Shown piece by piece: positions 1 through 64,000 of a stretch of 64,000 bases of DNA (positions are counted from its first letter, which is position 1; the number at the start of each line of letters is the position of its first letter). The notes under the pieces were generated by a model, which was given only the letters and a program-made list of their open reading frames with translations, had not been told where the DNA came from and made no database searches. The stretch is from positions 62,001 to 126,000 of IMG/VR virus record IMGVR_UViG_3300046810_000338; one strand, given 5' to 3'. Position numbers and translations under genes: made by a program.

Positions 1-2
1 TG

Positions 3-1262
3 CACAAGTCCACGCTGGCCGCCTGGAACGCCATGAACCAGAACGTAGTCCTGGACGATACCCCTGCTTACACCCTGGTCGGCCGTAACAGCAACCAGGA
101 ACAACTGATCGGTCGCATCAACACCACCGGCGAGAACTACCTCGACGAAGTGGGCATGCCAATCCGTTCCGACTTCGTCCTGGAAATGGACTCGTCCCGC
201 CATCAAGCGGGCCGTGAATTCCTGACCAGTTCGAGCAACATCGTCAAGGTTGCTGGTTACGTTGAACCGGTTTACACCCAACCGGTCCAAGACCCGAATG
301 CGCCGAACAACCAGCCGTTCCTGGCTCAGATCGTTCTGACTCGTCTGGCTACTGGCTACGACGCCGCCGACACCGAAATGAACATCCTCAGTCTGGTGAC
401 TGCGGCGATGATCCAGGTGCAAAACGGCTGGGCGGACATGTTCCGTCCACGCTACAACAAGAAAGATGGCGATGTTGATTACCGCGACATCGGTGCTCTG
501 GGTTACTGCACCGAGAAAGCTGCCAAGATCGACAGCCGTAGCGACAGCTTCAAGAACAACTTCCCGGCCTTCATGCGCGACTACTTCCGCCTCAATCAAG
601 GCGTGGTCTTCGCTCTGGACATTCCTGAAGTCGGTCCTGACGTACTGAACCTCGACATCTTCCGCGCTGTGGCCAGCGGCAACGCCAACGCAATCGCTGC
701 TTTCATCCGTGCCTGCGACAACCTGACCGGTGGCATCTACAGCAAGAAAGCGTCGATCATCGGCGATTTCTCGATGATCATCGATACCGGCAACCGCATC
801 CACAACGGCTACTACCCAACCGACACCGGCACTGCGGCGATCCGCGATATCCGCGACATCGATCTGCTGGCCGTTGCCAACCTGTACGGCAAAACCAACC
901 CTGCGGCAATGATGCAGTGGGCTGACTCGTTCTCGCCGAACACCGCTCCTGCGGCTGTACGCATGGCGAACCGCCTGGCCATCATCGACGACGCTCTGAA
1001 CGGTCGTCAGGTTATCACTGGTTACTCGGGCCGTTACTTCATCGGTCCAAAATGGTTCGAAGTGATCACCTCGGCGTGCCGTGAAGCTGGTCTGGTGGTT
1101 AACCCTGCCAACATGGTTCACGGTCTGGGCTCCGGTCTGATCATGGGCGGCTACGACTACTCGCAGTTCACTGCCGGCCAAGCTGGTCAGTCGATCTACG
1201 GTGGCGCTACCGCTGCTGGTCCAGGCGCAGCATTCAACGGCCGTCCTGGCGGTCGTTGGTAA
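3..1262 (+). CDS. chmA: Chimallin (phage nuclear shell protein), 5'-truncated by the window edge
   Basis: Frame is open from position 3. Motifs GMPIRSDFVL, DYRDIGALGY and RDIRDIDLLAVAN match my recollection of 201phi2-1 gp105 (GNPIRADIVV, DMKDIGALGW, RDRRDLDNLAALN). Lies directly upstream of the nvRNAP beta-prime N gene, as in phiKZ (gp54-gp55). Confidence 0.92.
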   Translation, partial: HKSTLAAWNAMNQNVVLDDTPAYTLVGRNSNQEQLIGRINTTGENYLDEVGMPIRSDFVLEMDSSRHQAGREFLTSSSNIVKVAGYVEPVYTQPVQDPNAPNNQPFLAQIVLTRLATGYDAADTEMNILSLVTAAMIQVQNGWADMFRPRYNKKDGDVDYRDIGALGYCTEKAAKIDSRSDSFKNNFPAFMRDYFRLNQGVVFALDIPEVGPDVLNLDIFRAVASGNANAIAAFIRACDNLTGGIYSKKASIIGDFSMIIDTGNRIHNGYYPTDTGTAAIRDIRDIDLLAVANLYGKTNPAAMMQWADSFSPNTAPAAVRMANRLAIIDDALNGRQVITGYSGRYFIGPKWFEVITSACREAGLVVNPANMVHGLGSGLIMGGYDYSQFTAGQAGQSIYGGATAAGPGAAFNGRPGGRW

Positions 1263-1274
1263 GTAATTCGGTAA

Positions 1275-1530
1275 GGCGCTTCGTTTAGACGCAGCGCCAT
1301 GCTGGATGTGAGCAAAGCCCTTTGGGGCAATAGGGTCATGGGATAGATCCCCTAATTCCCAATTGTGGAAAAGTCCTGCTCACCCCTTGTCGGATGCCCG
1401 AAACAAACTGTGTCGTTACACGGAGCTGACTCTCCATCGGGATAAACATCTGGCGGAAGATAGGGTGACACAAATGCTTCCTGACCGTAGGTTGGGAAAA
1501 GATCATGGGTAGGCTGCCCAGTGTTCACCC
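1275..1530 (+). ncRNA. Candidate structured non-coding RNA or structured 3' UTR of chmA
   Basis: No ORF in the track. About ten nested helices can be paired by hand, e.g. 1275-80/1293-98, 1308-14/1377-83, 1397-1401/1437-41, 1463-71/1521-30, 1478-86/1490-98. Ends just before a UUCG terminator hairpin. Confidence 0.55.
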
Positions 1531-1535
1531 GGTAT

Positions 1536-1555
1536 AGCCCTCCTTCGGGAGGGCT
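1536..1555 (+). terminator. Stem-loop terminator after chmA and the structured region
   Basis: AGCCCTCC-TTCG-GGAGGGCT, followed by TTACTTATGCC. Confidence 0.8.
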
Positions 1556-1596
1556 TTACTTATGCCCTCACTTACATTTTTTGTTGGAGGATTATC

Positions 1597-3087
1597 GTGG
1601 GATTAGTTGCGTATATTCTTGACCATAAACAGGTCATGGAAGATTTGCCGACCCCTCCTCTTATTGTCAATGACCTGAATTTGGACTTGGGTACCAAAGA
1701 AGGTCGCGATCAGTTGGCACTGTATTTGTCCTGTTCGTTCGAGGGCGATACGATTCCCACTATTCCAAGTTGTTTGGGTGGGCACATTACTGGCGAGCGT
1801 TACCTCGGCCGGTACTGTAAAAAGTGTAACACCAAAGTTACTAACCTGGTTGACCGGGCGATTGACAGTGGTGTTTGGATTGCTCCGCCAACTGGAGTAA
1901 AAGGGTTCATTCACCCAGAAGTGTGGAACGTTCTGTCCCCACGGCTGACGCCGCTCAAGTCGTTCTCCATGCTCAGTTGGATCTGCGATCCGTTCTATCC
2001 GGAAACGCTGGCATCCTTCCAAGGCATTCTGGAAGACTACAAGAGCAAGCATGAACGCGGTATCAACTATTTCATCGATCACTTCGATGAAATCATCGAG
2101 TTCATCATCACTTCCAAACTGTGCCAGAAGTTACCGGCGCAGGATAAAGAAGACATTCGTGAGTTCATCCGTCAAAACCGGGACAAGGTTGTGCAGAAGC
2201 ATCTGCCACTGCCGAGTCAAATCTTTGTGGTCTCTGAAAAGACTGCAATGGGTAACTACGCGGACGACAAAACGACTGCGCTGCTCGATGCGGTTTACAC
2301 GATCACCAGTACCTACAGCACCCCCATTGCTCTGGATCTGAAGCGCCGTCAATCTCACGCTGCTCGTGCTATTGCCGCGCTGGGTATCTGTTACGCCAAC
2401 ATCTGCACCAAGTTCATCGGTGGCAAGTATGGCCTGGTGCGCAGACAGAACATCGGTTCTCGTCTGCACTTTACTGGCCGTGCGGTTATCACATCGTTGA
2501 GCGACGCGCACCACTATGAAGAGTGTCATCTGCCGTGGGCATTCGCTGTGCAGATCTACGAGCCGCACTTGTGTGGTAAGTTGGCACGACGTGGCTTCTC
2601 GACCAACGATGCTCTGGCATTCTTGGAAGACAACACTCTGCAATGGAACCCATTGCTGCGTGAGCTGTTTGATGAGTTGATCAATGAGTCTCCGTTGATC
2701 GAAGGCTTCCCTAACGGAATCTTCGAAGATATCGATGCAGCCGGCAATCAAATGCGTGGCCTGCCGATCATCCTGCAACGTAACCCATCGTTGACTCGTG
2801 GTTCGGCACAACAGCTTTATGTACCTGTGATCAAAGACGACGTGGAAGATTTCACCATTTCCCTGTCGAACAACATCCTGGTTGCATACAACGCCGACTT
2901 TGACGGCGATGAGCTGAATGTCATGGTCATCCTGGACAGGAAGATGTTGAAGTCCATGTCCCGTTTCCGTGCCCACCTCGGTGCCCGCAGTCTGAGAGAG
3001 CCCCGTACTCTTTCCGACAACATGAAAATCCATGCACCAGTGGCGGCCACTTGGGCTCACTACGTGCATCACTCCGAAAAAGGTTAG
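1597..3087 (+). CDS. Non-virion RNA polymerase beta-prime N-terminal subunit (phiKZ gp55-like), uninterrupted
   Basis: Catalytic NADFDGD motif, QRNPSL motif, RLHFTGRAVITS, Zn-finger Cys (CLGGH...YCKKC); GTG start with GGAGG RBS. Confidence 0.95.
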   Translation: MGLVAYILDHKQVMEDLPTPPLIVNDLNLDLGTKEGRDQLALYLSCSFEGDTIPTIPSCLGGHITGERYLGRYCKKCNTKVTNLVDRAIDSGVWIAPPTGVKGFIHPEVWNVLSPRLTPLKSFSMLSWICDPFYPETLASFQGILEDYKSKHERGINYFIDHFDEIIEFIITSKLCQKLPAQDKEDIREFIRQNRDKVVQKHLPLPSQIFVVSEKTAMGNYADDKTTALLDAVYTITSTYSTPIALDLKRRQSHAARAIAALGICYANICTKFIGGKYGLVRRQNIGSRLHFTGRAVITSLSDAHHYEECHLPWAFAVQIYEPHLCGKLARRGFSTNDALAFLEDNTLQWNPLLRELFDELINESPLIEGFPNGIFEDIDAAGNQMRGLPIILQRNPSLTRGSAQQLYVPVIKDDVEDFTISLSNNILVAYNADFDGDELNVMVILDRKMLKSMSRFRAHLGARSLREPRTLSDNMKIHAPVAATWAHYVHHSEKG

Positions 3088-3090
3088 CGT

Positions 3091-3477
3091 ATGTCACTTG
3101 AGAACTACCCCAATCTGCATCACGCGGTGTTGATCCATCATGAAGAAGCAACTGAAAGTCTGGGAGCTGAACTGGCCGATGTAATTGACCAGGAAACTTC
3201 CACAGACTCGCTGATTGATGGTGCTGCAACAGCAGTGCTTGAACAGTTGGCGATGGTTGCAATGGTCAATGCTACAGAGGCACTGCGTACCGGCCGACCC
3301 GGCCCTGATCAGCTTAAAGTCAGACAGGGCCGTGTTAAGGTTATTGAGGGCATTCTGGAAATGGTTGAAGCCTCTGAAGCTTCCGACTATTTCCAAGACG
3401 ACGGTCAGATCAACCCACTGGATCTGATGCGTGAATTTGTGGCTTACAGCCACGCAAAGGAGAAGCAAGATGTCTAG
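3091..3477 (+). CDS. Acidic hypothetical protein, tandem paralog 1
   Basis: 128 aa ORF; N-terminal LxxYxxLH motif shared with the next two ORFs. Confidence 0.8.
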   Translation: MSLENYPNLHHAVLIHHEEATESLGAELADVIDQETSTDSLIDGAATAVLEQLAMVAMVNATEALRTGRPGPDQLKVRQGRVKVIEGILEMVEASEASDYFQDDGQINPLDLMREFVAYSHAKEKQDV

Positions 3478-3877
3478 TTTGCATCGCTATAACAAATTGC
3501 ATAAGTTGGCCCAGAACTTCTCTGGCGAGGGCCTCAACCCTAACGAACACGGGCTTTTCCAAGACCGTGTGGTTCTTGAAGCGACGATGGGTGCCTCTAC
3601 TGCACTCATCGAAGCCATGAAGGACGTTAACGCCGCTGCTGGCGAAACTCCTTTTGTAAATCGTACGCTGCTTAAGGCCGCCGCTATTTTGGCACCGGCC
3701 ATCGCCAGTGTGATTGACGTCTTGAAAGAAGACGCTGTCTGTACGGTCGAAGCCAGTTTGTTCAAGGACTTCGCTGCCGTCACCGGGTATGCCGAGGGCC
3801 TGCGTGAAGTGGTTCCATACGTGGCATCTCTTCCCGATCTGCCACCGCCTGCTCGGCCTGATGGGGTGTCAGAATGA
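3470..3877 (+). CDS. Hypothetical protein, tandem paralog 2
   Basis: Start moved to ATG 3470 (AAGGAG RBS, overlaps previous stop); LKAAAILAPAIASVIDV motif. Confidence 0.8.
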   Translation: MSSLHRYNKLHKLAQNFSGEGLNPNEHGLFQDRVVLEATMGASTALIEAMKDVNAAAGETPFVNRTLLKAAAILAPAIASVIDVLKEDAVCTVEASLFKDFAAVTGYAEGLREVVPYVASLPDLPPPARPDGVSE

Positions 3878-4365
3878 GCCGTCTGTCTAAATACGTTCAC
3901 CTCCACAAAGCCGTTACTTTCGGTGAGGAGTTGCATCTCGAAGAACTGGATGAAAATCCATTGCTCGAACCGATTCTGGTAGTATCGGCTGTCGGTGCCA
4001 TGACTGAAATGGCTGGCGGCATGATGCTCGACCAGTTCGCCCCTCCTGGCTCAACGCCCCCATCCGTTGACTACATGGCCAACTCGCTGGAAATGGCTCT
4101 GCGTGCTTCGGCCATTTTGGCTCCGGCAGTGGCAGATGTTATCGAGCTGTATCGCAACACTGACGCCTTCAACGAATGCTTCACTGAAGCTGACATGAAG
4201 GCCGATACTTGCCTGGCAGCACTGCGTCAGGTTCCTGAGTATGCAGCGGATAACCCAACCGTCGATCCCCAGATGGTTGAGACGTTCCAGCGGGCAGAAG
4301 AGGTCGAGGCTGCAAAGGTCCTGGCCCGCCTCAAAAAGGTAGAACAGATCCACACTCCCGATTAA
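3874..4365 (+). CDS. Acidic hypothetical protein, tandem paralog 3
   Basis: ATGA overlap with previous stop; LRASAILAPAVADVIEL motif. Confidence 0.8.
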   Translation: MSRLSKYVHLHKAVTFGEELHLEELDENPLLEPILVVSAVGAMTEMAGGMMLDQFAPPGSTPPSVDYMANSLEMALRASAILAPAVADVIELYRNTDAFNECFTEADMKADTCLAALRQVPEYAADNPTVDPQMVETFQRAEEVEAAKVLARLKKVEQIHTPD

Positions 4366-4377
4366 CAAAGGTGCACC

Positions 4378-5004
4378 ATGCAAATTATCTACGGTGGTGA
4401 TGATGTCGTATCGGAACTGATGTACGGTTCTCGATCCGATAACCTGATTCAAGAGTTGCGAAATAATCTCAACTTCAAGAATCCGCTACTCACCGAACAG
4501 GGTAAGGCGTACGCTGCAAGGGCAAATCAGGTATTTGAACAAGTATCTGGTTGGGATGTTGTGCGTGCAGCCCGTAAGGCTGTTAGCGCTATCTCTGGAT
4601 ATATCCGTAACGACCAAATCACCTTCTTTGATACGCTGGAACAGATTCAGACAGCGCCTCCGAAGATGCAGCGGTTCGTCATGGCTAGCTTGGAAATTCG
4701 TAAGAGCTACCAAGCAGGTCTTCTGAACGGATATAGCGAAAGCTATGTTGATATCCAACCCGGCATGATTGGCCATGATCACTACGACTACCGTGTGGCT
4801 TCCCACGGTATCGTTCAGACCACGGTCACTGATGAAGGTACTCCCCAGTACGAAGTTACTCAGTGGAAAATGGAGCTGGCTAAATGGGATGAGAAATTGT
4901 CTCAGAACAACCGGCTCGATCTGGCACGGACTTTCTCTGTTGCACATGCTGCACTCATTGCAATGATGGAAGATCCAACCAGCCGCTACGGTGATAAGTT
5001 GTAA
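4378..5004 (+). CDS. Conserved phiKZ-like core protein (probably gp59/Imp3-like)
   Basis: 208 aa, AAGGTG RBS, IYGG and YDYR motifs. Family assignment rests on synteny and recall only. Confidence 0.55.
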   Translation: MQIIYGGDDVVSELMYGSRSDNLIQELRNNLNFKNPLLTEQGKAYAARANQVFEQVSGWDVVRAARKAVSAISGYIRNDQITFFDTLEQIQTAPPKMQRFVMASLEIRKSYQAGLLNGYSESYVDIQPGMIGHDHYDYRVASHGIVQTTVTDEGTPQYEVTQWKMELAKWDEKLSQNNRLDLARTFSVAHAALIAMMEDPTSRYGDKL

Positions 5005-5010
5005 CTGATC

Positions 5011-5034
5011 TGGGGGCGGCTTCGGTCGCCCCCA
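5011..5034 (+). terminator. Stem-loop terminator
   Basis: TGGGGGCGGC-TTCG-GTCGCCCCCA, then TTTCTATG and a T-run. Confidence 0.8.
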
Positions 5035-5074
5035 TTTCTATGTGCTGCTTATTTTTTTGTCTGAGGGTTTCATC

Positions 5075-5503
5075 ATGGCTACTGGATACCCATCTCTTAC
5101 TGCTGAGGGTTTTATCTTTGCGGTCGATCGCAAGTGTGACCGGATTCTGATGAGCATGTTTGCAAGTGATGCTGGTCAATCGAACATGTTTGCAGGGTCT
5201 GTTACCAGTATTCAAAACATCATTTACCTGAACAGTGATGATGTCAATGCTGCTGGCACTGCTGTGGCCGCTGGCATTGAGCGCGTGCTGTCCCGATACT
5301 TTGATGGAGCCAACGTTCAAGGCGTCGTCACGGACATCGTAGACAAGCCTGGGCGAGTGGACATCAGTATTCAAGGCAGCGTTGTTCAGAACAACCGCCG
5401 CTATGACTTCGGTCGTATGCTGGAATCTGCCAACGGCATGATCCAGTCCATCATGAACAATCAAGGGGAAGTATTGTGGACGAACGTGCTGACGTACTCT
5501 TAG
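5075..5503 (+). CDS. Conserved virion/baseplate-associated protein (phiKZ gp62-like)
   Basis: ATG 5075 with GAGGG RBS; PSLTAEGFI and SDAGQSNMFAGSVTSIQ segments; synteny. Confidence 0.6.
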   Translation: MATGYPSLTAEGFIFAVDRKCDRILMSMFASDAGQSNMFAGSVTSIQNIIYLNSDDVNAAGTAVAAGIERVLSRYFDGANVQGVVTDIVDKPGRVDISIQGSVVQNNRRYDFGRMLESANGMIQSIMNNQGEVLWTNVLTYS

Positions 5504-5937
5504 TAGAAGATGTCCTTTCCAAGGTGGCCAGCGAGTATGGATTGGATGAGGTTATGGTTCGCGCCGTTGCAGCCACCGAGTCTTCTGGCGCTGTCAGTCT
5601 TTTCGATGACATTGTCGAATCAGTCCGAGACGCGGCAATTGAGCATGGGAAAGAGCACGGCCCTGTTCGAACAATCATCATCATAGGCAGCGACAACCAC
5701 TCTGCCCAACTTAAGGCTGCGTTGCAAGTCATTGGCTGTGACGTACTCGTCATGACCGAGGCAGAGGCCGTTACGTCGGAATACGGTAACGCCATGGTTG
5801 TGGCCAGCCGCCCCTCAGGCCCACGACCTGTTCAAGAGTTGTCAGAGCGCTGGTGGTTGCCTCCCCGTAAATCGAAAGGCGAAAAGAAACGTGAGCGCGC
5901 TTTTAATCGCAGGCTCTATGGACGAGGAAACTGGTAA
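5476..5937 (+). CDS. Hypothetical protein with basic C-terminal tail
   Basis: GTG start after AGGGGAAG; 153 aa; ends in a K/R-rich stretch. Confidence 0.7.
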   Translation: MDERADVLLVEDVLSKVASEYGLDEVMVRAVAATESSGAVSLFDDIVESVRDAAIEHGKEHGPVRTIIIIGSDNHSAQLKAALQVIGCDVLVMTEAEAVTSEYGNAMVVASRPSGPRPVQELSERWWLPPRKSKGEKKRERAFNRRLYGRGNW

Positions 5938-6584
5938 TGGCTGAAGAAGAGAAAAAACCCGAACTGTCTGTCGCAGAGCGGGCCGATGCAATGCCTAAGG
6001 GTCTTTCCTACGCTATCCGGGAAAGCATCGCTACCCTGCAAGTGTTGCAGGAAACTGACAAGGCCCGTGTGCACGAAGCTATCTTTGTGCGCGACGTGTT
6101 ACCTGTTCTGTGCGGTGACGAAGGTCAAACGGTTGACATGGCCTGGTGGGGTGGTCGTTTCGATAGCCCGTTCAAAGGCTTCCTCATTGTTAACGACGAC
6201 AATGAAGTGCTCTTTGAAGTACCGCCCTTGCTCGATCGTAACTTCGATCTAGTGCCGGCCAGACATGCACGGGACTCGATCAACGAGGACCGAGCCAACT
6301 ACACCAAGCGGGTTTATAACCGCCCAGGCGATGCTAAGGCCGAATACGCCGAAGCCATGCGTCGTCGTCTGGACTTGACCAAGACAGGTCGTCCACTGCA
6401 ACACATGCACATGCTCGACAAGATCTTCATTCACTACGGTCGTCCTTCTATCTTTGAGCAGGACTCGCGTGAGACGATTAAATTGGCCGTGGAATCTTCC
6501 GGTCTGAAAGTCGCTCCCACTGAGGCACCTGCGACTCAGGTCTTTAGCGAGGAGAATTACAGTGAAGAAGGGCTTCTCGATTGA
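5937..6584 (+). CDS. Conserved hypothetical protein
   Basis: 215 aa, TAATG coupling, GAGGA RBS; VLFEVPPLL segment. Confidence 0.75.
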   Translation: MAEEEKKPELSVAERADAMPKGLSYAIRESIATLQVLQETDKARVHEAIFVRDVLPVLCGDEGQTVDMAWWGGRFDSPFKGFLIVNDDNEVLFEVPPLLDRNFDLVPARHARDSINEDRANYTKRVYNRPGDAKAEYAEAMRRRLDLTKTGRPLQHMHMLDKIFIHYGRPSIFEQDSRETIKLAVESSGLKVAPTEAPATQVFSEENYSEEGLLD

Positions 6585-7695
6585 AATCGCTAGCATAAGC
6601 GATGTGCACTTGGGGCATACTCGAACACCTACGCAGTTGATCACAGAGAACTTGGACATTGCCTTTCCAGACAATGCCCAGTTCGCTAAGTTGGACATGA
6701 TCTTCATCGATGGTGATTTTTTTGATCGATTGCTCCAGGTGCCAGAAGACGATGCGTATATCGCTCGTCGTTGGATACATCGCTTTCTGTTGCGCTGCGA
6801 GAAACATGACGTTGCCCTGGCCGTACTTGAAGGCACGCCTCGTCATGACCGTCGTCAATCGAAGATGTTCCAGGAAGTTATTGATTTAACAGGAGTTAAG
6901 GTCGATTTTCGTTACGTGGACAGTTTGTCTATCGAGTACATTGAGCGCTTTGATATCCATGTGCTTTATGTCCCCGATGAATGGCGGCATGACCCTAACG
7001 AAACGTTTGCCGAAGTACAGGCACTGATGGCGGCAAAGATGCTGACTCAGGTCGACTTTGCCAGCATGCACGGTTGCTTTGAATATCAGTTGCCCGACGT
7101 AGGTAACGCCAGGCAAAAGGCGCATCAATCGGCTAACTACCTGCCGCTGGTGAGACACCAGATCTTCATCGGACACCACCATGTGTTTAGCGAGTATGAA
7201 CACATTGTTGCTCAAGGATCTTTCGATCGATTGATCCATGGCGAGGAGGCCCCCAAAGGCCACGTACGCCTCTCAATCAAGGATGGGGCAAAGACCCTTA
7301 CCTTCGTTGAGAACAAAGGTGCTATGGACTACAGGACGCTCTCAGTGTCAGGTATGTCGGTAGAGGAAGTGTTGGTGATGATAGCGGCTCTCAAACTGCG
7401 TCCTGATTCCAGGATTCGTTTGACAGGTGCCGTTTCCGACATGGGCATTCGAATGCTCAGGCACATCCGCCGGGACTTCCCTGAGTACAAGATCATTAGC
7501 GAAGTGGACAAGGTCGTAGGAGGCAAGCTTGAAGCACCTACGGTTGCGCGTCACTACGTCCCGATACAGATCGGCCCAGCCAATGTCATTGGCATGGCCA
7601 GGGACTGGATGGTCAGAGATGGCGCTAACGATCACGAGATCAAGTATTGCGAGGAAATCATACATGAGCAAATCAGTTCGGGCATTGGCCGGTAG
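6562..7695 (+). CDS. sbcD: SbcD/Mre11-like metallophosphoesterase nuclease (phiKZ gp65-like)
   Basis: Calcineurin-like motifs SDVHLG, GDFFD, GTPRHD, MHG, GHHH, QGSFDRL. Confidence 0.88.
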   Translation: MKKGFSIEIASISDVHLGHTRTPTQLITENLDIAFPDNAQFAKLDMIFIDGDFFDRLLQVPEDDAYIARRWIHRFLLRCEKHDVALAVLEGTPRHDRRQSKMFQEVIDLTGVKVDFRYVDSLSIEYIERFDIHVLYVPDEWRHDPNETFAEVQALMAAKMLTQVDFASMHGCFEYQLPDVGNARQKAHQSANYLPLVRHQIFIGHHHVFSEYEHIVAQGSFDRLIHGEEAPKGHVRLSIKDGAKTLTFVENKGAMDYRTLSVSGMSVEEVLVMIAALKLRPDSRIRLTGAVSDMGIRMLRHIRRDFPEYKIISEVDKVVGGKLEAPTVARHYVPIQIGPANVIGMARDWMVRDGANDHEIKYCEEIIHEQISSGIGR

Positions 7696-8527
7696 AGAGC
7701 AGGGACAATTCCCTATCTCCACAGGTACGTCGCGAGCGATTGAATCGTTGGCGAATATGATCCCCGATCAGCCCAAGATAAAGCCTGCTCCGATGGAACA
7801 GATTGACGTGCTGCTGGTGAACGTGCGCACGATCTATCGGAACATGTTGGGTTCGATTAAAGCTGTCGTCAAAGAAGACGTAGTTGCTCAGGACATCGCT
7901 GACTTCATCACGCAGGAGATGACACAGATCCGTACGGCGGTCACCAAGATCAGTAATGGTAAGGTGGACACCTACTTTTATCTGTGTCGGTATCCAAAGC
8001 TTAAAGAAGAGTTTCCGCATGCCCAACTGATTCTGCCTCAAACGCCTAAACAGCAAAGAGCCAAACAGTTGGAAGACCAGACCATGGACATTATCCTGGC
8101 CAATCCGTCTAAGCACGGAGCGCCTAAGATCTTGGACTACTTCCTAGCGGGAGATGGGTTGCAGAATGATCGAGCTGCATGCTTGACTCACCTGCCTCTG
8201 GATCTGGTCAAACGGTACGAGTTCAAAGAACTCTACCTGTTGGAATCGAACACTGGGGCTTTCAAGTCTTACCGCGACTTCTCCAGCAAGTTCAAAGTAA
8301 AACCGGCTGAGGCGTATTTCCCGTTCAGCTTGTTTACGTTACAAATCTTTGGTGATGGGGGCAAGATGTTTGCGCCCCTAGATCCAGAGGTGGTGCAATT
8401 TGTGGCCGGTCTATCCAAGCGGTTTCATTGGACATACATGACCAGCGCAGAGAAGATAAAGTTCAGCCTGAATGAGTCTGGCACCAACAAATTCAAGAGC
8501 TTCTTAAAGACCCTATTGCGCGATTAA
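7664..8527 (+). CDS. Conserved protein (phiKZ gp66-like), possible PIN/FEN-type nuclease fold
   Basis: Start moved to ATG 7664 (GAGG RBS); FPISTGT, LLVNVRTIYRN, THLPLDL, LESNTG segments. The fold is inference. Confidence 0.55.
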   Translation: MSKSVRALAGREQGQFPISTGTSRAIESLANMIPDQPKIKPAPMEQIDVLLVNVRTIYRNMLGSIKAVVKEDVVAQDIADFITQEMTQIRTAVTKISNGKVDTYFYLCRYPKLKEEFPHAQLILPQTPKQQRAKQLEDQTMDIILANPSKHGAPKILDYFLAGDGLQNDRAACLTHLPLDLVKRYEFKELYLLESNTGAFKSYRDFSSKFKVKPAEAYFPFSLFTLQIFGDGGKMFAPLDPEVVQFVAGLSKRFHWTYMTSAEKIKFSLNESGTNKFKSFLKTLLRD

Positions 8528-8596
8528 AACAGAACTGACTCGCCGTATTGTCTGAAGAGAAATGCCCCCACATTTACTGTTAGGAAGGAGTCCAGC

Positions 8597-9319
8597 ATGG
8601 CTGGCGATTACCAGAACAATGCTCCACAGAAACCAGCCAATGCGCTGCTCGAATACCGTCTGCGTCTGGTTGGCGACCGCCTGCCTGATGGCCGTAAAGA
8701 TCCGAACTTCCAAGTCAACGTCAACGGCAAGAACGAAGTTGTTCTGACCTGTAACACTGGCCTGTTCGGCGCTGACCAAAAGCAAGTCAACATCCAGGGC
8801 AAGATCTCGGCGATCACCTTCGGCGCAGTCGTTACTGCTGCTGAGCAGATCAACAGCAAAGAGCCTGGCTTCCGCTTCCCTCTGATCCACGTCATGTCGC
8901 CGCGCAAGCGCACTCCGCAAGACGGTCCTGGTACTCCGCAGGCTTTGGCCGGCGTAGTTGTAGTAGGTAAAGATGCCGATGGCGTTTGCTACATCTCCCT
9001 GATGCGTAAAGATCCTCCGCACATCAAGTTCCCGTTCCGTCCTGATCAGTGGGCGAAACTGCGCGATCCGGTCAGCAACCAACCTGCTACTCCTGCCGAC
9101 ATCTCCAACCTGTACTCGCAAGCCTGGGCCAAAGTTCTGGCGCCGTTGGCGCTGCATGTTCTGTCCAACGACGTCTACGACTTCCGTAACGATCCGGCGA
9201 ACAACAACAACAACTACCAGCAGGGCAACAGCCAGGGCTATCAGCCGAACAACGGCCAGCAGCCGCAGAACCATGCGCCTGCCAGCACCAACGGATTCGA
9301 CGACGATATCCCGATGTAA
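8597..9319 (+). CDS. SSB-like protein (phiKZ gp67-like) with N/Q-rich linker and acidic tip FDDDIPM
   Basis: C-terminal architecture matches bacterial SSB (linker plus DFDDDIPF); AGGAG RBS; strongly biased codons. Confidence 0.7.
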   Translation: MAGDYQNNAPQKPANALLEYRLRLVGDRLPDGRKDPNFQVNVNGKNEVVLTCNTGLFGADQKQVNIQGKISAITFGAVVTAAEQINSKEPGFRFPLIHVMSPRKRTPQDGPGTPQALAGVVVVGKDADGVCYISLMRKDPPHIKFPFRPDQWAKLRDPVSNQPATPADISNLYSQAWAKVLAPLALHVLSNDVYDFRNDPANNNNNYQQGNSQGYQPNNGQQPQNHAPASTNGFDDDIPM

Positions 9320-9343
9320 GCTACAAAAAAAAAAGCATGTAAA

Positions 9344-9380
9344 CATAAAAAGACGGGCCCATCAGGGCCCGGCTTTTATG
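9344..9380. terminator. Bidirectional stem-loop with CATA/TATG arms
   Basis: CATAAAA...GGGCCC-ATCA-GGGCCC...TTTTATG; A10 run upstream. Confidence 0.75.
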
Positions 9381-9410
9381 ACCTAGGTACTTGTAATAAG
9401 GAAATTTGAA

Positions 9411-9429
9411 ACCTAAATTATCTACGTGA
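9411..9429 (+). promoter_or_regulatory. Phage promoter-like motif copy 1 (ACCTAAATTATCTACGTGA)
   Basis: 18/19 identical to 56353-56371; upstream of the nvRNAP gp68-like gene. Confidence 0.65.
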
Positions 9430-9480
9430 GCGCATCGAAAGATTCGTTCTGCTTACTACGCTTCAGGGAGTTGTAACGAC

Positions 9481-11004
9481 ATGCAAATAATCATCGATGG
9501 CTTTTCACCTACAGGCGCCTTTCAAAGCGTTCTGACGGTGCATGGCGATAAGTCGATCAAGTGGAATACCCAAACCCACTCCAAGCTGAAGTTCAACAAC
9601 GCCTCTCTGATCTTCAAGGAGGTTAACGAGTTCTGGGCTCGCAAGCCAGAAGCCGTGCAGTTGGAGGTCTTCGAGGCGTATGAGGCAATCTCGGAGTGCT
9701 TGACGACTCCTGAGGACAGCGAGAACCAAGTGGCTACATTGATGCGCTTGGTGGCAGTCATCTATAAGCACTTCACTATTCGTGATGCTGAAGAGATTGT
9801 CAATGGGCTCAACCTCACGTATCCAAGTACCATGACTGAGGAGTATGGAACCGAGGGCGACAACGGTCGTACTCACCGGCGCTCCGATTATCATCGACTG
9901 GTACAACTGGCTATTCGCCTGCGTCCTATGTTGCCGATCTTCGGGCACTACATCCGCACCTTCCTCGATCAGCCAGGTACTCAGCTGCGCGAAACCTCGG
10001 CCGTGCGTCTGCTCAATGGCACCGATGTACTGACTGTGCCTGCGGTAGAGAAACTGGTCAGCTTCATGGAAGTGACACTCAAAAACTTCCAGCATCAAAA
10101 CTCGACCATTCTCGGTCATCTCGGTTCTGCCGAGACGCCGTACTGGTTGGTGGCAAAAGCATTGTTCCGTCGGGTAGCCCCTGGCGAGATTCATTGCAGT
10201 GACGATGTGTCCAGCATCATCACCAACGTGTACAACTTTGTGGTTAAGTCCACATTGGATTCGGTGCCCCGTAACTTTGGTGGCGCCAAACTCAAAACGC
10301 GTACAACAGAAGGAGCCTCCAAGACTGATGAGAACATCAGTCTGCTCGAAGCTATCCGTATCCGCGAGGAAGTCCCTGGTGGCCGGAAGCGATTTGTTAA
10401 TGTGTACTCTCGCAGCATTCTGTCGATTGCTCAGCGAGTGGACGTAACAGTTCCCCCAGAACTGGTGCTCAGCTGTACTCACCTCACAGGTGAGAAGATC
10501 TTGCGTGACATCCATCCAGCTCAGGAATGCCTGACCCGCTGGACACTGTCTCGTGGTTGTCCTCCAACACATTGGGATCTGCTGCAATGTGAAGGGGCGT
10601 TCCGGTATATGGGCGCAGCGCAGGCGTTGCTCACGCACTGGGGCAATTTGGAGTTTGCAGCGTTGTTGGATGCTGTGCCTTCCAAGGACATCAACCGCAG
10701 TCCAATGGCGTCTCTCTGGTCGCGTAGTCAGTTGGGTAAAGAGCAGTTGGAGAAACTGCGAGCGCGGTATCCGCACTCTACCCCACTGGGTCGCAAAGAT
10801 CCAAACCCAGACGAGGCAAACCAAGGGGTTGCCGATCTTAATGCACTGGCTAGACTTATCTTCAGTGAAGAGTGGATATTGTCTAAGGATTCTGCGTACT
10901 ACGATCGTGTCACCCACAACGATCAAGGCTACATTATCCTTTCTCCAGGTTTCCGTAACAACATGGCTGACTTGTTGCTCGATGTTTCCTCGGGCACATG
11001 GTAA
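9481..11004 (+). CDS. Non-virion RNAP fifth (promoter-specificity) subunit, phiKZ gp68-like
   Basis: 507 aa; LRPMLPIFGHY and ENISLLEAIRIRE segments; position between gp67-like and gp69-like genes. Confidence 0.75.
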   Translation: MQIIIDGFSPTGAFQSVLTVHGDKSIKWNTQTHSKLKFNNASLIFKEVNEFWARKPEAVQLEVFEAYEAISECLTTPEDSENQVATLMRLVAVIYKHFTIRDAEEIVNGLNLTYPSTMTEEYGTEGDNGRTHRRSDYHRLVQLAIRLRPMLPIFGHYIRTFLDQPGTQLRETSAVRLLNGTDVLTVPAVEKLVSFMEVTLKNFQHQNSTILGHLGSAETPYWLVAKALFRRVAPGEIHCSDDVSSIITNVYNFVVKSTLDSVPRNFGGAKLKTRTTEGASKTDENISLLEAIRIREEVPGGRKRFVNVYSRSILSIAQRVDVTVPPELVLSCTHLTGEKILRDIHPAQECLTRWTLSRGCPPTHWDLLQCEGAFRYMGAAQALLTHWGNLEFAALLDAVPSKDINRSPMASLWSRSQLGKEQLEKLRARYPHSTPLGRKDPNPDEANQGVADLNALARLIFSEEWILSKDSAYYDRVTHNDQGYIILSPGFRNNMADLLLDVSSGTW

Positions 11005-11029
11005 GCAATCAATTTAAGGAGTGCTACAA

Positions 11030-12598
11030 ATGGGTATGAAAATTATCGGTGTGCTGATGGCAGAGACTCCTGGTTCAAGCCAGATGTACCTGCGTCCGTA
11101 CAAGCTGGAATGGAAAGACTCCTACGGCGATGCATTGCAGGAATCCACCAACGGTGGTGTCAACCTGTCCGTCGGCGCTATCGCTGGCACGGCGATGCAG
11201 ATGCTCAAGCCAAGCGAGCAGCCCATCGGCATGGCTCAGATTGCCAACGGCATGGGTAGCACTCGTCTGACCTGTACCTTCGTGGTTGAGTTGGACAACG
11301 AAGGTGGTCAGGTACGTCAGGAAGTTCTGACTGCCTACACTGACCATGACGGCATGTCTGACAATCTGGGCAAGATGGCGCTCGATGCAGACATGCGCTT
11401 CTTCTTCAATCAGGTCGGTAACCTGACCATCAACGCAGGCTACGGCGCTGAAGGCTACGGTAGCTATCAGTTCACCAACGCTACGCAGATCATGACCCCG
11501 ATGCAGGGTTGGGATAACTCCAACGATATCCCGATCGTCAACCGCAGCATGGCTGCATGTCGGCCGAAAGATGTCCTGAGTCGTCTGGGTGAAGGTGCGC
11601 TGCCTGCTGCTGGCGATAACCTTTCGACTGTGCTGGCTAACACTGGCTATAACTTTGCCGCTACTGCAAAGCGTTCCAGCCGTAGCAACAACGTGGCTCC
11701 GGAATTCCTGAGCCGTGTGTTGACAGGTTATCGTGACAGCATGGTCAGTGCTGATACCGATGACCGCTCTGCTCCCAATCAGTTGCAAGCGGCCGCCGAG
11801 AGCGCCTACATCAATGAACCGCTGACTGCCAGCAGCGCATTGTTGACCGCTCTGGGTCGTCGTTCCAACTTCAAGAGCGAGTGGTCGGTAACCTGGAAAG
11901 AGCTGTTGGCTCTCGATCCAACCCTGGTTAATCGGGTTACTCCGATCAAGATGAACGCGGCGTACCGCGATCATTCGGCTGCGATCTTGCATGGCGCTGC
12001 TGGTTGGGATAGCACAAGCTTCGAAGCACAGGTTGCCCAACAGTGCACCATGGTGATTCCTGCCAGCATGGTCAAGTTTGCAGCGGGCGCGATTCACTTC
12101 ATCGCTCACTCCGAAACCATGGACGGCTCAACCGTCGTTCGCCTTTTGAATGCCCGAGGCATTCAGCAAGGCGTGGTGTTGGATGGTCTCACCGCAATGA
12201 TTGAACAACACCTTGCTTTCGAGGTGTATCCGCAATTAAATCAGTACGGCCGGTGGAAACTGTATATCGAAGCAGACATTCGTCTGAACGGTATCTCGAC
12301 GATTACCGTCGGTCTCAATAGCGGTCCGAAGGTGCCTTTCATGGCAGCTACGTATTGCGATGCGGTGTACACGTCATGCCTGAGCCCAAGTCAACAAGCG
12401 TTGGACACTCTGAGTCAAAGCCTGGGCAACCTGGCCGCTAACCTCACTGCCAACGCGCTGTCGTCGGGTCCTGGTGTTATCCATAGTGGCACAGGTCCTG
12501 TTCGGTCCTACAACTACGGTAACCAGGCTGCCAGCATGTCACTCTCTAATATTCAAACAGCTGTTCCGGGTATGCCTGGCGGTGGTTTGGGTTTCTGA
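11030..12598 (+). CDS. picA: Probable phage nuclear import factor PicA/Imp1 (phiKZ gp69-like)
   Basis: ATG 11030 with AAGGAG RBS; about 520 aa; YLRPY segment; immediately follows gp68-like gene as in phiKZ. Confidence 0.65.
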   Translation: MGMKIIGVLMAETPGSSQMYLRPYKLEWKDSYGDALQESTNGGVNLSVGAIAGTAMQMLKPSEQPIGMAQIANGMGSTRLTCTFVVELDNEGGQVRQEVLTAYTDHDGMSDNLGKMALDADMRFFFNQVGNLTINAGYGAEGYGSYQFTNATQIMTPMQGWDNSNDIPIVNRSMAACRPKDVLSRLGEGALPAAGDNLSTVLANTGYNFAATAKRSSRSNNVAPEFLSRVLTGYRDSMVSADTDDRSAPNQLQAAAESAYINEPLTASSALLTALGRRSNFKSEWSVTWKELLALDPTLVNRVTPIKMNAAYRDHSAAILHGAAGWDSTSFEAQVAQQCTMVIPASMVKFAAGAIHFIAHSETMDGSTVVRLLNARGIQQGVVLDGLTAMIEQHLAFEVYPQLNQYGRWKLYIEADIRLNGISTITVGLNSGPKVPFMAATYCDAVYTSCLSPSQQALDTLSQSLGNLAANLTANALSSGPGVIHSGTGPVRSYNYGNQAASMSLSNIQTAVPGMPGGGLGF

Positions 12599-12613
12599 TC
12601 CATGGGGGATCAA

Positions 12614-13993
12614 ATGGAACAAGCAGTTGAGTTTCTGAAGCAAATCGTTGTCTCTCTGGGCTTCGATGTTGCTGGCTATCGCATCTTCAACACGGATGCA
12701 GACGGCGATAAGGCAATCACCGTGGGCGGCAAGGATCTGATCCTGCCGAATCGTGAGGGTTTGGATAACCTCTACAAGGAAGGCGCGGTCGCTTTCAACC
12801 CGCTGTGTGAAAACACGCTCAAGGGGCCTTCTGAAGTCCAGGAAGAGTTGAACGATATGGTTCACTCGGCTCTGAACATTCGCATGATGGCCCTGATCTA
12901 CAACCTGGCCAAAGTCGCAGGCTCCGATAAAGCCAACGACAACAAGCTCAACACGCTGCAAGCTGAGTTCCTGCCGTGCCTCACCGGCTACGACAAGGAA
13001 ATGGTCAAACGCTTCGCCTCGGTTATCCGGGCCTGTACAGCCGACGACTACAAGACCAGCCTGATCTACCTGACGCTCAAACGTCAGGGTAAGCTGGGCA
13101 ACACGGCCTACTCTCGAATCTGTACCGTTCGTTTCCCGTTTGCGGAAATGGAGCGCAAAGACAAGCCTTACGGCGTGGCCTTGCGCATTGCCGACTACGA
13201 CAGTCTGCGTAACCTGCTGGAATACATCCTGCCTGGTTGGGCTGAAGACAACACGTACAGTCGTGGTACCGACTCCAAGACAGCACCGTACTTCACCGCA
13301 CTGATCACTTCGTACTACGCGATCAACTCGCGTATCACGGCGATCGCCAAGTTGTTCCAGGTCGACTTCCCTGAATTCGGCACACTGGTCAACGAAGATC
13401 CATGGATCGCCAGTATGGGTAACCTGGCTCAGATGCGCGATAGCCTGCCTTCTCTGGAAGGTAACGAAGGCAAGAACGCAAAAGGTACAGGTTCGACGAC
13501 TGAAGTTCCAGTGATTGCCGATCCTCAGCCGGCTCGTTCGATTGGCGTTCCGACGCTCTCGGTTGACTCGCCTGAACTGCCTTGGAATGGTCAGGGTGCG
13601 GCACCTCCAGCGGCTGCTCCTGCTCCTACCCGCGTAGCAGATGACGATGTGGTCGAGTACGTTCCTCGCGCTGCAACAGTCCCTGCCATGCACGGCGCAA
13701 TCCCTGGGGTGCAAACTGGTCAGATCCCAACCGGCTATGCACCCGTGGCTAACAACGCTGCTCCAACCTTCGCTCAGATGGCACAGCAGCGCGTGCAGTC
13801 GCAACCCAGCTACTACGGCACACAGGGTCCAAGTCTGCCACCGGTCGGCGGTTCGCCCTTCGCAGCCACAGCGGGTACCAATACCGGACATGTGCCGCAT
13901 AATCCCAATGCACACATCCCGTACATTGCTACCACCCCTCAACCTCAAGCACCACATGTGATCATTGGCCAACCCCAAGGTCGTGGTTTCTAA
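12614..13993 (+). CDS. Conserved core protein (phiKZ gp70-like) with long P/A/Q/G-rich disordered tail
   Basis: FNPLCEN and APYFTALI segments; low-complexity last ~170 aa; start could also be 12602. Confidence 0.65.
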   Translation: MEQAVEFLKQIVVSLGFDVAGYRIFNTDADGDKAITVGGKDLILPNREGLDNLYKEGAVAFNPLCENTLKGPSEVQEELNDMVHSALNIRMMALIYNLAKVAGSDKANDNKLNTLQAEFLPCLTGYDKEMVKRFASVIRACTADDYKTSLIYLTLKRQGKLGNTAYSRICTVRFPFAEMERKDKPYGVALRIADYDSLRNLLEYILPGWAEDNTYSRGTDSKTAPYFTALITSYYAINSRITAIAKLFQVDFPEFGTLVNEDPWIASMGNLAQMRDSLPSLEGNEGKNAKGTGSTTEVPVIADPQPARSIGVPTLSVDSPELPWNGQGAAPPAAAPAPTRVADDDVVEYVPRAATVPAMHGAIPGVQTGQIPTGYAPVANNAAPTFAQMAQQRVQSQPSYYGTQGPSLPPVGGSPFAATAGTNTGHVPHNPNAHIPYIATTPQPQAPHVIIGQPQGRGF

Positions 13994-13997
13994 CACC

Positions 13998-14040
13998 GGC
14001 ATAAACCCTCTCCCCTTTGGGGGAGAGGGGCTTTTATACG
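13998..14040. terminator. Bidirectional terminator between convergent genes
   Basis: GGCATAA-CCCTCTCCCC-TTTG-GGGGAGAGGG-GCTTTTATAC. Confidence 0.8.
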
Positions 14041-14047
14041 TCGGTTA

Positions 14048-14398
14048 TTATTTTCCAACTTTTCCGAGTGATGTAGAGTAAAGTCCCTTAATCTTCTTGT
14101 AAGCTTCGGAGTTAGGGATGAGCAGATAATCCACGGTGTTGTCAAAAACCGTGGGAGATTCAATGTCGCTCAACCGCATCGTGAGCCAATGCAGTTCTGG
14201 GTTAATGCTTTTGGCCGTCAGATACCCGTAGAGATCATACTGGTAAACGTAGGCCAAATGCTGATCCACTGCATGGTAATCGTAATTACCGCCTGCTCGG
14301 AAATACGCTCGATGGGTTTCCAACGTCAAGCGAAAACCATCTTTGTTGGTAATGGCCGAAGGTATTGGAACGGCCAATGAAAGGACTGGCATAACCAT
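14048..14398 (-). CDS. Small conserved phiKZ-like protein (possible LysM/tail-X-like fold)
   Basis: AYVYQYDLYGYL, LHWLTMRL, LLIPN segments; start uncertain (14392-14419); fold is inference. Confidence 0.6.
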   Translation of the reverse strand: MVMPVLSLAVPIPSAITNKDGFRLTLETHRAYFRAGGNYDYHAVDQHLAYVYQYDLYGYLTAKSINPELHWLTMRLSDIESPTVFDNTVDYLLIPNSEAYKKIKGLYSTSLGKVGK

Positions 14399-14430
14399 GA
14401 GAGTACCCGCTAAATACAAATAGAATAAAG

Positions 14431-14449
14431 ACCTATATCATCTTAATGA
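14431..14449 (+). promoter_or_regulatory. Promoter-like motif copy 2 (ACCTATATCATCTTAATGA)
   Basis: Degenerate match to the 19 bp motif; upstream of nvRNAP beta C gene. Confidence 0.5.
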
Positions 14450-14533
14450 GATGGTGAAAACTGTTTCTATCAAGGGTATTGATTCCTCCAGCAATGTCTG
14501 TTGGATGGGTCAAGTAAGAACAGGAAAAGCAAC

Positions 14534-16666
14534 ATGCCAAGAAGCACAGCTAACCAGCTGCATCCTGAGTTCCTGTCCACACAGAACCTCAACTCGTTCT
14601 CCGGCAATGACTCAGCTTCTCGTAAGCAGATGATGGCCGGCAACATGCCACAGGTTCTCTCGCTCATTACGCCCACACGACGTATTTTGATGACGGGAAC
14701 GGAGCCTGAGTACGCAAAATACGTATTCAAGGTCGAAATGCCTGTCGATGCTTACATCATCGACATTATTGACCGGGTTACCAGTAGCAACGTTAAGGGT
14801 GCTTTGAAGAAGAACCCTGAGCGTCTGGTGATCTACGAATCCATTGACACGGGCGAGATTGGTATCCTCAGGATTCCAAAGTACATGTCCTTTCACAAGC
14901 GCTTTGGGTTTGAACAAATCCCAGTGCCTGAGAACATGGCTCTGCTCGACAATGCATTGACTAGCCGATCCCCAACGGTTATTCGTGCAGGCACGGTGTT
15001 TGCCCGTCCAGCCACTGTAACGCCGGAAGGCGAGTACATGTTCGGGCGTGAAGCACGTTGTGCATGGGTTACATTGCCTGCGGTAATTGAAGACGGTGCG
15101 ATCATTAGCGAAAGCTTTGCACGTTCTCTGTCTTCTTGGATCTACGAGGACCGTACAGTCTCGTATGGTCGCGACTGGTATCCGCTGAACCTGCATGGTG
15201 ACGATGAAGTTTATCGCGCTCACCTGGACGTAGGTGAAGTGGTTGGGGATGATGGTATCCTCATGGCACTGCGTCGCAAGCGTCCACTGCTCGGCGCTGT
15301 AGAGATGACGCCAGAACGACTGCGTAAGGTCGACCGGATCTTCGACAAACTGATCAAAGTACCGCCAGGATCAGAAGTGGTGAACGTCATCGTTCAACAC
15401 GACGCCGAAGCCCGTGTCAATAATACTCCGATGGGTATGGAGTATTCCCCTCAACGTTACGACGATGCCCAACGTCGTTATTACAACAAGATCATTGCCC
15501 GGTATCGTGAGCTTGAAGATACCCGCAAGACCGATCTGACTATGACCCGCGATTTCCATCGACTGATCGTCGAAGCGCTGGTTTATGTCAACCCGTATCA
15601 CAAGGGTGGTCGTAAGCTCTGTTACCGCAAGTTGGACTTGGACGACTGGCGTGTAACGATCACTATCCGTAAGCGCATCTGTGCTGGAATGGGGATCAAG
15701 CTCACCGACATGCACGGCGGTAAAGGTGTTGTCTGTAAAGTAACCCGCGATGAAGACATGCCGCGTGATAAGCACGGCAAGATTCTGGATCTGGTCATGG
15801 ACCCAATGTCCCTGACCAAGCGGATGAACAACGGACGGATCATCGAGCCCCGTATTTCGTCTACATGTATCGAGTATACTCGACTGCTGCGTGAAGAGCT
15901 GGGGCTACACGATGAAGAGATCCAGTGGGGCGTCTCAGGGCGCGCTGTAGCCACGTTAAGCGAAGAGCGGTGCGCTGCACTGTTCAAGCAGTACATGGGC
16001 TTCTATGAGCTTATCAGCCCGTGGATGCATCAGGGTATTAAAGAGTGCGAAGACTTCGATGTTCGAGGTCATCTGCAAACCATTGTTTCCCACACCATGC
16101 AGCTTTGGTTGCCAACCGATAACCCAGTGGTTTATTCGGACTTGCATCCTCGCCTCAAAGCAGAACACCCGGCTAACTACAGCCAGCTCACCTTCAAAGT
16201 GGGTCATGGTGAAAATGCTAAGTGGGAAACGACTGTCAAATCCTGTATGGTTGGCAGTATCTACACGGTCATGTTGGAGAAGATTGCTCGGGATATGTCC
16301 GCAGTGGCTTCTGCTCGTCTGCAAATCAACGGCGTACCTTCCAGGATCGCCAACGCAGATCGTTACAGCAGTCATGTTCGTCAGCAACCAATGCGTATCG
16401 CTGGCGAAACAGAAGTGCGGTTGATGTTGATGGCAATTGGTGGTATGGCGACACGGGATCTGTTGGAGCAAACCAACAACCCAGACTCGCATGCCATTAT
16501 CATCGAGAACATCATCCTCGACGAGCGTCCAACGGATATGGAAAGTGTCATTGACCGGGAACTGTTCCCAGCCAACGGACACAGGATTCGTAAACAGATC
16601 GAACACTTGCACATGTGTGCCGGTATCGGCCTGCGCCTCGAACCCGATTTCATTCCCAACGAATAA
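14534..16666 (+). CDS. Non-virion RNAP beta C-terminal subunit (phiKZ gp71-73-like), uninterrupted
   Basis: SASRKQM, EDGAIISES, KLTDMHGGKGVV, RMNNG and PMRIAGETEVR motifs; start moved to ATG 14534. Confidence 0.93.
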   Translation: MPRSTANQLHPEFLSTQNLNSFSGNDSASRKQMMAGNMPQVLSLITPTRRILMTGTEPEYAKYVFKVEMPVDAYIIDIIDRVTSSNVKGALKKNPERLVIYESIDTGEIGILRIPKYMSFHKRFGFEQIPVPENMALLDNALTSRSPTVIRAGTVFARPATVTPEGEYMFGREARCAWVTLPAVIEDGAIISESFARSLSSWIYEDRTVSYGRDWYPLNLHGDDEVYRAHLDVGEVVGDDGILMALRRKRPLLGAVEMTPERLRKVDRIFDKLIKVPPGSEVVNVIVQHDAEARVNNTPMGMEYSPQRYDDAQRRYYNKIIARYRELEDTRKTDLTMTRDFHRLIVEALVYVNPYHKGGRKLCYRKLDLDDWRVTITIRKRICAGMGIKLTDMHGGKGVVCKVTRDEDMPRDKHGKILDLVMDPMSLTKRMNNGRIIEPRISSTCIEYTRLLREELGLHDEEIQWGVSGRAVATLSEERCAALFKQYMGFYELISPWMHQGIKECEDFDVRGHLQTIVSHTMQLWLPTDNPVVYSDLHPRLKAEHPANYSQLTFKVGHGENAKWETTVKSCMVGSIYTVMLEKIARDMSAVASARLQINGVPSRIANADRYSSHVRQQPMRIAGETEVRLMLMAIGGMATRDLLEQTNNPDSHAIIIENIILDERPTDMESVIDRELFPANGHRIRKQIEHLHMCAGIGLRLEPDFIPNE

Positions 16667-16675
16667 GGACTGGAC

Positions 16676-18661
16676 ATGGCACTCACAATGAAGCCGTTAG
16701 TGCGTGGGCGAGACGCACTGCTGCACCGTCCAGAACAGATTGAAGCATGGCTGGTAGGTTTGGGCTTTGGTCGATTCGATGAGATCGACCTGGAGCTGGA
16801 TGATGGGATTCATCAATCCACTGTTCAGCGATTGGTGTATTCGACGTTCTGTTGGAACTTCCAACGGCTATACGTCAATGCCCCATTGGCCAAACGCCAT
16901 CTGCTGACTGGGCGAGTAACTTCCAACAGCCACATCCGGCTGATGGATCACAGTTACTGGGATACGTTTGACGTCTATGACTGCGAGCTGGATCTGGAGT
17001 TCTTGGATCTGGTTGCGTACAAGTCGTCGAATGCCATTTACAACTACGGCGTAACTCACCTGCAAGCGTTTGTAGAAACGCTCTCGATGGACGACTATGT
17101 TGATCTGGTAGAGTCCCCTGGGATTAAAGCAGCGTTGGCAGCGGTTGAACCTAACCGCAAATCAATCGCTGAGTGTCACCGCACGATCAGTAACCTGCTG
17201 ATGACGGCACCCGATCTGGCCAAGAACACCCTGGCCGAGTTCTGCCGTTCGAAGTTTATCTCGATGGGCCAGGTGCTTCAGTGCATTGGGCCGAAAGGCT
17301 ATCCAACCGAGATCGATTCTACGTACTACGACTTCCCAATCCTGAACTCGTTCTTGACTGGGTTGAATACGTTGCCTGAATCTGCGGCCGAGTCCCGCTC
17401 TGCTACTAAAGCGATGTACTACTCAAAGGACCACGTAGAGAAAGGCGAGTATTTCCAGCGTAAGATGCAGTTGGGTACCTTCCCTGTCGCCAGACTGTTC
17501 AAAGGCGATTGTGGCACGACCAAGCATCTGATCGTCACCATTCGTGAAGATCTGTTGTACGCGCTGGCCGGTAAGTACATGCTACAACCAGACGGCAGTT
17601 ACAAGGCTATCTGGAAGCACGACACTCACCTGATTGGACAAACGGTTCAGCTGCGTTCCTCGATGCATTGTCAGCGTTGGCACGAGCATGGCGTTTGTCA
17701 TACCTGCTTCGGTTATCTTGGCCACTCCGTAGTGGCTGGCTCCAACCTGGGTCATGTGTGCTCTTCTGAGCTGTGTAAGGATGCGAGTCAGGCTCTCCTG
17801 GCGGTTAAGCACTCTGACAGCACCAGCGAGATTGCAGACATCACCCTGGGCGACTTGGAGGCACTGTACTTGGCGCCAGCGCCGGGTACGGAGGCAGACC
17901 TGCGCTTACTCGAACTGGGTAACCTCAAGAACCTCCGTTTGGCCATCGAAGAGCGTTATGTTCGTAACATCAACGACATCAACGTAATCGACGACCTTAG
18001 CAAACTGACCATCAGCAACACCTCCTCCATTTACAGCATGCAGCTGTGGTTCGAGGATGAAGATGGTTTCGAACAGGCGGTTCGTCTGGTCGTTGCTAAC
18101 GGTTCGCGACTGGCATCGTTAACGATCCAGGCGCTGGCCTACATCCGTAAGAAAGGTTGGACCATCTCTGAGGATGGCACGTATGTGGTGAACATGGCTG
18201 ATTGGGACTACGATGATTCTATCCTGGCCCTCCCAGTGCAACACGCCAACATGCTGGAGTACATCTCCGAGGTGGAAGTCTTCATTCGCTCCAGTGGTTC
18301 GGGCGAAGGCGAAGGCTCGCGTGATCGCTTGATCAACTACGAAAACATTGCTGATGGTTTGATGCTCTTCAATGACCTGGTCTCCTCCAAGCTCGCGATG
18401 AACTTGGCGCACCAGGAAATTGTAGTAGGGTGCATGACAGCCCGTAGTGCCACAGATGCTCGTTTCCCCACCAGCCCAGCTGAAGGGGTAATCATGCCAT
18501 ACGAAGACCTTATGCGTAAGCGTAGTCTTTCGGGTGCGCTTGCTTACGAACATTTGGAACGCATCTATGGGGTACCTGACACGTATCTAAACCAACACCG
18601 GTGCTATCACCCGATGGATGCTCTGATCGCAGACATCCCTGAAGGAATGACGGTGCTGTAA
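16676..18661 (+). CDS. Non-virion RNAP beta-prime C-terminal subunit (phiKZ gp74-like)
   Basis: QVLQCIGPKG, ESRSATKA, GDCGT, RSSMHC...VCHTCFG Zn site, SQALLAVKH. Confidence 0.93.
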   Translation: MALTMKPLVRGRDALLHRPEQIEAWLVGLGFGRFDEIDLELDDGIHQSTVQRLVYSTFCWNFQRLYVNAPLAKRHLLTGRVTSNSHIRLMDHSYWDTFDVYDCELDLEFLDLVAYKSSNAIYNYGVTHLQAFVETLSMDDYVDLVESPGIKAALAAVEPNRKSIAECHRTISNLLMTAPDLAKNTLAEFCRSKFISMGQVLQCIGPKGYPTEIDSTYYDFPILNSFLTGLNTLPESAAESRSATKAMYYSKDHVEKGEYFQRKMQLGTFPVARLFKGDCGTTKHLIVTIREDLLYALAGKYMLQPDGSYKAIWKHDTHLIGQTVQLRSSMHCQRWHEHGVCHTCFGYLGHSVVAGSNLGHVCSSELCKDASQALLAVKHSDSTSEIADITLGDLEALYLAPAPGTEADLRLLELGNLKNLRLAIEERYVRNINDINVIDDLSKLTISNTSSIYSMQLWFEDEDGFEQAVRLVVANGSRLASLTIQALAYIRKKGWTISEDGTYVVNMADWDYDDSILALPVQHANMLEYISEVEVFIRSSGSGEGEGSRDRLINYENIADGLMLFNDLVSSKLAMNLAHQEIVVGCMTARSATDARFPTSPAEGVIMPYEDLMRKRSLSGALAYEHLERIYGVPDTYLNQHRCYHPMDALIADIPEGMTVL

Positions 18662-18719
18662 CAGGTGAGGTGCCTCCTGGCGGGGGCACGCTCCCTGGAT
18701 CTTCGTAGGGGGAGAGCGA

Positions 18720-20264
18720 ATGCTCATTGACGTTTACTCTCATGGTTTCACCGTAAGTCGTCTGACGAATAACTCTCGGATAGCCTGCGGTAAGCTGTGT
18801 CGCTTTCTCGGCCACTTTGAGCTGCAACCGAATGAGGCTGGTAGATACGAGCAGAAGATGACTGCCGTGTATGCTGGTGCTTTCGGTAACAGGGAGCAGT
18901 TTGTCTTTCACCGGTCTGTCCTGGATAAATTCCTGTCAATTGTCAGGGACACTTGTCCAGGATTAGCTCCCGAGGTTAGACATCACGCCCTCTATGAGCC
19001 GGCAGCCATTGACATTGAGATGCGAGATCTCAGGGCTCCTCGTTGGGCTCAACCCGACGCCATCGCTTATGCGGTGGCAGACGGCGTAACCAAGATGATC
19101 AATCTTGGGCCTGGCCGTGGCAAGACGTTTGTGTTTAACTCTGTTGCTTTCAAGATCCAGCGACGCGTTGCTATGATCCTGCGAGCGCAGTATGTAAAGA
19201 AATGGATTGCTGATATCAAGTCTGCGCACATGGCCACTGACGAGGACATGTTTGTTGTGGCGGGTAATAAGGATGACAAAGAAGGGGCTATGGAGAAGTT
19301 GTCAAGGCTCATGAAAGAGGCGAAAGACGGTACGTTAACCGCCAAGTACATCCTGATCAGCAATGCAACCTATCGGAACTACCTCAAGTTGTACGAGGAT
19401 TCCAATGGGAGCATAAAGAACAGTGGATTCCCCTACAGTCCCCATGAGTTAATGGAGGCGTTAGGGGTGGGATTGCTGGGCATCGATGAGGTGCATCAGG
19501 ACTTCCACTTTAACCACCGTGCAATCATCTACAACCACGTTCCGAAGCTTGTCTGTCTGTCTGGTACGCTAGACCCGGATAACGTCTTCAAAGACGAGGT
19601 GGTTCGTTTGACGTTCCCTGTCAGGGAGCGCTTCACTGAACCTACTCCTGAACCTTACTTGCGTGTAAAGGCGTTGCAGTATTCATTTGCAAACCCGCAC
19701 ATGATCAAGTTCAAGAACAGGGGGCGTCCAGAATACTCACAGACGGCACTCGAAAAGAGCATCCTGTCTGTTGCGAGTATAAGTAAAAACTACATTGCCA
19801 TGCTGGTGGACATTGTAGGCATAAGCTTCATCCCCATTTATAAGCCAGGACGCAAGTGTCTGGTGTTCTGTGCAACCAAGCTGATGTGTACCGCCGTCGC
19901 GAAAGAGATGGCGAGGGCTTACCCTCATATCACGGTTAGGCGCTACATTGGGGAAGACCCAATGGAGCACATTGCTGAAGGAGAGATTCTCGTCAGCACT
20001 ACCAAATCGTGCGGGACTGCCATTGATATCCCAGGTCTGGCCATCAGTGTTATGGCCGAGGCTATCAACGACACGCAGACTAACCAGCAGAACATCAAAC
20101 GGCTTCGTGATCCTGAGCCTGGTCCAGATTACTTTACGCCGGAGTTCTTATACACGCTGTGTGTGCAAATCTCACAGCACATGAACTACCACAAGCGTCG
20201 GGTCGAAATCTTCAAGTTGATGGTGAAGTCGCATGAACTGCTCATCACCGATTATCGATTGTAG
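18720..20264 (+). CDS. SF2 helicase (phiKZ gp75-like)
   Basis: GPGRGKT (motif I), IDEVH (II), LSGT (III), TTKSCGTAIDIP (V). Confidence 0.88.
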   Translation: MLIDVYSHGFTVSRLTNNSRIACGKLCRFLGHFELQPNEAGRYEQKMTAVYAGAFGNREQFVFHRSVLDKFLSIVRDTCPGLAPEVRHHALYEPAAIDIEMRDLRAPRWAQPDAIAYAVADGVTKMINLGPGRGKTFVFNSVAFKIQRRVAMILRAQYVKKWIADIKSAHMATDEDMFVVAGNKDDKEGAMEKLSRLMKEAKDGTLTAKYILISNATYRNYLKLYEDSNGSIKNSGFPYSPHELMEALGVGLLGIDEVHQDFHFNHRAIIYNHVPKLVCLSGTLDPDNVFKDEVVRLTFPVRERFTEPTPEPYLRVKALQYSFANPHMIKFKNRGRPEYSQTALEKSILSVASISKNYIAMLVDIVGISFIPIYKPGRKCLVFCATKLMCTAVAKEMARAYPHITVRRYIGEDPMEHIAEGEILVSTTKSCGTAIDIPGLAISVMAEAINDTQTNQQNIKRLRDPEPGPDYFTPEFLYTLCVQISQHMNYHKRRVEIFKLMVKSHELLITDYRL

Positions 20265-20275
20265 GGAGTTTCACA

Positions 20276-20524
20276 ATGCCACGAGTTGACTTCAAGACCG
20301 TCGGTTGTAAGGCCGTCGATCTGATGAAACTGCTTCCCCTCACGCAATACGATCCGTCTGCCCATATCAACCACGTTAGCGTGTTGACAATGGGTGTTGA
20401 AGATGGGTCGGTGAGCTACACCATCGACAAACAAAAATGTACTGTCGAGATCGTGCCTGACAGCAAGTATCTCGATAAAGAACTCAGCCACACGGCGACG
20501 TTCAGCATTCGTAACAACAACTAA
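20276..20524 (+). CDS. Hypothetical protein
   Basis: 82 aa ORF with AGGGAG RBS. Confidence 0.7.
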   Translation: MPRVDFKTVGCKAVDLMKLLPLTQYDPSAHINHVSVLTMGVEDGSVSYTIDKQKCTVEIVPDSKYLDKELSHTATFSIRNNN

Positions 20525-20535
20525 GGAACTGGCTC

Positions 20536-21324
20536 GTGAATAAGCCCTATCAATCTGCACCCCTCAGCGACTGGCACATGAAGGTTGGCCTGTTGGTATC
20601 GTTTACCAATGCGGTCAACGATGGCCTGGCCAAGAAAGCCCATAACCCAATGGGCAGTCTGTATGTGTTCGATGCACATACCGAGATCATTGCGCCAGGC
20701 GATTGTCCACCCAACTGGCCGTCGGGTTTGATCCGCATCTATCGTAACGAGCGTCGTGCTGGTTCCGATCCTGAATTCACCCTGCATCACTTTGACCCTG
20801 CGGTAAACGCTGCCGGTTGGGATGATCGTTGGCATGGTTCGATGGATCAGACGGGTCTGCGTCGTGCACAGGCTGAAGGCTATTACCAGCTGGAAGCGCA
20901 CTACCTGGTCGTGTCCGAGTTCGGTCAGCTGTCCTTCATCCCGCTGCAAGGCGATCACAAGGATGACCCTGCCGAACTGTTGGCCGCTGTCAAGAACCTG
21001 ACAGCTTACGACAAGAAAGAAATCCTGCGAGTCTTCGATGAGGCCAAGGTCAAACAACCTTACAACGAAGATGACCTGGAATCCACCAAAGGCGTGCCTC
21101 ACACCTACGCCAACTGGTTGCTGCTCAATGCCCTGCTGGCGGCTCGTCTGGTAGCACTGCGTCAAGTGGCTCTGTCTGAACTGGGTGACCAGGTTCTGTC
21201 TGACCAACTGGCGCGGGACAGCAAGACACAGGAAGTTCTGGCCATCGACGTCGGTGAAGACGAAGAGCCTGATCCAGAACAGGTAGCTGAAATGGAACGT
21301 CTGAACCGCGATCTGAACAGCTAA
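20536..21324 (+). CDS. Hypothetical protein
   Basis: 262 aa, GTG start with AAGGA RBS, phage-like codon bias, followed by terminator. Confidence 0.75.
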   Translation: MNKPYQSAPLSDWHMKVGLLVSFTNAVNDGLAKKAHNPMGSLYVFDAHTEIIAPGDCPPNWPSGLIRIYRNERRAGSDPEFTLHHFDPAVNAAGWDDRWHGSMDQTGLRRAQAEGYYQLEAHYLVVSEFGQLSFIPLQGDHKDDPAELLAAVKNLTAYDKKEILRVFDEAKVKQPYNEDDLESTKGVPHTYANWLLLNALLAARLVALRQVALSELGDQVLSDQLARDSKTQEVLAIDVGEDEEPDPEQVAEMERLNRDLNS

Positions 21325-21330
21325 TGCATA

Positions 21331-21370
21331 CAGCCTCCCTCGCCTAAGCGAGGGAGGCTGGGCTTATGCC
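21331..21370. terminator. Bidirectional terminator
   Basis: 13 bp stem CAGCCTCCCTCGC-CTAA-GCGAGGGAGGCTG, then GGCTTATGCC and T9GT. Confidence 0.85.
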
Positions 21371-21390
21371 GAGTGTTTCTTTTTTTTTGT

Positions 21391-21933
21391 TTAACTGTGC
21401 AGGTAGAAGCCTTCGATCTTGGAAGCCACGTCGTCCTGCTCGTACAGCTTGTGGATACGGCCGTAGTCGTAGCGAGTCAGGAACAGAACGCGTGCCGCTG
21501 GATCGGCAGTGGAGCACAGCAGGTGCAGCAGGGCATTGAAGCGCTTGCGGTCGCTGGAAGGCATGCGGGTAGCCAGGTCCATTTTACGACCACGATAGCG
21601 AACGCCCATGATGTCGCCCAGGTGACTCTTGACCCAGGTCAGCAGCAGTTGCCAGCCAGTGTTGAAGTCCTCACCTTCCAGACGCAGTACCATCTTGATA
21701 GCGCGCATCAATGCCATCTGTTGGGTAACGCCGGTCTCGTCGGTCAGTTCCTTGTTGACAGCCATCTCGGTCTCGTAGGTGGTCAACAGACCGCGTACGG
21801 TTTCCAGGGTGACTTCGATCTTGGTAGGAGCAGTGCTGCGCATGGGCACAGCACCAGAAGCTTCCTTGGCCAGACGAGTAGCGTCGGTGACAGTAACGGT
21901 AGTAGCAGTGGTATCAGCGGGGGTGGCAGTCAT
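21391..21933 (-). CDS. Probable virion protein (phiKZ gp79-like)
   Basis: 180 aa, AAGGAG RBS, downstream of vRNAP subunit gene; identity from synteny. Confidence 0.55.
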   Translation of the reverse strand: MTATPADTTATTVTVTDATRLAKEASGAVPMRSTAPTKIEVTLETVRGLLTTYETEMAVNKELTDETGVTQQMALMRAIKMVLRLEGEDFNTGWQLLLTWVKSHLGDIMGVRYRGRKMDLATRMPSSDRKRFNALLHLLCSTADPAARVLFLTRYDYGRIHKLYEQDDVASKIEGFYLHS

Positions 21934-21942
21934 GATGACTCC

Positions 21943-23244
21943 TTAGGTAAGGTCAGAGAATGGATCAAAACGAGTCGTGCGCAAAGCAGTGCCATGTGCC
22001 TTACCCATGAAGATCAGTAGCAAGGTGGAGCCTACATCGGATGCCTGAGTGCCCAGAGAGGTTGGGTGCTTGGCATTGACATCCCCCATGCAGCGCTCAC
22101 AGTAGCCAGCGCCTGGGGTATGACAGAACTGAGGACTGCGGATAACGACTTGCTTACCCGCATACTTGGAGATGTTGTCTGGCTGCAAATGAATCGGTCT
22201 GCCCCCATCAAAGATGTGGTAACCGATAAACTTGGATGCCATGTCCACAGGAATGGTGCGAACCAGTCCAAGGATAGAGCCACAGTCAGGTTCAACGATG
22301 GCGTGGTTCTGAAACACGCGAATCAGATACTGAACCGCTTCACCACCGAGTGCTGTTTGTGCGCCCCGGTTAAAGGAGCCTTCACGCAGCGAGTTGACGT
22401 AGTCTTCCAGGTGATTTAGGTCCAGCCCTTCATCCAGAGAAGTTGGAATCAGCGTGACGTTAGTACCGTCGCCGAATGCAGCTTCCTCACCGTGCATACA
22501 GAGCGTCTTCATCCGAACGATGGAGAAGTTCTTCTTGCCGATCAGGTAGTCTTCTGCATCATCGCCTTTGACCCATTCTCGGTCAATGGCTTCCAACTTA
22601 CTCTTCATCATAGAAATTGTAGCAGGGTCGTGCAGACGATCCTTGTTATCTTTGAGCAGTTGTTCCCGTGTGGTTCTGACTTTAGGGTCCGTTACCAGAG
22701 AGCGACGGGTAGTGCCTGGCGTGAACACCTGAGTAAGGCCGCTGAGAATGCCCCCAACGGCCTCTGTGTAACGCAAATACTCCCAGACGTAGATCTTGCT
22801 AGGATCGTTAACAGAACGGTCTGGCGGGTTTGAGGTGAGCCGCTCGGCGATGATGTTCTCAACGTCTACAATGCGAGTGCGGTCTGGTTTGAAAGCAATC
22901 TTGTTGCCCATCCCATACACAATCACAATGTGGTGCCAGAGCACCCAAGCATACGGTGCATCGCAGTCGGCTTCACAGCCAATGAAGTCGCCTTTCTTGA
23001 AGTCGGCTACTTCACGCTTGGCAAACACTGGCTTGGTGGGTTCGGTGCCAGAGATAGCCAGAATGGCGTCTTCTTCATCCCCAGGCTTTACCCGAACCAC
23101 CCATTGGTTATCCAACAGGTAAGGTTCAAACAACCCGCCTTCACCGCGTGTAATGGTAAAGGCCCGTAGGCACCACGCCATGCGTTTGTATAACCCATCT
23201 TTGAGACAGGTCAGGAAGAACTCACGTTTATCGATAGCGTTCAT
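21943..23244 (-). CDS. Virion RNAP beta-prime middle subunit (phiKZ gp80-like)
   Basis: SLREGSFNRG, EPDCGS, IRSPQFC...YCERCMG Zn site, IFMGKAHG. Confidence 0.9.
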   Translation of the reverse strand: MNAIDKREFFLTCLKDGLYKRMAWCLRAFTITRGEGGLFEPYLLDNQWVVRVKPGDEEDAILAISGTEPTKPVFAKREVADFKKGDFIGCEADCDAPYAWVLWHHIVIVYGMGNKIAFKPDRTRIVDVENIIAERLTSNPPDRSVNDPSKIYVWEYLRYTEAVGGILSGLTQVFTPGTTRRSLVTDPKVRTTREQLLKDNKDRLHDPATISMMKSKLEAIDREWVKGDDAEDYLIGKKNFSIVRMKTLCMHGEEAAFGDGTNVTLIPTSLDEGLDLNHLEDYVNSLREGSFNRGAQTALGGEAVQYLIRVFQNHAIVEPDCGSILGLVRTIPVDMASKFIGYHIFDGGRPIHLQPDNISKYAGKQVVIRSPQFCHTPGAGYCERCMGDVNAKHPTSLGTQASDVGSTLLLIFMGKAHGTALRTTRFDPFSDLT

Positions 23245-24071
23245 TTGCCAAGAACCTTCTCAAAAACGGTGGTGACTTCACGGATCACATTCTGACCCGC
23301 CAAGGTCGAGCCGATAACCGGTTCGATCATGGCTAGCATGGAAGCCTTGAGATTCTCACGAGGAAGATCAGACATCAGGGCGAGTCCAACCAATTCGATA
23401 GCAGTGGTTTTGTAGTTGCCGACCTGGAACCAATCATCGTTGGCCAGTAGAAGGGTGTTAAGGGAGAGTCCGATCGCACCGCCGCCCTTGATATACTCGA
23501 CTGCACGAGAGTCAGGGAAGTGGACAGCGAATAGACGAAAATCATTAAGAGAAGAAACAGCAATACACGACGGTTCATCAGACAGCACCGGTTTGGCTTT
23601 GAAGCTCTCGTCCAAGCGATTAATGAGGCTAGGACTTACGGTGACGATCCAATCGATCAGGCGATCGCCGTGGTTGTTACCGCTGCGTTCAAACAGCTCA
23701 ATGAGGATGTCCTCATTGCTATCGGACAGTTCACGGATATTTTCAAGCTCCCCGAAGGATGCAGGAGAGCTGCCGTCACTGGTGTCCCAGAAGGCTAGAA
23801 ACTGAAGCATGTCAGTAATGACAGCAATCTCGCCAGGGTCGTAATTGATAGTAACCCCATACTGAGTGAGGCCAGCCAACAACCCATCCACCATTGAGGC
23901 TTCGATATTGCCCGCCATGACTTCAGGCTCAGTACCTGTTTCGGCCAGCATGATCTCTTCAATCTTGTCCACGTAGCTTGTCAAGCCAATGCGGTACAAG
24001 AGCTGAATTGTGTTCATCAATTCGACCACTCGGTTAGGGTGGTAGACGTGACTTAAAAATTGCTCAAGCAT
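23241..24071 (-). CDS. Conserved hypothetical protein
   Basis: 276 aa, coupled to the vRNAP gene by a 4 nt overlap. Confidence 0.75.
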   Translation of the reverse strand: MLEQFLSHVYHPNRVVELMNTIQLLYRIGLTSYVDKIEEIMLAETGTEPEVMAGNIEASMVDGLLAGLTQYGVTINYDPGEIAVITDMLQFLAFWDTSDGSSPASFGELENIRELSDSNEDILIELFERSGNNHGDRLIDWIVTVSPSLINRLDESFKAKPVLSDEPSCIAVSSLNDFRLFAVHFPDSRAVEYIKGGGAIGLSLNTLLLANDDWFQVGNYKTTAIELVGLALMSDLPRENLKASMLAMIEPVIGSTLAGQNVIREVTTVFEKVLGK

Positions 24072-24196
24072 AGCTCACCCACGAGAAGTGCGTTATATAG
24101 AAAGAGAGTTCAATAGCATATAGCGGGCTATAGACTTAAAAACCACGCCCCAGCGGCCTCCAAGCTAGCCACAATTTTTTGATAAGGAATTAGGAA

Positions 24197-24778
24197 ATGA
24201 GTAAACATAATGCAGGTGCGTTTGGTAGCCGCAAGCGTGCTCCAGCTTCCACAGTAGCCGTTCAAGGTAACACCCTGACGTTCGACCCAGATCCACGTCC
24301 GTACTTCGCCGACTACGCTTCCATGGCGTTGGACTGCGAGGCACTGATCACCAGCGCTGGCATGGTACTGCCGTTCGTGCAATCGGAACTCGTCGGCCAG
24401 GTTAACGCCGGTGCGTTGAACCAGGACATCCTGATCCTGAATACCCACACTGCTGCGTTCAAGGGTCGTTTGGCGATCCTGCGTGCTGATACCGAAGAAC
24501 TGCGTGCCCGCATCACCTACGCCGGGCAAGACCAGGTGTTGGAGCTGATGAACCACGCTGAGTTGTTCGAGATCTTCATGAACGACTACACCCGCGTGGC
24601 GATGTTGTCCATCGACAACGTGCTCGAACACTTCCGTAAACTGGGTCAGGACATTCCGTATGTCTGCCCATTCAGCCCAGGCTTCCGTCAGGCAGTCGGC
24701 AAGTTCCAAATGAGTTCCGAGCAGTTCGCCAAGGCGACTGCTCCGATCACCCTCGGCGAAGTTCTTCAAGGCGAGTAA
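24197..24778 (+). CDS. Hypothetical protein
   Basis: 193 aa, AGGA RBS, biased codons. Confidence 0.75.
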   Translation: MSKHNAGAFGSRKRAPASTVAVQGNTLTFDPDPRPYFADYASMALDCEALITSAGMVLPFVQSELVGQVNAGALNQDILILNTHTAAFKGRLAILRADTEELRARITYAGQDQVLELMNHAELFEIFMNDYTRVAMLSIDNVLEHFRKLGQDIPYVCPFSPGFRQAVGKFQMSSEQFAKATAPITLGEVLQGE

Positions 24779-24781
24779 GAC

Positions 24782-26398
24782 ATGAACGAAGAAAATGAAA
24801 TCTCTGGCAGCCCTTTGCCAGAGAGCGATTTGGATGTCGAGACCCCGGTACCCCAAGAGGTACTGGCAGCCGACGCTGCGGTAGCCCCAATTCCTACCCC
24901 TGTCGATCCATCGTTTGATAACGACTCGGACTTCGATCAGGAACCGGTCTCGGCTAATCCAGGCTCCAGCAGTGTCTTCTCTGACGATCACTGGACCCAG
25001 GACAACGTGCAGGGTAAAGACCCTATCACCAAGCCTCTGGCACCGGGTGTGGTTCCTCCAGCGGTGATTCGCATGCCGTCGATGTCGATGGCCGATACCC
25101 AACTGGTTATCACTGCGCTGGAACCTGTGGCTGCTCAGTTGTCGCCAGCCGGTCGTGAATGGGCACAGGTTGTTCAGGACTCCATCTCTTTCCTGCATGA
25201 AGACGGCCAGTTCTCCGACAGCTTGAAACGTGAAGGTTCTAAGTGGACCCAGGTCATCGAGCACGAAGGCGTGAAGATGACGGCATCCGTGCCGGTATCT
25301 GATAAGCCTGCTCCTGGCACCAAGCTGGTTGGTACCGACGCAGACATTCAGCTGTCTCGCGTGCTCGGCACTTATGCCCGCATGATGTTCCCGCTGTGGC
25401 ACAGTGGTCTGTGGTTGAACGTAGCCGTGCCGTCGGGTAACGAGCTGCACGATCTGGAAACTCAGATGGCCACAGCCAAGTACGACCTCGGCTGGATCTC
25501 CAAGGGCCTGGCGTATTCCAACACCATGGTCTTGCAGAACATCACGTTCCTGAACTTCATTCTGGACCGTGTCGTGGGCACCAACGTCGATGATTCGACG
25601 GTGGCAGGGCTCAAGCGATATATGCGCATCACTGACCTCAACCCACTGGCTGGTTGGATGTCGGCATCGGTCTACCCGTCTGGCTTCCCGCTGGAACGTC
25701 CTTGCTCGGCCAACCCGCTCAAGTGCCACGAAGTCACTCGCGATACCCTGCGCTTGACCAAGATCGTCTGGAACGACTCGGCGTCACTCTCGCCTGAACA
25801 ACTCAAACATATGCAGCCTCGCCTGGCCGGTCGTAAGAAAACCGCCGACGATATGCAGAAGTATCAAGACGGGTTCTCCCGCATTGGTGCACGGGTTGTG
25901 GAACTCAAGCCTGGCCTGAGCGTTCGTTTCCTGCCTCCGACCATCGAGCAGTATGAACAGTCTGGTTTCTCCTGGATCGATCAGATCGAGAAGAACGCCA
26001 ACTCCATGCTGGCGACTATGTCGGAAGCTGAGCTGAACAAGTACATGACCGACCAGTATCAGCTGACGGCTATGCGCCAATACGCTCACTGGGTTGAAGC
26101 CATTGTCTACCCAGACGACGTCGAAGTCGTTGACCGTGAATCCATCAACAACTCGCTCAAGTCGCTGTCTACCGAAGACGCGGTCGTCGAAGTGTTTATG
26201 GCGGCGGTACGTAAGTACATCGACGACTGCACCATCACTGTCGTTGCCATCAACAACTACACCTGTCCCAAGTGCAACAAGTCCCAAGCGGTGGAGAAGA
26301 AGAACCCTCGGCTTATTCCGATCGATGCGGTCCACACTTTTTTCACCCTCAGCGGCCTGAAGACACAAATTACTCTATCGAGAAATATGGCGTTCTAG
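24782..26398 (+). CDS. Putative tail/baseplate assembly chaperone with Cys motifs (T4 gp26-like)
   Basis: 538 aa; PLWHSG, CSANPLKC and C-terminal CPKC motifs; function is inference. Confidence 0.55.
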   Translation: MNEENEISGSPLPESDLDVETPVPQEVLAADAAVAPIPTPVDPSFDNDSDFDQEPVSANPGSSSVFSDDHWTQDNVQGKDPITKPLAPGVVPPAVIRMPSMSMADTQLVITALEPVAAQLSPAGREWAQVVQDSISFLHEDGQFSDSLKREGSKWTQVIEHEGVKMTASVPVSDKPAPGTKLVGTDADIQLSRVLGTYARMMFPLWHSGLWLNVAVPSGNELHDLETQMATAKYDLGWISKGLAYSNTMVLQNITFLNFILDRVVGTNVDDSTVAGLKRYMRITDLNPLAGWMSASVYPSGFPLERPCSANPLKCHEVTRDTLRLTKIVWNDSASLSPEQLKHMQPRLAGRKKTADDMQKYQDGFSRIGARVVELKPGLSVRFLPPTIEQYEQSGFSWIDQIEKNANSMLATMSEAELNKYMTDQYQLTAMRQYAHWVEAIVYPDDVEVVDRESINNSLKSLSTEDAVVEVFMAAVRKYIDDCTITVVAINNYTCPKCNKSQAVEKKNPRLIPIDAVHTFFTLSGLKTQITLSRNMAF

Positions 26399-26883
26399 AG
26401 CACCCAGCCAAAGACAAGGTCATTAATACCTATCGTCACGTTAATGACCCCAACTTTGGTTTGGAGACAGATAGATTCGATGCCGAACTGGACCGCGTTA
26501 AATCAGTAATCAAAGATTCTGGTGAAAAGCTGGACTGGGTTGACAACGAGCTTATGATGCGGGCTATCTACGAGTCTGCATTCGGTATACGGAATCACTA
26601 CGGTCCGAAGGTCTCTCCGTTGGCTCCGGTCGCGGCCAACCCCAAGGAAGACTATCTGCCGTATTCTTCCAAGTACCGGGACCACGCTGTGTTCATCGAA
26701 GAGAAGGTGTTTGAGGCTACGGGCATGTCCATGCAGACATTCTTCGACAGACCTCGGGCAGACATCGAGATGGACTTTGCGCTGGTCAAGCAAAAGAACA
26801 AACGGCATGCTGCGGCGCTCAACGCTGCAACTAACCCTGGCGGTAAGCTTCCTCCGATACCTCCACTGCCACGCGGTAGATAA
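26338..26883 (+). CDS. Start-less ORF, probably the -1 frameshift extension of the upstream gene
   Basis: Open -1 frame from the T_TTT_TTC site at 26338-26344; no in-frame ATG/GTG with an RBS near the expected start; YESAFGI and MSMQTFFDRP segments; ends at a terminator. Confidence 0.55.
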   Translation, partial: FFHPQRPEDTNYSIEKYGVLEHPAKDKVINTYRHVNDPNFGLETDRFDAELDRVKSVIKDSGEKLDWVDNELMMRAIYESAFGIRNHYGPKVSPLAPVAANPKEDYLPYSSKYRDHAVFIEEKVFEATGMSMQTFFDRPRADIEMDFALVKQKNKRHAAALNAATNPGGKLPPIPPLPRGR

Positions 26884-26885
26884 TG

Positions 26886-26933
26886 GGCATACTCTCCCTC
26901 TTCCCCTAAAGGAAGAGGGAGAGGGCTTATGCC
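26886..26933. terminator. Bidirectional terminator
   Basis: GGCATA-CTCTCCCTCTTCC...GGAAGAGGGAGAG-GGCTTATGCC; overlaps the polymerase stop codon. Confidence 0.85.
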
Positions 26934-28690
26934 TCAGGTTCTTCTTTGTAACCGTCTGGGTAGTCCTTGTCGAACAACTCAAGCACTTGCCGAGTGTTAG
27001 GCAGTTGCAGCAGTTGCTGACAAATCATCGTGTGGTTCACGTATCCCCCGGTTAGGTCAATCCCAATGAACCTCCATTGTTCCTGTTCCATGCCATCTAC
27101 AGAGGACAGCTCGGTGACAGTTGTTGCCTTGTCAATGTTGAGCATGTCTTGCAGTTTAGGGTAGGTCGATACCACGTCGATGTCGGATACATGGGTGTGT
27201 AGCAGGGGCTGATGCCCTTCCATGTCCGAGACAAGGTCTACGTCGGCTTCTGGACCCATGTAGGCTGGCAGTGTAACAATCCAGTCTCTTAGGCCAGGGC
27301 TGAAGTCGTCGATCTCTGTCAACATCTGATCAGAGGTAGTACCGATGATGTTGCCACGCTTGAGACCAAAGAAGTGCAAGTCGTCTGCGATCATCTTAGG
27401 CTGAGAATCGTAGTTACGATACTCACTGGACTTAAGCAATGCGCCCAATGACATGGAGATGTCTTTGGTTGCCTCATCCAACTCCTCTACGCCGATATCA
27501 TCGTACAAGTTGTAGATGCAGTATTCCACTGGGAAATACTTCTGCATGAACGCATGCCACTCTTTCTTGATGAACCCATCGGCTTCCATGAACTTAAGCT
27601 TAGGTTGCAGCTTATGTTTACGCAGCAGATAGTCAAGACTGTACTCGGGCTCGTTAGGCAGCGCCGTACGAATCCGTTTGTACAACAACATCGAGTCACA
27701 GATGACAAAGCTTGCCTGGGTCTTACAGGTGTGCCATTGGTCAATTGGGTTGATAGGGTAAACTGTGTTCTTGCCCCCATCCTTCTTAACCTTGGTTGCA
27801 TCGCCCTGGTCCCATACAAAGTTGCGAAACTCACGAGGCACGCGTGGATCGCAGAACACGTCGGACGGATCGTAGCCAGAGTCCTTCAGCGCCTGCACAG
27901 ACTTTGGAATATCGAACACCATGTTAAAGATGGTGACGTAGTCTGGCTGCCATTCGTGAGCTGCTTTAAAGCAACCCTGTACAACCTGTGCCGGTAGCTC
28001 GTGTCGTTCAATGTGCATCGTCATGGGGTCGATGCCACGACGCTTGAGCACATCCCCGAGCAGCTCTTCAGCTTTCAGTCGAACCAAATGAATGAAGTTG
28101 GCTTTGTCTTCATCCGACAGAACAGAGTTGTGAATAAAGTCTTCGGTGATGTGCATCGAAGCTTTTTCTTTACAGGTAATAGAGGCAACGATAATCGCCT
28201 CTTCCTCACTGTTCATATCGGTTTCAATATCGTAAACCGCCACCTTAGCTGGGGTGGGGGTTTTAGGCCAGCGGTCCTTGTAGCCCCGCTTGACCAATAC
28301 CGGTGTTGTAATGTCAGCACCGTACAAATAAGGAGAGCGTGCAAGCTGTCTCAGACTGCCCCGCATACCGGGATTGCCCAGTGCCCTCGCGACCTTATTA
28401 TGTAGTTCATGCTGGGCACAGGTAAACTTTCTTACCTGGCTCAACGGGGCCCATGGCCGTTTGTCTTTATGCGTGCGGTACTTGTCCAACGTGACGTAAA
28501 AGTCGCGCTGATAGTTCTTGATCAACCGTAACCAAGGCAGTGGTGGACGTCCGTCTTTGAAGTGAATTAACTCTTTGACGACAACAACATCGTTCGCGCT
28601 TCCGTTGTTTGCTTTTGAGTAGGATGCGGACATGCACTCGTAGTAGTCGATCTCTTCTCGGTCCGGCATCTCAGGGTACATGAAAGCCAT
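26927..28690 (-). CDS. Split family B DNA polymerase, exonuclease/motif A subunit (phiKZ gp82-like)
   Basis: Exo I YDIETD, Exo II FNMVFDIP, Exo III YNLYDD, PolB motif A DIDVVSTYP; start moved to MAFMYP (GGAGA RBS). Confidence 0.9.
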   Translation of the reverse strand: MAFMYPEMPDREEIDYYECMSASYSKANNGSANDVVVVKELIHFKDGRPPLPWLRLIKNYQRDFYVTLDKYRTHKDKRPWAPLSQVRKFTCAQHELHNKVARALGNPGMRGSLRQLARSPYLYGADITTPVLVKRGYKDRWPKTPTPAKVAVYDIETDMNSEEEAIIVASITCKEKASMHITEDFIHNSVLSDEDKANFIHLVRLKAEELLGDVLKRRGIDPMTMHIERHELPAQVVQGCFKAAHEWQPDYVTIFNMVFDIPKSVQALKDSGYDPSDVFCDPRVPREFRNFVWDQGDATKVKKDGGKNTVYPINPIDQWHTCKTQASFVICDSMLLYKRIRTALPNEPEYSLDYLLRKHKLQPKLKFMEADGFIKKEWHAFMQKYFPVEYCIYNLYDDIGVEELDEATKDISMSLGALLKSSEYRNYDSQPKMIADDLHFFGLKRGNIIGTTSDQMLTEIDDFSPGLRDWIVTLPAYMGPEADVDLVSDMEGHQPLLHTHVSDIDVVSTYPKLQDMLNIDKATTVTELSSVDGMEQEQWRFIGIDLTGGYVNHTMICQQLLQLPNTRQVLELFDKDYPDGYKEEPEA

Positions 28691-28755
28691 GAAAAATCTC
28701 CAGCGTGAATTCCCCAAATCATCTAAAACGTATCTCTCATCGGTAGGAACCCAAG

Positions 28756-30057
28756 ATGAAATTCAGGCCGAGTCCTAATGCACAAATGATTCAAGAGGCG
28801 ATTGCCCACCAGGGGCGGTCTGCTTTGTTCCGCGACATCTGCCTGATCTTTCGTGAAATCGAAGGGCTGCCTAGCAATGCCCTGGGTCCTGACCTACTGA
28901 CGAAGAAAGGTTTGGACAAAGTGATCGAGAAGTGGACAGGGCTTAAGATCCCTGTCAAGATTGATCAGGCGCTGTATGTCAATGCCTGGGTCTACCCACC
29001 TTACATCGACGCCAACCACGCGGTGCTCGCTGGCAGCAAAGCTGAGCGCGATGATTGGTGGTTGCTTGACTACATCAGTGAGCAATCCAACAAGGCCTTT
29101 GGCAAGTCCGAGTCCATCTTCGGTACGGTTGATCGTGAGAAGTCTCGTGTCTCCGGCGACTTCTGCAAGATTGAATGTCCGATGTTTGTGACACGCGGTC
29201 TGCTCCAGCACAAAGACGTTACGCCTGAGATGGCGACCACCACGATCCTCCATGAGATCGGTCACGTCTTTACCTACTTCGAGTTCATGGGCCGTGTGAC
29301 CACCTTCAACGGTGCTCTACAGGCAGCCTCCGAGGCGTTCTTCAAGTGCGAGAAACGCGAAGACCGTCTGAAGATTGTCCGCGATGTGGGCGACAAATTC
29401 GGCGTGGATAACGACGACCGTGAAGTGCTGACTAATGCCAAGAGCAAAGACGCGTTCATCACCGTTCTGGCTCGGGGCTACGTTATTGACCGCAAGTCTG
29501 GCCTGGGTTCCAGCATCTACGACATCACGTTGTGGGAATCGCTGTCCGACCAGTTCAGCATGCGTCATGGTTCCGGCGTAGATGGCGTCAAGATGATGGA
29601 CATTCTTTACCGTGACGGCATGCATGCCAGTTACATGTCCAACCTCAGCCACATCATCTTCACCCTGTTCAAGGTCCTGCTGTTCATCGCCAGCACGTTC
29701 TTCCTGTTCGGGCTGCCACTGCTGCTCTTGTTCGTTAACCCGGCTGCAAAGATCTATGACGAACCTCATGCTCGCATGCAACGTATGCGTAATGACTTCG
29801 TCGCTGGCCTCAAGTCCCCCACTATCAGTGCGGCGGAGAAGGCTCGGATCGCAGAAGACGTCAAAGACATCGACGTCATCATGAAAGATCTCGACGACAA
29901 GCGCGGACTCATTGAGTTGTTCTACACGGCTTGCACCCCAGGTGGTCGCCGTGAGTACAGCCAGCTGCGTTTCCAGCAGGAGATCGAATCGTTGGTAGCC
30001 AACGACCTGCTGGTTGCATCCACCCGTTTGTCCAACCTGGCTAATCGCCTCTCTTAA
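28756..30057 (+). CDS. Head/ejection protein (phiKZ gp84-like) with HExxH motif and hydrophobic segment
   Basis: HEIGH...ESLSDQF; hydrophobic IIFTLFKVLLFIASTFFLFGLPLLLLFV; synteny after the polymerase gene. Confidence 0.65.
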   Translation: MKFRPSPNAQMIQEAIAHQGRSALFRDICLIFREIEGLPSNALGPDLLTKKGLDKVIEKWTGLKIPVKIDQALYVNAWVYPPYIDANHAVLAGSKAERDDWWLLDYISEQSNKAFGKSESIFGTVDREKSRVSGDFCKIECPMFVTRGLLQHKDVTPEMATTTILHEIGHVFTYFEFMGRVTTFNGALQAASEAFFKCEKREDRLKIVRDVGDKFGVDNDDREVLTNAKSKDAFITVLARGYVIDRKSGLGSSIYDITLWESLSDQFSMRHGSGVDGVKMMDILYRDGMHASYMSNLSHIIFTLFKVLLFIASTFFLFGLPLLLLFVNPAAKIYDEPHARMQRMRNDFVAGLKSPTISAAEKARIAEDVKDIDVIMKDLDDKRGLIELFYTACTPGGRREYSQLRFQQEIESLVANDLLVASTRLSNLANRLS

Positions 30058-30067
30058 GGAGCGCCTC

Positions 30068-30529
30068 ATGGCTACGCTTAAACTCTCCCGTGCTAAATCG
30101 GCCGAACTGATCTCGGCTGTTAACTACCTGTTCTCGACCAACGGTGTCTCCAACGCTGACCGCACCCCAGCGGCTGAGTTGGTATTCGCTGAACTGATCG
30201 CCGTCACTCTGCCGTTGGCCAGTGAAGGTCAGAAGGCTGAAGACTTCTACCGTTCGACTCTGCTGGCGGGTGTCCGTGCGTTTCTGGATCAGCTGTGTGA
30301 AGTGGTCCAGATCAACCACGAACAATGCATGCTGGCAGTCTGGGGCGCTTACTCCTACCGTCAGTCGATCGTCGTGGTGAAGAATCTGTTCGACATTCGC
30401 CCTGACATTGGCCGCTACATCGGTAAGATGCCTCAGCGTCATGCTGACATCATCAAACGCTACCCAGTGCTGTCTGACAGCTACTGGGGCATCTCGGCAC
30501 TGATCTATGCCGATGGTGGCACCCTATGA
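30068..30529 (+). CDS. Probable head protein
   Basis: ATG 30068 with AAGGAG RBS; within head operon. Confidence 0.7.
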   Translation: MATLKLSRAKSAELISAVNYLFSTNGVSNADRTPAAELVFAELIAVTLPLASEGQKAEDFYRSTLLAGVRAFLDQLCEVVQINHEQCMLAVWGAYSYRQSIVVVKNLFDIRPDIGRYIGKMPQRHADIIKRYPVLSDSYWGISALIYADGGTL

Positions 30530-31854
30530 AAATGATGGCCCTGGAAGGGCTGGAAGCCGATCCAGCCATCATCTCATCGTCCATTGAGCGCATGCAGAAC
30601 GATCGTCTGGTGTGCCAATCCGATGTGGCTCCTTTCATCCAGCATTTCCCCATGAACATCTCCCTGGATAACTTCAGCGAAGAGCCTTCCGAGAAAGGCT
30701 TGGACATTGCCCTCGAAGGCATGTCCATGTTGTTCAAGGTCGCAGCCGGTGTTGCACTGGTAGGCGTTCTGGGTATCTGCATCTACAACTTCATCCGTAG
30801 CCGTCGTGCTGCCGAAACCATCGCAGAAGGTTCGGCGGTCACTGCTCGTTTGGGTAAGCTTACGCTGGAACTGGAACAAGACATCCATACCGCGCCTGGT
30901 TTCATTAACACCCGGACTCCTCTGTTGGGCAGCAATGAAATCCCTCACGGTCTGGGCCTGCACTTCAGTGGCGAAGTCAGCTACGCAGAATTCGCTGACA
31001 AGTTCTTCAGTGCTAAAGGCGTGGGTGCTATTGCCGGTATCAGTTCTGACCTGGCTATCAAGATCAACTATGGCGAGGTTCCAAGCGCCACCGATCAACT
31101 GATGGCTCCGATGAGCGACTACCTGGGCGATTTGGCTAAGCGGGTAACCGAACTGCGCAAGATCATTGCCGACATGCCTGGCGCGTTGAATGCCGGCCAC
31201 ATCGACAAGATCACCCAGCGGATCGTTGCAATCGATCTGAAGGTGCCTCGCGGTACAGTCCTGGGGTTGATCGAGCGTAACTTCGACAACCGCCTGCCGC
31301 CACCTCGTGGTAGCTTCCAGGCAGGCTCTGCTGCCATGTTTGAGGACCGGGTAGAAGCCTTGGCCAATTTGTATACCGAATTGTCCGAAGGTTCTCACCC
31401 CAACCAGAAAGGCGGCAACGCAGAAGAGAAAGCGACTACCGACTGGGTGTCTACCAACCTGTCTGGTCTGATTGGCCCGCTGGTGGATATCTCCACCCGC
31501 TGTGCCAAAGTTGGACTGTCTCCTTCTCTGTCCACCGGCCGCAGCATTGTGGCCGAATGTGAAGAGTTGAAGAAGAAGGTTGCAACCAGCGATTTCCCTG
31601 ATGCAGTGGATGCCGCGCTCAAGGTTGTACTGGAAGATGTCCGCATGGATTCTCTGGCTGCCATGAAACTGTTCGATGTGATCAACACCGAACAGCGACT
31701 GACGGCTAAGTGGGTTTCCTTTGTATTGCGCTGGACAGCAGAGCACGCCCGTGTGGTTGCACTGTTTACTCGCTCGGTATCTCCACCTGCTGCTGCCTCG
31801 TTGACCAAGAAGGCCGCTAACGCCCTCAAAGAAGCACAGAAACAGAAATTCTAA
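30526..31854 (+). CDS. Inner-head protein paralog with propeptide and hydrophobic helix
   Basis: ALE motifs (DIALE/GMS at residue 64) followed by a hydrophobic stretch. Confidence 0.7.
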   Translation: MKMMALEGLEADPAIISSSIERMQNDRLVCQSDVAPFIQHFPMNISLDNFSEEPSEKGLDIALEGMSMLFKVAAGVALVGVLGICIYNFIRSRRAAETIAEGSAVTARLGKLTLELEQDIHTAPGFINTRTPLLGSNEIPHGLGLHFSGEVSYAEFADKFFSAKGVGAIAGISSDLAIKINYGEVPSATDQLMAPMSDYLGDLAKRVTELRKIIADMPGALNAGHIDKITQRIVAIDLKVPRGTVLGLIERNFDNRLPPPRGSFQAGSAAMFEDRVEALANLYTELSEGSHPNQKGGNAEEKATTDWVSTNLSGLIGPLVDISTRCAKVGLSPSLSTGRSIVAECEELKKKVATSDFPDAVDAALKVVLEDVRMDSLAAMKLFDVINTEQRLTAKWVSFVLRWTAEHARVVALFTRSVSPPAAASLTKKAANALKEAQKQKF

Positions 31855-31863
31855 ACCCCACTG

Positions 31864-31894
31864 CCCCCTACAGGAGAACGCTCCTTGTAGGGGG
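31864..31894 (+). terminator. Stem-loop terminator
   Basis: CCCCCTACA-GGAG-AACG-CTCC-T-TGTAGGGGG. Confidence 0.7.
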
Positions 31895-31910
31895 TTATAA
31901 GGAGCTGGTA

Positions 31911-34900
31911 ATGGGCGACACAATTAACATTGATTCTCTGGCCAATGCCAGTGGGGCAGACTTGGCAAAATTCTTGGCTCAGAACAATCAAGTTCTGGCT
32001 GAAGTAACCCAACACGCCATCGACGTAAACATGCTGGGCGGTACCTCTCAGGCTCACGCACTGGGCTTTCAGGAATACCTTCCAGCCGACTTCTCTCTTG
32101 AATCGTTGTCTACCCATCTGTCCAAGAAGGGTTACACGATGGTTCAGGAATCTCTGGCTGCTGTTCTGCTGGTGGCCGGCGCAGCTGCAATCGTAGCAGG
32201 CGTAGGCATTCTGGCTTACAAGTTGATTCGTATGTCGATGGGTAAAGAGCCCAAGGCTTCCGAAGCACTCAAGCACGCCGAGGCTGCCAAGAAACTGGCA
32301 GCAATCATGACCAACCTGGACATGTCTCGCCTGCCGCCAGAGTTCCAAAAGCTGTTCACTGAATACGTTCAGGCCGAAACAGTTGCAGAACTGCGTAAGG
32401 GCTGGCCGGACAGTGACACTAACACCCGTGCTCTGGATGCGTTTATTCGTACCCGCCTGCAACAATCGAGCGCATCTGTTTATGCTGTTCGTATCCTGAC
32501 CCAATCGGACGCCCAGTTCTTGATGAACTCGGCTGGCAAACTGATCGACGCCATGGCCGATGGCCTGGCTCAGTTGGACAGTCGGTTCCTGCGTGTGGTT
32601 ATCGACAATCCGAAGATGTCTGGTCTGGAAGCATCGAAGCTTGCTGAATCCATCAGTGCATCGATGGGTACCAGTAACTTCGACAACGCTCAGAACTCGA
32701 TCATCGGCTGGGCTGCACACTACGGCGTTCAGACGGGCAATAGTGAGTTGCAAGACGCACTGCTGGCTTTCGAACAAGCCATGTTTACCCCAGCCTCTGC
32801 CGACCTCATCAATACGGTGGATCTGACCAAGAGCATGACCTTCTCTCCTCCGGCTAAACCCGTGGTTGAGAAACTGTACGCCAAGATCAAAGATCTGAAG
32901 AAACTGGGCGATCACCTGAAGCGTTCCGGCGATAACTTCAAACAGATCTCCAAGGACGCCTCCAACGACTTGACCACCCAGGTCAAGGCGGTGATTGATC
33001 AGGCTATGGCGGCGGTTGAACTGTCCGAACTGGTTACCCGGCTGGTGGACAAAGAAGTGGGTGCCATCCATCAAACCATTGGCGCTGTGGTTAACGGCGG
33101 CAAAGACATGCATGCAGGTATCATTGCAGTCATTGGCAAGATGGAAGACAAGGAAGAAGCGGCCCGTGTCAAACGCGAACTGTCTGCCTTGTTGGCCTCC
33201 GGCAAAGTGCCTACCATGCGCACTGAGGCGTTGGAAGACAATCGCCTTAGCCTGAATCAGGTTATGGTGTTGGAAGGTCGTAGCGGCATCCTGGACTTCC
33301 TCAAGCAGCTTGGCATCGTGCTGATGATCGGCATGGCTGTTGGCGTTCTGTATTCTGCCATCATGGCCATGTTCGGTGTAGCTTCCTTCTCGGCAGCGTG
33401 GGCAGGTGGTATTAACTACATCCTGGCCAACGGCAAGCGTGTAACGACCAAAGAAGCTTCTGATGCGTTGGCAGCGACGCTGAAGAACAACAGCGTTGGC
33501 CAGTACGGCGTTAACTCGATTACTCGCGGTAGCAACAACAACCTACCGTTTGTCGTCGACACCCGCATGATCGACAGTGGTTTCACCGTTGTGTCTGACG
33601 GCATCAAGAAAGCCATCGCTGCGTTCTCTGCCGGTGACTTCACAGGTAACCCTGAGCATGTCAATGCGGCAGTGATCCGAGCTTCCAACAACGGCAACCA
33701 TGTGTTGGACAATGCGATCAATACCCTCAAAGGTAAACTGATCGACTTGGGCCTGCCGATCAGCCGTAGCTCTGGCTCGGATGATCCAATCGCTGAGCTG
33801 CGAGCCAAAGAACACGAGTTCTCCAATCGCTGGTTCAATGGCAGCAACTGCGACTACTCGAAGTTCAACAACAACTTCACCACCAGTTGGATCGAGCGTT
33901 TCGATCCTAAGGCGCCTGAGAAGATCGAGAATTATGCCGAGCACATTGTGACCGACATGAAACGCTTTGCTAGCACCACTTCCGGTGTTAACAAAGAGAC
34001 CTTCAAAGAACTCAGCGACGAGGCTCTGGATGCCCACCACGACTTCACGCTGAAGATGGCCTACCTGGCTGCACTGTCCGGTGTTTACACCAAGATCACC
34101 AAGGCGGCTGTTAAAGACGTCCTGGGCGCCATCGGTGCACTGAAGTCGACCTTCCGTCATGGCAGTTCGTACAAGATGGTCGGCGAATCCCGTGATACGG
34201 ACTTCGACGAAGATGACGGCATGGATGCGTTGGATTACGACGACACCCACATTGACGGCATCATGGATCAGTCTGAAGTCATGGCCGATCTGAACGTCGA
34301 CGAGCAAGCTACTCTGGTTATGGAAAGCTGGGGCAAGCATGTTCAAACCGGGCTGATGGTGCTGGGTGCTTTGGCATTGGTTGGGGTGGGTGCTTTGATT
34401 CTGAAGTCCATCACCTCTGGCAAGTCCAAGCCGCATGCTGAGAAGGAACACTTCAAGGCTACGGCAGCAGGCATCGCTACCGGCAATGCGTTGGACCAAC
34501 TGGCCGACAAACTGGTTGAGAGCACCAACAACCTCAAAGCTGCGGTTCAGGACGAATCCAGCATTGTGGCCACCCAGGCGCAGGCTAAGGGTACACAAGA
34601 GTTCATCGGACGGGACGACGGGGCCAGCAACACTGCCGACAAACCTAACCCAGAAGGCCGTGCTGGTAATGACCATGCCGACATCATTTCCGATATCGAT
34701 GAACTGGGTGCTCTGGTTGAGAAGTGGGCCAACCTCAATTACGTAGGCCGCCTTAAACTCATCGGTCAGTCCACGGTGGTTTCCTATGGGGCCGTTGGTG
34801 CGTTGACCGCTGGTATGAACCCAGAGTTCAAGGACTTCCAGCAGAAAGGGTTGGAGGAAGTGGTCAAGTTTTTCACGTTCTGTGAGGACAAGATCTTTGG

Positions 34901-35567
34901 TCCAGTGAACGAAGCCCTGGCTTCTCACTTCCCACAAGACCGTTTGGCCGACATCCACGACGACGTTGTCGCAGCGATTGCTGACGCAATTGGACTTGGG
35001 GCAGTGCCTTCTGGTCTCACTGACGCTATGGCCGAAGAGATTGCCACGGTTACCAAACCTGCCGATGAGGCGGATTGGGCAGAGCTTGAGCGGGACATCA
35101 ATCCAAACGGCTACGGTTCTGGTGCAGATGACTACATGAAGCTGGTTAACGGTATCCAGAAAGGTATCGCCGAGACCACCGAGTTCGTCAACAAGGCCGA
35201 AGGGTCCCATGGTGATTTGGTTACTCGGGCAGCGGCTGAAGTCAAAGGTAGTCGTACCAAGGGGTCTTCGCTGCTCCTGCGTATCGATGAGTTCCGCCCT
35301 ACCTTCACCGAGGCGACTCGTTTCTTCCGGACCAGCATTCGAATGATGGAGGCACTCTGCACCTGTGTTGAGGAATCCATTCGTTTGCACCGCCGTGCTC
35401 AGCGTCAGGATGCTGCTGGCATCCAGGAGCAAGGTGAGAAGCTGGGTCGCATCAAAGGCAAGCTTCGTGCTAACAGCAACGACAAGTCCAAGTCTGGTGA
35501 CATCTTGGATAAGCTTGAAGAGATGCAAAAGGAATTGGAAGCCAGTCTGAAGAAGTCAGGTCTCTAA
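31911..35567 (+). CDS. Large inner-head protein, three-module polyprotein candidate
   Basis: 1218 aa; three x-x-E sites each followed by a hydrophobic helix; LPADFSLES motif as in neighbouring paralogs. Confidence 0.7.
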   Translation: MGDTINIDSLANASGADLAKFLAQNNQVLAEVTQHAIDVNMLGGTSQAHALGFQEYLPADFSLESLSTHLSKKGYTMVQESLAAVLLVAGAAAIVAGVGILAYKLIRMSMGKEPKASEALKHAEAAKKLAAIMTNLDMSRLPPEFQKLFTEYVQAETVAELRKGWPDSDTNTRALDAFIRTRLQQSSASVYAVRILTQSDAQFLMNSAGKLIDAMADGLAQLDSRFLRVVIDNPKMSGLEASKLAESISASMGTSNFDNAQNSIIGWAAHYGVQTGNSELQDALLAFEQAMFTPASADLINTVDLTKSMTFSPPAKPVVEKLYAKIKDLKKLGDHLKRSGDNFKQISKDASNDLTTQVKAVIDQAMAAVELSELVTRLVDKEVGAIHQTIGAVVNGGKDMHAGIIAVIGKMEDKEEAARVKRELSALLASGKVPTMRTEALEDNRLSLNQVMVLEGRSGILDFLKQLGIVLMIGMAVGVLYSAIMAMFGVASFSAAWAGGINYILANGKRVTTKEASDALAATLKNNSVGQYGVNSITRGSNNNLPFVVDTRMIDSGFTVVSDGIKKAIAAFSAGDFTGNPEHVNAAVIRASNNGNHVLDNAINTLKGKLIDLGLPISRSSGSDDPIAELRAKEHEFSNRWFNGSNCDYSKFNNNFTTSWIERFDPKAPEKIENYAEHIVTDMKRFASTTSGVNKETFKELSDEALDAHHDFTLKMAYLAALSGVYTKITKAAVKDVLGAIGALKSTFRHGSSYKMVGESRDTDFDEDDGMDALDYDDTHIDGIMDQSEVMADLNVDEQATLVMESWGKHVQTGLMVLGALALVGVGALILKSITSGKSKPHAEKEHFKATAAGIATGNALDQLADKLVESTNNLKAAVQDESSIVATQAQAKGTQEFIGRDDGASNTADKPNPEGRAGNDHADIISDIDELGALVEKWANLNYVGRLKLIGQSTVVSYGAVGALTAGMNPEFKDFQQKGLEEVVKFFTFCEDKIFGPVNEALASHFPQDRLADIHDDVVAAIADAIGLGAVPSGLTDAMAEEIATVTKPADEADWAELERDINPNGYGSGADDYMKLVNGIQKGIAETTEFVNKAEGSHGDLVTRAAAEVKGSRTKGSSLLLRIDEFRPTFTEATRFFRTSIRMMEALCTCVEESIRLHRRAQRQDAAGIQEQGEKLGRIKGKLRANSNDKSKSGDILDKLEEMQKELEASLKKSGL

Positions 35568-35576
35568 CCCATAACC

Positions 35577-35596
35577 GCCCCTCCTTCGGGAGGGGC
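35577..35596 (+). terminator. Stem-loop terminator
   Basis: GCCCCTCC-TTCG-GGAGGGGC. Confidence 0.75.
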
Positions 35597-35612
35597 AACG
35601 GAGATAAGTGTT

Positions 35613-36935
35613 ATGATTGGTGAATACTTTTGTTTGGAAAGTATCGTCGATGAACTCTACGGGCAGGGTGACCTGTCGGTAGAAGACGAACAAGCCGGTT
35701 TGTTGGAAGAACCCGATATCAAGTCATTGGAAGACGATCTGTTCAAAGCGCAGGAACGCGAACAGGAACTCATCAACATTCAGGAAATGCTGGTAGAGCA
35801 GAGCGGGGTGTCCCGCGCTATGGCGGAGAACTTTCGCGACGTGCTGCCTGGTGATTTCGCAATGGAGTCCTTTACGGATCAGGTCACTAATACCAACCAT
35901 GTGATGTCCCTGGAGTTCATCGGCACGGCTATCAAGCTGGTGGCGGCTGCTGGGGTTGTTGCGGTACTGGGTGGTGTGGGTTACATCGTGTTCAAGATCA
36001 TGCGCTTCAAGAAGCGCTTGCCTGACATGCGAATGGACAAGGTGGTCACTGGTATGGTGAATACGGTGGAAGACAAACTCCGTACTGCCATCACCGAGTT
36101 GTCTCACCAGTTTCCTGAACTGGATCACCAAGAACTCAAGTGGACGCGTGAGGAAGGCATTGTTAATGCCGCTGTGCGTCAAGGCATGCTTGAGATCGAC
36201 ATGGACATGTTGTCTGGCAAGTACCATTCGTTGTCAGCCATTGCTGGCACCGATGCAATGACCCAGGCGGCTATCACCGAGAAGTTCTTCAAGTCCACGA
36301 TCTTCCCAGAACTGGACAAGATGATCAAGGCGGGCACAGGCAAGGATCTGGATAATGTATCCGGTAAACTTGCTGATGTCAAAATTGAAGATCGGATCAG
36401 TGCGCACCTGGAGCGGTTTGCGAGCGATAAGAAAATCTCGTTCAACAACCACTCTGACATTGCTCAGAAGTTTCGTGATCAGTTCTCCAAGCCTGTCTCT
36501 GCGTCTGAGTTGCCGGGTCGTCTGAAAGGCATTACGATCAACTCCACGGCGATGCCTGAGGAAGCGATCACCACCATGTTCAAAGCCCAGGGCGTGATGA
36601 CGTACTTGGCAGGCCAGATCCAAACCTACGAGAAGAAACTCAAGGGTAACAAGGATCTGCCTGGCGACTACGCGGCACAGGTCAAAGAGTTGTTGGAGAA
36701 GTGCAAACCTATCCTTAACGCTCTGGCCGATGTGTTCTCCATTGTTGAAACCGAAGTAGAATCGCACAAGCGCTGCTCCAAGGTTAAAGCGATGGCGGTC
36801 TCCAATGGCTTTAAAGCAGTTTCTGAGTTCTACCAAGAGCGCGCCAAGTCTGACCCGGATAACTCCGGCGAATACCGCAAGTGCGTTGGGTACCTCAAGA
36901 AGATGTTTGATCCAATCGCTGCTGCGTTGAAATAA
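35613..36935 (+). CDS. Inner-head protein paralog
   Basis: Acidic propeptide, GVSRAMAE..LPGDFAMESF..SLE/FIG, then hydrophobic helix. Confidence 0.72.
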   Translation: MIGEYFCLESIVDELYGQGDLSVEDEQAGLLEEPDIKSLEDDLFKAQEREQELINIQEMLVEQSGVSRAMAENFRDVLPGDFAMESFTDQVTNTNHVMSLEFIGTAIKLVAAAGVVAVLGGVGYIVFKIMRFKKRLPDMRMDKVVTGMVNTVEDKLRTAITELSHQFPELDHQELKWTREEGIVNAAVRQGMLEIDMDMLSGKYHSLSAIAGTDAMTQAAITEKFFKSTIFPELDKMIKAGTGKDLDNVSGKLADVKIEDRISAHLERFASDKKISFNNHSDIAQKFRDQFSKPVSASELPGRLKGITINSTAMPEEAITTMFKAQGVMTYLAGQIQTYEKKLKGNKDLPGDYAAQVKELLEKCKPILNALADVFSIVETEVESHKRCSKVKAMAVSNGFKAVSEFYQERAKSDPDNSGEYRKCVGYLKKMFDPIAAALK

Positions 36936-36936
36936 C

Positions 36937-36982
36937 GGCATACTCCCACTCCTTCTTTAGGGAAGGAGTGGGAGGCTTATGC
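36937..36982. terminator. Bidirectional terminator
   Basis: GGCATA-CTCCCACTCCTTC...GAAGGAGTGGGAG-GCTTATGC. Confidence 0.85.
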
Positions 36983-39919
36983 TTACTTCTGACTGCGTGC
37001 TGGCAAGTGCGGAGTGAAAACGATGTCGATGTCTTCTTCCACGGTGTACGTGTTGTCTGGTAGAGAGGTCAGTTTCTTACGGATAGAGAGGCGACCGTTA
37101 CCATCTGTCAGGGTTACCAACGGATAGTTGTAGATGCCACCCAGACCCGTAATCTCCAGACCCAATACATCGGCACCAGATTGTTCACGGACAGCCGTGG
37201 AGATATCCACGATGGCTACGCTGCTGCTTGCAAACTTGTCTGCGATGATACTGATGATGGTTTTACGAATGTTGGTTTTAAGGTCATCATTCTTGAACCC
37301 TACCTCTGTCATCAATACCAACACTTTGAGGGACTGCTCGGCGTAGATAGTAACATCAGCGCCTTCACCCACTACTGCATCCAGCTGACCGGTTGTGGCC
37401 AGTGGTTTGAAGTAGATGCTGGATTTCTCCAGAGCCTTCTCGTTGGTAGCCCCCATGTCCGTAGTTGCCCACGTAACCATGTTGGTGCAGATTTGTTGCA
37501 TGTAGTTGATAGACGATGCGTCGTTGGCAAAGTAGTACCGGCCATCAAACAACGTAAGGTCAATCTGGCGAGCCAACTGTCGAGGGTTCTTGAGAACCTT
37601 CTCACCGTTAACCAACACCAAGTCGCCTTTACGGTACTTGTACTGCGGGGAACCATCTGCCAAGAAGATCTGATCGCCTGCATTGTGCAACACGGTGTTG
37701 TGCAGCTCACCGTCGTCACCCAACGTAATCAACATGCCACCTGTCACCGGGTCTTCCACGTAGGTCGTTTCGGTGTAGTAGTCAAACTGGTCATCGGCGT
37801 ACAACTCGTAGTCGGCTGGCGTACCGACGGTACGACTGCCTGCCCACAGATACTTCAGTGGGCTGCCCAGAGAGATCGTAACCCGCTCGTGCAGTACCCC
37901 AATGGAATCGTAGGGCAGCATGTTGCGGTTTTTGAGCTCGTCAATTGGACCAGGCTTCATGTTCGGTGCGGTATACGCGGACACCAAGTAGATGATGTCA
38001 AACGTCGGTGCCAAACCGATCGGGTGATTCAGCGGGCCATCCCCAAACATCGAGAAGTTCAACAGCGTCAACGAGTCGTTAGAATCGATGTCGTAGTTGG
38101 TGACCAGGTTGAATTCCCAAACACGCTCACCCGACTCCTTAGTCAGGATAATGCCGTTCAGGTAAGCCATGTCCGACTCGCCCGGAGGCGTGTAGGCCAA
38201 TTGCACTTCTACCTGATCATCTTCCAAGCCTTGATACAGCGTTTGACTGCTGGTCTTGACGTGGATCAGATAACCGTTAGCTACCCGAGACACCACGATG
38301 GCAGAGGCGGCCTGCAAGTCCAACTGCACGCTAGGGTTAGCCTGCACAAATTGGCGAGCCGTTACCTGAGGGGCATCCAGGTAATAGATCCGCATAGCGA
38401 ATCCATCATTGGTTGCATCGAGTACGTTGTGGAAAGGAGAGAAGCGATAATCTGCCTCACTGATAGCCCGAGCAGTGGCCTCAGGTTTAAGCAGGAACAG
38501 ATCGGACTTCTCAGCTTCCGACACGATCTCAACGCCGCCATCCAAGTCACGGTACAGAATCGATGGATGCAGGGTAACGCGGTCGCCGTTGTGGCTGGTG
38601 CCTGCCAACCCATTCAGATCAGCCAGACGCAAGGACATGCTCTCTGTCGCCGTGGAGATTGGCGTCAGGGTGTACTTGTCCAAAGGCACTGGCATAACAC
38701 GGGTTGCGTTGAACACACGCTTGGTGATCGCATCCACGTCCACCACAGAGTCATAGCCGTCATCAGCCAGAGCCTGTTCACGGTTAACGTTGGTGATCGG
38801 CAGATTGATCGGACCCAAGTTGAAGTTGGTCACACGCTCGCGCACTTGTTCCAACGTCAGTGCTGCACGGCCCCCGCTGGTGTAGCCATCGGAGTACGCG
38901 CGGTACGTGGAGATCTTCATGAAAGGAGCGGTGTACAACCCATTGTCATCATTGTCCAGATCTTCCCACACCACACTCCATGCTTTGGAGTCAAAGTCAG
39001 TCAAGATCTTGTCATTGACGGCTTTGGTGGTGTAGATGTCAATGCGCAGCTCACCACTGATCAGGCCCAGCGTTTGATAGACTATCGGTACACGGACCGA
39101 CATCACACCAGAACCCACTTGCAGAAGCACCGTAGCCACCGATGGATTGAAGACCTGATCAGTGTGCGTGGTTGCCACTTCTTTCCAAGACGTCACAGCA
39201 CCATTCGTTACCCGCACATAGGCTCGGGCATAATGGAACTGGTCGGTGAAACTCAGCGTGGTGTTGAACACCCCCGCCGCGTTAGTCTGGAAGATTTGAC
39301 TGGTGATCGTCATCTGCGGAACAGTGGTCTGCAAACGAATGAAGCTGGTGCCACCGTAGTCGATCACATCGTAGTTAATGATGTTGCTCGCAATGGTGTG
39401 CAGTGCGCCATTGGGTGAAGTGCCGTACACCACAGACAACCCGCCGTTTACCGCAAAGGTAAACTCGATTGGGTATTCGAAGGTGAAAGTGGTGTTGTCC
39501 ACTGTGAACGAAGAGTTCTTAGGCATTACCAACTTACGCACGCCACCTGGTGTCACTTCTACGGCATAGCTGCGCACTTCCTCCAACGCCACCATCAAAC
39601 CGATAGGCGCCATAGAAGGCTCTGCAAAGATCCCCAGGTACGCTCTGTCGGCCATGTGCAGGTAGAGGTCTTCCATGGTCAGCGCAAGGCTTGCATAGCG
39701 CTTACGGGTCAGGACCTCCATGCCGATCATGTTGCCAGCGCCCACAGCGATCATGGCTTCGAACAGAAACATCGCAGGGTTGGTAGGGTCACAGTAACGA
39801 ATGTCCCCATCCATCACCTCTTCCATCTTGTTGAGGATGTCGCGCTGCTGGCCCATCGGGTCAAAGCGTGCCCAGTCCATTGCCTCAATGATCTCATCGC
39901 TGGTCAGTAGCGAACTCAT
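36983..39919 (-). CDS. Baseplate wedge-like structural protein (phiKZ gp87-like)
   Basis: 978 aa; DPTNPAMFLFE, LYLHMAD, GGRAALTLEQVRERV baseplate-J-like segment; synteny. Confidence 0.75.
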   Translation of the reverse strand: MSSLLTSDEIIEAMDWARFDPMGQQRDILNKMEEVMDGDIRYCDPTNPAMFLFEAMIAVGAGNMIGMEVLTRKRYASLALTMEDLYLHMADRAYLGIFAEPSMAPIGLMVALEEVRSYAVEVTPGGVRKLVMPKNSSFTVDNTTFTFEYPIEFTFAVNGGLSVVYGTSPNGALHTIASNIINYDVIDYGGTSFIRLQTTVPQMTITSQIFQTNAAGVFNTTLSFTDQFHYARAYVRVTNGAVTSWKEVATTHTDQVFNPSVATVLLQVGSGVMSVRVPIVYQTLGLISGELRIDIYTTKAVNDKILTDFDSKAWSVVWEDLDNDDNGLYTAPFMKISTYRAYSDGYTSGGRAALTLEQVRERVTNFNLGPINLPITNVNREQALADDGYDSVVDVDAITKRVFNATRVMPVPLDKYTLTPISTATESMSLRLADLNGLAGTSHNGDRVTLHPSILYRDLDGGVEIVSEAEKSDLFLLKPEATARAISEADYRFSPFHNVLDATNDGFAMRIYYLDAPQVTARQFVQANPSVQLDLQAASAIVVSRVANGYLIHVKTSSQTLYQGLEDDQVEVQLAYTPPGESDMAYLNGIILTKESGERVWEFNLVTNYDIDSNDSLTLLNFSMFGDGPLNHPIGLAPTFDIIYLVSAYTAPNMKPGPIDELKNRNMLPYDSIGVLHERVTISLGSPLKYLWAGSRTVGTPADYELYADDQFDYYTETTYVEDPVTGGMLITLGDDGELHNTVLHNAGDQIFLADGSPQYKYRKGDLVLVNGEKVLKNPRQLARQIDLTLFDGRYYFANDASSINYMQQICTNMVTWATTDMGATNEKALEKSSIYFKPLATTGQLDAVVGEGADVTIYAEQSLKVLVLMTEVGFKNDDLKTNIRKTIISIIADKFASSSVAIVDISTAVREQSGADVLGLEITGLGGIYNYPLVTLTDGNGRLSIRKKLTSLPDNTYTVEEDIDIVFTPHLPARSQK

Positions 39920-41058
39920 GTCGTTGTCCCCGTGGTAGGCGTTGCGGTAGAGGCAACGGCGGTAGTAGTACCATCCAGGTGTCCCCCGTAACTAACTGGG
40001 ATCGTGCTGGAGGTAAAGCGCTGGCCCATCGTCAGCGATTTGTTGGTGGTCCAATCTGCGTAGATGTCTTTGTCTACCCAGCGGTGCATGGTCTGCTCCT
40101 CAGTATCAATACTGAAGAACGTCTTGTAGTTGAAGACCCCCCACTCATCCTCCTTGATCTCCACCATGTACTTGTCCCGGATCGATGGATGCATCTTGGG
40201 ATTGAAGTAAGCCACGGTGTTGTTGAACTCAGAGAGCACGATCGGGTGGAACGTGTCGCACCCGTGACACTTCCAGTTAACCGACAACTGCTGGCCTTCC
40301 TGGTTGAACGGGGAGTCCATGGAGAAGTTGGCCCCAGTCGCAGTAGGTGCCACGTAAGGATAGGCGATGGTTGACCACCAGCTACTGATCCTGCGTTTGT
40401 TGGCGTCCATAGAGAAGCGAAAGATCCGAGTATGGCTGTCGATTCGAGTCTGGATAATGGCGTCAATGAAGGGCGTCATGTCCCCCTCATAGATCAAACT
40501 CGGATAGCAAACCCAGACATAGAGCAACATTAATATGGAGTTACCCGCACCGTTACGAAGGGTAGTATTAAGATCCCATACACGATAGTTTTTAATGGTG
40601 TCATCAATCTGACTCCGGGCTTCGTGGTGGTTACCTTCGTTGGAGGTCCAAGTTCCTGGCGAAATGTCGGGCCAGCCAGATTGGCTAACCAGCATATTTG
40701 ATAGCCACGGAATAAACGCTTGCTCATTGTCGATCAGTAGCGATCCTTTGCTGGATCGCCAAACACCGACGGGATCAAGCAGGGCACGAACAGCGCGTGG
40801 AATGTTAATCGACCCCTCGCCGCCAATCATTGCATAGAAAGGCTCCCACGCCCGCAGATTGGCATCGTTCAAGTTCATTCTTGGACGGGTGAAAAACGTC
40901 ATGCCAAACTGCTCTCGATTGGCCGGCATCGATGGGTGCGTGCCAATGCTATTGATGCCTCGCAGCTGCTCATAGATAGACTGCACCGCACTGCCTTTGC
41001 CGCCTATCGTTTGAATGAAATCGTAAACCTTTTCAAATTCCTCGCGGCTTAAACTCAT
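39916..41058 (-). CDS. Tail/baseplate structural protein (phiKZ gp88-like)
   Basis: 380 aa; FFTRPRMNL, SGWPDIS segments; ATGA coupling; synteny. Confidence 0.7.
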   Translation of the reverse strand: MSLSREEFEKVYDFIQTIGGKGSAVQSIYEQLRGINSIGTHPSMPANREQFGMTFFTRPRMNLNDANLRAWEPFYAMIGGEGSINIPRAVRALLDPVGVWRSSKGSLLIDNEQAFIPWLSNMLVSQSGWPDISPGTWTSNEGNHHEARSQIDDTIKNYRVWDLNTTLRNGAGNSILMLLYVWVCYPSLIYEGDMTPFIDAIIQTRIDSHTRIFRFSMDANKRRISSWWSTIAYPYVAPTATGANFSMDSPFNQEGQQLSVNWKCHGCDTFHPIVLSEFNNTVAYFNPKMHPSIRDKYMVEIKEDEWGVFNYKTFFSIDTEEQTMHRWVDKDIYADWTTNKSLTMGQRFTSSTIPVSYGGHLDGTTTAVASTATPTTGTTT

Positions 41059-41090
41059 AAAACCCTCCAGTAATGGTCAGGAGCACCTCA

Positions 41091-42422
41091 ATGAACATTA
41101 ACATCTTGCCGGACCTCAGTCTGGTAGCCGCACCGTTTACTACGGTACTTGGTAATGCACTGCGTGTGGCGTCGACCCAAAATAGTGACAGCATCATACA
41201 GTATTCCGCCCCTGCCCGTATCGAGCCTACCTGCTTGATCGACGCGGCTCTGGCGCAGTACGAGTTCCTGTACCCTTGCCTGGGCACCACCAACAACCTG
41301 ATCTCTGCCTATTACATGCAGGGTCTCAACTCCCAGATCAGCATCTCATCGATGCGCCTGCTGCGTGAGGTCGATAACCTCAAGCCAGACCGCAACATGA
41401 ACGCCGCGATCTACGACTTCGTGGAAGCCTCGGCTGACCGTGCTTACGGCAACAAGACGCCGCTGGATCAGCGCGTTGAAGGCAAGATTCTGTCGGTCAT
41501 TGCAGAGTCCCTGTCTCTGCCGGTGCCAGGCTCTAACCAACACGAGCATCACTGCGTCGTGCTGGAGGCCGTTGAGGGCAAACCTGTGTTCCGGGTAGCT
41601 ACCCCGGAAGAAAAGAAAGCATCTGAAGAGTTCCAGAAGGAAGCTGCTGAAGTCTTCAAGAAAACTGGCGAGAAGATTGCCCGTGCTGAATACGACAAAA
41701 AGCTCAAAGAACTCCAAGCCGCTGGTAAAACCGCAGCTGCGAGCAAACAGTCTTTCGAGACTGGCTTGGTCGGCGATATCCTGGATGCCCCCAATCTTGC
41801 CGTTGGTCGCATTTTTGAAGTTACAGCCGACTACGGTAACGGCAGCGTCACTATTCAGGTTCTGGTTTCCCTGAAGACCAAACTGTCCACTTCCGCTAAC
41901 CTGGTTGACATCTATGCAACCGGTGGCGAGCTGCGCACTTTCAAAGAGCGCTGGCACGGTTGGAAGTCGGGTGAGCTGCGTTTTGTGGAAGACATCCTGA
42001 TGTGCTCTGACATCATCGACAACCACAAGCGCACTGGCGTCAAGGACAACACCGGTACCTATCTGGAAAATCGCCAACGCGATACCCAGAACCGTGTGGC
42101 CTCCCTGCTGACCGGTAAGGCCTCGATCGGCACTGCTTCGGCTATCGCTGTGTTTGCGGGCGCCACCGTCAAGAAACTGGAAGCAGCTATCGGCGGCAAG
42201 ATGGCCGACTTCGGCACGCGTGAGAAAGTGTTCCGTCGTACCAGCCTCATGATCTTCATGGTCATCGACACCGACTTCGACCAGATCACTGTTTATCACC
42301 GCGGTATCAGCAAGCCTACCAGTATGCCCGTGGCCGAGTACACTCGTTCCAAGAGCAAAGGCGGCTCCGATGTTGCCGACATCGTTAAGCTGTTCCTGGC
42401 CGGCACCGCTCCTACCCTCTGA
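41091..42422 (+). CDS. Inner-head protein (phiKZ gp89-like)
   Basis: ATG 41091 with CAGGAG RBS; ARIEPTCLID, NLAVGRIFEV, WKSGELRF segments. Confidence 0.7.
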   Translation: MNINILPDLSLVAAPFTTVLGNALRVASTQNSDSIIQYSAPARIEPTCLIDAALAQYEFLYPCLGTTNNLISAYYMQGLNSQISISSMRLLREVDNLKPDRNMNAAIYDFVEASADRAYGNKTPLDQRVEGKILSVIAESLSLPVPGSNQHEHHCVVLEAVEGKPVFRVATPEEKKASEEFQKEAAEVFKKTGEKIARAEYDKKLKELQAAGKTAAASKQSFETGLVGDILDAPNLAVGRIFEVTADYGNGSVTIQVLVSLKTKLSTSANLVDIYATGGELRTFKERWHGWKSGELRFVEDILMCSDIIDNHKRTGVKDNTGTYLENRQRDTQNRVASLLTGKASIGTASAIAVFAGATVKKLEAAIGGKMADFGTREKVFRRTSLMIFMVIDTDFDQITVYHRGISKPTSMPVAEYTRSKSKGGSDVADIVKLFLAGTAPTL

Positions 42423-42441
42423 CCTTAAGGAATTGTGACTC

Positions 42442-43332
42442 ATGAAGATCACTGCATTCGTTGATCGGATCACCAGTGGCTTTAGCCGCAACGGTACCGT
42501 GACCATCTACACCTCGGTTATGAAAGAGATGAAGGATACCACTATCCCGTCTCTGACTAACTTCATCGCCTTCATCGAAGGCAACAGTAAGGCTGAGAAG
42601 GTCCTGGATCGCTTTGGCAAGGACTTCGTCGGTCGTCTGGGCGCTGGCAAGGGTAAGTTCCTGGATCGTATCCTGGCTGCCCTCAACGCCAACGTGGCCC
42701 AAGAGGGCGACGTTGAGGACCTGATCGGCAAGCTGATTCCTAAGGACGCCGATGCATTGTCCCTGGATGGCCGGGCTGCCAACCTGGTTCAGTACGTTGA
42801 AGTCCTGGGCTTTGTCAACAGCTACATCCGCCAACTGCTCCTGACTTTTACTGCCGACATCACCAAGGCAGTTAATGGTCCGAAGTTCGACAGCGGTCTG
42901 GCGCCTTCTCAGGTCAAGCTGTTGCAGTCGAACCTGCCAGCCTTTGTGGCTGCCATGCAGGCGCTGGAAGTGGGCGCAGCTGGCGTTGAACGCAAGTTGG
43001 CCACCATGCCTGAGTTCAACGTAGCAGGCAGTGATGTGGATTCGATGGTAGCGGCCCATGGTGCTGCCAAGATGGACCCACTGCGTACCCAGGGCTTCTT
43101 CTCGGCTAACTGGAACCCGATCTGTGCAATCCGCATGCTGATCGCTGATCGGCTGTTGGCTCGTTACAATGCGGCCAAGGAAGAGCGCCAGGCGCTGGAA
43201 TACCGTATCCAGTCGTTGATCGACTCACAGGACGGTACCCAGAACCCGAAACTTGAGAACGCCATTGCTTACCACAATGGCCAACTCAAGCGCCTCAACA
43301 AAGAGATCGCCGATATCGAGGAGTCGGTCTAA
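42442..43332 (+). CDS. Abundant inner-head protein (phiKZ gp90-like)
   Basis: 296 aa, C-terminal coiled coil, NWNPICAIRM segment; synteny. Confidence 0.7.
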   Translation: MKITAFVDRITSGFSRNGTVTIYTSVMKEMKDTTIPSLTNFIAFIEGNSKAEKVLDRFGKDFVGRLGAGKGKFLDRILAALNANVAQEGDVEDLIGKLIPKDADALSLDGRAANLVQYVEVLGFVNSYIRQLLLTFTADITKAVNGPKFDSGLAPSQVKLLQSNLPAFVAAMQALEVGAAGVERKLATMPEFNVAGSDVDSMVAAHGAAKMDPLRTQGFFSANWNPICAIRMLIADRLLARYNAAKEERQALEYRIQSLIDSQDGTQNPKLENAIAYHNGQLKRLNKEIADIEESV

Positions 43333-43883
43333 TGAATCCCAATCGTGGGTTCGATGTTTACTCAACAGGGTTTGCAAGGCTGAACCCCTTGCAAGTCGGT
43401 ACCGGTTACAAAGAGCCTGATAGTATGGCTTGTGCCCATTACAAGGGCTTGTTGAACGGTACTGTGACGACTGTTGACGCCAAGCACTTCGAAAGCATTC
43501 TGCGTAATGCTCTGGCTCTGCTTGGCACTGGTCCTGATTGGATCATCCTGCAAACCATGAATCCTAACCTGGATAAGTGGAAAGTGGGCTTCATGGTTGA
43601 TACGGTTAATTATATAGCCACCGGCAAACGCCGTCAGTATCAGGCTACGTGGAGAGAACTTTGTGGTGAGCGTAACGACGGTGCGGTTAAGCCTATTGTA
43701 TTAGGTGATCGTATCGTCAACACGGACATCAAGGTGCCGGCCGAATGGCTGAAGGCACATCCAACCGAAATCATCTCCCGCTGGATCGCCTACGATGGTG
43801 GACTGGTGGACTTGATCGAGTCCATTCACCTGATGTACGGTGGAACCATCTTCACAGGTGAAGTGGGCTCACTCGTTAGCTAG
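43332..43883 (+). CDS. Virion protein (phiKZ gp91-like)
   Basis: 183 aa, TAATG coupling; synteny. Confidence 0.6.
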   Translation: MNPNRGFDVYSTGFARLNPLQVGTGYKEPDSMACAHYKGLLNGTVTTVDAKHFESILRNALALLGTGPDWIILQTMNPNLDKWKVGFMVDTVNYIATGKRRQYQATWRELCGERNDGAVKPIVLGDRIVNTDIKVPAEWLKAHPTEIISRWIAYDGGLVDLIESIHLMYGGTIFTGEVGSLVS

Positions 43884-43922
43884 CGAGATAAACCGCAATT
43901 CATACTCCGGAGAAACACAATC

Positions 43923-45176
43923 ATGGCACGTAAGTTCCGTACTACCCCAGGCTTCATGGCCCTCGAAAACCTTGACGGTCTGGACAACGACGACAACGCA
44001 CTGGACATCGATAACGATGAGCAGCATGGCGACGGCGCCGACGCTGCCCTGCTGGACATGCAAGACACCGCGACCGACGCTTCTGCCAACGACGTAGCCG
44101 TCGACGAGCTGGAAAACACCGTTGCCGCTCTGGAAAGCCTGCTGGAAACTGCCGAAGCCTCGCAAGAAGCCGGCGGCCTGGACCCAGTTGCAGCCGAACT
44201 GCTGCAAAAGGCAGTCGAAAACGAAACCGCTCCGCTGGGCACCCCAGCTGAAGAAATCGTTCCGGCTCTGGAAAACTTCACCTCGCCGTCCTCGCGCCGC
44301 CAGTCCACCGTGATGGCCTGTGAAGGCATCAAAGAGTGGATCGACAAGGCCTGGGCCAAAATCAAAGAGCTGATCCAGAAAGGCCGTGACCTGGCCAAGA
44401 AACTGTTCATCCAGGTCAAGCAGGCCATCCAGGGTCTGGAACGCCGCGTCAAAGGCCTGAAAGCCGATGCTGCCAACCGCAACGGCTCCATGCCGAAATC
44501 GGGCAACGTTGAACTGGGTAGCGATGCATTCACCGGTGAAGGCGATGCTGCGAAGCTGAACCAGCTGCTGAAAGCAATCCTGACCGACTACGCCGGCGCT
44601 GCCATTGGCCACGCCAAAGCTGTAGCTTCCGCTCTGTCGGCCGGCGATGCTGCCAAGGTCAACAAAGAAGCCGGTGCCGAAGGTGGCGCTGAAGGCGAAA
44701 GCAAAGAGGAGTTCACCATTCCTCCTGCGATGAAAGCGCCTATCCAGAAACTGGATGGCTTCAAAATGCTGCCTGGCGGCCGTTCGATCCGCAACGCTGG
44801 CGATACCCTCGCCATCCACGCTGACAAGTCCGGCAGCAAGAAGTACATCGGCAAAGCTCTGGGCCTGGACAAGATCAATGAGATCTTGACTCAGCTGGAA
44901 GAAGCTGCGAAGACCGTCACCGGCTTCGAGAAGAACTTCCAGGAAAAAGACCGCGCCGAAGAAGCTGTTATCAAGGCGGGCGACGAGTTCGCCAAGAAAG
45001 CCAAGTCCAACGACAAAGCATCCGATCCAGAAGCGCGCGCTGCTATCAACGCCGCCAAAGACGCTGCTCGTCTGCTGAACCAGCCGATCAAAGACGTTCT
45101 GTCCTACTCGGCCACCGCAATCAACGGCATCGCTGCCTTCGTTGCGGCCAACCTGAAACAATACGACAAGAAGTAA
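43923..45176 (+). CDS. Major inner-body protein (phiKZ gp93 family)
   Basis: Acidic propeptide with ALE/ELE sites, GGLDPVAAEL, PALENF...STVMACEGIKEWIDKAWAKIKELI; extreme codon bias. Confidence 0.85.
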   Translation: MARKFRTTPGFMALENLDGLDNDDNALDIDNDEQHGDGADAALLDMQDTATDASANDVAVDELENTVAALESLLETAEASQEAGGLDPVAAELLQKAVENETAPLGTPAEEIVPALENFTSPSSRRQSTVMACEGIKEWIDKAWAKIKELIQKGRDLAKKLFIQVKQAIQGLERRVKGLKADAANRNGSMPKSGNVELGSDAFTGEGDAAKLNQLLKAILTDYAGAAIGHAKAVASALSAGDAAKVNKEAGAEGGAEGESKEEFTIPPAMKAPIQKLDGFKMLPGGRSIRNAGDTLAIHADKSGSKKYIGKALGLDKINEILTQLEEAAKTVTGFEKNFQEKDRAEEAVIKAGDEFAKKAKSNDKASDPEARAAINAAKDAARLLNQPIKDVLSYSATAINGIAAFVAANLKQYDKK

Positions 45177-45204
45177 TTCTTGCCGGCCTGAGCCAGGTGC
45201 ATAA

Positions 45205-45238
45205 ATAAAAGCCGGGGCATTGCCCCGGCTTTTATGCC
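45205..45238 (+). terminator. Stem-loop terminator
   Basis: 14 bp stem ATAAAAGCCGGGGC-ATT-GCCCCGGCTTTTAT-GCC. Confidence 0.85.
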
Positions 45239-45283
45239 GTGTCATGGTATGACCAGTTAGATTTGTATCCCAAGGACATCATC

Positions 45284-46849
45284 ATGCCCAATACCAATTT
45301 TGCGTTGGGGAATACCTACGAGACCATCACCCGGCCTGTAGCATTCTCTATTGCTAAAGACTGCTTGGCCCGTATGGGCTTTCCTGAAGACGCCTACATT
45401 GACTTCTTGGGGCAGAACGAATCATCGCTTAACCAGGACAGTGCGCTGACGCCTACGGCTAACCGCAACTACTTCGGTACCAACAATGAGACAACCCTCG
45501 TTGTTGAAGAAGACTTTATCATCAACCGCATCTACGAAGCCAGTACGATGCGGCCTGACATCAATCCCATCTTTCGGGAGAACACCTGCCAGACCTACAT
45601 TCGTCCCATCTATGCCCCCACTGAAGGCAAGATCAACTTCAAGGTGCAGTTCGTAGATGAGGTAACGGCTAACCGTTACCGAGACGATTGTTGGACACGG
45701 GCCAACCTGCTGCGTCATGACGGTTTGCATACGGTCACATACCACTACCCTATCCCCGATGTAATGATTGTTACCTTGGGTGAGATCTTCAAACGTAAGG
45801 AAGCCGTGGATAAGTCCGGCCAAACGTTTGGGGAATGGGTGGTGGCAAACTCAGATCCTCGTGCGACTAACTTGACCAACCAGTCGGGTAAGGAAGTGAA
45901 CTGGGTCGTAGCAGAAGATCAGGTGCGGGTCTTTGGTTACTTTGACTTTGCTGGGGTGACTGATAAGCCCACTTTTGACAAAGAGAAGAACGTCTGGACC
46001 ATCGAGTGGACTTACGTTTACACATACGACAAAGCGGTCGAGTGTGCGATGACCTATCCACTGGTGATCCGTCAGCAGATGCTGCCGTATCCCTTTCGGC
46101 CAGAAGAGGGGATGTACCGCCTGGATCAGCAGGATATCAACCCCAACAACTTCAACCGACTGACAGAACCTTACGGTAAGGCCTTTGAAGCTCCTGTGGG
46201 CTTCCTAGACGCCCGTTATCCTGATTTCGATACATGGGCCCCAGAAGGAGGAGTGCGTGGCTGTAAGATCGCCTGGCTAGGTCTTACGACTATATCTCCT
46301 GAAGATCAATCTTACATGTTGGATCTGAACAACCTGGGTAACCACCAGCTGGCAGATGCAGCCCTGGCCTTCATTGAGTCAGAACGCCAATACGTGGTTG
46401 ATCCTCTGCGCAGTCTGATTGACATTGGGGTGTACTCCAATAACAACCGAGCACTGCCGGGTCAGATCGAGTTGGCTGCCGATTTGCATGTGAATGCAAT
46501 CGGCGGTGTGTCACTGGAGCCTGTTTACCACACAGTGATTTCCTATCTGGTGGACCTGTCACTGCTGTCTCCAGAAGACGCTATTCGCATTCGCTACAAC
46601 GCCTGTCTGGCTTACGGGGTAATGGTGACTATCTGGCCGACTGCTGCCGAGCTTGGACTATTGCCCAAGCCCAACAAGCGATGTGTGTGGACAGCGGATC
46701 AATGGTCACAGATCGTTAAGACGCTAAGTCCTACTCGTCCAGGCATTGGCTACCCTAACCCCAGTGACCCTAACGGTCTGACCAACGCGGTGCGTCGCCG
46801 GATCATGCAGACAGTGGGCACCTATCATCTTGTTACACGGAGAACCTAG
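45284..46849 (+). CDS. Virion structural protein (neck/tail junction candidate, phiKZ gp98-like)
   Basis: ATG 45284 with AAGGA RBS; synteny. Confidence 0.6.
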   Translation: MPNTNFALGNTYETITRPVAFSIAKDCLARMGFPEDAYIDFLGQNESSLNQDSALTPTANRNYFGTNNETTLVVEEDFIINRIYEASTMRPDINPIFRENTCQTYIRPIYAPTEGKINFKVQFVDEVTANRYRDDCWTRANLLRHDGLHTVTYHYPIPDVMIVTLGEIFKRKEAVDKSGQTFGEWVVANSDPRATNLTNQSGKEVNWVVAEDQVRVFGYFDFAGVTDKPTFDKEKNVWTIEWTYVYTYDKAVECAMTYPLVIRQQMLPYPFRPEEGMYRLDQQDINPNNFNRLTEPYGKAFEAPVGFLDARYPDFDTWAPEGGVRGCKIAWLGLTTISPEDQSYMLDLNNLGNHQLADAALAFIESERQYVVDPLRSLIDIGVYSNNNRALPGQIELAADLHVNAIGGVSLEPVYHTVISYLVDLSLLSPEDAIRIRYNACLAYGVMVTIWPTAAELGLLPKPNKRCVWTADQWSQIVKTLSPTRPGIGYPNPSDPNGLTNAVRRRIMQTVGTYHLVTRRT

Positions 46850-46851
46850 TC

Positions 46852-48240
46852 ATGCCAATTGTTGAAGTAGGACCGGGTAAAGAGCCCAAGGCTAAAGCTA
46901 CAGGGCAAGCGGTGCCAGTCGCTCTGGCAACCGCTGTAGTGCAAACCCGTAACACGCCTCGCCAGTCATTGATTACGCAAATTTCTGGGTCAGTGTATGT
47001 AATTGATTACTTTCGCCAGAACCGTGCAGCGAATGATCAGGTGCGTGCACTGGCGTTGGACCTTGACCCGGTCTATCAAAGCTACGACCGTATCAGTCAG
47101 ATGGAAACGCGTCGTCAGGGCGATCTGAGCTTCAGTGTCAATGATACCGACAAGAAGCGTACGGTCACTGGTGAGCTGACTATGTACCCAGGCTGTCCTG
47201 TGCCTAACGAAGGGGACATGTTCCTCGCTGACGCAGGGCAGGGTCGTCGGGGCATCTTCCAGGTCACCAACGCCATTCCGCTCAGCTACTACATGCAGAC
47301 CTGCTACAGTATCCAGTTCTCTTTGATGGACATTGAGAACGCCGATTTGCTGGCTAACCTTGATCTGAAGACCGACCAGCGTTACCAGTTCATTAAAGAC
47401 TTTGCACGGTCCGGCAAAAACCCAATCATTATCGATGAGCTTTACAACGATTACCGGAACCTGTCGCGCGTTCAGGGCACGATGATTTCCGAGTACATGC
47501 GTTTGTTCTTCGATGAAACCAGTCAAACCTTAATGATCCCTGGACAGGAGCGCGCTTGTTATGATCCTTTTTTGGTTACTGCTATGCTCGGGCTACTCGA
47601 AACTTCCCAGCATGGGTTCGTTCGAAAGCTCACCGCCCACAACCTGGACATCCAATACGCTTTCAGAACCACCACGGTCTGGGACGCGTTGCTCCAAGTT
47701 GAACCCAGCCACATCCACCTCGCCTGCCAGCGACTTGGCCTGACCGATAAAACGGTTGTCCAAACGCGAGCGCCATTCGGTGGAGCGTACTGGAACCACA
47801 TCGATGAAATCATGTACCCCATGGAACCCCGTGAAGATGCCATGATCCATCGGGTGGGTAACATCGACGCTATCACCGAGCGCCTGGACCATGGTCCTGC
47901 TCCGGTACGTGACTTCTTCCGTCTGATCAGCACCAAAGATACCTCGCTGGTTGAGATTGTAGAAGAGCGTGCTCCGACAGACATGGTACCCAACATCCAC
48001 AATGTGGCGGACGACGATTACTACGTCTTCAGCAAAGCGTTCTACCAACAAGACCATGCCAATCAATCTCTGCTGGAGAAAACGGTGTGGAGCGTGTTGG
48101 AGCAGAATGACGTGGATGTTCCGACGCTTTCCTCGTTGGTAAACCAATCCAAGTATTGGGACAAGCTTGAGCGTTTCTACTTTGTCCCTGTTCTGATCCT
48201 GCTGTGCACGCTTGCACTGCGAGGACCTTCTTCCATTTAA
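46852..48240 (+). CDS. Virion structural protein (neck candidate, phiKZ gp99-like)
   Basis: VPNEGDMFLADAG, YDPFLV, LERFYFVPVL segments; synteny. Confidence 0.62.
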   Translation: MPIVEVGPGKEPKAKATGQAVPVALATAVVQTRNTPRQSLITQISGSVYVIDYFRQNRAANDQVRALALDLDPVYQSYDRISQMETRRQGDLSFSVNDTDKKRTVTGELTMYPGCPVPNEGDMFLADAGQGRRGIFQVTNAIPLSYYMQTCYSIQFSLMDIENADLLANLDLKTDQRYQFIKDFARSGKNPIIIDELYNDYRNLSRVQGTMISEYMRLFFDETSQTLMIPGQERACYDPFLVTAMLGLLETSQHGFVRKLTAHNLDIQYAFRTTTVWDALLQVEPSHIHLACQRLGLTDKTVVQTRAPFGGAYWNHIDEIMYPMEPREDAMIHRVGNIDAITERLDHGPAPVRDFFRLISTKDTSLVEIVEERAPTDMVPNIHNVADDDYYVFSKAFYQQDHANQSLLEKTVWSVLEQNDVDVPTLSSLVNQSKYWDKLERFYFVPVLILLCTLALRGPSSI

Positions 48241-48250
48241 GGACACGGCT

Positions 48251-48832
48251 ATGGCAGACTCCATGTCACCGGCACAAAAAATTACCTTTACGCTGTATGC
48301 CGTATCGGTACCCAGGGTCTACATGCAGTCTGCCGAGTCTGCAAACTTTTACGGGACCATTGCTCATGACAATCCTAAAGCTCAGAAAGAGCAGGAGATT
48401 GGCGACATTCGTTGCAACCTCTCGATCACGCGTATGGCAGAGTTATTCAACCGCGGTTGCAGACCTTGGTTCCTTACTCCTGCATGTACAAGTCGGATGT
48501 ATCTTGACTTGTTCGAATACCTGCGCAGTGTGGAAACGGCTTTCCAGGAAAATACCACGTCCTCTCGGTTCACTGATGAGCTGATGGAAAACCTGTTGAT
48601 GCTGGAGAACTTTGCTCAGTGGTTGTTTGGCGTGGCTAAGCCTTACCTGCCATTGGACGAAGACAAGCCTCTGGGTACATTGGCAGGCTATCGTAAGCGC
48701 GTGCCTATTGGGCGCGTGTCGCATGACCAGCAGAAAGCTGTGGCAGAACAAATCGATACCCGTGAACACGTTCGGGTGGTCGATCAGATTATCGAGCGTA
48801 AGGTGGCTCGTGGCCGGTCGGGGTGGATGTAA
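48251..48832 (+). CDS. Conserved protein (phiKZ gp100-like)
   Basis: ATG 48251 with AAGGA RBS; synteny. Confidence 0.6.
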   Translation: MADSMSPAQKITFTLYAVSVPRVYMQSAESANFYGTIAHDNPKAQKEQEIGDIRCNLSITRMAELFNRGCRPWFLTPACTSRMYLDLFEYLRSVETAFQENTTSSRFTDELMENLLMLENFAQWLFGVAKPYLPLDEDKPLGTLAGYRKRVPIGRVSHDQQKAVAEQIDTREHVRVVDQIIERKVARGRSGWM

Positions 48833-50202
48833 TGGATATTCGTTCTTCAACGGTAATGAACGAAGTCAAGAAGATCTTCAATGACTCCGAAAAACCTGTG
48901 CACTTTGTTTGGAAAGCCGAGTTCTTAGTGTTGGGGACTCGGTACGAACCCATGCGTACCCACAACATCGAAATCATGCGTGACTACACCCAGGATTTCG
49001 CTGAGGACATTGAGGTTGAGTTGATGGTAGCTCCATCGCAGTATGTGGACTTCATCTACCCCAACCGAGATAACCTCACGGTTACCCTGCAACAAATCCC
49101 GCTGTATGAAGATGGCACCATCAACTGGGACCTGGATCGTGTCTCTGAGGTTTACCGCGGCTACATCGTCGGTGCCAAAGACCTTAAGATGAACCCGTCC
49201 AGAGAGCAGGGTACCAGCGAGGACATGGACATGCATGGGGCAATCCCTCTGCGCATCCAGCTCGCGTCTAAGGCGTTGGAGCAGCTTAAGATACTGGGAG
49301 TGGGGATTCCAGTGTTTCGTGGCTGTACGCCCGCTCAGGCCCTGCGGATGGCCTTCGATGAGGCTAGCAAGCGTATCAAGGTAGACAATGCCCAGATTAT
49401 CGATGGTGTCGACATGGTGCCTGCCGATAACCAGAACAAACGAGAGCAGATCGTTATCCCCAACGGCATGCTGTTGATTGAACTGGCTCGCTACTTGCAG
49501 AACAAGGCAGGTGGCATTTACAACGCAGGTATTCAGTTCTTCTTGCAGGGCAGTCACTGGTACATCTGGCCCACGCACGATTGTCGTCGTCAGGAAAAGA
49601 CCAAGAAGGTTTTGACCATCTTTGACATTCCTGCCAACCAGTTCCCAGGGGCTGAGCGAACCTATCGCGAAACGCCGGGTCAGGTCATCATGTTGTCTAC
49701 GGGCAAGTCCGCCAACCAAGATCAGTCCGAGGCTTTGGACTTGAACATGGGTAACGGTATTCGCTTCAGTGATGCCAACGCTATCTTGAAAGGGTTTGTG
49801 GCTACAGACGGTAACAACGCGGTGGCTCGTCGTGGCGCTGCTGTCTCTGAGTTCGTGGATTCCAATCGCCGTTCTGGGATTGACTTTGCTCCCATGGCCA
49901 AAGACAGGATCACTGCCAACCCGTTTAAGATGGCATCGCTTCTGGCACCGCGTAAAGGGATGACCATGCAGTTCACTTGGGAGAACGCTAACCCGTTCAT
50001 TCTTTACCCAGGTATGCCGGTCAAGGTTTATACCCTGCGAGACGACACGTTGGAAGAAAGGACAGGGGTATTGATCCATAGTCAGTATCTAGTCAGCCCA
50101 AAAGGCAAAACACTGCGGGACAGCCAACAGGTATGCGTCGCTCACCTCGCTGTGTTCGTTACAGCAGAAACGGTGGAAGACTCCTTACCCGACATGGTTT
50201 AA
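48823..50202 (+). CDS. Baseplate hub-like structural protein (phiKZ gp101-like)
   Basis: RDYTQDFAE, GGIYNAGI, LYPGMPVK segments typical of hub proteins; synteny. Confidence 0.68.
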   Translation: MDVMDIRSSTVMNEVKKIFNDSEKPVHFVWKAEFLVLGTRYEPMRTHNIEIMRDYTQDFAEDIEVELMVAPSQYVDFIYPNRDNLTVTLQQIPLYEDGTINWDLDRVSEVYRGYIVGAKDLKMNPSREQGTSEDMDMHGAIPLRIQLASKALEQLKILGVGIPVFRGCTPAQALRMAFDEASKRIKVDNAQIIDGVDMVPADNQNKREQIVIPNGMLLIELARYLQNKAGGIYNAGIQFFLQGSHWYIWPTHDCRRQEKTKKVLTIFDIPANQFPGAERTYRETPGQVIMLSTGKSANQDQSEALDLNMGNGIRFSDANAILKGFVATDGNNAVARRGAAVSEFVDSNRRSGIDFAPMAKDRITANPFKMASLLAPRKGMTMQFTWENANPFILYPGMPVKVYTLRDDTLEERTGVLIHSQYLVSPKGKTLRDSQQVCVAHLAVFVTAETVEDSLPDMV

Positions 50203-50203
50203 T

Positions 50204-50251
50204 CCATAGCCGCTCTCTAGAGGCCCTTAGAGGCCTCTAGAGAGCTTATGG
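50204..50251 (+). terminator. Stem-loop terminator
   Basis: CCATA..GCTCTCTAGAGGC...GCCTCTAGAGAGC-TTATGG. Confidence 0.8.
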
Positions 50252-50268
50252 GAATAAGTTATTTACAG

Positions 50269-50287
50269 ACCTGAATTATTTAACTGA
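50269..50287 (+). promoter_or_regulatory. Promoter-like motif copy 3 (ACCTGAATTATTTAACTGA)
   Basis: 16/19 match to 56353-56371; AT-rich region upstream of three small ORFs. Confidence 0.55.
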
Positions 50288-50341
50288 TAGACATTGGAGT
50301 ATTAATCCAATGACTTTTCAATCAACCGATAAGGACTTATC

Positions 50342-50794
50342 ATGAGCGTTACTTACATCATTGTTAAGAAGCCTGGACAGCTTGGCGTTATCAATCCAAC
50401 CTACGTAGTTTACCCGTGCAAGGCTGAAGGTTTCAAAGTCGGACCTGGCGAACTATTGCGCGAATACCCTGTATATTGGCTGACCCCCAATCACAATGCG
50501 TTCTTCGAAGCCCATCTGGTGTCGTTGAACTCTGAGACCTTCCACACTGACAAGGTATACGTCATCCTGGATGTGGGTTACGCCGATCAAGATGCACTCG
50601 TAGCCGACGTTAACGCCGATCCTTGTTCCGATCTGTGGCTGTGGCTGCGCGATTGGATGGCAGACCTTGCTATCGAATTCAAGGTTGAAACCTTTTCCAC
50701 TATGGGTTTCAGAGGCGGCATTCAAGCGCTGGTCTTTGACGCCGGCGCCGAGACCTTGCGCAAACGCTTCACTCCGTCTCTCAAGGCGGTGTGA
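50342..50794 (+). CDS. Hypothetical protein
   Basis: 150 aa, AAGGA RBS. Confidence 0.75.
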   Translation: MSVTYIIVKKPGQLGVINPTYVVYPCKAEGFKVGPGELLREYPVYWLTPNHNAFFEAHLVSLNSETFHTDKVYVILDVGYADQDALVADVNADPCSDLWLWLRDWMADLAIEFKVETFSTMGFRGGIQALVFDAGAETLRKRFTPSLKAV

Positions 50795-50797
50795 CGC

Positions 50798-51013
50798 ATG
50801 GCCAGGAGAAATCGTTTAGGAGAACAAATCTTAGAAGGTGGGAATGACACTCCCATTACCTTCAACGACTACTTCACCCGACCAGGCCTTGCATTAGAAG
50901 AACGGGTTACGGTCGGTCCTTCGATTATGAGTCGGTTAAAGAGAATCGATCCAGTCTATGCTTTGACTGTTCTCTTCATCGTCTGCACTGGGGTAACCTA
51001 CTATGTCCTCTAA
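50798..51013 (+). CDS. Small protein with C-terminal membrane anchor
   Basis: 71 aa ending VYALTVLFIVCTGVTYYVL. Confidence 0.6.
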   Translation: MARRNRLGEQILEGGNDTPITFNDYFTRPGLALEERVTVGPSIMSRLKRIDPVYALTVLFIVCTGVTYYVL

Positions 51014-51320
51014 AGAAAAAGATAACCAAGAACCCATCGAGTGGTCTGCGCTGGATATGGCCCTGGTGCTGGAATTGGCCCTGCATAAAGAAGGTGACAC
51101 CAACGTCAATGTGATAACCAGCATTGAACGCTTGGCCGCTCAGCGTTTCCGTGAGAAAGACAGCACTCTACCTGCCGGACTGCAAGCCATTGCCGCAATG
51201 GCCGATCCTGTCAGCGTCTGTCGCACGGTCACTTCAAGTTTCATTGCTGCTCTCAACGAGCAGTCGGGTGACTTTGTAGAGAAGAAGCCCCGTACCCGTA
51301 AAGCACCCCCAGCTGAATGA
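51003..51320 (+). CDS. Hypothetical protein
   Basis: 105 aa, overlaps previous stop, followed by terminator. Confidence 0.7.
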   Translation: MSSKEKDNQEPIEWSALDMALVLELALHKEGDTNVNVITSIERLAAQRFREKDSTLPAGLQAIAAMADPVSVCRTVTSSFIAALNEQSGDFVEKKPRTRKAPPAE

Positions 51321-51325
51321 TACGC

Positions 51326-51438
51326 CCCTCGTCCCTCTTCGGAGGGGCGAGGGTTTTATGCCTACCCTTTATTTTTTTGTTTGACGGCATAAGTAAAGCT
51401 CACTCTCCGGTCATGTAGACACAAGGAGAGTGAGCTTT
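51326..51438. terminator. Back-to-back terminators of convergent genes
   Basis: Plus strand: CCCTCGTCCCTC-TTCG-GAGGGGCGAGGG then TTATGCC. Minus strand: 14 bp stem 51395-51408/51425-51438 then TTATGCC. Confidence 0.82.
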
Positions 51439-51449
51439 GTGGGGTCGAC

Positions 51450-52997
51450 TTAGTATTCGAAGTCGTAGTGGTTCTCTGCTTTGTCGTCGCCAGGTTTTCG
51501 CATGGACATGTCGGGTCCATTAACGTCATCGGGGAAGCCAGGTGCCAGGTTGTCTGCCATCTTGTAAACGTAGTATTGATCTTTCATCGACGTGATCGAA
51601 CTGATCCGATGTTTGCCACGACGACAGCACAGGTAAGACGAGCCATCCTTCTCGACGATGTGGATGTACAATTCCATATCGAGTTCCTGGTGCAGCGTCC
51701 TACAGCCATCGTAGTAGCCCCGTCCGGCTACCTCGTTAACCAGGTTGTCAGTGACACCCATCTTGGTCAACGCCAACGCCTCACCAGACATTTGGTGAGC
51801 CGTAATCAGAGCAATGCACTTCTTGTTGAAGAAGTTCCTTACCCTGGAGTACATGTTCTTGATATCGGCACCCAACGCACCTTGAGTACAACCTTCGCGG
51901 TTGAGCTTACCCAGGTAGTCGATGACGCACAGCTGAATCTCATACCCGAGCTTCTCGTAGTATTCAATCAGCGCAAACAGTTTACGGAAGTTTGAGTTGT
52001 CCGGGTCGATCCGTAGGAACTCAACTTTCCAACCGTTCTTCTCCAACCGGTCCTTAACGACAGCAGAGACTTCTTCGATGTTGGCGTTAACTTCTTTAGG
52101 GTTAACTCGAATGCCTTGCTCGTTGAGGATGATCTGAGAATAGATGTTCTTGTAGGTATCCTCAACCGACTGCTCGTAAGAGATGTGCAGTAGTAGAGGA
52201 ATCTTACCTGGCTGGATGATCGGTACGTTGTACTGAGCAGCCTGCCTGAACATGTTGGAGGTCTTACCAGACTTAAAGTTGTGAGACAGTGCAGAGACTG
52301 CCAACACGTCGCACCGCCTGAGACCACCCACGTCGCCAAAGGCTCGGTTGAGCCCTTGCCAGCCAAATCGAAAGATCTGACTACCAATAGGATCGTTCTC
52401 ACCCTCGTCGGATTTGAACTGATCTTTGATGTTATCAACTTCGCCAACGTTGATGCGTTCCATCACCCCCAGATCTTCCAACCCCCCAACGCCACCTACA
52501 CGTTGATAAGGTTCCAGTTCCTGAGTGAGATCACGCACAAAAGTAGACCAATCAATCTTGGCCCCTTCAAACACGATCCGGCGCCGATAGAGCGTTAGGA
52601 TCTGTTCTACAGCGATCTTGGCATTGTAGGACTGAATGTCGTGAATGGTTTGATCGCGGTACTGAGCCATCTTCACAGGGTCGTCTGTGATGGTCATGAA
52701 GGTCATCAACGCTTCTACAATGAAACTCTCACCTTGGGAGTTCATCGTTATTCTCTGAAGCAGGTCCTCGCGGCCTACGGCTGTGCCTTCTGCCACTGCG
52801 GCGAGTAACCAGCCAGCAGTGTTAAGCAATCCTTCAATAACCTCTCGGCCATAATCGTTCTCAGCACCAGCGTTAGGTAACTCGGTGGTGTTGATGACTT
52901 CTCGGGCCGTACTAAGGATGTCGTCGCTGCGAGTCCCTAACAACCCCTCAACGTGCAGCAACGAAATTACCTTAATCAGTAGGAGTTTGTTATCCAT
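51450..52997 (-). CDS. dnaB: DnaB-like replicative helicase (phiKZ gp118-like)
   Basis: GWQGLNRAFG, SALSHNFKSG (Walker A variant), ISYE, VIDYLG, ITAHQMS. Confidence 0.9.
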   Translation of the reverse strand: MDNKLLLIKVISLLHVEGLLGTRSDDILSTAREVINTTELPNAGAENDYGREVIEGLLNTAGWLLAAVAEGTAVGREDLLQRITMNSQGESFIVEALMTFMTITDDPVKMAQYRDQTIHDIQSYNAKIAVEQILTLYRRRIVFEGAKIDWSTFVRDLTQELEPYQRVGGVGGLEDLGVMERINVGEVDNIKDQFKSDEGENDPIGSQIFRFGWQGLNRAFGDVGGLRRCDVLAVSALSHNFKSGKTSNMFRQAAQYNVPIIQPGKIPLLLHISYEQSVEDTYKNIYSQIILNEQGIRVNPKEVNANIEEVSAVVKDRLEKNGWKVEFLRIDPDNSNFRKLFALIEYYEKLGYEIQLCVIDYLGKLNREGCTQGALGADIKNMYSRVRNFFNKKCIALITAHQMSGEALALTKMGVTDNLVNEVAGRGYYDGCRTLHQELDMELYIHIVEKDGSSYLCCRRGKHRISSITSMKDQYYVYKMADNLAPGFPDDVNGPDMSMRKPGDDKAENHYDFEY

Positions 52998-53550
52998 GTC
53001 TCGGTCCTATATCTACAATTCTTCATCGAAGGCGGTTGCGGGCACGCTGAACTTGATCGCAGTGCCCCGCTGGCTTGAGCTTTCGCTCAAGTCTAAAAAT
53101 ACTACGCTGGAGCAAGCCTTGGGCGGCGATCCTAACGGTGGGTTCTGCTGCTATGCTTTGGATGGTCTCACTCCAGGCATAGTGTCTCGCGACGAAGTTA
53201 CACTTCACGACAGAGTGAGCTACTCGTTGTCGTCTTGGCTGTTCCCTGATAATAAGGAACGTCCTAAGCGAGACCAACTGTATGCAGAGCTTATCAACGA
53301 CTGGCATGCGGTCCCGATGGTCAAGGACCTTAAATTGAATCTCCACCCTATTATTCTGGGGGAGAATCTGATTGGCCTCTACAACGTCGAAGAAAAGCCT
53401 GGCGTTACTGATACAGATTTATATGGGCGTATTCTGCGGTGTGCGCATACCTTGGTATACAACAAGCTTGGCTTGGGTGCCTTGGGGTGTGACTTGATCA
53501 AGGATGTGCTGAACGAAATTTCGATCGGCCAGACGATGGCTGCTCAATAG
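52996..53550 (+). CDS. Probable virion protein (phiKZ gp119-like)
   Basis: ATG 52996 with AGGAG RBS at 52981; upstream of capsid gene. Confidence 0.65.
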   Translation: MSRSYIYNSSSKAVAGTLNLIAVPRWLELSLKSKNTTLEQALGGDPNGGFCCYALDGLTPGIVSRDEVTLHDRVSYSLSSWLFPDNKERPKRDQLYAELINDWHAVPMVKDLKLNLHPIILGENLIGLYNVEEKPGVTDTDLYGRILRCAHTLVYNKLGLGALGCDLIKDVLNEISIGQTMAAQ

Positions 53551-53678
53551 CTCTGTTCTCCTGCGCCCCACGGGGCGTAAGGTTATACAGGTATCTTATA
53601 GCGAAAGTATCTTGCCGGTACAATCGTTTGTTAGTCGACTAACACAAACGTAACGTCCAGTAACTGGAGAACCACAGA

Positions 53679-55988
53679 ATGAACGTGTTTAATTTGAGCG
53701 GAAGCGCATCGACGCCTCTGGATACTCTCGTCGCTGGTCTGAACCAGAACTTCGAGAAGCGCCGTAGCGAGCTGAACAACCCTGCTTTCCACCGTGGTCT
53801 GACCATGGCTGTTGAAAACCTGACCGAAACCGATCAGGCGAACCTGAGCAACAGCGTTAACTCGCTGACTGCCATGGTCATGGAATCCTTCGGCGAAGTT
53901 GCTGGCAAGGTCAACCTGACCGGCATGGGCGAAACCCCTGAGCAAACCGCTCTGAGCGCTGGCACCCACGGTCTGAACCAAAACCAGATCAACGCTGCTA
54001 CCGCCGTTGCAATGGCTTTCTCCAACCCAGTGGCTTACGCAACAGCTGCGCTGAACACCGCTACCGCTTCTGGCGCTAACGGCGTTGTGATGGCGTCCGA
54101 AGGTGTTTCGGGTAACCTGAACCACTACGACCGTACCGTCATGGCCCAGGAAGCGTTCTCCGAACAGCCTCTGCGCCAAATGATGGGTTGGTCCGTTACC
54201 CTGGCCGCTGCTGCCGCTCGTCAAGACGCCTTCGCTGAAGCCTGGTTCCCGACCATCGTGCTGACCCCAGCTGATGCCGGACTGACTCTGACCGTTGCAC
54301 GTTCGATGATCGTGAATGCTCCTATTCAGAACACTGACGGCGTGCCGAACAACCTCGACCGCGTCAACCTGATCGACGCCGCTCGTAACCCCGAGCTGCT
54401 GGAAGATGACTCGCTGCGCGTTCAGCCAGTTGTTCCTCAGGACCCGAACGCTGCCTCGCGCAAGTATTTCGTGCAGGGTTACGCGCCGACCAACGTCAAG
54501 ATCGAAGGCTTCGACGTCGCCGTCGCTCCTTTGGCTTTCGGCGAAGTGGGTCTGATCAACATCTCCACCCCAAGCCACATGATCCAACAAGGCGTCATGG
54601 AACTGACCGACGGTCTGGGCCAGGGCTCCCGTCTGGATTGGCTGGTTCTGAAACTGGGCCAAGACTTCGTCAAGGTCAACGTTCGCAACCTGGCTACCTC
54701 CGGCTTCCTGGCGGCTCAAGAAGGCGAAGCACCACGTCAAGTTCTGAGCTTCGAAGCTCGTGACCTGTCGCTGCATGGTGGCACCAAAACGACTTCCGGT
54801 GCGGCTATCGCCATTCCTGAAATCGCCGAGAACAAGCTGACCGTGCGTTACGCTGTTTCGGTTACCGGCTCCCTCGACTTGCAGAACACCGTCTGCCGCG
54901 TCAATGGCGAGATCATCGGTATCACTGCCATCCTCAACGAGGAAGGTGAAGAAATCAGCCAAACTGACGGCGTCGGCCTGGCAGTTGCTACCAAGTTCGC
55001 AGATCTGGCGAAACTGGTTGGTTGGTTCCCGTTCGCAAACCGTACGAACGAAAACAAACGTCAGCTCGGCAAACTGCTGGACGTGCTGGAACAGCGCTAC
55101 TGCTACGGCATCCCGCTGACTGCTCCAATCTCCGTATTGGCTCCAGTCGGTTCGGCCAAGCCTGCGCAAAACCTCGAAGCACTGATCAGCGCACAGCGCC
55201 GCCGTTGCTCGAACGCTGCCATCACCACCCTGCTGAACCACTCCGGCGAGCTGGCTGACTACATGGCCGGTACCCGTCGCAAGTCGGCGATGCCACAACT
55301 CGGTTCGGTTGGCCGTCTGGTTATCCACCCGTTCTACGAGAAGCGTGTTATTGACGCTGCTGAGTCCGTAATGACTCTGCGCGACAACGACAAGGCGATC
55401 GACATCGCTGCGTTGCTGACCAACACCATCAAAGACCTGGCGACCAACATGCTCATCCAATCCGCATACCCTGCGGCGCTGGAAGCATCGATCTCCGGTT
55501 CCAAGGCGGTGAAACTGCTGGTGGGTACCGACATCAAAATCGGTCAGCACTTGCAGGTTCAGGGTGATCTGCGGACCTTCGGTCCAATGTTCCAAAACCC
55601 AACCATCGTTACCACGCTGAACAAGAAGATGGACAACAAGATTCTGCTCACGCTGACCCGTGAGTCGGAAGCTAACGTTCCGGACATCCTCCAGTTCGGC
55701 TGGCACGCATTCATGCCGGAGCTCGTCTCCGTCGTGCAAGTGAGCCGTAACGGTAACACCCGTCAGGAAGCTACTGTGCAGTCGCGTTACCTGCACATCT
55801 GCAACCTGCCGATCCTGGCCGAAATCGAGGTCACCAACCTGTCCGCTGCTCTGCAAAACAAAGCATCGTGGACTGTTGATCTGACCGAGCCTGAGGATGG
55901 CGCCCCTGGCGTTACACCCAGCGCCCCTGTCGACGGTTCTGGCTCGCAAGGCGATAGCTCTGGTACCAACGTCGGTACTGGCGCTTAA
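53679..55988 (+). CDS. Major capsid protein (phiKZ gp120-like)
   Basis: 769 aa; propeptide site AQE/AF at residue 158; QDAFAEAWFPTIV and HICNLPIL segments; extreme codon bias; downstream of the gp119-like gene in phiKZ order. Confidence 0.93.
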   Translation: MNVFNLSGSASTPLDTLVAGLNQNFEKRRSELNNPAFHRGLTMAVENLTETDQANLSNSVNSLTAMVMESFGEVAGKVNLTGMGETPEQTALSAGTHGLNQNQINAATAVAMAFSNPVAYATAALNTATASGANGVVMASEGVSGNLNHYDRTVMAQEAFSEQPLRQMMGWSVTLAAAAARQDAFAEAWFPTIVLTPADAGLTLTVARSMIVNAPIQNTDGVPNNLDRVNLIDAARNPELLEDDSLRVQPVVPQDPNAASRKYFVQGYAPTNVKIEGFDVAVAPLAFGEVGLINISTPSHMIQQGVMELTDGLGQGSRLDWLVLKLGQDFVKVNVRNLATSGFLAAQEGEAPRQVLSFEARDLSLHGGTKTTSGAAIAIPEIAENKLTVRYAVSVTGSLDLQNTVCRVNGEIIGITAILNEEGEEISQTDGVGLAVATKFADLAKLVGWFPFANRTNENKRQLGKLLDVLEQRYCYGIPLTAPISVLAPVGSAKPAQNLEALISAQRRRCSNAAITTLLNHSGELADYMAGTRRKSAMPQLGSVGRLVIHPFYEKRVIDAAESVMTLRDNDKAIDIAALLTNTIKDLATNMLIQSAYPAALEASISGSKAVKLLVGTDIKIGQHLQVQGDLRTFGPMFQNPTIVTTLNKKMDNKILLTLTRESEANVPDILQFGWHAFMPELVSVVQVSRNGNTRQEATVQSRYLHICNLPILAEIEVTNLSAALQNKASWTVDLTEPEDGAPGVTPSAPVDGSGSQGDSSGTNVGTGA

Positions 55989-56010
55989 TCCTTAAGGGTT
56001 GGCGTTACAA

Positions 56011-56051
56011 ATAAGCCCGGAGCTTCGGCTCCGGGCTTATGCCCTTATGCC
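56011..56051. terminator. Terminator after capsid gene
   Basis: 13 bp stem ATAAGCCCGGAGC-TTCG-GCTCCGGGCTTAT; TTATGCC twice in tandem. Confidence 0.88.
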
Positions 56052-56320
56052 GTCTTATTGAAAAGGCGGTCATGGAAAACGATGGCCAGTACCATTCCAA
56101 TAGCGGCCCCTGTGCCAGAGCTGAGGGTCATCCACCAGCCGCCCTTATAGATCACCATTACCGCAGCTACATCGAACACAGCCATCGCATAGGACGTCAC
56201 AGCGATGAGTTTCAAATGACCCCCGATCACGTTCTTGTGTTGAAAGCCTTTAAGGAAGACAGAGCAGAATGTTACCAAAGTGCTGATAGCGTACAACTCT
56301 AAACCTGGTTGTTCCAACAT
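56045..56320 (-). CDS. Small multi-pass membrane protein
   Basis: 91 aa, three hydrophobic helices, CAGGAG RBS. Confidence 0.75.
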   Translation of the reverse strand: MLEQPGLELYAISTLVTFCSVFLKGFQHKNVIGGHLKLIAVTSYAMAVFDVAAVMVIYKGGWWMTLSSGTGAAIGMVLAIVFHDRLFNKTA

Positions 56321-56352
56321 GTAAGTCTCCTGCTGGTTTAAAAGAATTACAC

Positions 56353-56371
56353 ACCTAAATTATCTAAGTGA
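56353..56371 (+). promoter_or_regulatory. Promoter-like motif copy 4 (ACCTAAATTATCTAAGTGA)
   Basis: 18/19 identical to 9411-9429; upstream of the operon carrying nvRNAP beta N. Confidence 0.65.
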
Positions 56372-56497
56372 TCTGAATCCAGTGATGGCTTCGATCTTTG
56401 AGTTCGGTCCTTGCCTAGCAGCTAACCCTGCATTCCCCTAGTTGAGGATTTAGGACTTGTTAATATAAATCGATACGGCGATACATGGAGCGTTGTA

Positions 56498-57643
56498 ATG
56501 GCGCATTATGAAGAGGAGTCTCAAGTCGAATCCCCCCTGCCTTCATTCCAAATGGAAGTCAGTGGGAAGACGGATTTGTTTCTTGGGGCCCCATGCAGTT
56601 CTGAAACCAGGGAGATGTACAACAACACAGGCAAAGAAGTCTGGGTATGTGGTCGCGACGGCATCGCTCAGCGTATGCGCGTCTCCACCCGATCTATGAA
56701 CGCCTTCTTTGGGATGCGAATCACCCGAGTCATCACTGATAGTGTTGACGTGGTGTTTCCGCCTGATCAGGATCGTATCGTAAAAGGGGATGTGATTGAA
56801 CGCCCGACTTCCGATCGAGCGACAATCATAGAAACGTATCGTTCAGCTCGTATTCGTGTGCCGGTTGGAGCACCGCACCCGCGAGAAGTCGTAGCCCGAC
56901 AAAATGCAATACACTCAGCGATGTCTAACGCAGGCTATGGCGAGTTCGCTGCAAGCTATGAATACCTTCTGGAGCGCGGAGGGGCATTTCATTGTAAAGA
57001 ACTCGATGTTGTATTTGCCACGACGGAGAATGGCTGTCGCTTTTACTGGAATGATTCTGAGGCCAGGAAAAGATTAGAAAACAGCATCTCCGTACTACTT
57101 AATCGAGAGCAGTTGCCTATTACTGACTTCAGCATCCTGCTGGTCAGCAATACGCGAGATCGCCCAGACCAGTACGTACTGATCCACGGCGTTGTGCAAT
57201 TGGTTAAGTCTCTCGTGATCAGCGACTTACCTGACGGGGTATACATCTTCGCCGGTAAGGAGCTAGGGAAAGATGGTGTTACGTTAAGTAGAACCAGCAA
57301 GCATTATTCTTTCGAGAGCTGTAGAGAAGCAGGATTATTCCTCTTCGATACTCCCGCCGCAGCCAGAGCTCACGGGAACGTGGAGCGTCAGGCTGAAACA
57401 AAAGCAACAGAAACCAAGATCGCCTTAGTAGAAGCCAAGCTGACCGCGGAGCAAGAAACAATCGAGGTCAAGCAAAAAGCGACTGTTGCCGACATCGACA
57501 ACGCTGCTAGGATGAAAACAATGGCCGACTATTACGATGCTAAAAGCTATCATCGTAAAGACAATTCTGAAGAGATGAAATACTTCTTTGCAGGGTTGCT
57601 AGCCATGCTGGGTCTTCTGACGGCATTTCTTAAGAGTAAGTAG
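56498..57643 (+). CDS. Conserved protein with coiled coil and C-terminal membrane anchor (phiKZ gp122-like)
   Basis: 381 aa, GGAG RBS, ends YFFAGLLAMLGLLTAFLKSK. Confidence 0.65.
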   Translation: MAHYEEESQVESPLPSFQMEVSGKTDLFLGAPCSSETREMYNNTGKEVWVCGRDGIAQRMRVSTRSMNAFFGMRITRVITDSVDVVFPPDQDRIVKGDVIERPTSDRATIIETYRSARIRVPVGAPHPREVVARQNAIHSAMSNAGYGEFAASYEYLLERGGAFHCKELDVVFATTENGCRFYWNDSEARKRLENSISVLLNREQLPITDFSILLVSNTRDRPDQYVLIHGVVQLVKSLVISDLPDGVYIFAGKELGKDGVTLSRTSKHYSFESCREAGLFLFDTPAAARAHGNVERQAETKATETKIALVEAKLTAEQETIEVKQKATVADIDNAARMKTMADYYDAKSYHRKDNSEEMKYFFAGLLAMLGLLTAFLKSK

Positions 57644-57665
57644 TTTACATGGGAGAGCGTGGTAG

Positions 57666-59282
57666 ATGAACAGCCAAATGTTAGGTATCATTGCCAAGCG
57701 CATCGAACCTTTCAATCCGGATATCGCCAACGGCATTGCGCTCAAGCAGGTACCTACTGCTGAGAACTATGTTGACCGTGACTTCCGCGCTTCGTCAGAT
57801 CAGTTCCCACCCGACGTCAAGTACCTCGGGCTGCGTCGCTGCACTGCAATGGAAGAGTACAAACTGCTGCATCAAAAGAAGGAGAAGAACTATGTAGAAC
57901 TGAGTCGTACAGACATGACACTGTACGAGGCGCAATTCACGTATCAAGATCGGCCGATGGAGTCTCGTTACTTCTACCTGCCGTTCGCCATCGAAGCGGG
58001 CATGATGCACGTTCGTGGCACCGAGTACATGCTGTCGCCTGTCATCGGTGACGTTGCTGTAAGTGTGACTCGTGGTGGTCTGTTCGCATGGTTGGGCCTG
58101 ACTAAGGTGCAGTTCTATCGGATGAACTATCAGATGTACGTTGACGGTACCAGTTATAGTGGCTCTGTAGCGCACTCTAACCTCTATCACCGCTCAAGTA
58201 AGTCCAAGGCTGCAAAGGTGGGCAAGAACAGTTTGCGCTCAACCTTGGTACACTACATGCTTTGTCGCATGGGGTTGACCGAAATGATGACCAAGCACTT
58301 CGGTTGTTCGAGTGTCCTGATTGGGGACGCGAGTACAATCAATCATGATGTACTGGATCTGGACGAATGGACCATTTGTTCAAGTTCGGGGATGGGTGGT
58401 AAACCCGTACGCGGTGAATACTTTCGCAGCGGTCTACGGGTAGCTATTCCAAGTGCAGCGATTACAGCAGATATGCTGGACGCGCTCACAGGTGTGTTCT
58501 ATGTCATCGATACCTATCCAGATCAGGTTCAGTTGGAGTATCTGGAAAATCCTCAGATGTGGCAGCGTCTGATGGGTCGGGTTATCTTTGGCGATACAAT
58601 GAACGAGGGCGAGCGCATGATTCTTCTGCGTGAGCACCTTATCTCGATTGATGGTTACGTCAATTACCAATCGAGGCGTACGTTGCATCAAGGCAAGATT
58701 ATGGTAGAAACCATCCACGAGTTCTTTGCGTGGGTGATTCGTGAAATGCCTTTCTTGATTTCCACTGCCCCTACTGAAGTCGCTAGCCTGTATGGCAAGC
58801 GCCTGATGATTGTGCGATACCTGCTTAAAGACATCAGTCGGTCAATCTACTTGCTGATGTTCAGACTGCGGGCCCAGTACAACAAGAAGGGTCGGTTGAG
58901 CGAGAAGGAAGTTCGCGATGCCATGCGTAAAGGTCTGCTGCGCGACCGTATTACTGTGGTCAACGTTAACCATGCCGAGGTAAGCACTGTCAGTTCCCCA
59001 GGGGACAACAAGATCTTCAAGATCACCTCGACAGCTGTACTGCAAGAAAACACCGACAGCCCACGCGGCAAAGGTGGTGGCGGTTCTCTGAATGATCCGT
59101 CCAAGTTCCTGCACAGTTCGGTTATCGAATTCTGTAGCTACTGCGCCATGGGTAAGAACGAGCCCACTGGACGTGGTAAGCTCGGGACCAATGTTCGTAC
59201 GAACGCAAGGGGAGACTTGCTTCGTAACGAGAAACATCACAATCTACTTGAATACACGCAGCAGCTTCTAACACGCAAGTGA
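57666..59282 (+). CDS. Non-virion RNAP beta N-terminal subunit (phiKZ gp123-like)
   Basis: FNPDIANGIA, RYFYLPF, EYMLSPV, SSPGDNKIFKIT, LHSSVIE, EPTGRGKL. Confidence 0.9.
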   Translation: MNSQMLGIIAKRIEPFNPDIANGIALKQVPTAENYVDRDFRASSDQFPPDVKYLGLRRCTAMEEYKLLHQKKEKNYVELSRTDMTLYEAQFTYQDRPMESRYFYLPFAIEAGMMHVRGTEYMLSPVIGDVAVSVTRGGLFAWLGLTKVQFYRMNYQMYVDGTSYSGSVAHSNLYHRSSKSKAAKVGKNSLRSTLVHYMLCRMGLTEMMTKHFGCSSVLIGDASTINHDVLDLDEWTICSSSGMGGKPVRGEYFRSGLRVAIPSAAITADMLDALTGVFYVIDTYPDQVQLEYLENPQMWQRLMGRVIFGDTMNEGERMILLREHLISIDGYVNYQSRRTLHQGKIMVETIHEFFAWVIREMPFLISTAPTEVASLYGKRLMIVRYLLKDISRSIYLLMFRLRAQYNKKGRLSEKEVRDAMRKGLLRDRITVVNVNHAEVSTVSSPGDNKIFKITSTAVLQENTDSPRGKGGGGSLNDPSKFLHSSVIEFCSYCAMGKNEPTGRGKLGTNVRTNARGDLLRNEKHHNLLEYTQQLLTRK

Positions 59283-59311
59283 TTAGATTTGCTATTTGAA
59301 AGGACAGAATC

Positions 59312-61543
59312 ATGCATCAACAAGCGCTGCCGTTTCCCGTCGAGGGTCCGGTAAACGGCCACTGGATTGAAAACCCGTTCAATGTGCAACTGCCTATCCC
59401 GGCGGTGCCATTTGCACAGACCAACCCTCAGCTGCTTTGGGTGGTCGCTACAACTGCTGCGATTCTGGTCAACCAGTTGCAAGACAACTGCCGCGGTGGT
59501 CCGGTCTCGATCTTTGCGTACAACCTGTTCAGCCACAACTTCTACAACAACCAATACTTCGCAGCCATCGTTACCGACGGCTCCGAGTTCGCTTTGCAGC
59601 AACTGCAAATCATGCAGCAAGGCAGTGATCCTCAAGCGGTCGTTGGCAAGGCTGTGCAGTTCTATTGCGGTTATGCAGTTGCTGCCTGTGCCACCAAGTT
59701 TGATCTGAGCCCGTATCTGACTCAGGACATGGTGAACCGCATCAACCACACGCTTCAACAGTGGAAGAACATTCAGGCACCGCAGCAACAGCAACAAGCC
59801 TACGGCGTCCCAACTGGTCAGATTCCAGGGGCAGCCCGCGGTGCTTACGGTGCAGCAGACCCGGCGCAGTACGCTTCAGCCAATGTTGGTATCTCTACCA
59901 CAGCAGGGATTGGCGCACTCGCCTACAACCCTGCCTCGGTGCAGGACAACAGTAAGTTCGGAGCAGCCGCAATGCAAGATACCCGCCCCCGTCCGGATAG
60001 CGCAAATACCCCTGAGCCAGAATTGCAGGCTCTGGGTGTCGTTGAATCTTCCGGCATCGGTCAACCTCGTGCCATTCCTCAAGCCCGCGTTACTGTTGAA
60101 CGTGATGTCTCGGGCGTCATTCCGCAGTCTCAGCCAGTGGGCGTAACTGTCAGCTCCTCTATTCCTGAAGTGTCGGTGCTGGGCAACGACGACTTCAACG
60201 AGGAGTGGATGAGCAAGGTCAAGTTCGACAACGATGTCGATCGCAAGCCTGATTCCGAGTACCACATCCCTGACACTGTCACGGGTCGTTTCCTGTTCCG
60301 TCCGATGCATGTCGAGGTTAATCTGCCGACTACATTGGAAGAAGCAGAACTGGAAGAGCCTGAAGACCTCGTTACGCTCGATATCGAGTCGTTGGTTAAC
60401 GGCGATGACGACTGGTCGATCCTCAAGCTCAAGAACGGCTCTACGGCGGCGATGACGACCAGCAAAGATACTGGCCGTACCTGGACCATGGAACAACCCC
60501 ACGACCATCCTTACAACCCGCAGAGCCACTTCCGCTATTTGGTCAGCGAGGAAGACTCTGCCGACCACTGCTATGAAGCGTTCATGGCTCGGGAAAAAGA
60601 AGTGGACTACCTCGATCTGGAGTTTAATGAATCCAAACGGGCAGCGGCGCGTCAGGTAATGTTGGCCGGGCAAAACATCATGCCCGATCTCAGCGTCCTG
60701 CACTCCATTGTTCCACGCGGTGTTCCTTACACCATCATCAATGCCCTCGCTGATCTGGACAAGGCAGAATCTTCCGCTAACGCAGAAGACCATCTCGCTG
60801 AGCTGGAAAAGTTCCAGGGCAAGCTGAACTTCTTCGAGCGCCATAAAGGCCCTCAAGAGATGCACGCGGTTATCACCAAGATCGAGCAGTTCCAGCAACG
60901 TGTCCGAGCCCGCAACGCTGTAGCCGCAACCTGTGGCTACTTCATCCGCAGCTTTGTGGCGGAAGAAATGGTCAAGCGGGTTAACGCAATTAACTCAGCC
61001 TCCATCGACAAGCGTGTTGCAATCGTTCTGTTGATGGGCGATGAACTGCTCAAATGCAATCCACGAGCTTATCTGTACCTCAGCACCGAACTGACCAAAG
61101 TGGTCAACCAGGCGCTGTCGGCAATGCTCGGTATCACCACCTTCGAGATCACTGATTTCTTCGTTGATTACTTTGATCTCTGTAACGAAGTTAGCACGAG
61201 CTTCTCTGACGAGGTGTTCAAGCAATTTGGCCTGGCCATGTCGGCCGCGCTGGACTCGTTCAGCTTCGGCATGGACGGTAGCATGTTGACGGTGCGCCAG
61301 TCGTATCGTCTGATTGGTTTGCCGATGGCCCTGGCCAGCTTTGACCTGCCAAGTACGAATGGGGATTCGTACAAGGTATTGAGCAGTCTTGCTCCTGAGC
61401 TGTACACGATCATCCGGGCGTTGATTCAAGACCCCGAGACCACCAAAGGTGCTCGCACCTACATGCACACCGTCTCCGGCGAGACGTTTGAAGTCGTTGA
61501 GTCCATTTGGGATGAAGGCTATCTGACTCTGCTGCGTAGCTGA
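59312..61543 (+). CDS. Conserved hypothetical protein with Q/A/G-rich linker
   Basis: 743 aa, AAGGA RBS; low-complexity region around residues 150-280. Confidence 0.72.
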   Translation: MHQQALPFPVEGPVNGHWIENPFNVQLPIPAVPFAQTNPQLLWVVATTAAILVNQLQDNCRGGPVSIFAYNLFSHNFYNNQYFAAIVTDGSEFALQQLQIMQQGSDPQAVVGKAVQFYCGYAVAACATKFDLSPYLTQDMVNRINHTLQQWKNIQAPQQQQQAYGVPTGQIPGAARGAYGAADPAQYASANVGISTTAGIGALAYNPASVQDNSKFGAAAMQDTRPRPDSANTPEPELQALGVVESSGIGQPRAIPQARVTVERDVSGVIPQSQPVGVTVSSSIPEVSVLGNDDFNEEWMSKVKFDNDVDRKPDSEYHIPDTVTGRFLFRPMHVEVNLPTTLEEAELEEPEDLVTLDIESLVNGDDDWSILKLKNGSTAAMTTSKDTGRTWTMEQPHDHPYNPQSHFRYLVSEEDSADHCYEAFMAREKEVDYLDLEFNESKRAAARQVMLAGQNIMPDLSVLHSIVPRGVPYTIINALADLDKAESSANAEDHLAELEKFQGKLNFFERHKGPQEMHAVITKIEQFQQRVRARNAVAATCGYFIRSFVAEEMVKRVNAINSASIDKRVAIVLLMGDELLKCNPRAYLYLSTELTKVVNQALSAMLGITTFEITDFFVDYFDLCNEVSTSFSDEVFKQFGLAMSAALDSFSFGMDGSMLTVRQSYRLIGLPMALASFDLPSTNGDSYKVLSSLAPELYTIIRALIQDPETTKGARTYMHTVSGETFEVVESIWDEGYLTLLRS

Positions 61544-61626
61544 ACGATTCACTAACCAACTCTGCACCCGCAGGTAAATCCACTAGACAACCCCGGCTGA
61601 TTACAAAGAGTGCTGAATAAGCGCAT

Positions 61627-61670
61627 AGACTCCAGGCCCACCGGGGGCCTGGAGTCTGCTTTCACTTATG
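61627..61670. terminator. Bidirectional terminator
   Basis: 13 bp stem AGACTCCAGGCCC-ACCGG-GGGCCTGGAGTCT, GCATA before, CACTTATG and T-run after. Confidence 0.82.
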
Positions 61671-61684
61671 TTTATTTTTTTGTA

Positions 61685-64000
61685 TCAGATGACCGGTTCA
61701 TCGTTCCCAGAGTCATCGTTCCCGCCATCGCTATTGCCGCTCCCAGAATCACCATTCCCAGAATCGGAATTGTCACCGCTGCTATCGCTGTCAGAACTGT
61801 CGCTATCTGAGTCGAAGTCGAAATCACCGCCATCGCCATCATCATCGTCATCGCCAAAGTCGAACCCGTCATCGTCATCACTTCCGTAGTCGTCGTTATA
61901 GTCATCACCGCCGCCGGTGCTACTGCCTTCGCCTTCTTCAGCCCCTTCAACACGGGCTGTGTCCATGCGCTCTTTGAGAGTCACCCACTCATTCTCGCTA
62001 ATGAGGGCAGAAGAGTAGAGCTTAAGGCCAACCACTTTAATGACCTTGTTCATGTCGTTGATGTTTTCCATCCCCTCATTGAACAAGATATTGCCGTAGT
62101 CTTCTGCTGTGCCGACTTTGAACATGTCGGTCAGTTGCGGCATGATGTTGTTTTCACGGCAGTAACGCAGCACCAGAGTGGACTTAACGCTGGCTTTAAC
62201 CAGAGTGACCCATTCATTACTGCTTGTGCCAACTGCTTGTGCGCCCAACACGTCGTCTGGCAGAATCAGGTCCAGCAGTTTCTCCAACGCATCGGAGTAT
62301 TCACCCAGTTCAGTCATGCGATTGCTCAGGCCAGTATCTGGCCGTGGCAGAGTGCAGGTGTAGATACTGAAGAAGATCTCGACGTATTTGTCGATACCCA
62401 CTGTAGCAACCTTCTCTTTACCACCCAGATCTTCAACGTACTGACCCACCACTTCACGCAACTGATCCATGATACCCTGGTGGTTGATCACGATCTTGAT
62501 GATCGTTTCACGGGTCAGGATATTGGTACGGTCCTGGATAATGATTGCGCGTTTGAGAGACAGTTCGTTACTGGTCGCAATCTTGGAGGAGAACTCAATC
62601 TGGTTAGACAGATCGACAATCTCTGGCGCCAAGCCATAGCCCATGGTTTGACGTTTGGCCAGGGATTCATCCATGGACAAATCGATCTCACGATACTGGA
62701 TATCACGAGGAACGATCTCAACTTTGGTCCCTGGGTAGTTATCACCCCCTTCCACGCTTACCGACAGGCCAGAGTCCTGAGCCATTTCGATCATGCGTTT
62801 AGGGTTGGAGGTAGCCCAAGGAATAGAGTTGCTACGACGACGTGCATACTCGTGGACGATCATCTCTTTGGTGCGAGACTTGTTAGGATCGTCTTCATCG
62901 ATCGTGATCTTCATGTCACGGTGATCGATCGAGTTACGGATCATGGTCTCAACGTTCATGAACAGCGTCAGCGCGCGGATAGAGGAAAGGATCTTGTTAT
63001 CCTCCATCAGAGAGCGACCGGTGCCGTTGTCGTTGAAGCGATACGCCCAGTAGACCACCATGTCGGCTGGGATGTAAACCAGACGAGTTTGCTTACCCGA
63101 CAGAGCCCGCTCAAACATCAGGTCGTATGCCATCTGCTGACGACTGACGGTGACATTACCCACACTGCCTGCCATGAAGCGGCTTTCAATGTCCCGTGCT
63201 GCCATGTCGCGAAATGCCATGGACGCCTGTTGAGACATCTGTTGAGTGGCGTAGCCGTCTTCATCGCGCAGCTGACTGGCAGCAGCGCTCAACATACCAG
63301 ACAGTGCAGAGCGGTTGTTAAACACGCCGGCATTGATGGTGTTGAAGTAGTCGGTACGCGCCGTCCTGGAGATCATGCTACCGAATTCATCCAGGATAGC
63401 AATGAACCCGATGGGCTTGTCTGGCTTACCCGGTGGGTGAATCGCCATCAGTGCTTCGGTGGAACCTGGCTTGATCAGAGGACCACCAATCGTTTCACGA
63501 CTGGCTTCTTCTTGACGGTTCAACATGAAGATCTCTTCGGCGCGTAGGTTGCCGTTGTGATAAATGTCTTCAATGTTACGGTAGGAGTTACCACCCAGAC
63601 CTTCCAGCACCATGTTCTGCTTGGCAGTCATGGCAGACTGGGTGATGTCTTCTAACTTCATCATCATCGGGTTGTCGTAAATCTCTGGAGACACCCAACC
63701 CTTGCATTTAGTAAAGACACCACACTGCATAACCGGCAGTGGCTGGGTTGGAATAACCAGTTCCGAATTGACGTCATTGAGCATGGACTCAAGTGTCATC
63801 TTGCGGGCAGTAGGTGTGGCGCTTGGAGCGCCCATGTAGCCAACTGGCTTGCCGATGTTCTTGAGGTCGGTAGATTTACGGTACTCTTCCAGAGCAACCT
63901 TCTTACCAGTACGGCCGTTGATCAGGTCGTCCAGCGAGTTTTCTGGGATGATAAGCGTAACGTCGGCGCCTTCCACGAAAAGAGCTTTACGCAATTTATC
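61685..64000 (-). CDS. Portal protein (phiKZ gp129-like), 5'-truncated by the window edge
   Basis: Frame open to the edge; HPPGKPDKPIGFIAILDEFG, YRFNDNGTGRSLMED, NSIDHRDMKITIDEDDP segments; long acidic tail. Confidence 0.8.
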   Translation of the reverse strand, partial: DKLRKALFVEGADVTLIIPENSLDDLINGRTGKKVALEEYRKSTDLKNIGKPVGYMGAPSATPTARKMTLESMLNDVNSELVIPTQPLPVMQCGVFTKCKGWVSPEIYDNPMMMKLEDITQSAMTAKQNMVLEGLGGNSYRNIEDIYHNGNLRAEEIFMLNRQEEASRETIGGPLIKPGSTEALMAIHPPGKPDKPIGFIAILDEFGSMISRTARTDYFNTINAGVFNNRSALSGMLSAAASQLRDEDGYATQQMSQQASMAFRDMAARDIESRFMAGSVGNVTVSRQQMAYDLMFERALSGKQTRLVYIPADMVVYWAYRFNDNGTGRSLMEDNKILSSIRALTLFMNVETMIRNSIDHRDMKITIDEDDPNKSRTKEMIVHEYARRRSNSIPWATSNPKRMIEMAQDSGLSVSVEGGDNYPGTKVEIVPRDIQYREIDLSMDESLAKRQTMGYGLAPEIVDLSNQIEFSSKIATSNELSLKRAIIIQDRTNILTRETIIKIVINHQGIMDQLREVVGQYVEDLGGKEKVATVGIDKYVEIFFSIYTCTLPRPDTGLSNRMTELGEYSDALEKLLDLILPDDVLGAQAVGTSSNEWVTLVKASVKSTLVLRYCRENNIMPQLTDMFKVGTAEDYGNILFNEGMENINDMNKVIKVVGLKLYSSALISENEWVTLKERMDTARVEGAEEGEGSSTGGGDDYNDDYGSDDDDGFDFGDDDDDGDGGDFDFDSDSDSSDSDSSGDNSDSGNGDSGSGNSDGGNDDSGNDEPVI

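Follow-up and report, generated by a model that had tools for sequence, protein, structure and literature searches.

Does the long gap behind the gene for the phage nuclear shell protein carry a genuine RNA element in an uncultivated jumbo phage, and, if so, what might it do? ChmA (chimallin) builds the phage nucleus, the proteinaceous shell that defines the Chimalliviridae and shields their DNA from CRISPR and restriction. Its message is among the first and most abundant made, and RNA-targeting approaches against it are in active use, yet control of chmA expression after transcription is essentially unexplored. The sequence analysed here (the window, 64,000 nucleotides) is part of the 228.5-kb IMG/VR contig IMGVR_UViG_3300046810_000338. 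A preliminary description, made from the sequence alone, proposed that the roughly 260 nt between chmA and its terminator form one densely structured RNA that it did not recognize as a named family, and read it as a stand-alone phage ncRNA, a ribozyme, or a chmA mRNA element. We find that the observation itself is confirmed and strengthened by comparison with relatives, while the interpretation is supported only in part.

A folded, non-coding stretch follows chmA

The open reading frame at 33-1262 (+) is the 3′ part of chmA (Pfam PF25677, E=4.5e-49), with tblastn hits to annotated nuclear shell proteins; the full gene encodes 683 aa on the parent contig (locus L001, 3179-5230). It is followed at 1597-3087 (+) by a GTG-initiated gene for an RNA polymerase beta′-like subunit (N-terminal part, counterpart of phiKZ gp55; PF00623, E=2.3e-9), and this gene order is conserved in every relative and every cultured chimallivirus examined. 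The closest ChmA proteins in GenBank phages are only 25-31% identical, and megablast and blastn searches with the locus returned no DNA match to any GenBank phage, with only terminator-sized chance hits for the gap alone. The phage therefore represents a deep, uncultivated chimallivirus lineage, and on a ChmA tree its clade sits on a long branch away from the two cultured Xanthomonas and Burkholderia phages used as outgroups.

The intervening gap (1263-1596, 334 nt) is the largest genuinely non-coding stretch in the window, where the median gap between picked ORFs is 41 nt. Two other large gaps (8117-8512 and 53347-53630) were artefacts of ORF picking and lie in coding sequence, one of them covered by a 332-aa ORF. 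The + strand of 1263-1560 has a minimum free energy of -123.4 kcal/mol (z = -4.64), and none of 200 dinucleotide shuffles is as stable. Without the terminator z is -3.33 (1 of 200 shuffles as good), while the reverse strand gives only z = -2.59. The unconstrained fold reproduces all of the helix sets listed in the preliminary description at the positions given there. The one item not confirmed is a proposed alternative pairing of 1302-1309 with 1446-1453, taken as a hint of a switch or pseudoknot: it is possible on paper, but follows from the near-duplicate YYGGAUG strands of modules A and C (below) and has no independent support.

Relatives resolve four modules and a terminator

In order to test whether this fold is conserved, we compiled sixteen distinct metagenomic relatives (ChmA 53-64% identical). 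A protein search with full-length ChmA found 12 of these at 53-64% identity, whose contigs were retrieved, and pattern scans added further members from IMG/VR and JGI metagenomes (L033, L043, L044, and L175; L numbers denote individual loci). In all of them chmA is followed by the RNAP beta′ gene, and the gap measures 72-75 nt in two relatives (L006 and L009) and 206-382 nt in the rest. Side-by-side comparison shows that the gap is better described as a string of separable domains than as the single RNA proposed earlier, with four independently folding modules (A, B, C, and D) in the window, while other relatives carry further module types, here called A′, X, Y, and Z.

Module A (1266-1307, +) starts 4 nt after the stop codon (1260-1262) and consists of an outer stem (1266-1273/1300-1307), an inner hairpin (1275-1280/1293-1298), and an apical helix (1282-1284/1289-1291). 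RNAalifold on 10 relatives yields 13 pairs, 6 of them with compensatory changes, and a covariance model of the module (R3) scores it at 49 bits. Module B (1308-1383, +) is a closed multi-branch domain with an outer stem (1308-1314/1377-1383) and three hairpins at 1317-1320/1325-1328, 1340-1343/1348-1351 (inside 1333-1335/1358-1360), and 1367-1369/1374-1376. Its MAFFT alignment was too poor for formal covariation counts, and per-sequence folds were used instead: homologous domains in L004, L005, L007, L010, and L016 each fold closed, with entirely different but complementary outer stems and a conserved first hairpin (RCCC-loop-GGGY).

Module C (1387-1456, +) comprises an outer stem (1387-1396/1447-1456), an inner stem (1397-1401/1437-1441), and hairpins at 1410-1413/1418-1421 and 1422-1425/1432-1435, with a conserved AAWCAAA strand and a GGAG-CUGRCU-CUCC hairpin. 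RNAalifold on 9 relatives yields 14 pairs, 10 with compensatory changes. Module D (1461-1536, +) is a three-way junction formed by P1 (1463-1471/1521-1523 plus 1525-1530), P2 (1479-1486/1490-1497, with a GNA triloop), and P3 (1506-1511/1515-1520, with invariant UAGGCUG).

An intrinsic terminator follows (1531-1560, +), identified by a terminator scan, with a GC-rich stem (1536-1543/1548-1555) and a UUCG loop. It is extended by pairing of GGUA (1531-1534) with UACU (1557-1560), so that the conserved linker GGGUAUAG belongs to the terminator. The stem covaries among relatives, and in L006 and L009, which lack modules, the same hairpin directly follows chmA. A conserved block, TTTACTTATGCCC...TTTTTTGT, together with a ribosome binding site (GGAGGA, 1586-1591), occupies 1556-1596 (+). 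The same tail follows other terminators in the window, and this block may be the terminator tail, the promoter or leader of the next gene, or both.

Covariation identifies the + strand RNA as the selected molecule

Module D is the best sampled, with 14 sequences of which 13 are distinct. In its alignments, 98.2% of cells form standard pairs against 81.8% after shuffling, and 15 of 26 pairs have changes on both sides. The covariation score is 0.574, against 0.05-0.09 (at most 0.094) when partners are slid by 1-3 columns, and none of 500 shuffles reaches the observed values. P1 and P2 carry the covariation, while P3 and its loop UAGGCUG are invariant, and the 27 invariant columns are concentrated in junctions and loops. 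About 47 cells are G-U while at most 6 are non-standard, indicating that the selected molecule is the + strand RNA rather than duplex DNA or the antisense strand. Overall, module D is about 70% identical in nucleotides between relatives, similar to the flanking coding DNA at 72-73%. A candidate pseudoknot of 3 bp between J1/2 (1476-1478, GCU) and the P3 loop (1512-1514, GGC) is 100% paired, and the only sequence departing from the consensus at either position (L002) changes both, from C-G to U-A, which is suggestive but represents a single event.

The gap matches neither a gene nor a described RNA family

The preliminary description had named a conserved small ORF, absent covariation, or unexceptional folding as grounds for rejecting it, and none of these was observed. 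ORFs of 49-58 codons exist on both strands, but relatives have stops in nearly all six frames, their indels of 1 and 2 nt are not multiples of three, and a PHROGs search with the three small ORFs returned no match. Against Rfam 15 (4227 models, including ribozymes, riboswitches, sRNAs, and tRNA-like elements), the region 1100-1800 searched at E<=10 with permissive filters gave only Whalefall-1 (17.8 bits against a threshold of 37, lying on the terminator, a chance match) and GadY (15.1 against 45), and the whole window gave no hit at gathering thresholds. The same searches readily found group I introns elsewhere in the relatives' loci, so the method works, but nothing else there. No tRNA or tmRNA genes were found in the window.

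The modules are tied to chmA but turn over rapidly

A 20-base degenerate signature of module D has no match in one genome from each of 185,579 bacterial and archaeal species, 2 matches in JGI metagenomes, and 4 in IMG/VR, all on jumbo-phage-sized or fragmentary contigs, between chmA and the RNAP gene and once per contig. A covariance model of module D (R1) likewise finds a single copy per genome, always after chmA. The module C model (R2) finds one copy per locus at 41-86 bits, with nothing elsewhere in the window and nothing in cultured chimalliviruses. The module A model gave one weak second hit in the window (17.8 bits, E about 0.008), inside a 743-aa ORF at 61222-61256, which we judged to be chance.

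On the ChmA tree, sister phages differ in module content: L004 (A-B-C) against L005 (A-B-D), L011 (A-X-D) against L013 (A-C-D), and L007 (A′-B-C-D) against L008 (A′-C-D), while L006 and L009 have none. Nevertheless, D, C, and A are shared across the deepest splits of the clade. The modules are therefore old, individually dispensable, and exchanged by recombination.

Cultured Pseudomonas phages carry a different structured stretch at the same position

Cultured Pseudomonas chimalliviruses, whose ChmA proteins are only 25-30% identical, also have a long ORF-poor stretch between the chmA stop codon and a terminator just upstream of the RNAP gene, measuring 515 nt in PhiPA3, 435 nt in Psa21, 394 nt in the phiKZ type, 391 nt in PS119XW, and 225 nt in 201phi2-1 (where it is followed by gp106). 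Folding z values for these range from -2.5 to -6.7. In phiKZ the stretch lies between chmA (gp54) and gp55 at 47529-47922, is unannotated in RefSeq, and is among the largest gaps in a 49-kb sample of the genome. It is 85% identical between phiKZ and PS119XW, although the chmA coding DNA of the two phages hardly aligns. Of 115 predicted consensus pairs, 7 show compensatory changes, 8 show one-sided changes that keep pairing, and none is broken, while substitutions are three times denser in unpaired columns. PhiPA3 shares several blocks of this stretch.

The helices and motifs differ from those of the uncultivated clade, and models R1, R2, and R3 gave no significant hit in these phages, with or without filters. 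The phiKZ-type stretch is thus an analogue at the same site rather than a demonstrable homologue, and the positional parallel may reflect convergence or the coincidence of a permissive site. Enterobacterial chimalliviruses have no long trailer (gaps of 93 nt in Eowyn, 105 nt in RAY, and 99 nt in SA002) and neither do Xanthomonas chimalliviruses; LucasX has a 250-nt gap, but its terminator lies about 25 nt after chmA. We found no description of a chmA trailer RNA in the phiKZ dRNA-seq, Grad-seq, ONT-cappable-seq, or antisense-oligomer papers, as far as the literature was searchable, and the one new small gene reported there (sORF007, from the dRNA-seq paper) lies outside the chmA-gp55 gap.

Interpretation and rival readings

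Taken together, the comparison establishes a + strand RNA of independently folding domains under purifying selection, its position between the chmA stop codon and chmA's terminator, its modularity, its single copy as assessed with the models above, and its restriction to this phage clade. That it is transcribed with chmA as a 3′UTR, that any factor binds it, and that it affects the message are inferences from sequence alone, as would be any accumulation as a discrete RNA, self-cleavage, or exonuclease stalling. We consider a real, selected 3′UTR RNA structure very likely. Co-transcription is suggested because no terminator or conserved promoter-like block lies between the stop codon and module A, the only terminator lies at the far end, and relatives without modules place that same terminator directly after chmA. 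Stems vary freely while loops and junctions are invariant (UAGGCUG, the GNA triloop, CAAAUGC, and AAAAGAU in D; AAWCAAA and CUGGCU in C), so the domains are probably recognized specifically rather than acting as generic stable hairpins.

Of the three alternatives proposed initially, the evidence favors a chmA mRNA element bound by a factor. In this view, which we hold only tentatively (probability about 0.4), the trailer would be a cis-acting, partly redundant platform whose folded domains are recognized by one or more phage or host proteins, and would thereby set the stability, translation, or place of translation of the most important early phage message, possibly leaving a stable 3′ fragment as a by-product. 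The tie to chmA in this clade and the occurrence of a different structured RNA at the same site in very distant chimalliviruses make a cis function the simplest reading, with redundancy among modules explaining their turnover. However, since two clade members lack the element and the enterobacterial and Xanthomonas phages lack any long trailer, it is not essential for ChmA production, and a position behind the strongest early gene could simply be a convenient way to express an RNA at high level.

The main rival, less likely but not excluded, is that the modules are cut out of the chmA transcript, or made from an internal start, and accumulate as stable RNAs acting in trans, for example as decoys or sponges for a host RNA-binding protein, nuclease, or RNA-sensing defense, or by base-pairing with targets. 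Their compact domains have conserved loops, their rapid turnover between sister phages and complete loss in some lineages fit accessory or arms-race functions, and there is precedent in phiKZ, where Grad-seq identified an abundant, stable RNA of ~100 nt processed from the PHIKZ298 3′UTR and including the terminator hairpin (PMC8545117). On the other hand, a trans-acting RNA does not require strict association with chmA or an analogous stretch at the same site in distant phages, the terminator tail UUUACUU is a poor Hfq-type 3′ end, and no target complementary to the invariant D loop was found in the window at up to 2 mismatches. Control of read-through into the polymerase gene, by a ligand- or protein-responsive attenuator or a put-like RNA that modifies the transcribing phage polymerase, is doubtful. 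Module D (or C where D is absent) abuts the terminator in every relative, D has riboswitch-like anatomy with a three-way junction, invariant junction and loop, and possible pseudoknot, the downstream genes encode the phage's own polymerase, and phiKZ chmA is reported in many transcription units (PMC10914365). Yet partition-function folding of D plus the terminator in 11 relatives showed P1 (0.65-1.0) and the terminator (>=0.95) coexisting in all of them with no competing pairing, so the suggestion of a switch is not supported; moreover, the linker GGGUAUAG pairs with the terminator tail rather than with the putative aptamer, the terminator is unchanged in relatives without modules, modules A and B are far from it, and no Rfam riboswitch matched.

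A self-cleaving ribozyme defining an RNA end is very unlikely. Small ribozymes are common in phage genomes and module D is a compact three-way junction with invariant junction nucleotides, but no ribozyme model matched even at E<=10, there is no known catalytic core, the junction strands CAAAUGC and AAAAGAU do not contain the hammerhead CUGANGA/GAAA core, and relatives lacking D have no obvious replacement. Equally improbable are a small protein-coding gene, a DNA-level signal (origin, packaging, or recombination site), or a chance fold: although the C-GNA-G triloop hairpin is also a very stable DNA mini-hairpin motif, the absence of conserved ORFs, the compensatory substitutions with abundant G-U only on the + strand, and the margins over shuffled and slid controls argue against them. 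At the speculative end, and unlikely on present evidence, the chmA trailers of chimalliviruses, both modules A-D and the unrelated phiKZ-type stretch, could be RNA address labels, that is, modular, redundant protein-binding domains that hold or deliver the chimallin message to the site where the phage nucleus is being built, or couple its translation and decay to shell assembly, as a bacterial-virus counterpart of eukaryotic 3′UTR zipcodes. Module D would then be a new class of compact, pseudoknotted three-way-junction RNA with a specific protein or small-molecule partner.

Structured 3′UTRs and 3′UTR-derived RNAs are known in general, and what is added here is a set of covariation-supported motifs, above all the module D three-way junction, to the short list of structured RNAs known from phages, together with a comparably constrained but different stretch in phiKZ, PhiPA3, PS119XW, Psa21, and 201phi2-1, which makes the question directly testable in model phages. 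If the element is only a stabilizer, the result is modest; if it recruits a factor or yields an active ncRNA, it opens a new layer of jumbo-phage biology.

Comparison with described structured RNAs

Like the PHIKZ298-derived RNA, and bacterial 3′UTR-derived sRNAs in general, the element is structured, has no ORF, lies between a stop codon and the intrinsic terminator of the same gene, and would share its 3′ end with the mRNA. It differs from the PHIKZ298 RNA in having about 270 nt and four multi-helix domains rather than two stem-loops, and shows no sequence similarity to it. The modular 3′UTRs of RNA viruses (flavivirus xrRNA and dumbbell elements, plant-virus 3′ translation enhancers, and tRNA-like structures) are likewise strings of independently folding, partly redundant domains that are duplicated, lost, or swapped between relatives, and module D combines a well-supported three-way junction with a possible pseudoknot, resting on one double substitution, as xrRNAs combine such features. 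Here, however, the RNA would belong to a DNA phage mRNA rather than a viral genome, there is no sequence or model match, an exonuclease-stalling ring fold could be proposed only by analogy, and the likely threat in Gram-negative hosts is 3′-to-5′ decay and RNase E rather than a 5′-to-3′ exonuclease.

Riboswitch aptamers with three-way junctions share invariant junction and loop nucleotides with covarying stems and a position immediately upstream of a terminator, whereas module D lies after a coding gene and lacks an Rfam match and a mutually exclusive terminator/antiterminator pairing. The RNase III processing hairpins between phage T7 early genes and the HK022 put RNAs are structured cis-acting RNAs in phage intergenic regions that act on mRNA 3′ ends or on the transcribing polymerase; no long near-perfect duplex of the RNase III type and no similarity to put is apparent in the trailer.

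Shorter motifs were less informative. Enrichment of GGA and CA motifs (RsmA or Crc/Hfq sites), inspected by eye only, was not convincing, and a 14-nt scan of IMG/VR for the module C hairpin was too unspecific to use (over 119 chance hits). A 15-nt scan for the A′ loop gave mostly chance hits apart from L175 (a relative) and L176, and a hairpin with the same 14-nt loop as module A′ occurs in another jumbo-phage contig in a different context, an observation that would fit the trans-acting reading.

Structured and unannotated stretches in cultured chimalliviruses

Cultured Pseudomonas chimalliviruses carry an unannotated, structured stretch of 225-515 nt between chmA and the terminator before the RNAP beta' gene. 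This stretch lies at 3731-4124 of L040 (the locus of the phiKZ-like phage Bobae, equal to phiKZ NC_004629 47529-47922), and at 3665-4055, 3680-4194, 3728-4162, and 3710-3934 of the corresponding loci L041, L038, L042, and L039, respectively. When phiKZ is compared with PS119XW, the stretch is 85% identical, while the chmA coding DNA barely aligns, and of 115 predicted pairs, 7 are compensatory and 0 are broken. It shows no detectable homology to modules A, C, or D. In the phiKZ segment spanning 25000-74000 (L045), other large unannotated gaps are found near chmA, namely the divergent gp42/gp43 region (L045 10764-11341, 578 nt), gp53-gp54 (L045 20338-20648, 311 nt), and gp70-gp70.1 (L045 37630-38101, 472 nt).

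Introns and endonuclease genes near chmA

In many relatives and in phiKZ-type phages, group I introns (Rfam RF00028, 49-89 bits) interrupt or follow the RNAP beta'-like gene downstream of chmA, often with HNH endonuclease genes. These introns were located at 5264-5513 and 5779-6099 of L040, 5294-5599 of L041, 5183-5555 of L036, 8442-8790 of L016, 7793-8119 of L018, and 4460-4771 of L004 (all chmA loci of relatives or phiKZ-type phages), whereas the copy of the gene in the window (1597-3087) is uninterrupted. In addition, a GIY-YIG homing-endonuclease gene sits directly upstream of chmA in two relatives (L008 66-686 and L018 2812-3432) and, together with the HNH genes nearby, may drive the recombination that shuffles the trailer modules.

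Recurring motifs around terminators, leaders, and trailer hairpins

Terminator hairpins of this phage are followed by a recurring tail, TTTACTTATG / TTTTATG / TTTCTATG, often with a second T-run (TTTTTTGT). The tail was observed at window positions 1556-1584 and 61650-61684, and after the hairpins at 5011-5034, 9354-9371, and 14006-14029, while phiKZ-type terminators are followed by TTATATCTCCTTTTTTTGT. This could be a phage-polymerase termination signal or a TATG-type promoter placed after terminators.

The chmA 5′ leader (3090-3178 of L001, the parent-contig locus, upstream of the window) and the equivalent region of the relatives' loci L002-L018 is also strongly conserved across the clade. 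Conservation encompasses the block TTCATTGGCCAA, a hairpin before it, and AAGGAGACGGCA directly before the ATG. The palindromic UGGCCA could pair with the GGCCAA of the A′ loop in the relatives that have it.

The 14-nt loop of module A′, GAAGGGCCAACCUA, which is found in relatives L007 (compare 5555-5590), L008, L016, and L175, recurs on a different stem (GGGGGC/GCCCCC) in another jumbo-phage-sized contig, IMGVR_UViG_3300034161_000008 (218 kb; locus L176, about 3260-3300 on the minus strand). There it sits just after a stop codon, in a locus with no chmA, and the hairpin may be an independent, portable RNA motif. Within the window, a weak match of the module A model (17.8 bits, rough E 0.008) at 61222-61256 on the plus strand lies inside a 743-aa ORF (59312-61543), and was judged to be a chance match.

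What the first reader, a model, noticed from the sequence alone, without database searches (positions are those of the whole stretch)
1536..61680. Recurring CATA-hairpin-TTATGCC-(T-run)GT cassette at operon boundaries
About a dozen strong hairpins are followed within a few bases by TTATG, often TTATGCC: 1560, 9377, 21364, 26927, 36977, 45232, 50246, 51356, 56037, 61666, plus CTATG at 5038. Many have the mirror (GG)CATA on the left arm (13998, 21326, 26886, 36937, 50204, 61623). Several have a T-run plus GT 10-20 nt further on rather than directly after the stem (1577, 5052, 21380, 51372, 61675, and 9323 on the minus strand). That is not a classical intrinsic terminator layout. phiKZ late promoters are known to reduce to TATG at the start site. 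Inference: a combined terminator/late-promoter or processing module, in which an extruded hairpin may supply the specificity a 4 nt consensus lacks. Copies between convergent genes would fire antisense transcripts.
Basis: partly seen in the sequence, partly recalled or inferred. Interest (0 to 1): 0.62.

Follow-up and report, generated by a model that had tools for sequence, protein, structure and literature searches.

The report
phiKZ-type transcription terminators, many bidirectional
The recurring hairpin-plus-TTATGCC cassettes are real. They are this uncultured jumbo phage's version of the stem-loop + TTAT terminator motif already mapped by RNA sequencing in phages phiKZ and 201phi2-1, and the evidence does not support a combined terminator/late-promoter.

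Summary
The window lies in a 228.5-kb phiKZ-like (chimallivirus) genome from a rhizosphere metagenome. Genome-wide, 40 of 60 strong intergenic hairpins have TATG within 8 nt of the stem. Chance is about 5% per strand, and only 1 of 64 hairpins inside genes has it.

The flank consensus is yTTATGCC(G)T. This matches the published phiKZ terminator motif (stem-loop, then BYTTATKYYGT).

The cassette marks gene 3' ends:
- 20 of 26 convergent junctions hold a strong hairpin, usually with CATA on the left and TATG on the right, so it reads as a terminator on both strands.
- 38 of 208 tandem junctions hold one.
- 0 of 25 divergent junctions hold the cassette.

Three related metagenomic genomes keep the cassettes at orthologous junctions. 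The stems differ and covary, while the flanks stay the same.

The best-studied phiKZ late promoter, P119L, has no upstream hairpin. TATG is at least as frequent where no gene follows. The promoter reading is therefore not supported, though it is not excluded at tandem junctions.

The T-run+GT is also real. It begins 13-19 nt past the stem and is kept at convergent junctions. Its role is unresolved; I favour a second, oligo-U stop.

No RNA data exist for this phage. Verdict: a new member of a known kind, of modest interest.

The parts
1536..1584 (+). Unidirectional cassette. Hairpin 1536-1555 (extended pairing 1532-1559), TTATGCC 1560-1566, T6+GT 1577-1584. It lies between the nuclear-shell gene (ends 1262) and the RNAP beta'-like gene (starts 1597).
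   Evidence: the TACTTATGCCCTCA block is identical in G001 and G002
5011..5060 (+). Unidirectional cassette. Hairpin 5011-5034, CTATG 5038-5042, T7+GT 5052-5060, then RBS and ATG at 5075.
   Evidence: orthologues in G001/G002 have changed stems, TTTTATG and T10
9323..9380 (.). Two-sided cassette at a tandem junction. Minus-strand T10+GT (9334-9323), CATA 9344-9347, hairpin 9354-9371 (extended 9348-9377), TATG 9377-9380. An early-promoter-like motif follows at 9405-9430.
   Evidence: orthologues have different stems, with TTTATG and the promoter motif kept
13998..14039 (.). Convergent-junction hairpin 14006-14029. GGCATAAA on the left (13998-14005) gives TTTATGCC on the minus strand. The right flank is GCTTTTATAC, which has no TATG.
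21326..21390 (.). Bidirectional cassette between convergent genes. GCATA 21326-21330, hairpin 21331-21360, TTATGCC 21364-21370, T9+GT 21380-21390, abutting the stop of the minus gene at 21391.
   Evidence: the G001 orthologue has an unrelated stem but keeps CATAG, CTATG and T9GT
26886..26933 (.). Bidirectional cassette. GGCATA 26886-26891, hairpin 26892-26923, TTATGCC 26927-26933. The TTA of the motif is the stop codon of the minus-strand DNA polymerase gene.
35569..35596 (.). Hairpin 35577-35596 after the 1218-aa gene. There is no TATG on the sense side. CCATAACC on the left gives TTATGG on the minus strand.
36937..36983 (.). Bidirectional cassette. GGCATA 36937-36942, hairpin 36943-36974, TTATGCT 36977-36983.
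   Evidence: orthologues in G001-G003 have a wholly different GC stem flanked by CATAC and TATGCCGT
45199..45239 (.). Two-sided cassette after the internal-head-protein gene. GCATAA 45199-45204, hairpin 45205-45235 (core 45212-45228), TATGCC 45233-45238.
   Evidence: 4 of 20 pairs show compensatory changes across 4 genomes
50204..50252 (.). Two-sided cassette. CCATAG 50204-50209, hairpin 50212-50245, TTATGGG 50246-50252. An early-promoter-like motif follows at 50263-50290.
   Evidence: orthologues have a changed stem plus TTATGCCGT
51326..51380 (+). Plus-strand cassette of a face-to-face pair. Hairpin 51326-51353, TTTTATGCC 51354-51362, T7+GT 51372-51380.
51386..51443 (-). Minus-strand cassette of the pair, after the DnaB-like helicase gene. 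Hairpin 51396-51439 with a large loop; GGCATAAGT 51386-51394 reads ACTTATGCCGT on the minus strand.
56011..56052 (+). Cassette directly after the major capsid gene (ends 55988). Hairpin 56011-56040 (core 56015-56036), doubled TTATGCC at 56037-56051.
   Evidence: 7 of 14 pairs show compensatory changes across 4 genomes; TTTATGCC is kept
61623..61683 (.). Bidirectional cassette. GCATAG 61623-61628, hairpin 61627-61657, TTATG 61666-61670, T7+GT 61675-61683, abutting the stop of the minus-strand virion protein gene at 61685.
   Evidence: hairpin, TATG and T-run are kept in G001, G002 and G003

Best explanation
The cassettes are factor-independent transcription terminators of the phiKZ type, used by the phage's own multisubunit RNA polymerases.

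Each is a GC-rich RNA hairpin that begins 3-13 nt after a stop codon. The stem sequence is free to vary. It is followed within 0-4 nt by a fixed sequence, yTTATGCC(G)T, which stands in for the usual U-tract.

Between convergent genes a single hairpin serves both strands. That is why CATA appears on the left as the mirror of TATG on the right.

What is shown:
- position and orientation relative to genes;
- conservation with stem covariation;
- identity of the flank with the motif at experimentally mapped phiKZ terminators.

What is inferred:
- The polymerase pauses at U(-1)/G(+1) of UUAUG, with the weak UUAU stretch nearest the hairpin, and releases the RNA around the GCC.
- The non-template-strand TATG pocket of the beta-like subunit may help this pause. 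Eight of its 14 residues are identical here.
- The T6-10+G run 13-19 nt further on is a second, oligo-U pause or stop for polymerases that read through.
For: 1. Enrichment. 40 of 60 strong intergenic hairpins carry TATG, against 1 of 64 in genes and 5% by chance.

2. Position. Strong hairpins lie at 20 of 26 convergent, 38 of 208 tandem and 1 of 25 divergent junctions, and the divergent one lacks TATG. At tandem junctions TATG is commoner on the sense side (21 of 38) than the antisense side (10 of 38).

3. Motif. The consensus in three genomes is yT-TATG-C-C-(G)-T. This equals the published phiKZ terminator motif, stem-loop + BYTTATKYYGT, found at 61 RNA-mapped terminators (PMC10914365). It also equals motif A of 201phi2-1, which has 15 bidirectional terminators (PMC11512511).

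4. Other phages. My own scan of phiKZ shows TATG beside 31-37% of hairpin sides against 6-7% by chance. In Xanthomonas phage Xoo-sp14 it is 22% against 1.4%, including the T9-10 run.

5. Conservation. Orthologous junctions in G001-G003 keep the hairpin, flanks and T-run while the stems change. At the capsid-gene terminator 7 of 14 pairs are compensatory.

6. Polymerases. The genome encodes the phiKZ-like split RNAP subunits, including a gp123 homologue at 57666-59282.
Against: - No RNA 3' ends exist for this phage. No listed sequencing run is on record as RNA.
- The flank is not U-rich, and the tool's classical terminator scan of 1-20000 found no excess (18 against 16.6 expected). Termination therefore rests on analogy with phiKZ.
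- About a third of strong intergenic hairpins lack TATG.
- A quarter of tandem-junction hairpins carry an antisense CATA with no obvious transcript to stop.
- The distal T-run has no established mechanism.
- Outside hairpin flanks TATG is not enriched upstream of genes (33 sense, 27 antisense, about 48 expected). If this phage uses TATG promoters, they leave no footprint outside the cassettes.
Confidence: 0.8

Rival explanations
1. The cassette is a combined terminator and late promoter: nvRNAP starts at the G of the TATG just past the hairpin, and the (extruded) hairpin supplies the specificity that a 4-nt motif lacks.
For: - TATG with G at +1 is the phiKZ late-promoter core, read by a pocket in gp123. 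Eight of the 14 pocket residues are identical in the window's homologue.
- At some tandem junctions the TATG lies 36-51 nt before the next start codon (1561, 5039, 45233). That is close to the typical phiKZ 5' UTR of 31-40 nt.
- Hairpin-free TATG is not enriched upstream of genes.
Against: - The cassette is absent from all 25 divergent junctions and present at most convergent ones, on both sides.
- TATG frequency is not lower where no gene follows.
- P119L has no hairpin and fires from linear DNA.
- The published late-promoter logos report no conservation besides TATG. GC-rich stems would have shown up in the AT-rich phiKZ genome.
- The capsid gene's upstream region has no TATG conserved across five relatives.
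- Separate promoter-like motifs follow two of the cassettes.
Confidence: 0.1
2. The cassettes are RNA processing or stability elements. The hairpins are 3' stem-loops that block exonucleases, and UUAUG marks an endonuclease cut, so the 3' ends arise by processing rather than termination.
For: Position just after stop codons and structure conservation would fit a stabilising 3' stem-loop equally well. The phiKZ papers report some processed RNAs.
Against: - The sequence-specific flank is conserved from a 37% GC phage to 58% GC phages with different hosts. That points to the phage's own conserved machinery rather than host nucleases.
- 201phi2-1 terminators of this class stopped transcription in a two-reporter terminator trap.
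- The two roles are not exclusive.
Confidence: 0.07
3. The cassettes are DNA-level palindromes: binding sites for a dimeric protein, cruciforms, or REP-like mobile repeats.
For: The inverted GGCATA / TATGCC arms around a palindrome look like a dimer site.
Against: - The stems are all different and covary. This selects for pairing, not for a sequence, so they are not copies of a mobile element.
- Many cassettes are one-sided and oriented with the upstream gene.
- The spacers on the two sides are unequal.
Confidence: 0.03

Closest known systems
phiKZ intrinsic terminator motif (Putzeys et al. 2024, Microlife, PMC10914365) and 201phi2-1 terminator motif A (PMC11512511)
   Same: - GC-rich stem-loop, with a pyrimidine-rich 5' arm and purine-rich 3' arm in 16 of 20 convergent cases.
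- Followed by YTTAT-G/T-YY-GT.
- Intergenic position after genes.
- Bidirectional copies between convergent genes.
- Left-hand mirror that lengthens the stem, which resembles the 201phi2-1 motif A+B combination reported to elongate the hairpin (my inference).
- Host phage with two phiKZ-like multisubunit RNAPs.
   Different: - The host genome is 53% GC, and its capsid protein is only about 25-34% identical to those of cultured chimalliviruses.
- The fifth flank position is almost always G, and CC follows, giving TTATGCC.
- A discrete T6-10+GT run 13-19 nt past the stem stands out here; the two papers' text does not mention it.
- No RNA 3' ends are available here.
phiKZ late promoter, 5'-TATG-3' with G at +1 (Yakunina et al. 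2015, PMC4666361; gp123 pocket, PMC12809450)
   Same: The same four bases occur. A homologue of the subunit that reads them is encoded in the window, with 8 of 14 pocket residues identical.
   Different: Late promoters lie upstream of late genes and need no hairpin; P119L has none. Here the TATG is tied to the 3' side of hairpins, sits at gene ends including convergent junctions, and is extended to TTATGCCGT.
Classical bacterial intrinsic and bidirectional terminators (hairpin + U-tract; A-tract/U-tract symmetry)
   Same: A stable hairpin lies just after the gene. A symmetric left flank makes the element work on both strands.
   Different: There is no adjacent run of U. The weak UUAU is followed by GCC. 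Where an oligo-T run is present, it is displaced by 13-19 nt.
Oligo-T termination of RNA polymerase III and archaeal RNAP, including the proposal that an upstream RNA hairpin helps release after backtracking from the U-run (recalled from memory: Nielsen, Yuzenkova and Zenkin 2013; disputed)
   Same: A hairpin is followed at a distance by a run of T on the non-template strand.
   Different: The polymerases are unrelated, and nothing was tested here. This is offered only as a precedent for the distal T-run.

Membership tests
phiKZ-type terminator motif | Stable GC-rich stem-loop of CCYCCC...GGGRGG type | tested here: met
   Hairpins of -12 to -32 kcal/mol. 16 of 20 convergent-junction hairpins have a pyrimidine-rich 5' arm and none a purine-rich one. 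At tandem junctions the arms are mixed, 10 against 7.
phiKZ-type terminator motif | Stem followed within a few nt by YTTAT-K-YY-GT | tested here: met
   The consensus is yT-TATG-C-C-(G)-T in G000, G001 and G002. The stem-to-TATG distance is mostly 0-4 nt.
phiKZ-type terminator motif | Lies after genes; bidirectional copies between convergent genes | tested here: met
   Hairpins start 3-13 nt after stop codons. They occur at 20 of 26 convergent and 0 of 25 divergent junctions, and 12 of 20 convergent hairpins have TATG on both sides.
phiKZ-type terminator motif | Encoded by a phage with phiKZ-like virion and non-virion multisubunit RNAPs | tested here: met
   PHROG hits to RNAP beta/beta' fragments at 1597, 14534, 16676 and 21943(-). 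The gp123 homologue is at 57666. Nuclear shell protein and phiKZ synteny are present.
phiKZ-type terminator motif | Coincides with transcript 3' ends during infection | not testable with these tools
   No listed public run is on record as RNA; the best holder is a rhizosphere metagenome.
phiKZ late promoter | TATG placed upstream of, and pointing into, a late gene | tested here: not met
   30 of 40 convergent-junction sides carry TATG pointing into the 3' end of an opposing gene. None of the 25 divergent junctions has the cassette.
phiKZ late promoter | Primary (5'-triphosphate) transcripts start at the G | not testable with these tools
   No RNA data. The phiKZ TSS and TTS tables are not held.
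   phiKZ P119L (L014 about 7590-7620) lies in a divergent region, is AT-rich and has no hairpin. It is active on PCR fragments.
Classical intrinsic terminator | At least 5 T in the 8 nt directly after the stem | tested here: not met
   The scan of 1-20000 finds 18 sites against 16.6 expected from shuffles. Most cassettes have TTATGCC instead. Where a T-run is present it begins 13-19 nt away.

The most novel reading that the evidence does not exclude
The hairpin-adjacent TATG may be read during elongation by the same non-template-strand pocket of the nvRNAP beta-like subunit that reads TATG at late promoters. One pocket would then serve both start and stop. It would cause a sequence-specific pause that lets a hairpin terminate without a U-tract. 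At tandem junctions it might also let the released enzyme restart at the same G. The oligo-T run 13-19 nt downstream would act as a second stop. The papers I could read do not discuss the overlap between the terminator motif and the promoter core.
Probability: 0.2. Interest if true: 0.65.

Novelty: new member of a known kind. Interest (0 to 1): 0.3.

Why it matters
For annotation, the rule (hairpin + yTTATGCCGT, optionally T6-10 about 17 nt on) marks transcription-unit ends in an uncultured chimallivirus clade. It shows that the phiKZ terminator grammar persists across genomes of 37-58% GC whose capsid proteins share only about 25-34% identity with this phage's. That degree of conservation argues that the phage polymerases read the flank sequence itself. 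This sharpens a testable question: do the terminator TTATG and the late-promoter TATG use the same protein pocket? Beyond that the finding is ordinary, because the element class is already described.

Tried and rejected
- RNA evidence.
- Rfam scan of the window: no family.
- Megablast of a window gene against phage records: no near relative.
- The phiKZ and 201phi2-1 TSS/TTS supplementary tables are not held, and Ceyssens 2014 is not held. I therefore could not intersect late start sites with terminators.
- Whether T-runs are specifically avoided on the sense strand of genes, as a hairpin-independent stop signal would predict. All four homopolymers are equally depleted, so the test is uninformative.
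- Whether TATG-less hairpins mark early operons and TATG hairpins mark late ones. There is no clean partition by distance to the early-promoter-like motif (inspection).
- TATAG as an alternative late-promoter core. It is enriched tenfold in upstream DNA, but equally on both strands. It is left as a lead.
- The large protein searches, structure prediction and complex prediction were not needed.

Full report
**What the window is.** The 64-kb window is bases 62001-126000 of a 228,499-bp virus record, 53% GC and estimated 82% complete. It encodes:
- split multisubunit RNA polymerase fragments;
- a nuclear shell protein;
- a phiKZ-type major capsid protein;
- a DnaB-like helicase;
- a homologue of phiKZ gp123.

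These lie in the same order as phiKZ gp54-55 and gp118-123. It is therefore a chimallivirus. The best-matching public run is a rhizosphere metagenome. No listed run is on record as RNA. Cultured relatives are distant: capsid identity is at most 33.5%, to Xanthomonas phage Xoo-sp14. Three metagenomic relatives with 65-74% capsid identity were fetched. One of them, G001, is a complete 231,724-bp genome with terminal repeats.

I called genes on the whole genome with a simple codon-usage model and searched for stems of at least 8 bp. There are 324, against about 100 in shuffled genomes. Of these, 124 are at or below -12 kcal/mol, and about 60 of those are intergenic. Forty of the 60 have TATG within 8 nt of the stem on one strand or the other, against 1 of 64 inside genes. 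A random intergenic 14-mer contains TATG 5% of the time (binomial p about 5e-26). The complete relative G001 gives 36 of 44.

**Where the cassettes lie.** This is the decisive result.
- Hairpins begin 3-13 nt after a stop codon.
- By my gene calls the genome has 208 tandem, 26 convergent and 25 divergent junctions.
- A strong hairpin lies at 20 of the 26 convergent junctions, at 38 of the 208 tandem junctions and at 1 of the 25 divergent ones. The divergent one has no TATG.
- At convergent junctions one hairpin is usually flanked by (GG)CATA(A) on the left and (T)TATG(CC) on the right. Thirty of 40 sides carry TATG, and 12 of 20 hairpins carry it on both sides.
- The left-hand CATA is therefore the other strand's TATG, and the element reads as hairpin-then-TATG in the direction of each gene that ends there.
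- At tandem junctions TATG is commoner on the sense side (21 of 38) than on the antisense side (10 of 38).
- G001 shows the same picture: hairpins at 20 of 24 convergent junctions and 0 of 23 divergent ones.

An element that marks 3' ends and is missing from every 5'-5' junction is a terminator, not a promoter.

**The flank is a known motif.** Aligned on TATG, the consensus in three genomes is yT-TATG-C-C-(G)-T. Putzeys et al. (2024) mapped 133 termination regions in phiKZ by ONT-cappable-seq. They report that 61 share a stem-loop followed by TTAT, written BCCYCCCCHWWDGGGRRGGBYTTATKYYGT, and that six regions between convergent genes are bidirectional. The 201phi2-1 study found the same motif in 59 terminators and 15 bidirectional terminators. 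It also found a second motif that lengthens the stem, and it showed activity of eight terminators in a reporter trap. The window's TTATGCCGT fits YTTATKYYGT base for base.

My own scans support this:
- In phiKZ, TATG sits next to 31-37% of hairpin sides, against 6-7% by chance.
- In Xoo-sp14 (58% GC) the figure is 22% against 1.4%, with TATGCCG and T9-10 runs laid out as in the window.
- A 50-kb piece of phage Goslar has few hairpins and only one such site.

**Conservation.** At orthologous junctions in G001-G003 the cassette is kept while the stem changes.
- Behind the capsid gene, 7 of 14 pairs show compensatory double changes and only one pair has a non-canonical member.
- At 36943 and 21331 the stems are unrelated in sequence, yet CATA, TATGCC(GT) and the T-run remain.

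Selection thus acts on pairing plus a fixed 3' flank, as expected for an RNA hairpin read by a sequence-sensitive polymerase.

**The promoter idea.** TATG with G at +1 is indeed the phiKZ late-promoter core. It is necessary but not sufficient, and it is bound on the non-template strand by a pocket in gp123. The window's gp123 homologue (57666-59282) keeps 8 of the 14 named pocket residues at about 25% overall identity. It also has aromatic-for-aromatic changes at two more (H185Y, Y406F).

Five points argue against the promoter reading:
- P119L lies in a divergent region, is AT-rich, has no hairpin and works on linear PCR fragments. A hairpin is therefore not what gives TATG its specificity there.
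- TATG is at least as frequent where no gene follows.
- Two cassettes (9377, 50247) are followed 20-30 nt later by a separate, strongly conserved motif, tttcAGACCTAnATTATCtAaGTG. This motif has about 22 intergenic copies, all on the plus strand and all 40-145 nt before a plus-strand gene. It looks like this phage's early promoter.
- The capsid gene's upstream region has no TATG conserved in five relatives.
- Conserved blocks in 5' regions centre on GGCTATA / TATAGC instead.

Two facts keep the idea alive for tandem junctions. Hairpin-free TATG is not enriched upstream of genes (33 sense, 27 antisense, about 48 expected). And at 1561, 5039 and 45233 the TATG lies 36-51 nt before the next start codon, near the usual phiKZ 5' UTR length. 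I put the dual-function reading at about 0.1.

**The T-run.**
- Of 24 intergenic T>=6 runs, 18 lie 7-21 nt past a strong hairpin, 12 of them at 16-19 nt, and 14 are followed by GT.
- In G001 and G002 the offsets are 13-19 nt.
- The run occurs with or without TATG. In two thirds of cases (16 of 24) its start is 39-56 nt from the upstream stop codon, while its distance to the next gene varies.
- At the convergent junctions 21380 and 61675 it is kept in three or four genomes although no plus-strand gene follows.

So it belongs to the 3'-end module. I favour a second, oligo-U pause or stop, but this is inference. The alternative is a T-rich upstream promoter element, as described for phiKZ early promoters. 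That fits the three cases where the AGACCTA motif follows directly. A test for avoidance of sense-strand T-runs in genes was uninformative.

**Mechanism.**
- Shown: position, orientation, conservation, and identity with a motif that marks mapped 3' ends in two cultured relatives.
- Inferred: the hairpin forms as the polymerase reaches UUAUGCC. The weak UUAU lies next to the stem, and U(-1)/G(+1) with a purine-rich 3' arm about 10 nt upstream resembles the general pause consensus of multisubunit RNAPs (from memory). Release would occur around GCC.
- Not yet addressed: whether the gp123-type pocket takes part. The papers I could read do not mention the overlap of the two motifs.

**Limits.**
- Gene calls are my own and approximate.
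- There are no RNA data for this phage.

Noticed in passing
window 9405-9430, 14425-14450, 50263-50290, 56347-56372: A strongly conserved motif, tttcAGACCTAnATTATCtAaGTG. There are about 22 intergenic copies in the genome, all on the plus strand, 40-145 nt before plus-strand genes. It also occurs at divergent junctions and is kept in G001/G002. It is probably this clade's early (virion RNAP) promoter.
   Followed up: partly
window 53551-53678: The region upstream of the major capsid gene has no TATG conserved in five relatives. It does have invariant blocks ACAGGTAT..TATAGCGAA and GTTAGTCGACTAACACAAACG (alignment A1).
   Followed up: partly
window 24018-24196: This divergent region has blocks conserved in four genomes: GTTATATAG, ATATAGCGG, and on the minus strand CCGCTATAT. 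The minus-strand GCTATATGCTATTG resembles phiKZ P119L GCTATATTGCTATG. GGCTATA / TATAGC blocks recur in other 5' regions and may be the middle or late promoter element.
   Followed up: partly
window 9323-9380: A two-sided cassette with a T10+GT run on the minus strand sits at a tandem plus-plus junction. By my gene calls no minus-strand gene ends there.
   Followed up: no
window 56037-56051: TTATGCC is doubled (TTATGCCCTTATGCC) after the capsid-gene hairpin. The same doubling is present in the G002 orthologue.
   Followed up: no
window 52996-52998: The start codons of the minus-strand helicase gene and the plus-strand gp119-like gene overlap (CATG). The junction that holds P119L in phiKZ therefore has no intergenic DNA here.
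   Followed up: no
G000:C1:214000-218000 (outside the window): A run of small plus-strand genes downstream of two early-promoter-like motifs. Each gene is followed by a hairpin with TTATAC or no motif instead of TATG, and then by ttctaaggaga RBS regions.
   Followed up: no
whole genome G000 versus G001: G000 has 324 stems of 8 bp or more. G001 has 168 and shuffles have about 100. The excess lies inside coding regions.
   Followed up: no
window 1275-1298: A second hairpin lies directly after the nuclear-shell gene stop, without TATG. It is 234 nt upstream of the TTATGCC cassette at 1536.
   Followed up: no

Follow-up and report, generated by a model that had tools for sequence, protein, structure and literature searches.

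A core gene of phiKZ-like jumbo phages, whose predicted fold makes it a distant relative of the T4 baseplate-hub assembly protein gp26, probably makes a second protein of 700 residues when ribosomes slip back by one base on a run of T's, and this arrangement is found in every related locus that we examined, although the database and most GenBank records call the two parts as separate genes. The gene (gene A) and the extension in the −1 frame (B) lie within the 64,000-nt stretch of the IMG/VR record IMGVR_UViG_3300046810_000338 (the window, positions 62,001 to 126,000 of that record). We found no earlier report of this frameshift in searches of the literature, although these were not exhaustive and an earlier report cannot be excluded. 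What is already known is the general logic of −1 frameshifting that extends phage assembly and structural proteins, and what appears to be new is a deeply conserved site of this type in a different protein family.

Sequence organization of the locus

The features of the locus are listed in Table 1. The observation on which this study is based, namely an in-phase slippery heptamer 17 codons before the stop of a 538-aa gene and a −1 frame that continues without a start of its own, is confirmed by the sequence. Codons 519–521 of gene A read ACT TTT TTC and give an in-phase X_XXY_YYZ heptamer that is followed by 17 sense codons and TAG, and the −1 frame is open from 26215 to 26883. Slippage at this site would give a product of 521 + 179 = 700 aa with the junction ...AVHTFF|HPQRPEDTNYSIEK, as in the original prediction. 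One detail of that prediction was in error, as the codon at 26272, inside the upstream gene, is GTG and not ATG. Between the heptamer and 26461 the −1 frame contains no ATG, GTG or TTG, and neither TTG 26461 nor ATG 26554 is preceded by a Shine-Dalgarno (SD) sequence like those of the neighboring genes. The hairpin that had been proposed to begin 4 nt downstream of the heptamer does exist, but it has only 4 bp, and the 96 nt after the heptamer fold no better than shuffled sequences (z = 0.07). Runs of T6 occur in the window about as often as in shuffles (23 compared to 26.7 expected), so the site taken alone is not significant, and its significance comes entirely from conservation.

Table 1. 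Coordinates of the features at the A/B locus (positions are those of the window).
Position	Strand	Feature	Remarks
24782..26398	+	Gene A, frame-0 product of 538 aa	Ortholog of phiKZ gp77 / PhiPA3 gp074 / Goslar gp081 = Chimalliviridae core gene cg18
26338..26344	+	Slippery heptamer T_TTT_TTC	Codons ACT TTT TTC, Phe520-Phe521; proposed −1 shift site
26344..26883	+	−1 frame extension (B), 179 codons plus stop	phrog_12109; ortholog of PhiPA3 gp073 / Goslar gp082 / phiKZ 076.4; predicted disordered linker followed by a helical domain
24782..26883	+	Span of the inferred trans-frame product A-B, 700 aa	Residues 1-521 from frame 0, then 179 residues from the −1 frame
26345..26395	+	Dual-coding overlap	Frame-0 tail of A, TLSGLKTQITLSRNMAF; −1 peptide, HPQRPEDTNYSIEKYGVL
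26399..26460	+	Linker after the stop codon of A, coding in the −1 frame	Upstream of the first canonical start; holds the conserved motif RHVNDPNFGL
26461..26463	+	TTG used as start by the database gene call (P0016, 140 aa)	Leu codon of the conserved FGL motif; probably not a real start
26349..26360	+	Small hairpin TCAG-CGGC-CTGA	4 nt after the heptamer; real but weak, not supported as a stimulator
26885..26932	.	Strong inverted repeat, about 13-bp stem	Between the convergent + operon (A/B) and the minus-strand 596-aa gene; probably a bidirectional terminator that ends the A/B transcript

Conservation of the frame and of the slippery site

The original prediction had named the absence of the slippery site from orthologs, together with a good independent start, as an outcome that would count against it, and in the comparison of related phages the same in-phase T-run was present in 110 of 110 loci. 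While a search for close DNA relatives among GenBank phages returned none, and a scan of IMG/VR with peptide patterns of the single protein also returned none, protein-level and alignment-based comparisons yielded 110 loci. In the first set of 31 genomes, comprising the window, 9 metagenomic relatives and 21 GenBank phages (including phiKZ, PhiPA3, Goslar, RSL2, an SPN3US-like phage, PCH45, Vibrio phages and a Bacillus phage), B is in the −1 frame of A in 31 of 31, with no −1 stops from the FF site to B, whereas the +1 frame has stops in 25 of 31. In 79 of 79 further IMG/VR loci recovered by the alignment-based scan, which form 29 clusters at 45% identity or more, a hit to the B profile occurs only in the −1 frame. 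The heptamer is T_TTT_TTN in 97 loci (28 + 69 in the two sets), G_TTT_TTN in 9 (3 + 6) and a shorter T_TTT_N in 4, so that 13 of 110 loci have imperfect heptamers. The codon before FF encodes T, I, L, G, Y or V but ends in T, and where frame 0 reads V-F-L instead of x-F-F, as in pEa54 and AgentSmith, the run is kept as GTT TTT TTR. The entry point is pinned by −1 stops that lie 0–2 nt upstream of the run in four of the loci (L078, L101, L067 and L070), and the conserved −1 peptide starts right after the run.

Within the dual-coding overlap the −1 frame is the more constrained one. Across 10 clade members the mean amino acid identity is 0.88 in the −1 frame compared to 0.76 in frame 0, and differences from the consensus are 22 synonymous and 16 non-synonymous in the −1 frame but 9 and 29, respectively, in frame 0. 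The motif in the linker is conserved in the clade, and as (D/E)xxGH[VI]xxPxFG[LY] in distant phages, and such conserved −1 motifs lie upstream of, or across, the annotated starts of B. For example, the PhiPA3 ATG and the LucasX GTG sit inside the GH[VI]xxPxFG motif, and two loci, L007 and L012, have no start for 165 and 126 nt after the stop of A. The Leu codon that serves as the TTG start in the window's gene call is not TTG in L007, L009, L012 and L013, the first three of which have no gene call for B while L013 is called short, and conserved residues lie upstream of it. There is no conserved start codon at any aligned position.

Gene callers fail to call or truncate B in many genomes. The original prediction was correct that records of phiKZ-like phages show two separate genes, and phiKZ itself has a 218-nt "gap" and a truncated 80-aa ORF, 076.4. 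None of the 150 best family representatives is about 700 aa, so the two-frame arrangement is maintained rather than fused. In published mass spectrometry of Goslar virions the A ortholog (gp081) gives 24 peptides and about 22 copies while the B ortholog (gp082) gives 1 peptide and about 3 copies, which is compatible with a minor A-B species, although the B signal is a single peptide from a preparation that also held non-virion assemblies, and neither protein is in the cryoEM model. No junction peptide (in the window, LIPIDAVHTFFHPQR; in phiKZ, the peptide spanning ...MLSTFF|YFGGLEVK) has been seen.

No stimulatory RNA element was found; such elements are common at programmed −1 frameshift sites but not obligatory. 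Single-sequence folds of the 31 genomes and the clade alignment show no shared downstream stem-loop or pseudoknot, and no upstream SD-like stimulator was found. The sequence of the small hairpin is invariant across the clade, with one loop change in L013, but this is explained by dual coding, and no covariation is possible. A terminator-like hit at 26320-26332, followed by the T-run, is a weak 5-bp stem with G-T pairs that is not conserved in relatives, and it was rejected.

Identity of the A and B proteins

Gene A is an ortholog of the Chimalliviridae core gene cg18 (Goslar gp081 / phiKZ gp077), with a match to phrog_4585 (E 4.5e-96), 205 matching phage records, and conserved synteny with the gp78/gp79/gp80-like genes. 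The original prediction described the gene as a putative tail chaperone matching the lambda G/GT and P2 E/E′ arrangement, and this interpretation is only partly supported: the programmed −1 shift into a start-less ORF is strongly supported by comparative evidence, but the functional label and the family assignment are not supported as stated. Neither A nor B has a Pfam match. Searches of the PDB by sequence with A and B, Foldseek searches of the PDB and Swiss-Prot with A and of the PDB with B, and a wide VIA-align search with A (best Z 6.6) gave only noise, with no sequence or fold similarity of A to G, E or any solved chaperone. In addition, A is 538 aa rather than about 100–150 aa, and it does not lie between the tail tube and tape-measure genes. 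It sits beside virion RNA polymerase genes, and its neighbors are an RNA polymerase beta-like gene, a gp79-like gene, a gp78-like gene and a convergent DNA-polymerase-family gene.

Gene A is, however, a remote structural relative of T4 gp26 (PF12322), whose function comes from the literature (PMC3004832) and which Leiman et al. list as a "hub assembly chaperone." A Foldseek search of BFVD with the AF2 model of A (pLDDT 89.3) matches many gp26-family proteins of about 250 aa (prob ∼1.0, TM by target 0.5–0.59), including several "baseplate hub assembly protein, T4-like" and "baseplate hub subunit" entries at E 2e-4 to 5e-3, and the ESM Atlas links A to PF12322 clusters (TM 0.64 by hit), although both sides of these comparisons are predicted models. 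The C-termini share "CPxCG ... FFxL." In contrast, the Pfam HMM does not detect the relationship, as T4 gp26 itself scores 8.8e-64 but P0001 and 8 diverse orthologs give no hit at E <= 1, and A is 2.5 times longer. T4 gene 26 encodes FF as TTC TTT, which is not slippery, and it is followed by gene 25, which has its own ATG. The AF2 model of B contains only helices, with the first 35 residues disordered, and is of low confidence (pLDDT 65.6), so no function is inferred from it, and an Atlas search with B gave scores of 0.76 only, which is not a match. A "DPxFG" shared by B and T4 gp25 is suggestive to the eye, but the hhalign probability is 0.4% and a relationship was rejected.

Interpretation and comparison with known systems

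We consider programmed −1 ribosomal frameshifting to be the likely explanation. In this view, when ribosomes decode Phe520-Phe521 on the heptamer a minority of them slip one base backward, the two tRNA-Phe re-pair on UUU UUU, and these ribosomes then read the −1 frame through the stop codon of A to give an A-B protein that lacks the last 17 residues of A and carries a disordered linker plus a helical B domain. The conserved N-terminal part of B would be made only in this way, and the phage would obtain A and A-B in a fixed, unequal ratio from one mRNA, as lambda does with G/GT. The analysis itself establishes the site, the open frame, the lack of a credible start, the family-wide conservation of phase and heptamer, and purifying selection on the −1 frame inside the overlap, while it is inferred, from DNA sequence and without direct protein, ribosome-profiling or reporter evidence, that the trans-frame protein is made, that the slip is ribosomal, that its efficiency is low, and that A and A-B act in baseplate-hub or tail assembly. 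Some evidence weighs against this model in addition to the imperfect heptamers and the lack of a stimulator, since U_UUU_UUN is a comparatively weak shifter in E. coli (PMC5009743), and many relatives do have some start codon near B, so that B could also be made on its own in some phages.

The main rival, which we regard as unlikely but cannot separate from a ribosomal shift using assembled DNA contigs of one probable source sample, is programmed transcriptional slippage, in which the phage or host RNA polymerase adds one extra U on the T-run in a fraction of transcripts and ordinary translation then yields the identical fusion. The site is a homopolymeric T-run of 5–9 nt in all loci, phiKZ-like phages use their own unusual RNA polymerases, and no RNA structure of the kind that often accompanies ribosomal frameshifting was found. 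However, the run is only T6 in the window's clade and T5 in about 8 loci (Noxifer-like loci and the T_TTT_N cases), whereas known bacterial programmed slippage sites usually have runs of about 9 (PMC5009743), and the extra T is added on the 5′ side at a wobble position, which is exactly what tandem tRNA re-pairing needs.

A more doubtful alternative is that there is no recoding and that B is an ordinary gene initiated at TTG 26461, at ATG 26554, or at a near-cognate codon such as ATT 26422, the shared −1 phase being a relic of an ancestral stop/start overlap (ATGA or TAATG), which always puts the second gene in the −1 frame. Most records do call B separately, RP12 has an ATG overlapping the stop of A, T4 genes 26 and 25 overlap as TAATG, and FF is an invariant dipeptide of family A, so part of the T-run is explained by protein constraint. 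However, this cannot explain the lack of −1 stops from the T-run onward in 110 of 110 loci with spacers of very different length, the stronger constraint on the −1 frame inside the tail of A, or the conserved −1 motifs upstream of every candidate start; there is no conserved start codon or SD, and the wobble T before FF is conserved across six different amino acids. An assembly indel in an error-prone homopolymer of a metagenomic contig, or a decayed junction, is effectively refuted, as a second assembler reproduces the stretch with 0 differences, frame 0 continues after the run into a conserved C-terminus (FFTLxGxK), and the same arrangement is found in 109 other loci, including many isolate genomes.

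The resemblance to lambda G/GT and P2 E/E+E′ is one of logic and not of family, and "chaperone-like, with G/GT-like logic" remains a fair analogy. In both cases the two-frame arrangement rather than the sequence is conserved across very divergent phages, no strong stimulator is evident, and there is an assembly-chaperone connection, here through T4 gp26, while the minor extended form is in our case inferred from comparative evidence. The heptamer is T_TTT_TTN rather than G_GGA_AAG, and G and GT are absent from virions (PMC5009743), whereas the Goslar orthologs are detected in a virion preparation, albeit the one that contained non-virion assemblies. In T7 gene 10A/10B and in other extensions of structural proteins (Listeria phage PSA/A118, Ig-domain additions to tail proteins) a structural or assembly protein likewise gains a C-terminal extension in a minority of molecules by frameshifting near its stop codon, but the protein family and shift site differ, and here the extension is a conserved, separately recognizable family that is annotated as its own gene. 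E. coli dnaX (tau/gamma) shares tandem −1 slippage on a homopolymeric X_XXY_YYZ heptamer in a bacterial translation system, but it uses A_AAA_AAG with an upstream SD and a downstream hairpin and shifts at about 50% to a truncated product, whereas here no such stimulators were found and the shift lengthens the product.

The Chimalliviridae (phiKZ, PhiPA3, 201phi2-1, Goslar, and SPN3US-like phages) are among the most intensively studied phages today. If the shift is real, a core gene makes an unannotated protein of about 700 aa, the downstream "gene" is mis-annotated, truncated or missing in several hundred public genomes, and proteomic searches and knock-outs that treat the two ORFs as independent would have been misread. 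It would add a recoding site kept across at least 29 lineages at under 45% identity and in hosts from Pseudomonas to Bacillus, apparently without a stimulatory RNA structure, and it gives a concrete handle on the function of gp26-like hub proteins, by asking why a fixed ratio of short and extended forms is needed. A more speculative reading, possible but doubtful on present evidence, is that A and A-B are the counterpart of the G/GT pair in jumbo phages and perhaps in the wider T4-like lineage, such that a fixed A:A-B ratio set by ribosome slippage would govern hub, tape-measure or tube initiation and the B domain would recruit a second tail component. This would extend the rule of a conserved tail-assembly frameshift to a lineage thought to lack it, and would assign a mechanism to the poorly understood gp26 family.

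The inverted repeat downstream of B was not flagged by a scan for T-tail terminators, and the same 48 nt recur in inverted orientation elsewhere in the genome.

Genomic context and anatomy of the site

Gene A encodes a protein of 538 aa in which codons 519-521 read ACT TTT TTC, and T_TTT_TTC is therefore an in-phase heptamer of the type X_XXY_YYZ that is followed by 17 sense codons and TAG. A -1 slip on the two Phe codons would give a product of 521 + 179 = 700 aa, with a junction in which ...AVHTFF is followed by HPQRPEDTNYSIEK. The original prediction of a slippery heptamer joining the 538-aa gene to a start-less ORF in the -1 frame holds as an observation, and its coordinates and arithmetic are right, with the single exception that the codon at 26272, which had been read as ATG, is GTG. 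After the heptamer the first canonical start in the -1 frame is a TTG, which the source database used for its 140-aa gene call (P0016), and the next is an ATG, and neither has a Shine-Dalgarno like those of neighboring genes. However, T6 runs are as frequent in the window as in shuffled sequence (23 against 26.7 expected), and on its own the site proves nothing.

Gene A belongs to phrog_4585 (E 4.5e-96) and the downstream reading frame, B, to phrog_12109, both PHROGs of unknown function, and a Pfam search finds nothing for either. A tblastn search finds A in 205 phage records, all of them phiKZ-like jumbo phages of Pseudomonas, Erwinia, Salmonella, Serratia, Ralstonia, Vibrio, Klebsiella and others. 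Notes in these records identify A as the ortholog of phiKZ gp77, PhiPA3 gp074 and 201phi2-1 gp136, and B as that of PhiPA3 gp073 and 201phi2-1 gp135, while in the published Chimalliviridae core-genome table A is cg18 (Goslar gp081/phiKZ gp077).

The window is part of a 228.5-kb IMG/VR virus record, and the surroundings of A and B are not a tail-gene module. Upstream on the minus strand are an RNA-polymerase-beta-like gene and a gp79-like gene, and a gp78-like ORF lies immediately before A. This 193-aa ORF has no PHROG match at E <= 1e-5, although an ORF of similar size precedes gene A in every relative examined. The convergent 596-aa gene after A and B hits PHROG 3011, 'DNA polymerase' (E 1e-178), whereas in PhiPA3 the region after the B ortholog holds small ORFs and then a RAD2/SF2 helicase, and hence the downstream synteny differs between lineages. 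The convergent gene is separated from the A/B operon by a strong inverted repeat with a G+C-rich stem of about 13 bp (CTCTCCCTCTTCC...GGAAGAGGGAGAG), and the recurrence of the same 48 nt in inverted orientation elsewhere in the genome suggests a repeated terminator element.

Coordinates of the features discussed in the text
Feature	Record	Position	Strand	Remark
ORF upstream of gene A	window	24197-24778	+	193 aa, at the position of phiKZ gp78
Gene A	window	24782-26398	+	538 aa
Open -1 frame	window	26215-26883		
GTG codon	window	26272		
Weak stem and T-run	window	26320-26344		GATCG-ATG-CGGTC, then CACAC and the T-run
Heptamer T_TTT_TTC	window	26338-26344		Codons ACT TTT TTC
Overlap of the two frames	window	26345-26395		Frame-0 tail of A and -1 peptide
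B motif NDPNFGLE	window	26440-26460		Compared with T4 gp25 residues 48-60
TTG	window	26461		Database start, P0016
ATG	window	26554		
Inverted repeat	window	26885-26932		Between A/B and the 596-aa gene
Second copy of the 48 nt	Logan contig	121127-121174		Inverted orientation
Convergent 596-aa gene	window	26927-28717	minus	PHROG 3011
Unannotated 'gap' after gp77	phiKZ (locus L014)	2479-2698		
Gene 26	T4 (locus L032)	3803-4429	minus	

Conservation of the frame relation and of the T-run

Whether the heptamer and the phase overlap are conserved at this junction in other Chimalliviridae had been named beforehand as a test of the prediction, and we examined two sets of relatives. The first set holds nine metagenomic relatives (51-60% identity in A) and 21 GenBank phages chosen to span the family. 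In all 31 genomes, the window included, B is in the -1 frame of A and the -1 frame has no stop from the conserved FF site into B, whereas the +1 frame has stops in 25 of 31. The in-phase heptamer is T_TTT_TTN in 28 genomes and G_TTT_TTN in three (FLC9, PhiPA3 and Noxifer). The codon before FF encodes Thr, Ile, Leu, Gly, Tyr or Val, yet it ends in T, and in pEa_SNUABM_54 and the Bacillus phage AgentSmith, where frame 0 reads V-F-L instead of x-F-F, the run is kept as GTT TTT TTG/A. The nucleotide run is therefore conserved beyond what the invariant Phe-Phe of the protein family requires.

The second set came from an alignment-based scan of IMG/VR, which returned 80 further loci, of which 79 could be evaluated; they form 29 clusters at 45% identity or more in A, and at least two of them (Noxifer and RP12) duplicate the first set. 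In the 79 loci a profile of B matches only the -1 frame, which is open for 151-183 codons from the T-run. Of these, 69 have T_TTT_TTN, six have G_TTT_TTN and four (L063, L075, L108 and L110) have only a T5 run, CTT TTT ATT or GTT TTT AYC, that is T_TTT_N, which could support only single-tRNA (P-site) slippage, yet B is still in the open -1 frame. In four IMG/VR loci (L078, L101, L067 and L070) a -1-frame stop lies 0-2 nt upstream of the run, and entry into the -1 frame cannot be upstream of the run there. Because the conserved -1 peptide begins immediately after it, the shift is pinned to the run.

Comparative evidence for translation of the -1 frame from the heptamer

In the ten members of the clade of the window, 32 nt around the site (CACAC-T6-CACCCTCAGCGGCCTGAAGAC) are identical in nine and differ by two bases in the metagenomic relative L013, although the proteins are only 51-60% identical. 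Within the overlap the -1 peptide is better conserved than the frame-0 tail of A, with a mean identity of 0.88 against 0.76, and differences from the consensus are 22 synonymous and 16 non-synonymous in the -1 frame but 9 and 29, respectively, in frame 0. After the stop codon of A the -1 frame carries the conserved RHVNDPNFGL(D/E)T, upstream of any start, and two members of the clade, L007 and L012, have no ATG, GTG or TTG for 165 and 126 nt after the stop, respectively. The TTG used by gene callers in the window and in the relatives L010 and L011 is simply the Leu codon of FGL, and where that codon is CTN, callers find no gene or a truncated one. No start or near-cognate codon is conserved at any aligned position.

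Across the whole family a motif (D/E)xxGH[VI]xxPxFG[LY] precedes the core of B. The annotated ATG of PhiPA3 gp073 and the GTG of LucasX gp95 lie inside it, and phiKZ, PhiPA3, Noxifer and Xoo-sp14 share further upstream motifs. Public annotation reflects the problem, as phiKZ has a 218-nt 'gap' after gp77 and a truncated ORF, 076.4, of 80 aa, and pEa54, AH06, CR5 and AgentSmith show the same pattern. In the GenBank records of phiKZ and of loci L016, L020, L030 and L031 the unannotated stretch after the gp77 ortholog is 160-220 nt and is followed by a truncated downstream ORF, while in the relatives L005, L007, L009 and L012 gene callers found no downstream + strand gene or placed spurious minus-strand ORFs over it. 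None of the 150 best of 1335 family representatives has the length of an in-frame A-B fusion. Hence, evolution keeps two frames rather than fusing or separating them, which is the signature of a need for both products.

Proposed mechanism and comparison with known frameshifted genes

We propose that the most economical reading is tandem -1 ribosomal slippage of the two tRNA-Phe on U_UUU_UUC. No stimulator was found, as the 96 nt after the site fold no better than shuffles (z = 0.07) and the folds of 31 genomes share no structure. The hairpin of the original prediction is a 4-bp stem whose invariance is explained by dual coding, and a weak 5-bp stem with a G-T pair that a terminator scan flags before the T-run is not conserved in relatives and is probably due to chance. 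U_UUU_UUN heptamers are weak shifters in E. coli (PMC5009743), and we therefore expect a low efficiency, as in lambda G/GT. The only quantitative hint comes from virion mass spectrometry of Goslar, in which the A ortholog (gp081) has 24 peptides, 49% coverage and an estimated 15-35 copies and the B ortholog (gp082) has one peptide and an estimated 2-5 copies, in a preparation that contained non-virion assemblies; neither protein is in the cryoEM model.

The analysis establishes the heptamer, the open frame and their conservation, whereas the production of an A-B protein, the ribosomal nature of the slip and its efficiency are inferred. The frameshift interpretation is strongly supported by comparative evidence but is not shown at the protein level; we regard it as very likely that recoding at the T-run produces an A-B fusion, and as probable, with somewhat less confidence, that the recoding is ribosomal. 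Transcriptional slippage on the T-run would give the same protein and cannot be excluded, although the short runs (T6 here and T5 in about eight loci) argue against it. An assembly indel is ruled out, since a second assembly of the probable source sample reproduces the stretch exactly.

The arrangement works like lambda G/GT, P2 E/E+E' and T7 10A/10B, in that a minor C-terminally extended form would be made by a -1 shift near the stop codon. It is not a member of the G/E chaperone family, as it has no sequence or fold similarity to them, is of a different size and at a different genomic position, and its ortholog is probably present in virion preparations. The original interpretation was therefore only partly supported, since the 'tail chaperone' label holds only as an analogy plus a remote link to T4 gp26. 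The site is best described as a new, deeply conserved recoding site in the gp26-like core gene of Chimalliviridae, and literature searches with full-text look-ups found no earlier description of it in the library searched, which is incomplete.

Predicted structures and the link to T4 gp26

An AlphaFold model of A built on 110 homologs is confident (pLDDT 89.3, pTM 0.85). The N-terminal ~60 residues are predicted to be disordered, and a C-terminal helix (516-537) contains the shift site, so that A-B would lose most of that helix. B is modeled poorly (pLDDT 65.6), as a disordered 35-residue linker followed by helices, with a confident helical region near the C-terminus, and it matches nothing known in the searches made. 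By analogy, we infer that B adds a binding surface to a minority of A molecules. The conserved 'DPxFGxD' of B looks like the signature 'PFDPEFGCD' of T4 gp25, and T4 gene 25 occupies the position after gene 26, but hhalign gives only 0.4% probability, B is predicted to be all-helical, and no relation to gp25 is detectable.

No solved structure resembles A in the searches made. Against predicted viral structures, A matches its Chimalliviridae orthologs and also many proteins of about 250 aa named 'baseplate hub assembly protein, T4-like' or 'baseplate hub subunit', with probability ~1.0 and TM by target of 0.5-0.59. The ESM Atlas makes the same link, to Pfam PF12322, which is the T4 gp26 family. 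A profile comparison aligns the C-termini (T4 '...AVPIKCPECGK...EFFELL' with A '...AINNYTCPKCNK...HTFFTLS'), but at low probability, and no A ortholog reaches PF12322 by HMMER. A is thus a remote, enlarged relative of gp26, which Leiman et al. list as a 'hub assembly chaperone' while noting genetic evidence that it may be part of the hub (PMC3004832). T4 gene 26 itself encodes FF as TTC TTT, which is not slippery, and it is followed in the -1 frame by gene 25, which has its own ATG in a TAATG overlap.

What the first reader, a model, noticed from the sequence alone, without database searches (positions are those of the whole stretch)
31911..35567. 1218 aa gene that looks like a three-unit polyprotein cut by the head protease
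The same design repeats three times in one ORF: VQE/SLAAVLLVAGAAAIVAGVGILAYKL (residue 81), ALE..VLE/GRSGILDFLKQLGIVLMIGMAVGVLYSAIMAMF (443/456), and, after an internal acidic spacer DTDFDEDDGMDALDYDD, VME/SWGKHVQTGLMVLGALALVGVGALILKS (806). Each unit is about the size of the neighbouring single-unit paralogs. phiKZ-type head proteases are known to cut after small-x-Glu motifs; V-x-E would be a variant. Inference: fused paralogs released as three equimolar ejection proteins.
Basis: partly seen in the sequence, partly recalled or inferred. Interest (0 to 1): 0.62.

Follow-up and report, generated by a model that had tools for sequence, protein, structure and literature searches.

The report
Three-unit capsid-protein precursor in a jumbo phage
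A 1218-residue gene of an uncultured phiKZ-like giant phage strings together three modules, each starting with a conserved protease-type cut site and a membrane-like helix, so it is probably cut inside the phage head into three proteins related to the known capsid protein gp86.

Summary
Window 31911-35567 (+) is one 1218-aa ORF with three hydrophobic helices (81-105, 459-495, 811-836). Each follows an x-x-Glu: MVQE80, MVLE455, LVME805.

It is not chance. Thirteen homologs of 1205-1344 aa (14-31% identity) all have exactly three such helices. Only 7 of the 76 Glu are conserved in at least 13 of 14 sequences, and 5 of those are the junction Glu. At the three helix-proximal sites P3 is A, S, G, V or I in 41 of 42 cells, and P4 is mostly Met.

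The gene sits where phiKZ has gp86, which is cut at SQE-122 just before a helix, and where SPN3US has gp47 (ALE-111 before a transmembrane helix). Predicted structures of unit 1 and unit 3 both find phiKZ gp86 (8y6v_G) as the best of 48,161 solved chains (Z 13.7 and 12.2, about 280 of 297 residues aligned). Relatives carry unit 1 as a separate gene, or fuse it to another paralog type.

Three points remain open:
- Unit 2's fold is untested.
- Cleavage itself is not shown.
- "Ejection" is uncertain, because gp86 and Goslar gp65 are resolved capsid vertex-binding proteins.

Verdict: a well-supported new variant (a polyprotein-like fusion) of a known processed head-protein family.

The parts
31911..35567 (+). 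1218-aa ORF (P0001), the three-unit precursor
   Evidence: Full-length homologs of 1205-1344 aa.
31911..32150 (+). N-terminal propeptide, residues 1-80 (acidic, pI 4.6). It is shared with the single-unit paralogs and ends in MVQE80.
   Evidence: It corresponds to the removed propeptide of phiKZ gp86 (PMC5694885).
32139..32150 (+). Predicted cut site 1: M-V-Q-E80 | S81
   Evidence: E80 is invariant in 14/14. P3 is S, A or V in 14/14.
32151..33227 (+). Unit 1 mature part, residues 81-439 (about 38.5 kDa). Hydrophobic helix at 81-105, then a gp86-fold helical bundle.
   Evidence: AF2 pLDDT 84.3. Best of 48,161 PDB chains is 8y6v_G, Z 13.7. HHalign to paralogs 99.9%.
33228..33275 (+). Spacer 2, residues 440-455, between conserved E439 and E455 (MVLE455 | G456). 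Modelled as disordered.
   Evidence: pLDDT below 50 for residues 432-455.
33276..34187 (+). Unit 2, residues 456-759 (about 32.7 kDa). Long hydrophobic segment at 459-495. Fold not determined.
   Evidence: HHalign is only 45-78% with the helix and nil without it.
34188..34325 (+). Spacer 3, residues 760-805. It has 17 acidic residues in 46 and 1 basic. It is bounded by KMVGE759 | S and LVME805 | S. Length varies from 45 to 82 aa in homologs.
34326..35564 (+). Unit 3, residues 806-1218 (about 44.3 kDa). Helix at 811-836, then a gp86-like helical bundle.
   Evidence: AF2 pLDDT 78.9. 8y6v_G is the top hit, Z 12.2, 278/297 aligned. Its N-terminus resembles the SPN3US gp47 mature N-terminus.
30526..31854 (+). 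442-aa single-unit paralog (MMALE7 | G, then IALE63 | G plus helix)
   Evidence: Conserved in relatives.
35613..36935 (+). 440-aa single-unit paralog (MSLE101 | F plus helix)
28756..30057 (+). phiKZ gp84 homolog (433 aa). It marks the conserved head-gene block.
   Evidence: BLAST E 7e-17 to gp84. phrog_2767.
36983..39919 (-). phiKZ gp87 homolog (978 aa), the other flank of the gp86 locus
53679..55988 (+). Major capsid protein. Its propeptide carries the same motif type (MAVE46 | N, MVME69 | S).
   Evidence: Pfam PhiKZ_MCP E 6e-157. Sequence.

Best explanation
The ORF encodes a head-internal precursor of a phiKZ-like jumbo phage, built from three tandem modules of the gp86/gp47 kind.

**Proposed mechanism**
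- The roughly 80-aa acidic N-terminal propeptide, shared with the single-unit paralogs, takes the whole chain into the prohead.
- The gp175-type prohead protease then cuts after conserved Glu residues in M-(A/S/G/V)-x-E | (S/G/N) motifs.
- The cuts fall at E80, E455 and E805, and probably also at E439 and E759. The last two would excise a 16-aa spacer and a 46-aa acidic spacer.
- This would leave three fragments of about 38-40, 33 and 44 kDa in a 1:1:1 ratio, each beginning with a strongly hydrophobic Gly/Ala-rich helix.
- Units 1 and 3 adopt the elongated helical-bundle fold of phiKZ gp86, a protein of the inner capsid vertex-binding complex.
- The fragments are therefore expected to line the inside of the capsid. 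Like SPN3US gp47, they may leave with the DNA and insert their helices into the host membrane.

**What is shown**
- The architecture, its conservation and the locus.
- The fold of units 1 and 3.
- The presence of the protease.
- Fusion and fission of units among relatives.

**What is inferred**
- The cleavage itself and the exact sites.
- The stoichiometric role of the fusion.
- Capsid location and ejection.
For: 1. **Locus.** The gene order gp84 - gp85 position - [442 | 1218 | 440] - gp87(-) - gp88(-) - gp89 - gp90 - gp91 matches phiKZ, where the bracket holds gp86 alone.
2. **Known family design.** phiKZ gp86 is cut at SQE-122 directly before its first helix. SPN3US gp47 is cut at AVE-79 and expected to be cut at ALE-111, directly before a predicted transmembrane helix (PMC5694885; sequences).
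3. **Conservation.** Fourteen proteins of 1205-1344 aa each have exactly three hydrophobic segments, starting 0-10 aa after a conserved Glu. Only 7 of 76 Glu are conserved in at least 13 of 14, and 5 of these are E80, E439, E455, E759 and E805. M452 (P4) is invariant.
4. **Residue at P3.** At E80, E455 and E805 it is A, S, G, V or I in 41 of 42 cells, so V and A interchange.
5. **Same motif elsewhere in this phage.** It occurs in the protease's own C-terminal region (MALE197 | S, MGLE233 | S), the capsid-protein propeptide (MAVE46, MVME69), an internal-head-protein paralog (MALE15) and the 442-aa neighbour (MMALE7).
6. **Protease.** A gp175 homolog is present (34% identity, E 8e-43).
7. **Fold.** Unit 1 and unit 3 models both have 8y6v_G (gp86, identity confirmed) as the best hit of 48,161 chains. 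Unit 1: Z 13.7, rmsd 4.8 A, 283/297 aligned, next Z 8.3. Unit 3: Z 12.2, rmsd 4.8 A, 278/297 aligned.
8. **Linkers.** The junction 432-455 is modelled as disordered. Spacer 3 is hyper-acidic and variable in length.
9. **Relatives.**
   - L014 has four separate single-unit genes, with the unit-1 ortholog free-standing.
   - L010 and one ENA contig have two-unit fusions.
   - The second unit of those fusions is homologous to free-standing 440-type genes (E 1e-28) but keeps only a short spacer in place of their 100-130-aa propeptide.
10. **Precedent.** phiKZ gp162 and gp93 are cut so that more than one fragment stays in the capsid (PMC11297242).
Against: - There are no proteomic or structural data for this phage, so cleavage is inferred from sequence only.
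- V at P3 has not been reported for the phiKZ (S/A/G-x-E) or SPN3US (A-x-E) proteases in the papers read.
- P3 at E439 and E759 is often R, K, H or M in the closer homologs.
- One homolog (P0007) has Q instead of E at junction 2.
- Unit 2 has no detectable similarity to gp86-type units outside its helix, and its fold was not modelled.
- The Z score for unit 3 stands only 0.5 above unrelated helical bundles. Its distinction is coverage, not Z.
- No sequence-level similarity to gp86 or gp47 is detectable by BLAST or HMM.
- Acidic residues flanking transmembrane helices can be conserved for topological reasons.
Confidence: 0.65

Rival explanations
1. Only the N-terminal propeptide is removed, at E80. 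The rest stays as one roughly 122 kDa protein with three membrane-type helices. The junction Glu and Met are conserved for folding or membrane-topology reasons, not as protease sites.
For: No direct evidence of internal cleavage exists. P3 at E439 and E759 is not consistently small. One homolog has Q at junction 2. Goslar gp65 is a longer two-domain gp86 homolog described as one chain (bioRxiv 10.64898/2026.04.21.720040).
Against: - The three helix-proximal junctions carry the same M-small/V-x-E | S/G tetrapeptide as site 1, the protease's own tail and the capsid-protein propeptide.
- The spacers are disordered, hyper-acidic and variable in length, as excised peptides are.
- The same unit types occur as separate precursors with the same site in relatives.
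Confidence: 0.22
2. The units are made separately by internal translation starts at the conserved Met codons (M452, M756, M804), not by proteolysis.
For: M452 is invariant, and M756 and the Met near 805 are nearly so.
Against: - No Shine-Dalgarno-like sequence precedes these codons, whereas the genuine starts of the 1218-aa and 440-aa genes have AGGAG and GGAG.
- The equivalent P4 position at site 1 is M, I, V or T, and lies 75-115 residues into the protein.
- Met at P4 also occurs in sites deep inside other head proteins.
Confidence: 0.03
3. It is not a virion protein. Instead it is a membrane protein made for the infected cell (lysis, superinfection exclusion or compartment formation), or a tape-measure-like tail protein.
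For: It has three transmembrane-like helices with basic residues after them. There are weak structural resemblances to helical pore-forming toxins (Z about 7) and to some tape-measure entries.
Against: - It lies inside the conserved head-gene block, at the gp86 position.
- Units 1 and 3 have the gp86 fold.
- It shares a propeptide with paralogs of a family known to be head proteins.
- A separate 2338-aa ORF elsewhere in the genome has the size of the phiKZ gp181-type tail protein.
Confidence: 0.06
4. The long ORF is an assembly or frameshift artefact that joins three neighbouring genes.
For: The genome is a metagenomic record.
Against: Thirteen independent homologs from other samples, at 14-33% identity, have the same uninterrupted 1205-1344-aa architecture, and the same neighbours where context was fetched (L007, L008, L009).
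Confidence: 0.01

Closest known systems
phiKZ gp86 (and 201phi2-1 gp148): inner head protein of the capsid vertex-binding complex, cut by gp175 at SQE-122
   Same: - Same genomic slot between the gp85 and gp87 homologs.
- An N-terminal propeptide ending in x-x-E directly before the first helix of the mature protein.
- The same elongated helical-bundle fold for units 1 and 3 (Z 13.7 and 12.2, about 280 of 297 residues).
   Different: - gp86 is one 422-aa unit. Here three units are fused in one gene, and two more single-unit genes flank it, giving five units at the locus.
- The first helix is a strongly hydrophobic transmembrane-type helix here, but amphipathic in gp86.
- No sequence similarity is detectable.
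- P3 is V here and S in gp86.
SPN3US gp47 (essential head 'ejection' protein) and its Goslar counterpart gp65
   Same: - Same locus.
- Two cut sites about 30 aa apart (AVE-79, ALE-111), the second directly before a predicted transmembrane helix.
- The mature N-terminus after ALE-111 (S-W-A-N-A-G-K...) resembles that of unit 3 (S-W-G-K-H... here, S-W-S-N-G-A-K... in distant homologs).
- Goslar gp65 shows that longer, multi-domain versions of gp86 exist.
   Different: - gp47 is a single 577-aa chain with one hydrophobic helix.
- No internal repeat of site plus helix has been described.
- Goslar gp65 is reported as one chain with an added domain, not as a cut polyprotein.
phiKZ gp162 and gp93: head proteins cut internally so that several fragments stay in the capsid
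   Same: The head protease cuts inside the protein and separates parts that each remain in the capsid (gp162 fragments I and II; PMC11297242).
   Different: Those fragments are dissimilar pieces of one protein. They are not tandem paralogous units that each carry their own site and hydrophobic helix.
T4 gp21 prohead protease substrates (L/I-x-E sites, short capsid-targeting sequences)
   Same: Cleavage after Glu, with a defined residue at P3. The propeptide is used to target proteins into the prohead (as summarised in PMC5694885).
   Different: T4 propeptides are 10-20 aa. T4 has no known tandem multi-unit internal protein of this kind.

Membership tests
phiKZ gp86 / SPN3US gp47 / Goslar gp65 head-protein family | Gene lies between the gp84-gp85 homologs and the divergently oriented gp87-gp88 homologs | tested here: met
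   The same order is found in relatives L007, L010 and L014.
phiKZ gp86 / SPN3US gp47 / Goslar gp65 head-protein family | N-terminal propeptide ending in a small-x-Glu protease motif immediately before the first helix of the mature protein | tested here: met
   MVQE80 | S plus helix. Homologs have S or A at P3 in 12 of 14, and E80 is invariant. Actual cleavage is not shown.
phiKZ gp86 / SPN3US gp47 / Goslar gp65 head-protein family | Mature part folds as the elongated helical bundle seen in 8y6v chain G | tested here: met
   - Unit 1: Z 13.7, rmsd 4.8 A, 283/297 aligned, next hit Z 8.3.
- Unit 3: top hit Z 12.2, 278/297 aligned, but only 0.5 above other helical bundles.
- Unit 2: not modelled.
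phiKZ gp86 / SPN3US gp47 / Goslar gp65 head-protein family | Detectable sequence homology to gp86 or gp47 | tested here: not met
   There is no BLAST hit to gp86, no HMM hit to the gp86 chain in the PDB and no tblastn hit in GenBank phages. Accepted members of the family are themselves at or beyond this limit (PMC5694885).
phiKZ gp86 / SPN3US gp47 / Goslar gp65 head-protein family | Present in virions and processed by the prohead protease | not testable with these tools
   Uncultured phage. Only the protease gene could be shown.
Protease-processed polyprotein (several retained products from one chain) | Internal cleavage sites between independently folding units | tested here: inconclusive
   Conserved site-like motifs lie at both internal junctions, and the linker is modelled as disordered. 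No cleavage data exist.
Protease-processed polyprotein (several retained products from one chain) | Units occur as separate genes in relatives | tested here: inconclusive
   - Unit-1 type: yes (P0013 in L014, and P0015).
- 440-type unit: both free-standing and fused.
- Units 2 and 3: never found separate among 1.84 billion representatives.
Phage ejection (E) proteins with membrane-inserting helices | Leaves the capsid with the DNA and acts at or in the host membrane | not testable with these tools
   Only the transmembrane-type helices are shown. phiKZ gp86 and Goslar gp65 are seen fixed to the capsid vertex.
Tail tape-measure protein | Encoded among tail genes, with a very long helical protein matching tail length | tested here: not met
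   The gene lies in the head-gene block. The fold matches gp86. A separate 2338-aa ORF exists elsewhere in the genome.

The most novel reading that the evidence does not exclude
The five gp86-fold units at this locus (three in the fusion, two flanking) are delivered into the cell with the DNA. Their Gly/Ala-rich N-terminal helices, exposed only after head-protease cutting, would assemble into a hetero-oligomeric membrane structure. This could be a conduit across the inner membrane, or the seed of the early-infection lipid vesicle of nucleus-forming phages. On this reading the fusion fixes a 1:1:1 ratio and lets units 2 and 3 enter the prohead on unit 1's single targeting propeptide.
Probability: 0.15. 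Interest if true: 0.75.

Novelty: new variant of a known kind. Interest (0 to 1): 0.5.

Why it matters
Processing of giant-phage head proteins after small-x-Glu is known. The gp86/gp47 slot is known to be fast-evolving and essential in SPN3US.

The new elements here are:
- a conserved tandem fusion of such units, each keeping its own cut site and membrane-type helix;
- a locus that varies among relatives from one to five units, by duplication, fusion and fission.

If the cuts are confirmed, this would be a clear case of a polyprotein strategy in a tailed phage, used to load several related proteins into the capsid in fixed ratio on one targeting propeptide. It would also widen the known specificity of this protease family (V tolerated at P3, Met preferred at P4). 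Finally, it gives a defined set of virion proteins with transmembrane helices to test for a role in the poorly understood first minutes of infection by phiKZ-like phages.

Tried and rejected
**Searches that found nothing**
- Pfam and PHROGs scans of the ORF and its two flanking paralogs.
- megablast and tblastn against 50,697 GenBank phage records with the whole protein, unit 1 and the distant paralog.
- Peptide-pattern scan of IMG/VR.
- The word-index protein search, which returned only the query itself.
- Profile search of PDB sequences, which gave only chance helical hits.
- The protein-atlas feature search for unit 2 (score 0.76, below the level of a lead).

**Weak or negative comparisons**
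- Foldseek against the PDB and BFVD gave no hit at E of 0.001 or better. The BFVD lists for both units are nonetheless headed by proteins of phiKZ-like phages.
- HHalign of the soluble parts of units 2 and 3 against each other and against the paralog profiles gave no usable signal once the helix was removed.

**Ideas rejected**
- Internal translation starts: no ribosome-binding sites precede the conserved Met codons.
- Assembly artefact: independent homologs have the same architecture.
- The long antisense ORFs inside the gene (33543-35528 and 31851-33113, minus strand) as real genes. They lie in the codon-aligned antisense frame, and that frame is broken up in the L007 homolog.
- Membership in the helical pore-forming toxins (ClyA, AhlB): Z only about 7, with half the coverage.

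- Read-mapping tools and the complex predictor were not used, because neither bears on proteolysis.
Full report
**What is in the sequence.** Window 31911-35567 (+) is a single 1218-aa ORF (protein P0001). Kyte-Doolittle scanning finds three strong hydrophobic segments at 76-106, 459-495 and 811-836. Each follows directly on an x-x-Glu tetrapeptide: MVQE80 | S, MVLE455 | G and LVME805 | S. The stretch 760-805 is a 46-residue spacer with 17 acidic residues and one basic residue.

**Genomic setting.** The window is bases 62001-126000 of a 228.5-kb viral metagenomic record. This is a phiKZ-like jumbo phage.
- The 978-aa minus-strand gene is a homolog of phiKZ gp87.
- The next gene hits the Pfam tail-tube family that phiKZ gp88 belongs to.
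- The 433-aa gene matches gp84 (E 7e-17), and the 449-aa and 296-aa genes match gp89 and gp90.
- The 183-aa gene is a gp91 vertex-binding protein, and the major capsid protein lies at 53679-55988.

In this conserved order, phiKZ has the single gene gp86 between gp85 and gp87. The window has three genes there: 442 aa, 1218 aa and 440 aa.

**What is known about that slot.**
- phiKZ gp86 is an inner head protein cut by the prohead protease gp175 at SQE-122. 201phi2-1 gp148 is cut at SQE-113.
- SPN3US gp47, in the same slot, is an essential head protein cut at AVE-79 and expected to be cut at ALE-111. Its mature N-terminus is a predicted transmembrane helix, and the authors proposed that it is ejected and meets the host membrane (PMC5694885).
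- In the gp86 sequence, residue 122 lies directly before the first long helix. In gp47, ALE-111 is followed by S-W-A-N-A-G-K and a hydrophobic helix.
[quoted passage not shown] It also placed the longer Goslar homolog gp65 there (bioRxiv 10.64898/2026.04.21.720040).
- The SPN3US protease cuts after A-x-E with a preference at P4 (PMC10052503). phiKZ gp162 and gp93 are cut so that more than one fragment stays in the capsid (PMC11297242).

**Paralogy.** The 442-aa and 440-aa neighbours, and a fourth 446-aa gene far away in the genome (211067-212407, minus strand), share unit 1's leader and helix. Their junctions read IALE | G, MSLE | F and MTQE | A, each followed by a helix. Profile comparison shows that unit 1 (residues 1-455) is homologous to these single-unit proteins over its whole length: 99.9% (E 2e-34) against the mixed profile, and 97-99.6% against each subtype. 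Units 2 and 3 score 45-90% only when the junction and helix are included. With the helix removed they score nothing useful.

**Relatives.** Annotated phages and the word-index search gave nothing. An exhaustive HMMER search of 1.84 billion representatives found 23 relatives:
- seven of 1210-1291 aa at 29-33% identity, matching end to end or nearly so;
- six of 1205-1344 aa that are more distant;
- two of about 880 aa;
- eight of 425-508 aa.

In the alignment of the 14 long proteins only 21 columns are invariant. Among them are E80, E439, M452 and E805, while E455, M756 and E759 are nearly invariant. Only 7 of the 76 Glu in the query are conserved in at least 13 of 14 sequences, and five of those are these junction Glu. 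Every one of the 14 has exactly three hydrophobic segments, each starting 0-10 residues after E80, E455 or E805.

| Site | Residues at P3 (across 14 sequences) | Residues at P4 |
|---|---|---|
| E80 | S, A or V | M, I, V or T |
| E455 | A, V, G or S, with one D | M in all 14 |
| E805 | A, V or I | M in 12 |

P1' is S, G, N, A or K. Valine therefore sits where homologs have the canonical small residues.

Two further conserved Glu look like the upstream ends of excised spacers:
- E439 lies in M-x-x-E | S, 12-18 residues before E455.
- E759 lies in K-M-x-G-E | S here, and in M-A-T-E | S in the distant group.

P3 at these two sites is less regular. The spacer between E759 and E805 varies from 45 to 82 residues and is acidic in all 14.

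**The motif elsewhere in this phage.** A gp175 homolog lies at genome 190492-191292 (34% identity, E 8e-43). Its C-terminal region has MALE197 | S and MGLE233 | S, where self-cleavage would be expected. Other head proteins carry the same motif type:
- the capsid-protein propeptide has MAVE46 | N and MVME69 | S;
- an internal-head-protein paralog (Pfam phiKZ_IP) has MALE15 | N;
- the 442-aa neighbour has MMALE7 | G.

So M-(A/V/S/G/T)-x-E | small recurs in this phage's head proteins, and V at P3 is not confined to the finding. None of these sites is experimentally verified.

**Structure.**
- *Unit 1.* A 21-sequence alignment gave an AlphaFold2 model of residues 81-455 with mean pLDDT 84.3 and pTM 0.83. 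Residues 432-455, the second junction, are below pLDDT 50. An alignment-free structural search of 48,161 PDB representatives put 8y6v chain G first: Z 13.7, rmsd 4.8 A, 283 of 297 residues aligned, with the next hit at Z 8.3. That chain is phiKZ gp86.
- *Unit 3.* The model of residues 806-1218 has pLDDT 78.9. It also has 8y6v_G first: Z 12.2, rmsd 4.8 A, 278 of 297 aligned. Here the margin in Z is small (next hit 11.7). The other hits, however, align about half as many residues or have rmsd near 10 A.
- In both cases the first residues of the unit align with the first resolved residues of mature gp86.
- Foldseek was insignificant against the PDB and BFVD. The two BFVD lists still share several entries from phiKZ-like phages.

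**Fusion and fission at the locus.** The interval between the gp85 and gp87 homologs differs among relatives.

| Source | Genes in the interval |
|---|---|
| L007 | 442, 1210, 444 |
| L009 | partial upstream ORF (261 aa, contig end), 1208, 437 (contig too short to show the flanks) |
| ENA contig | 438, 886 |
| L010 | 441, 875, 425, 374 |
| L014 | 439, 425, 495, 493 (all single units) |

- In L014 the 425-aa gene (P0013) is the free-standing ortholog of unit 1 (HHalign 99.7%).
- In the 875-aa protein of L010, residues 501-870 are homologous to free-standing 440-type proteins (E 1e-28 to P0018).
- Those free-standing proteins carry a propeptide of about 130 aa. The fused copy is preceded only by a spacer of about 25 residues ending in MVME | S plus the helix.
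- The same unit type is therefore delivered either as its own precursor or as a downstream unit of a fusion.
- Units 2 and 3 of the 1218-aa type were not found as separate genes.

**Interpretation.** The most economical reading is a head-internal precursor whose single N-terminal propeptide brings three modules into the prohead. There the protease cuts at the three helix-proximal sites, and probably at two spacer-start sites. This would give products of about 38-40, 33 and 44 kDa in equal numbers. The fusion would then fix stoichiometry and spare units 2 and 3 a targeting propeptide of their own. This last point is inference from the short spacers.

Units 1 and 3 have the gp86 fold, so a location on the inner capsid surface is expected. 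Unlike gp86, the helices here are of the true transmembrane type, as in SPN3US gp47, so later insertion into the host membrane is plausible but untested.

The main rival is that only the first site is used and the protein stays as one three-helix chain (about 0.2). Internal translation starts lack ribosome-binding sites. An assembly artefact is excluded by the homologs.

**Verdict.**
- cleavage is not shown;
- unit 2 is unresolved;
- 'ejection' is uncertain.

This is a new variant of a known kind, namely a tandem polyprotein-like form of the gp86/gp47 head-protein family in an expanded locus. It is of moderate interest to phage structural biology.

Noticed in passing
window 28756-30057 (+): The gp84 homolog (433 aa) carries an H-E-I-G-H motif, which phiKZ gp84 shares (H-E-I-G-H-C-W context), plus a strong C-terminal hydrophobic segment at 297-331. 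This suggests a zinc-metallopeptidase-like head protein. There is no Pfam hit.
   Followed up: partly
genome 211067-212407 (-), outside the window (would be window 149067-150407): A fourth single-unit paralog (446 aa, P0024) with MALE69 | S and MTQE85 | A plus a helix lies far from the main locus. The adjacent 437-aa ORF has MALE26 | A near its N-terminus.
   Followed up: partly
window 33543-35528 (-) and 31851-33113 (-): Very long antisense ORFs (661 and 420 aa) lie inside the 1218-aa gene, in the codon-aligned antisense frame. The same frame is broken into pieces of 300 aa or less in the L007 homolog, so they are shadow ORFs of a gene rich in G+C at third codon positions.
   Followed up: yes
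window 53679-55988 (+): The major capsid protein (Pfam PhiKZ_MCP from residue 101) has a propeptide of about 100 aa with MAVE46 | N, MVME69 | S and GMGE85 | T. These are likely maturation sites of the same type as in the finding.
   Followed up: partly
window 61685-64000 (-), continuing to genome 126426: A 913-aa ORF has MTLE213 | S and MVLE275 | G in its N-terminal third. In size and pattern it recalls the long processed portal propeptide of SPN3US. It had no Pfam hit, so its identity is unverified.
   Followed up: partly
genome 190492-191292 (+), outside the window: The prohead protease homolog (266 aa) has two motif-conforming sites in its own C-terminal region (MALE197 | S, MGLE233 | S), consistent with self-processing as in gp175 and SPN3US gp245.
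   Followed up: partly
L014 8260-8290: In the unfused relative, the stop of the unit-1-type gene overlaps the start of the next unit gene (ATGA). The neighbouring unit genes thus abut with no intergenic gap.
   Followed up: no
window 30014-30529 (+): The ORF at the gp85 position is listed from a TTG that overlaps the gp84 homolog. Relatives have 148-160 aa here, so the real start is probably the internal ATG (M19, about 30068).
   Followed up: no
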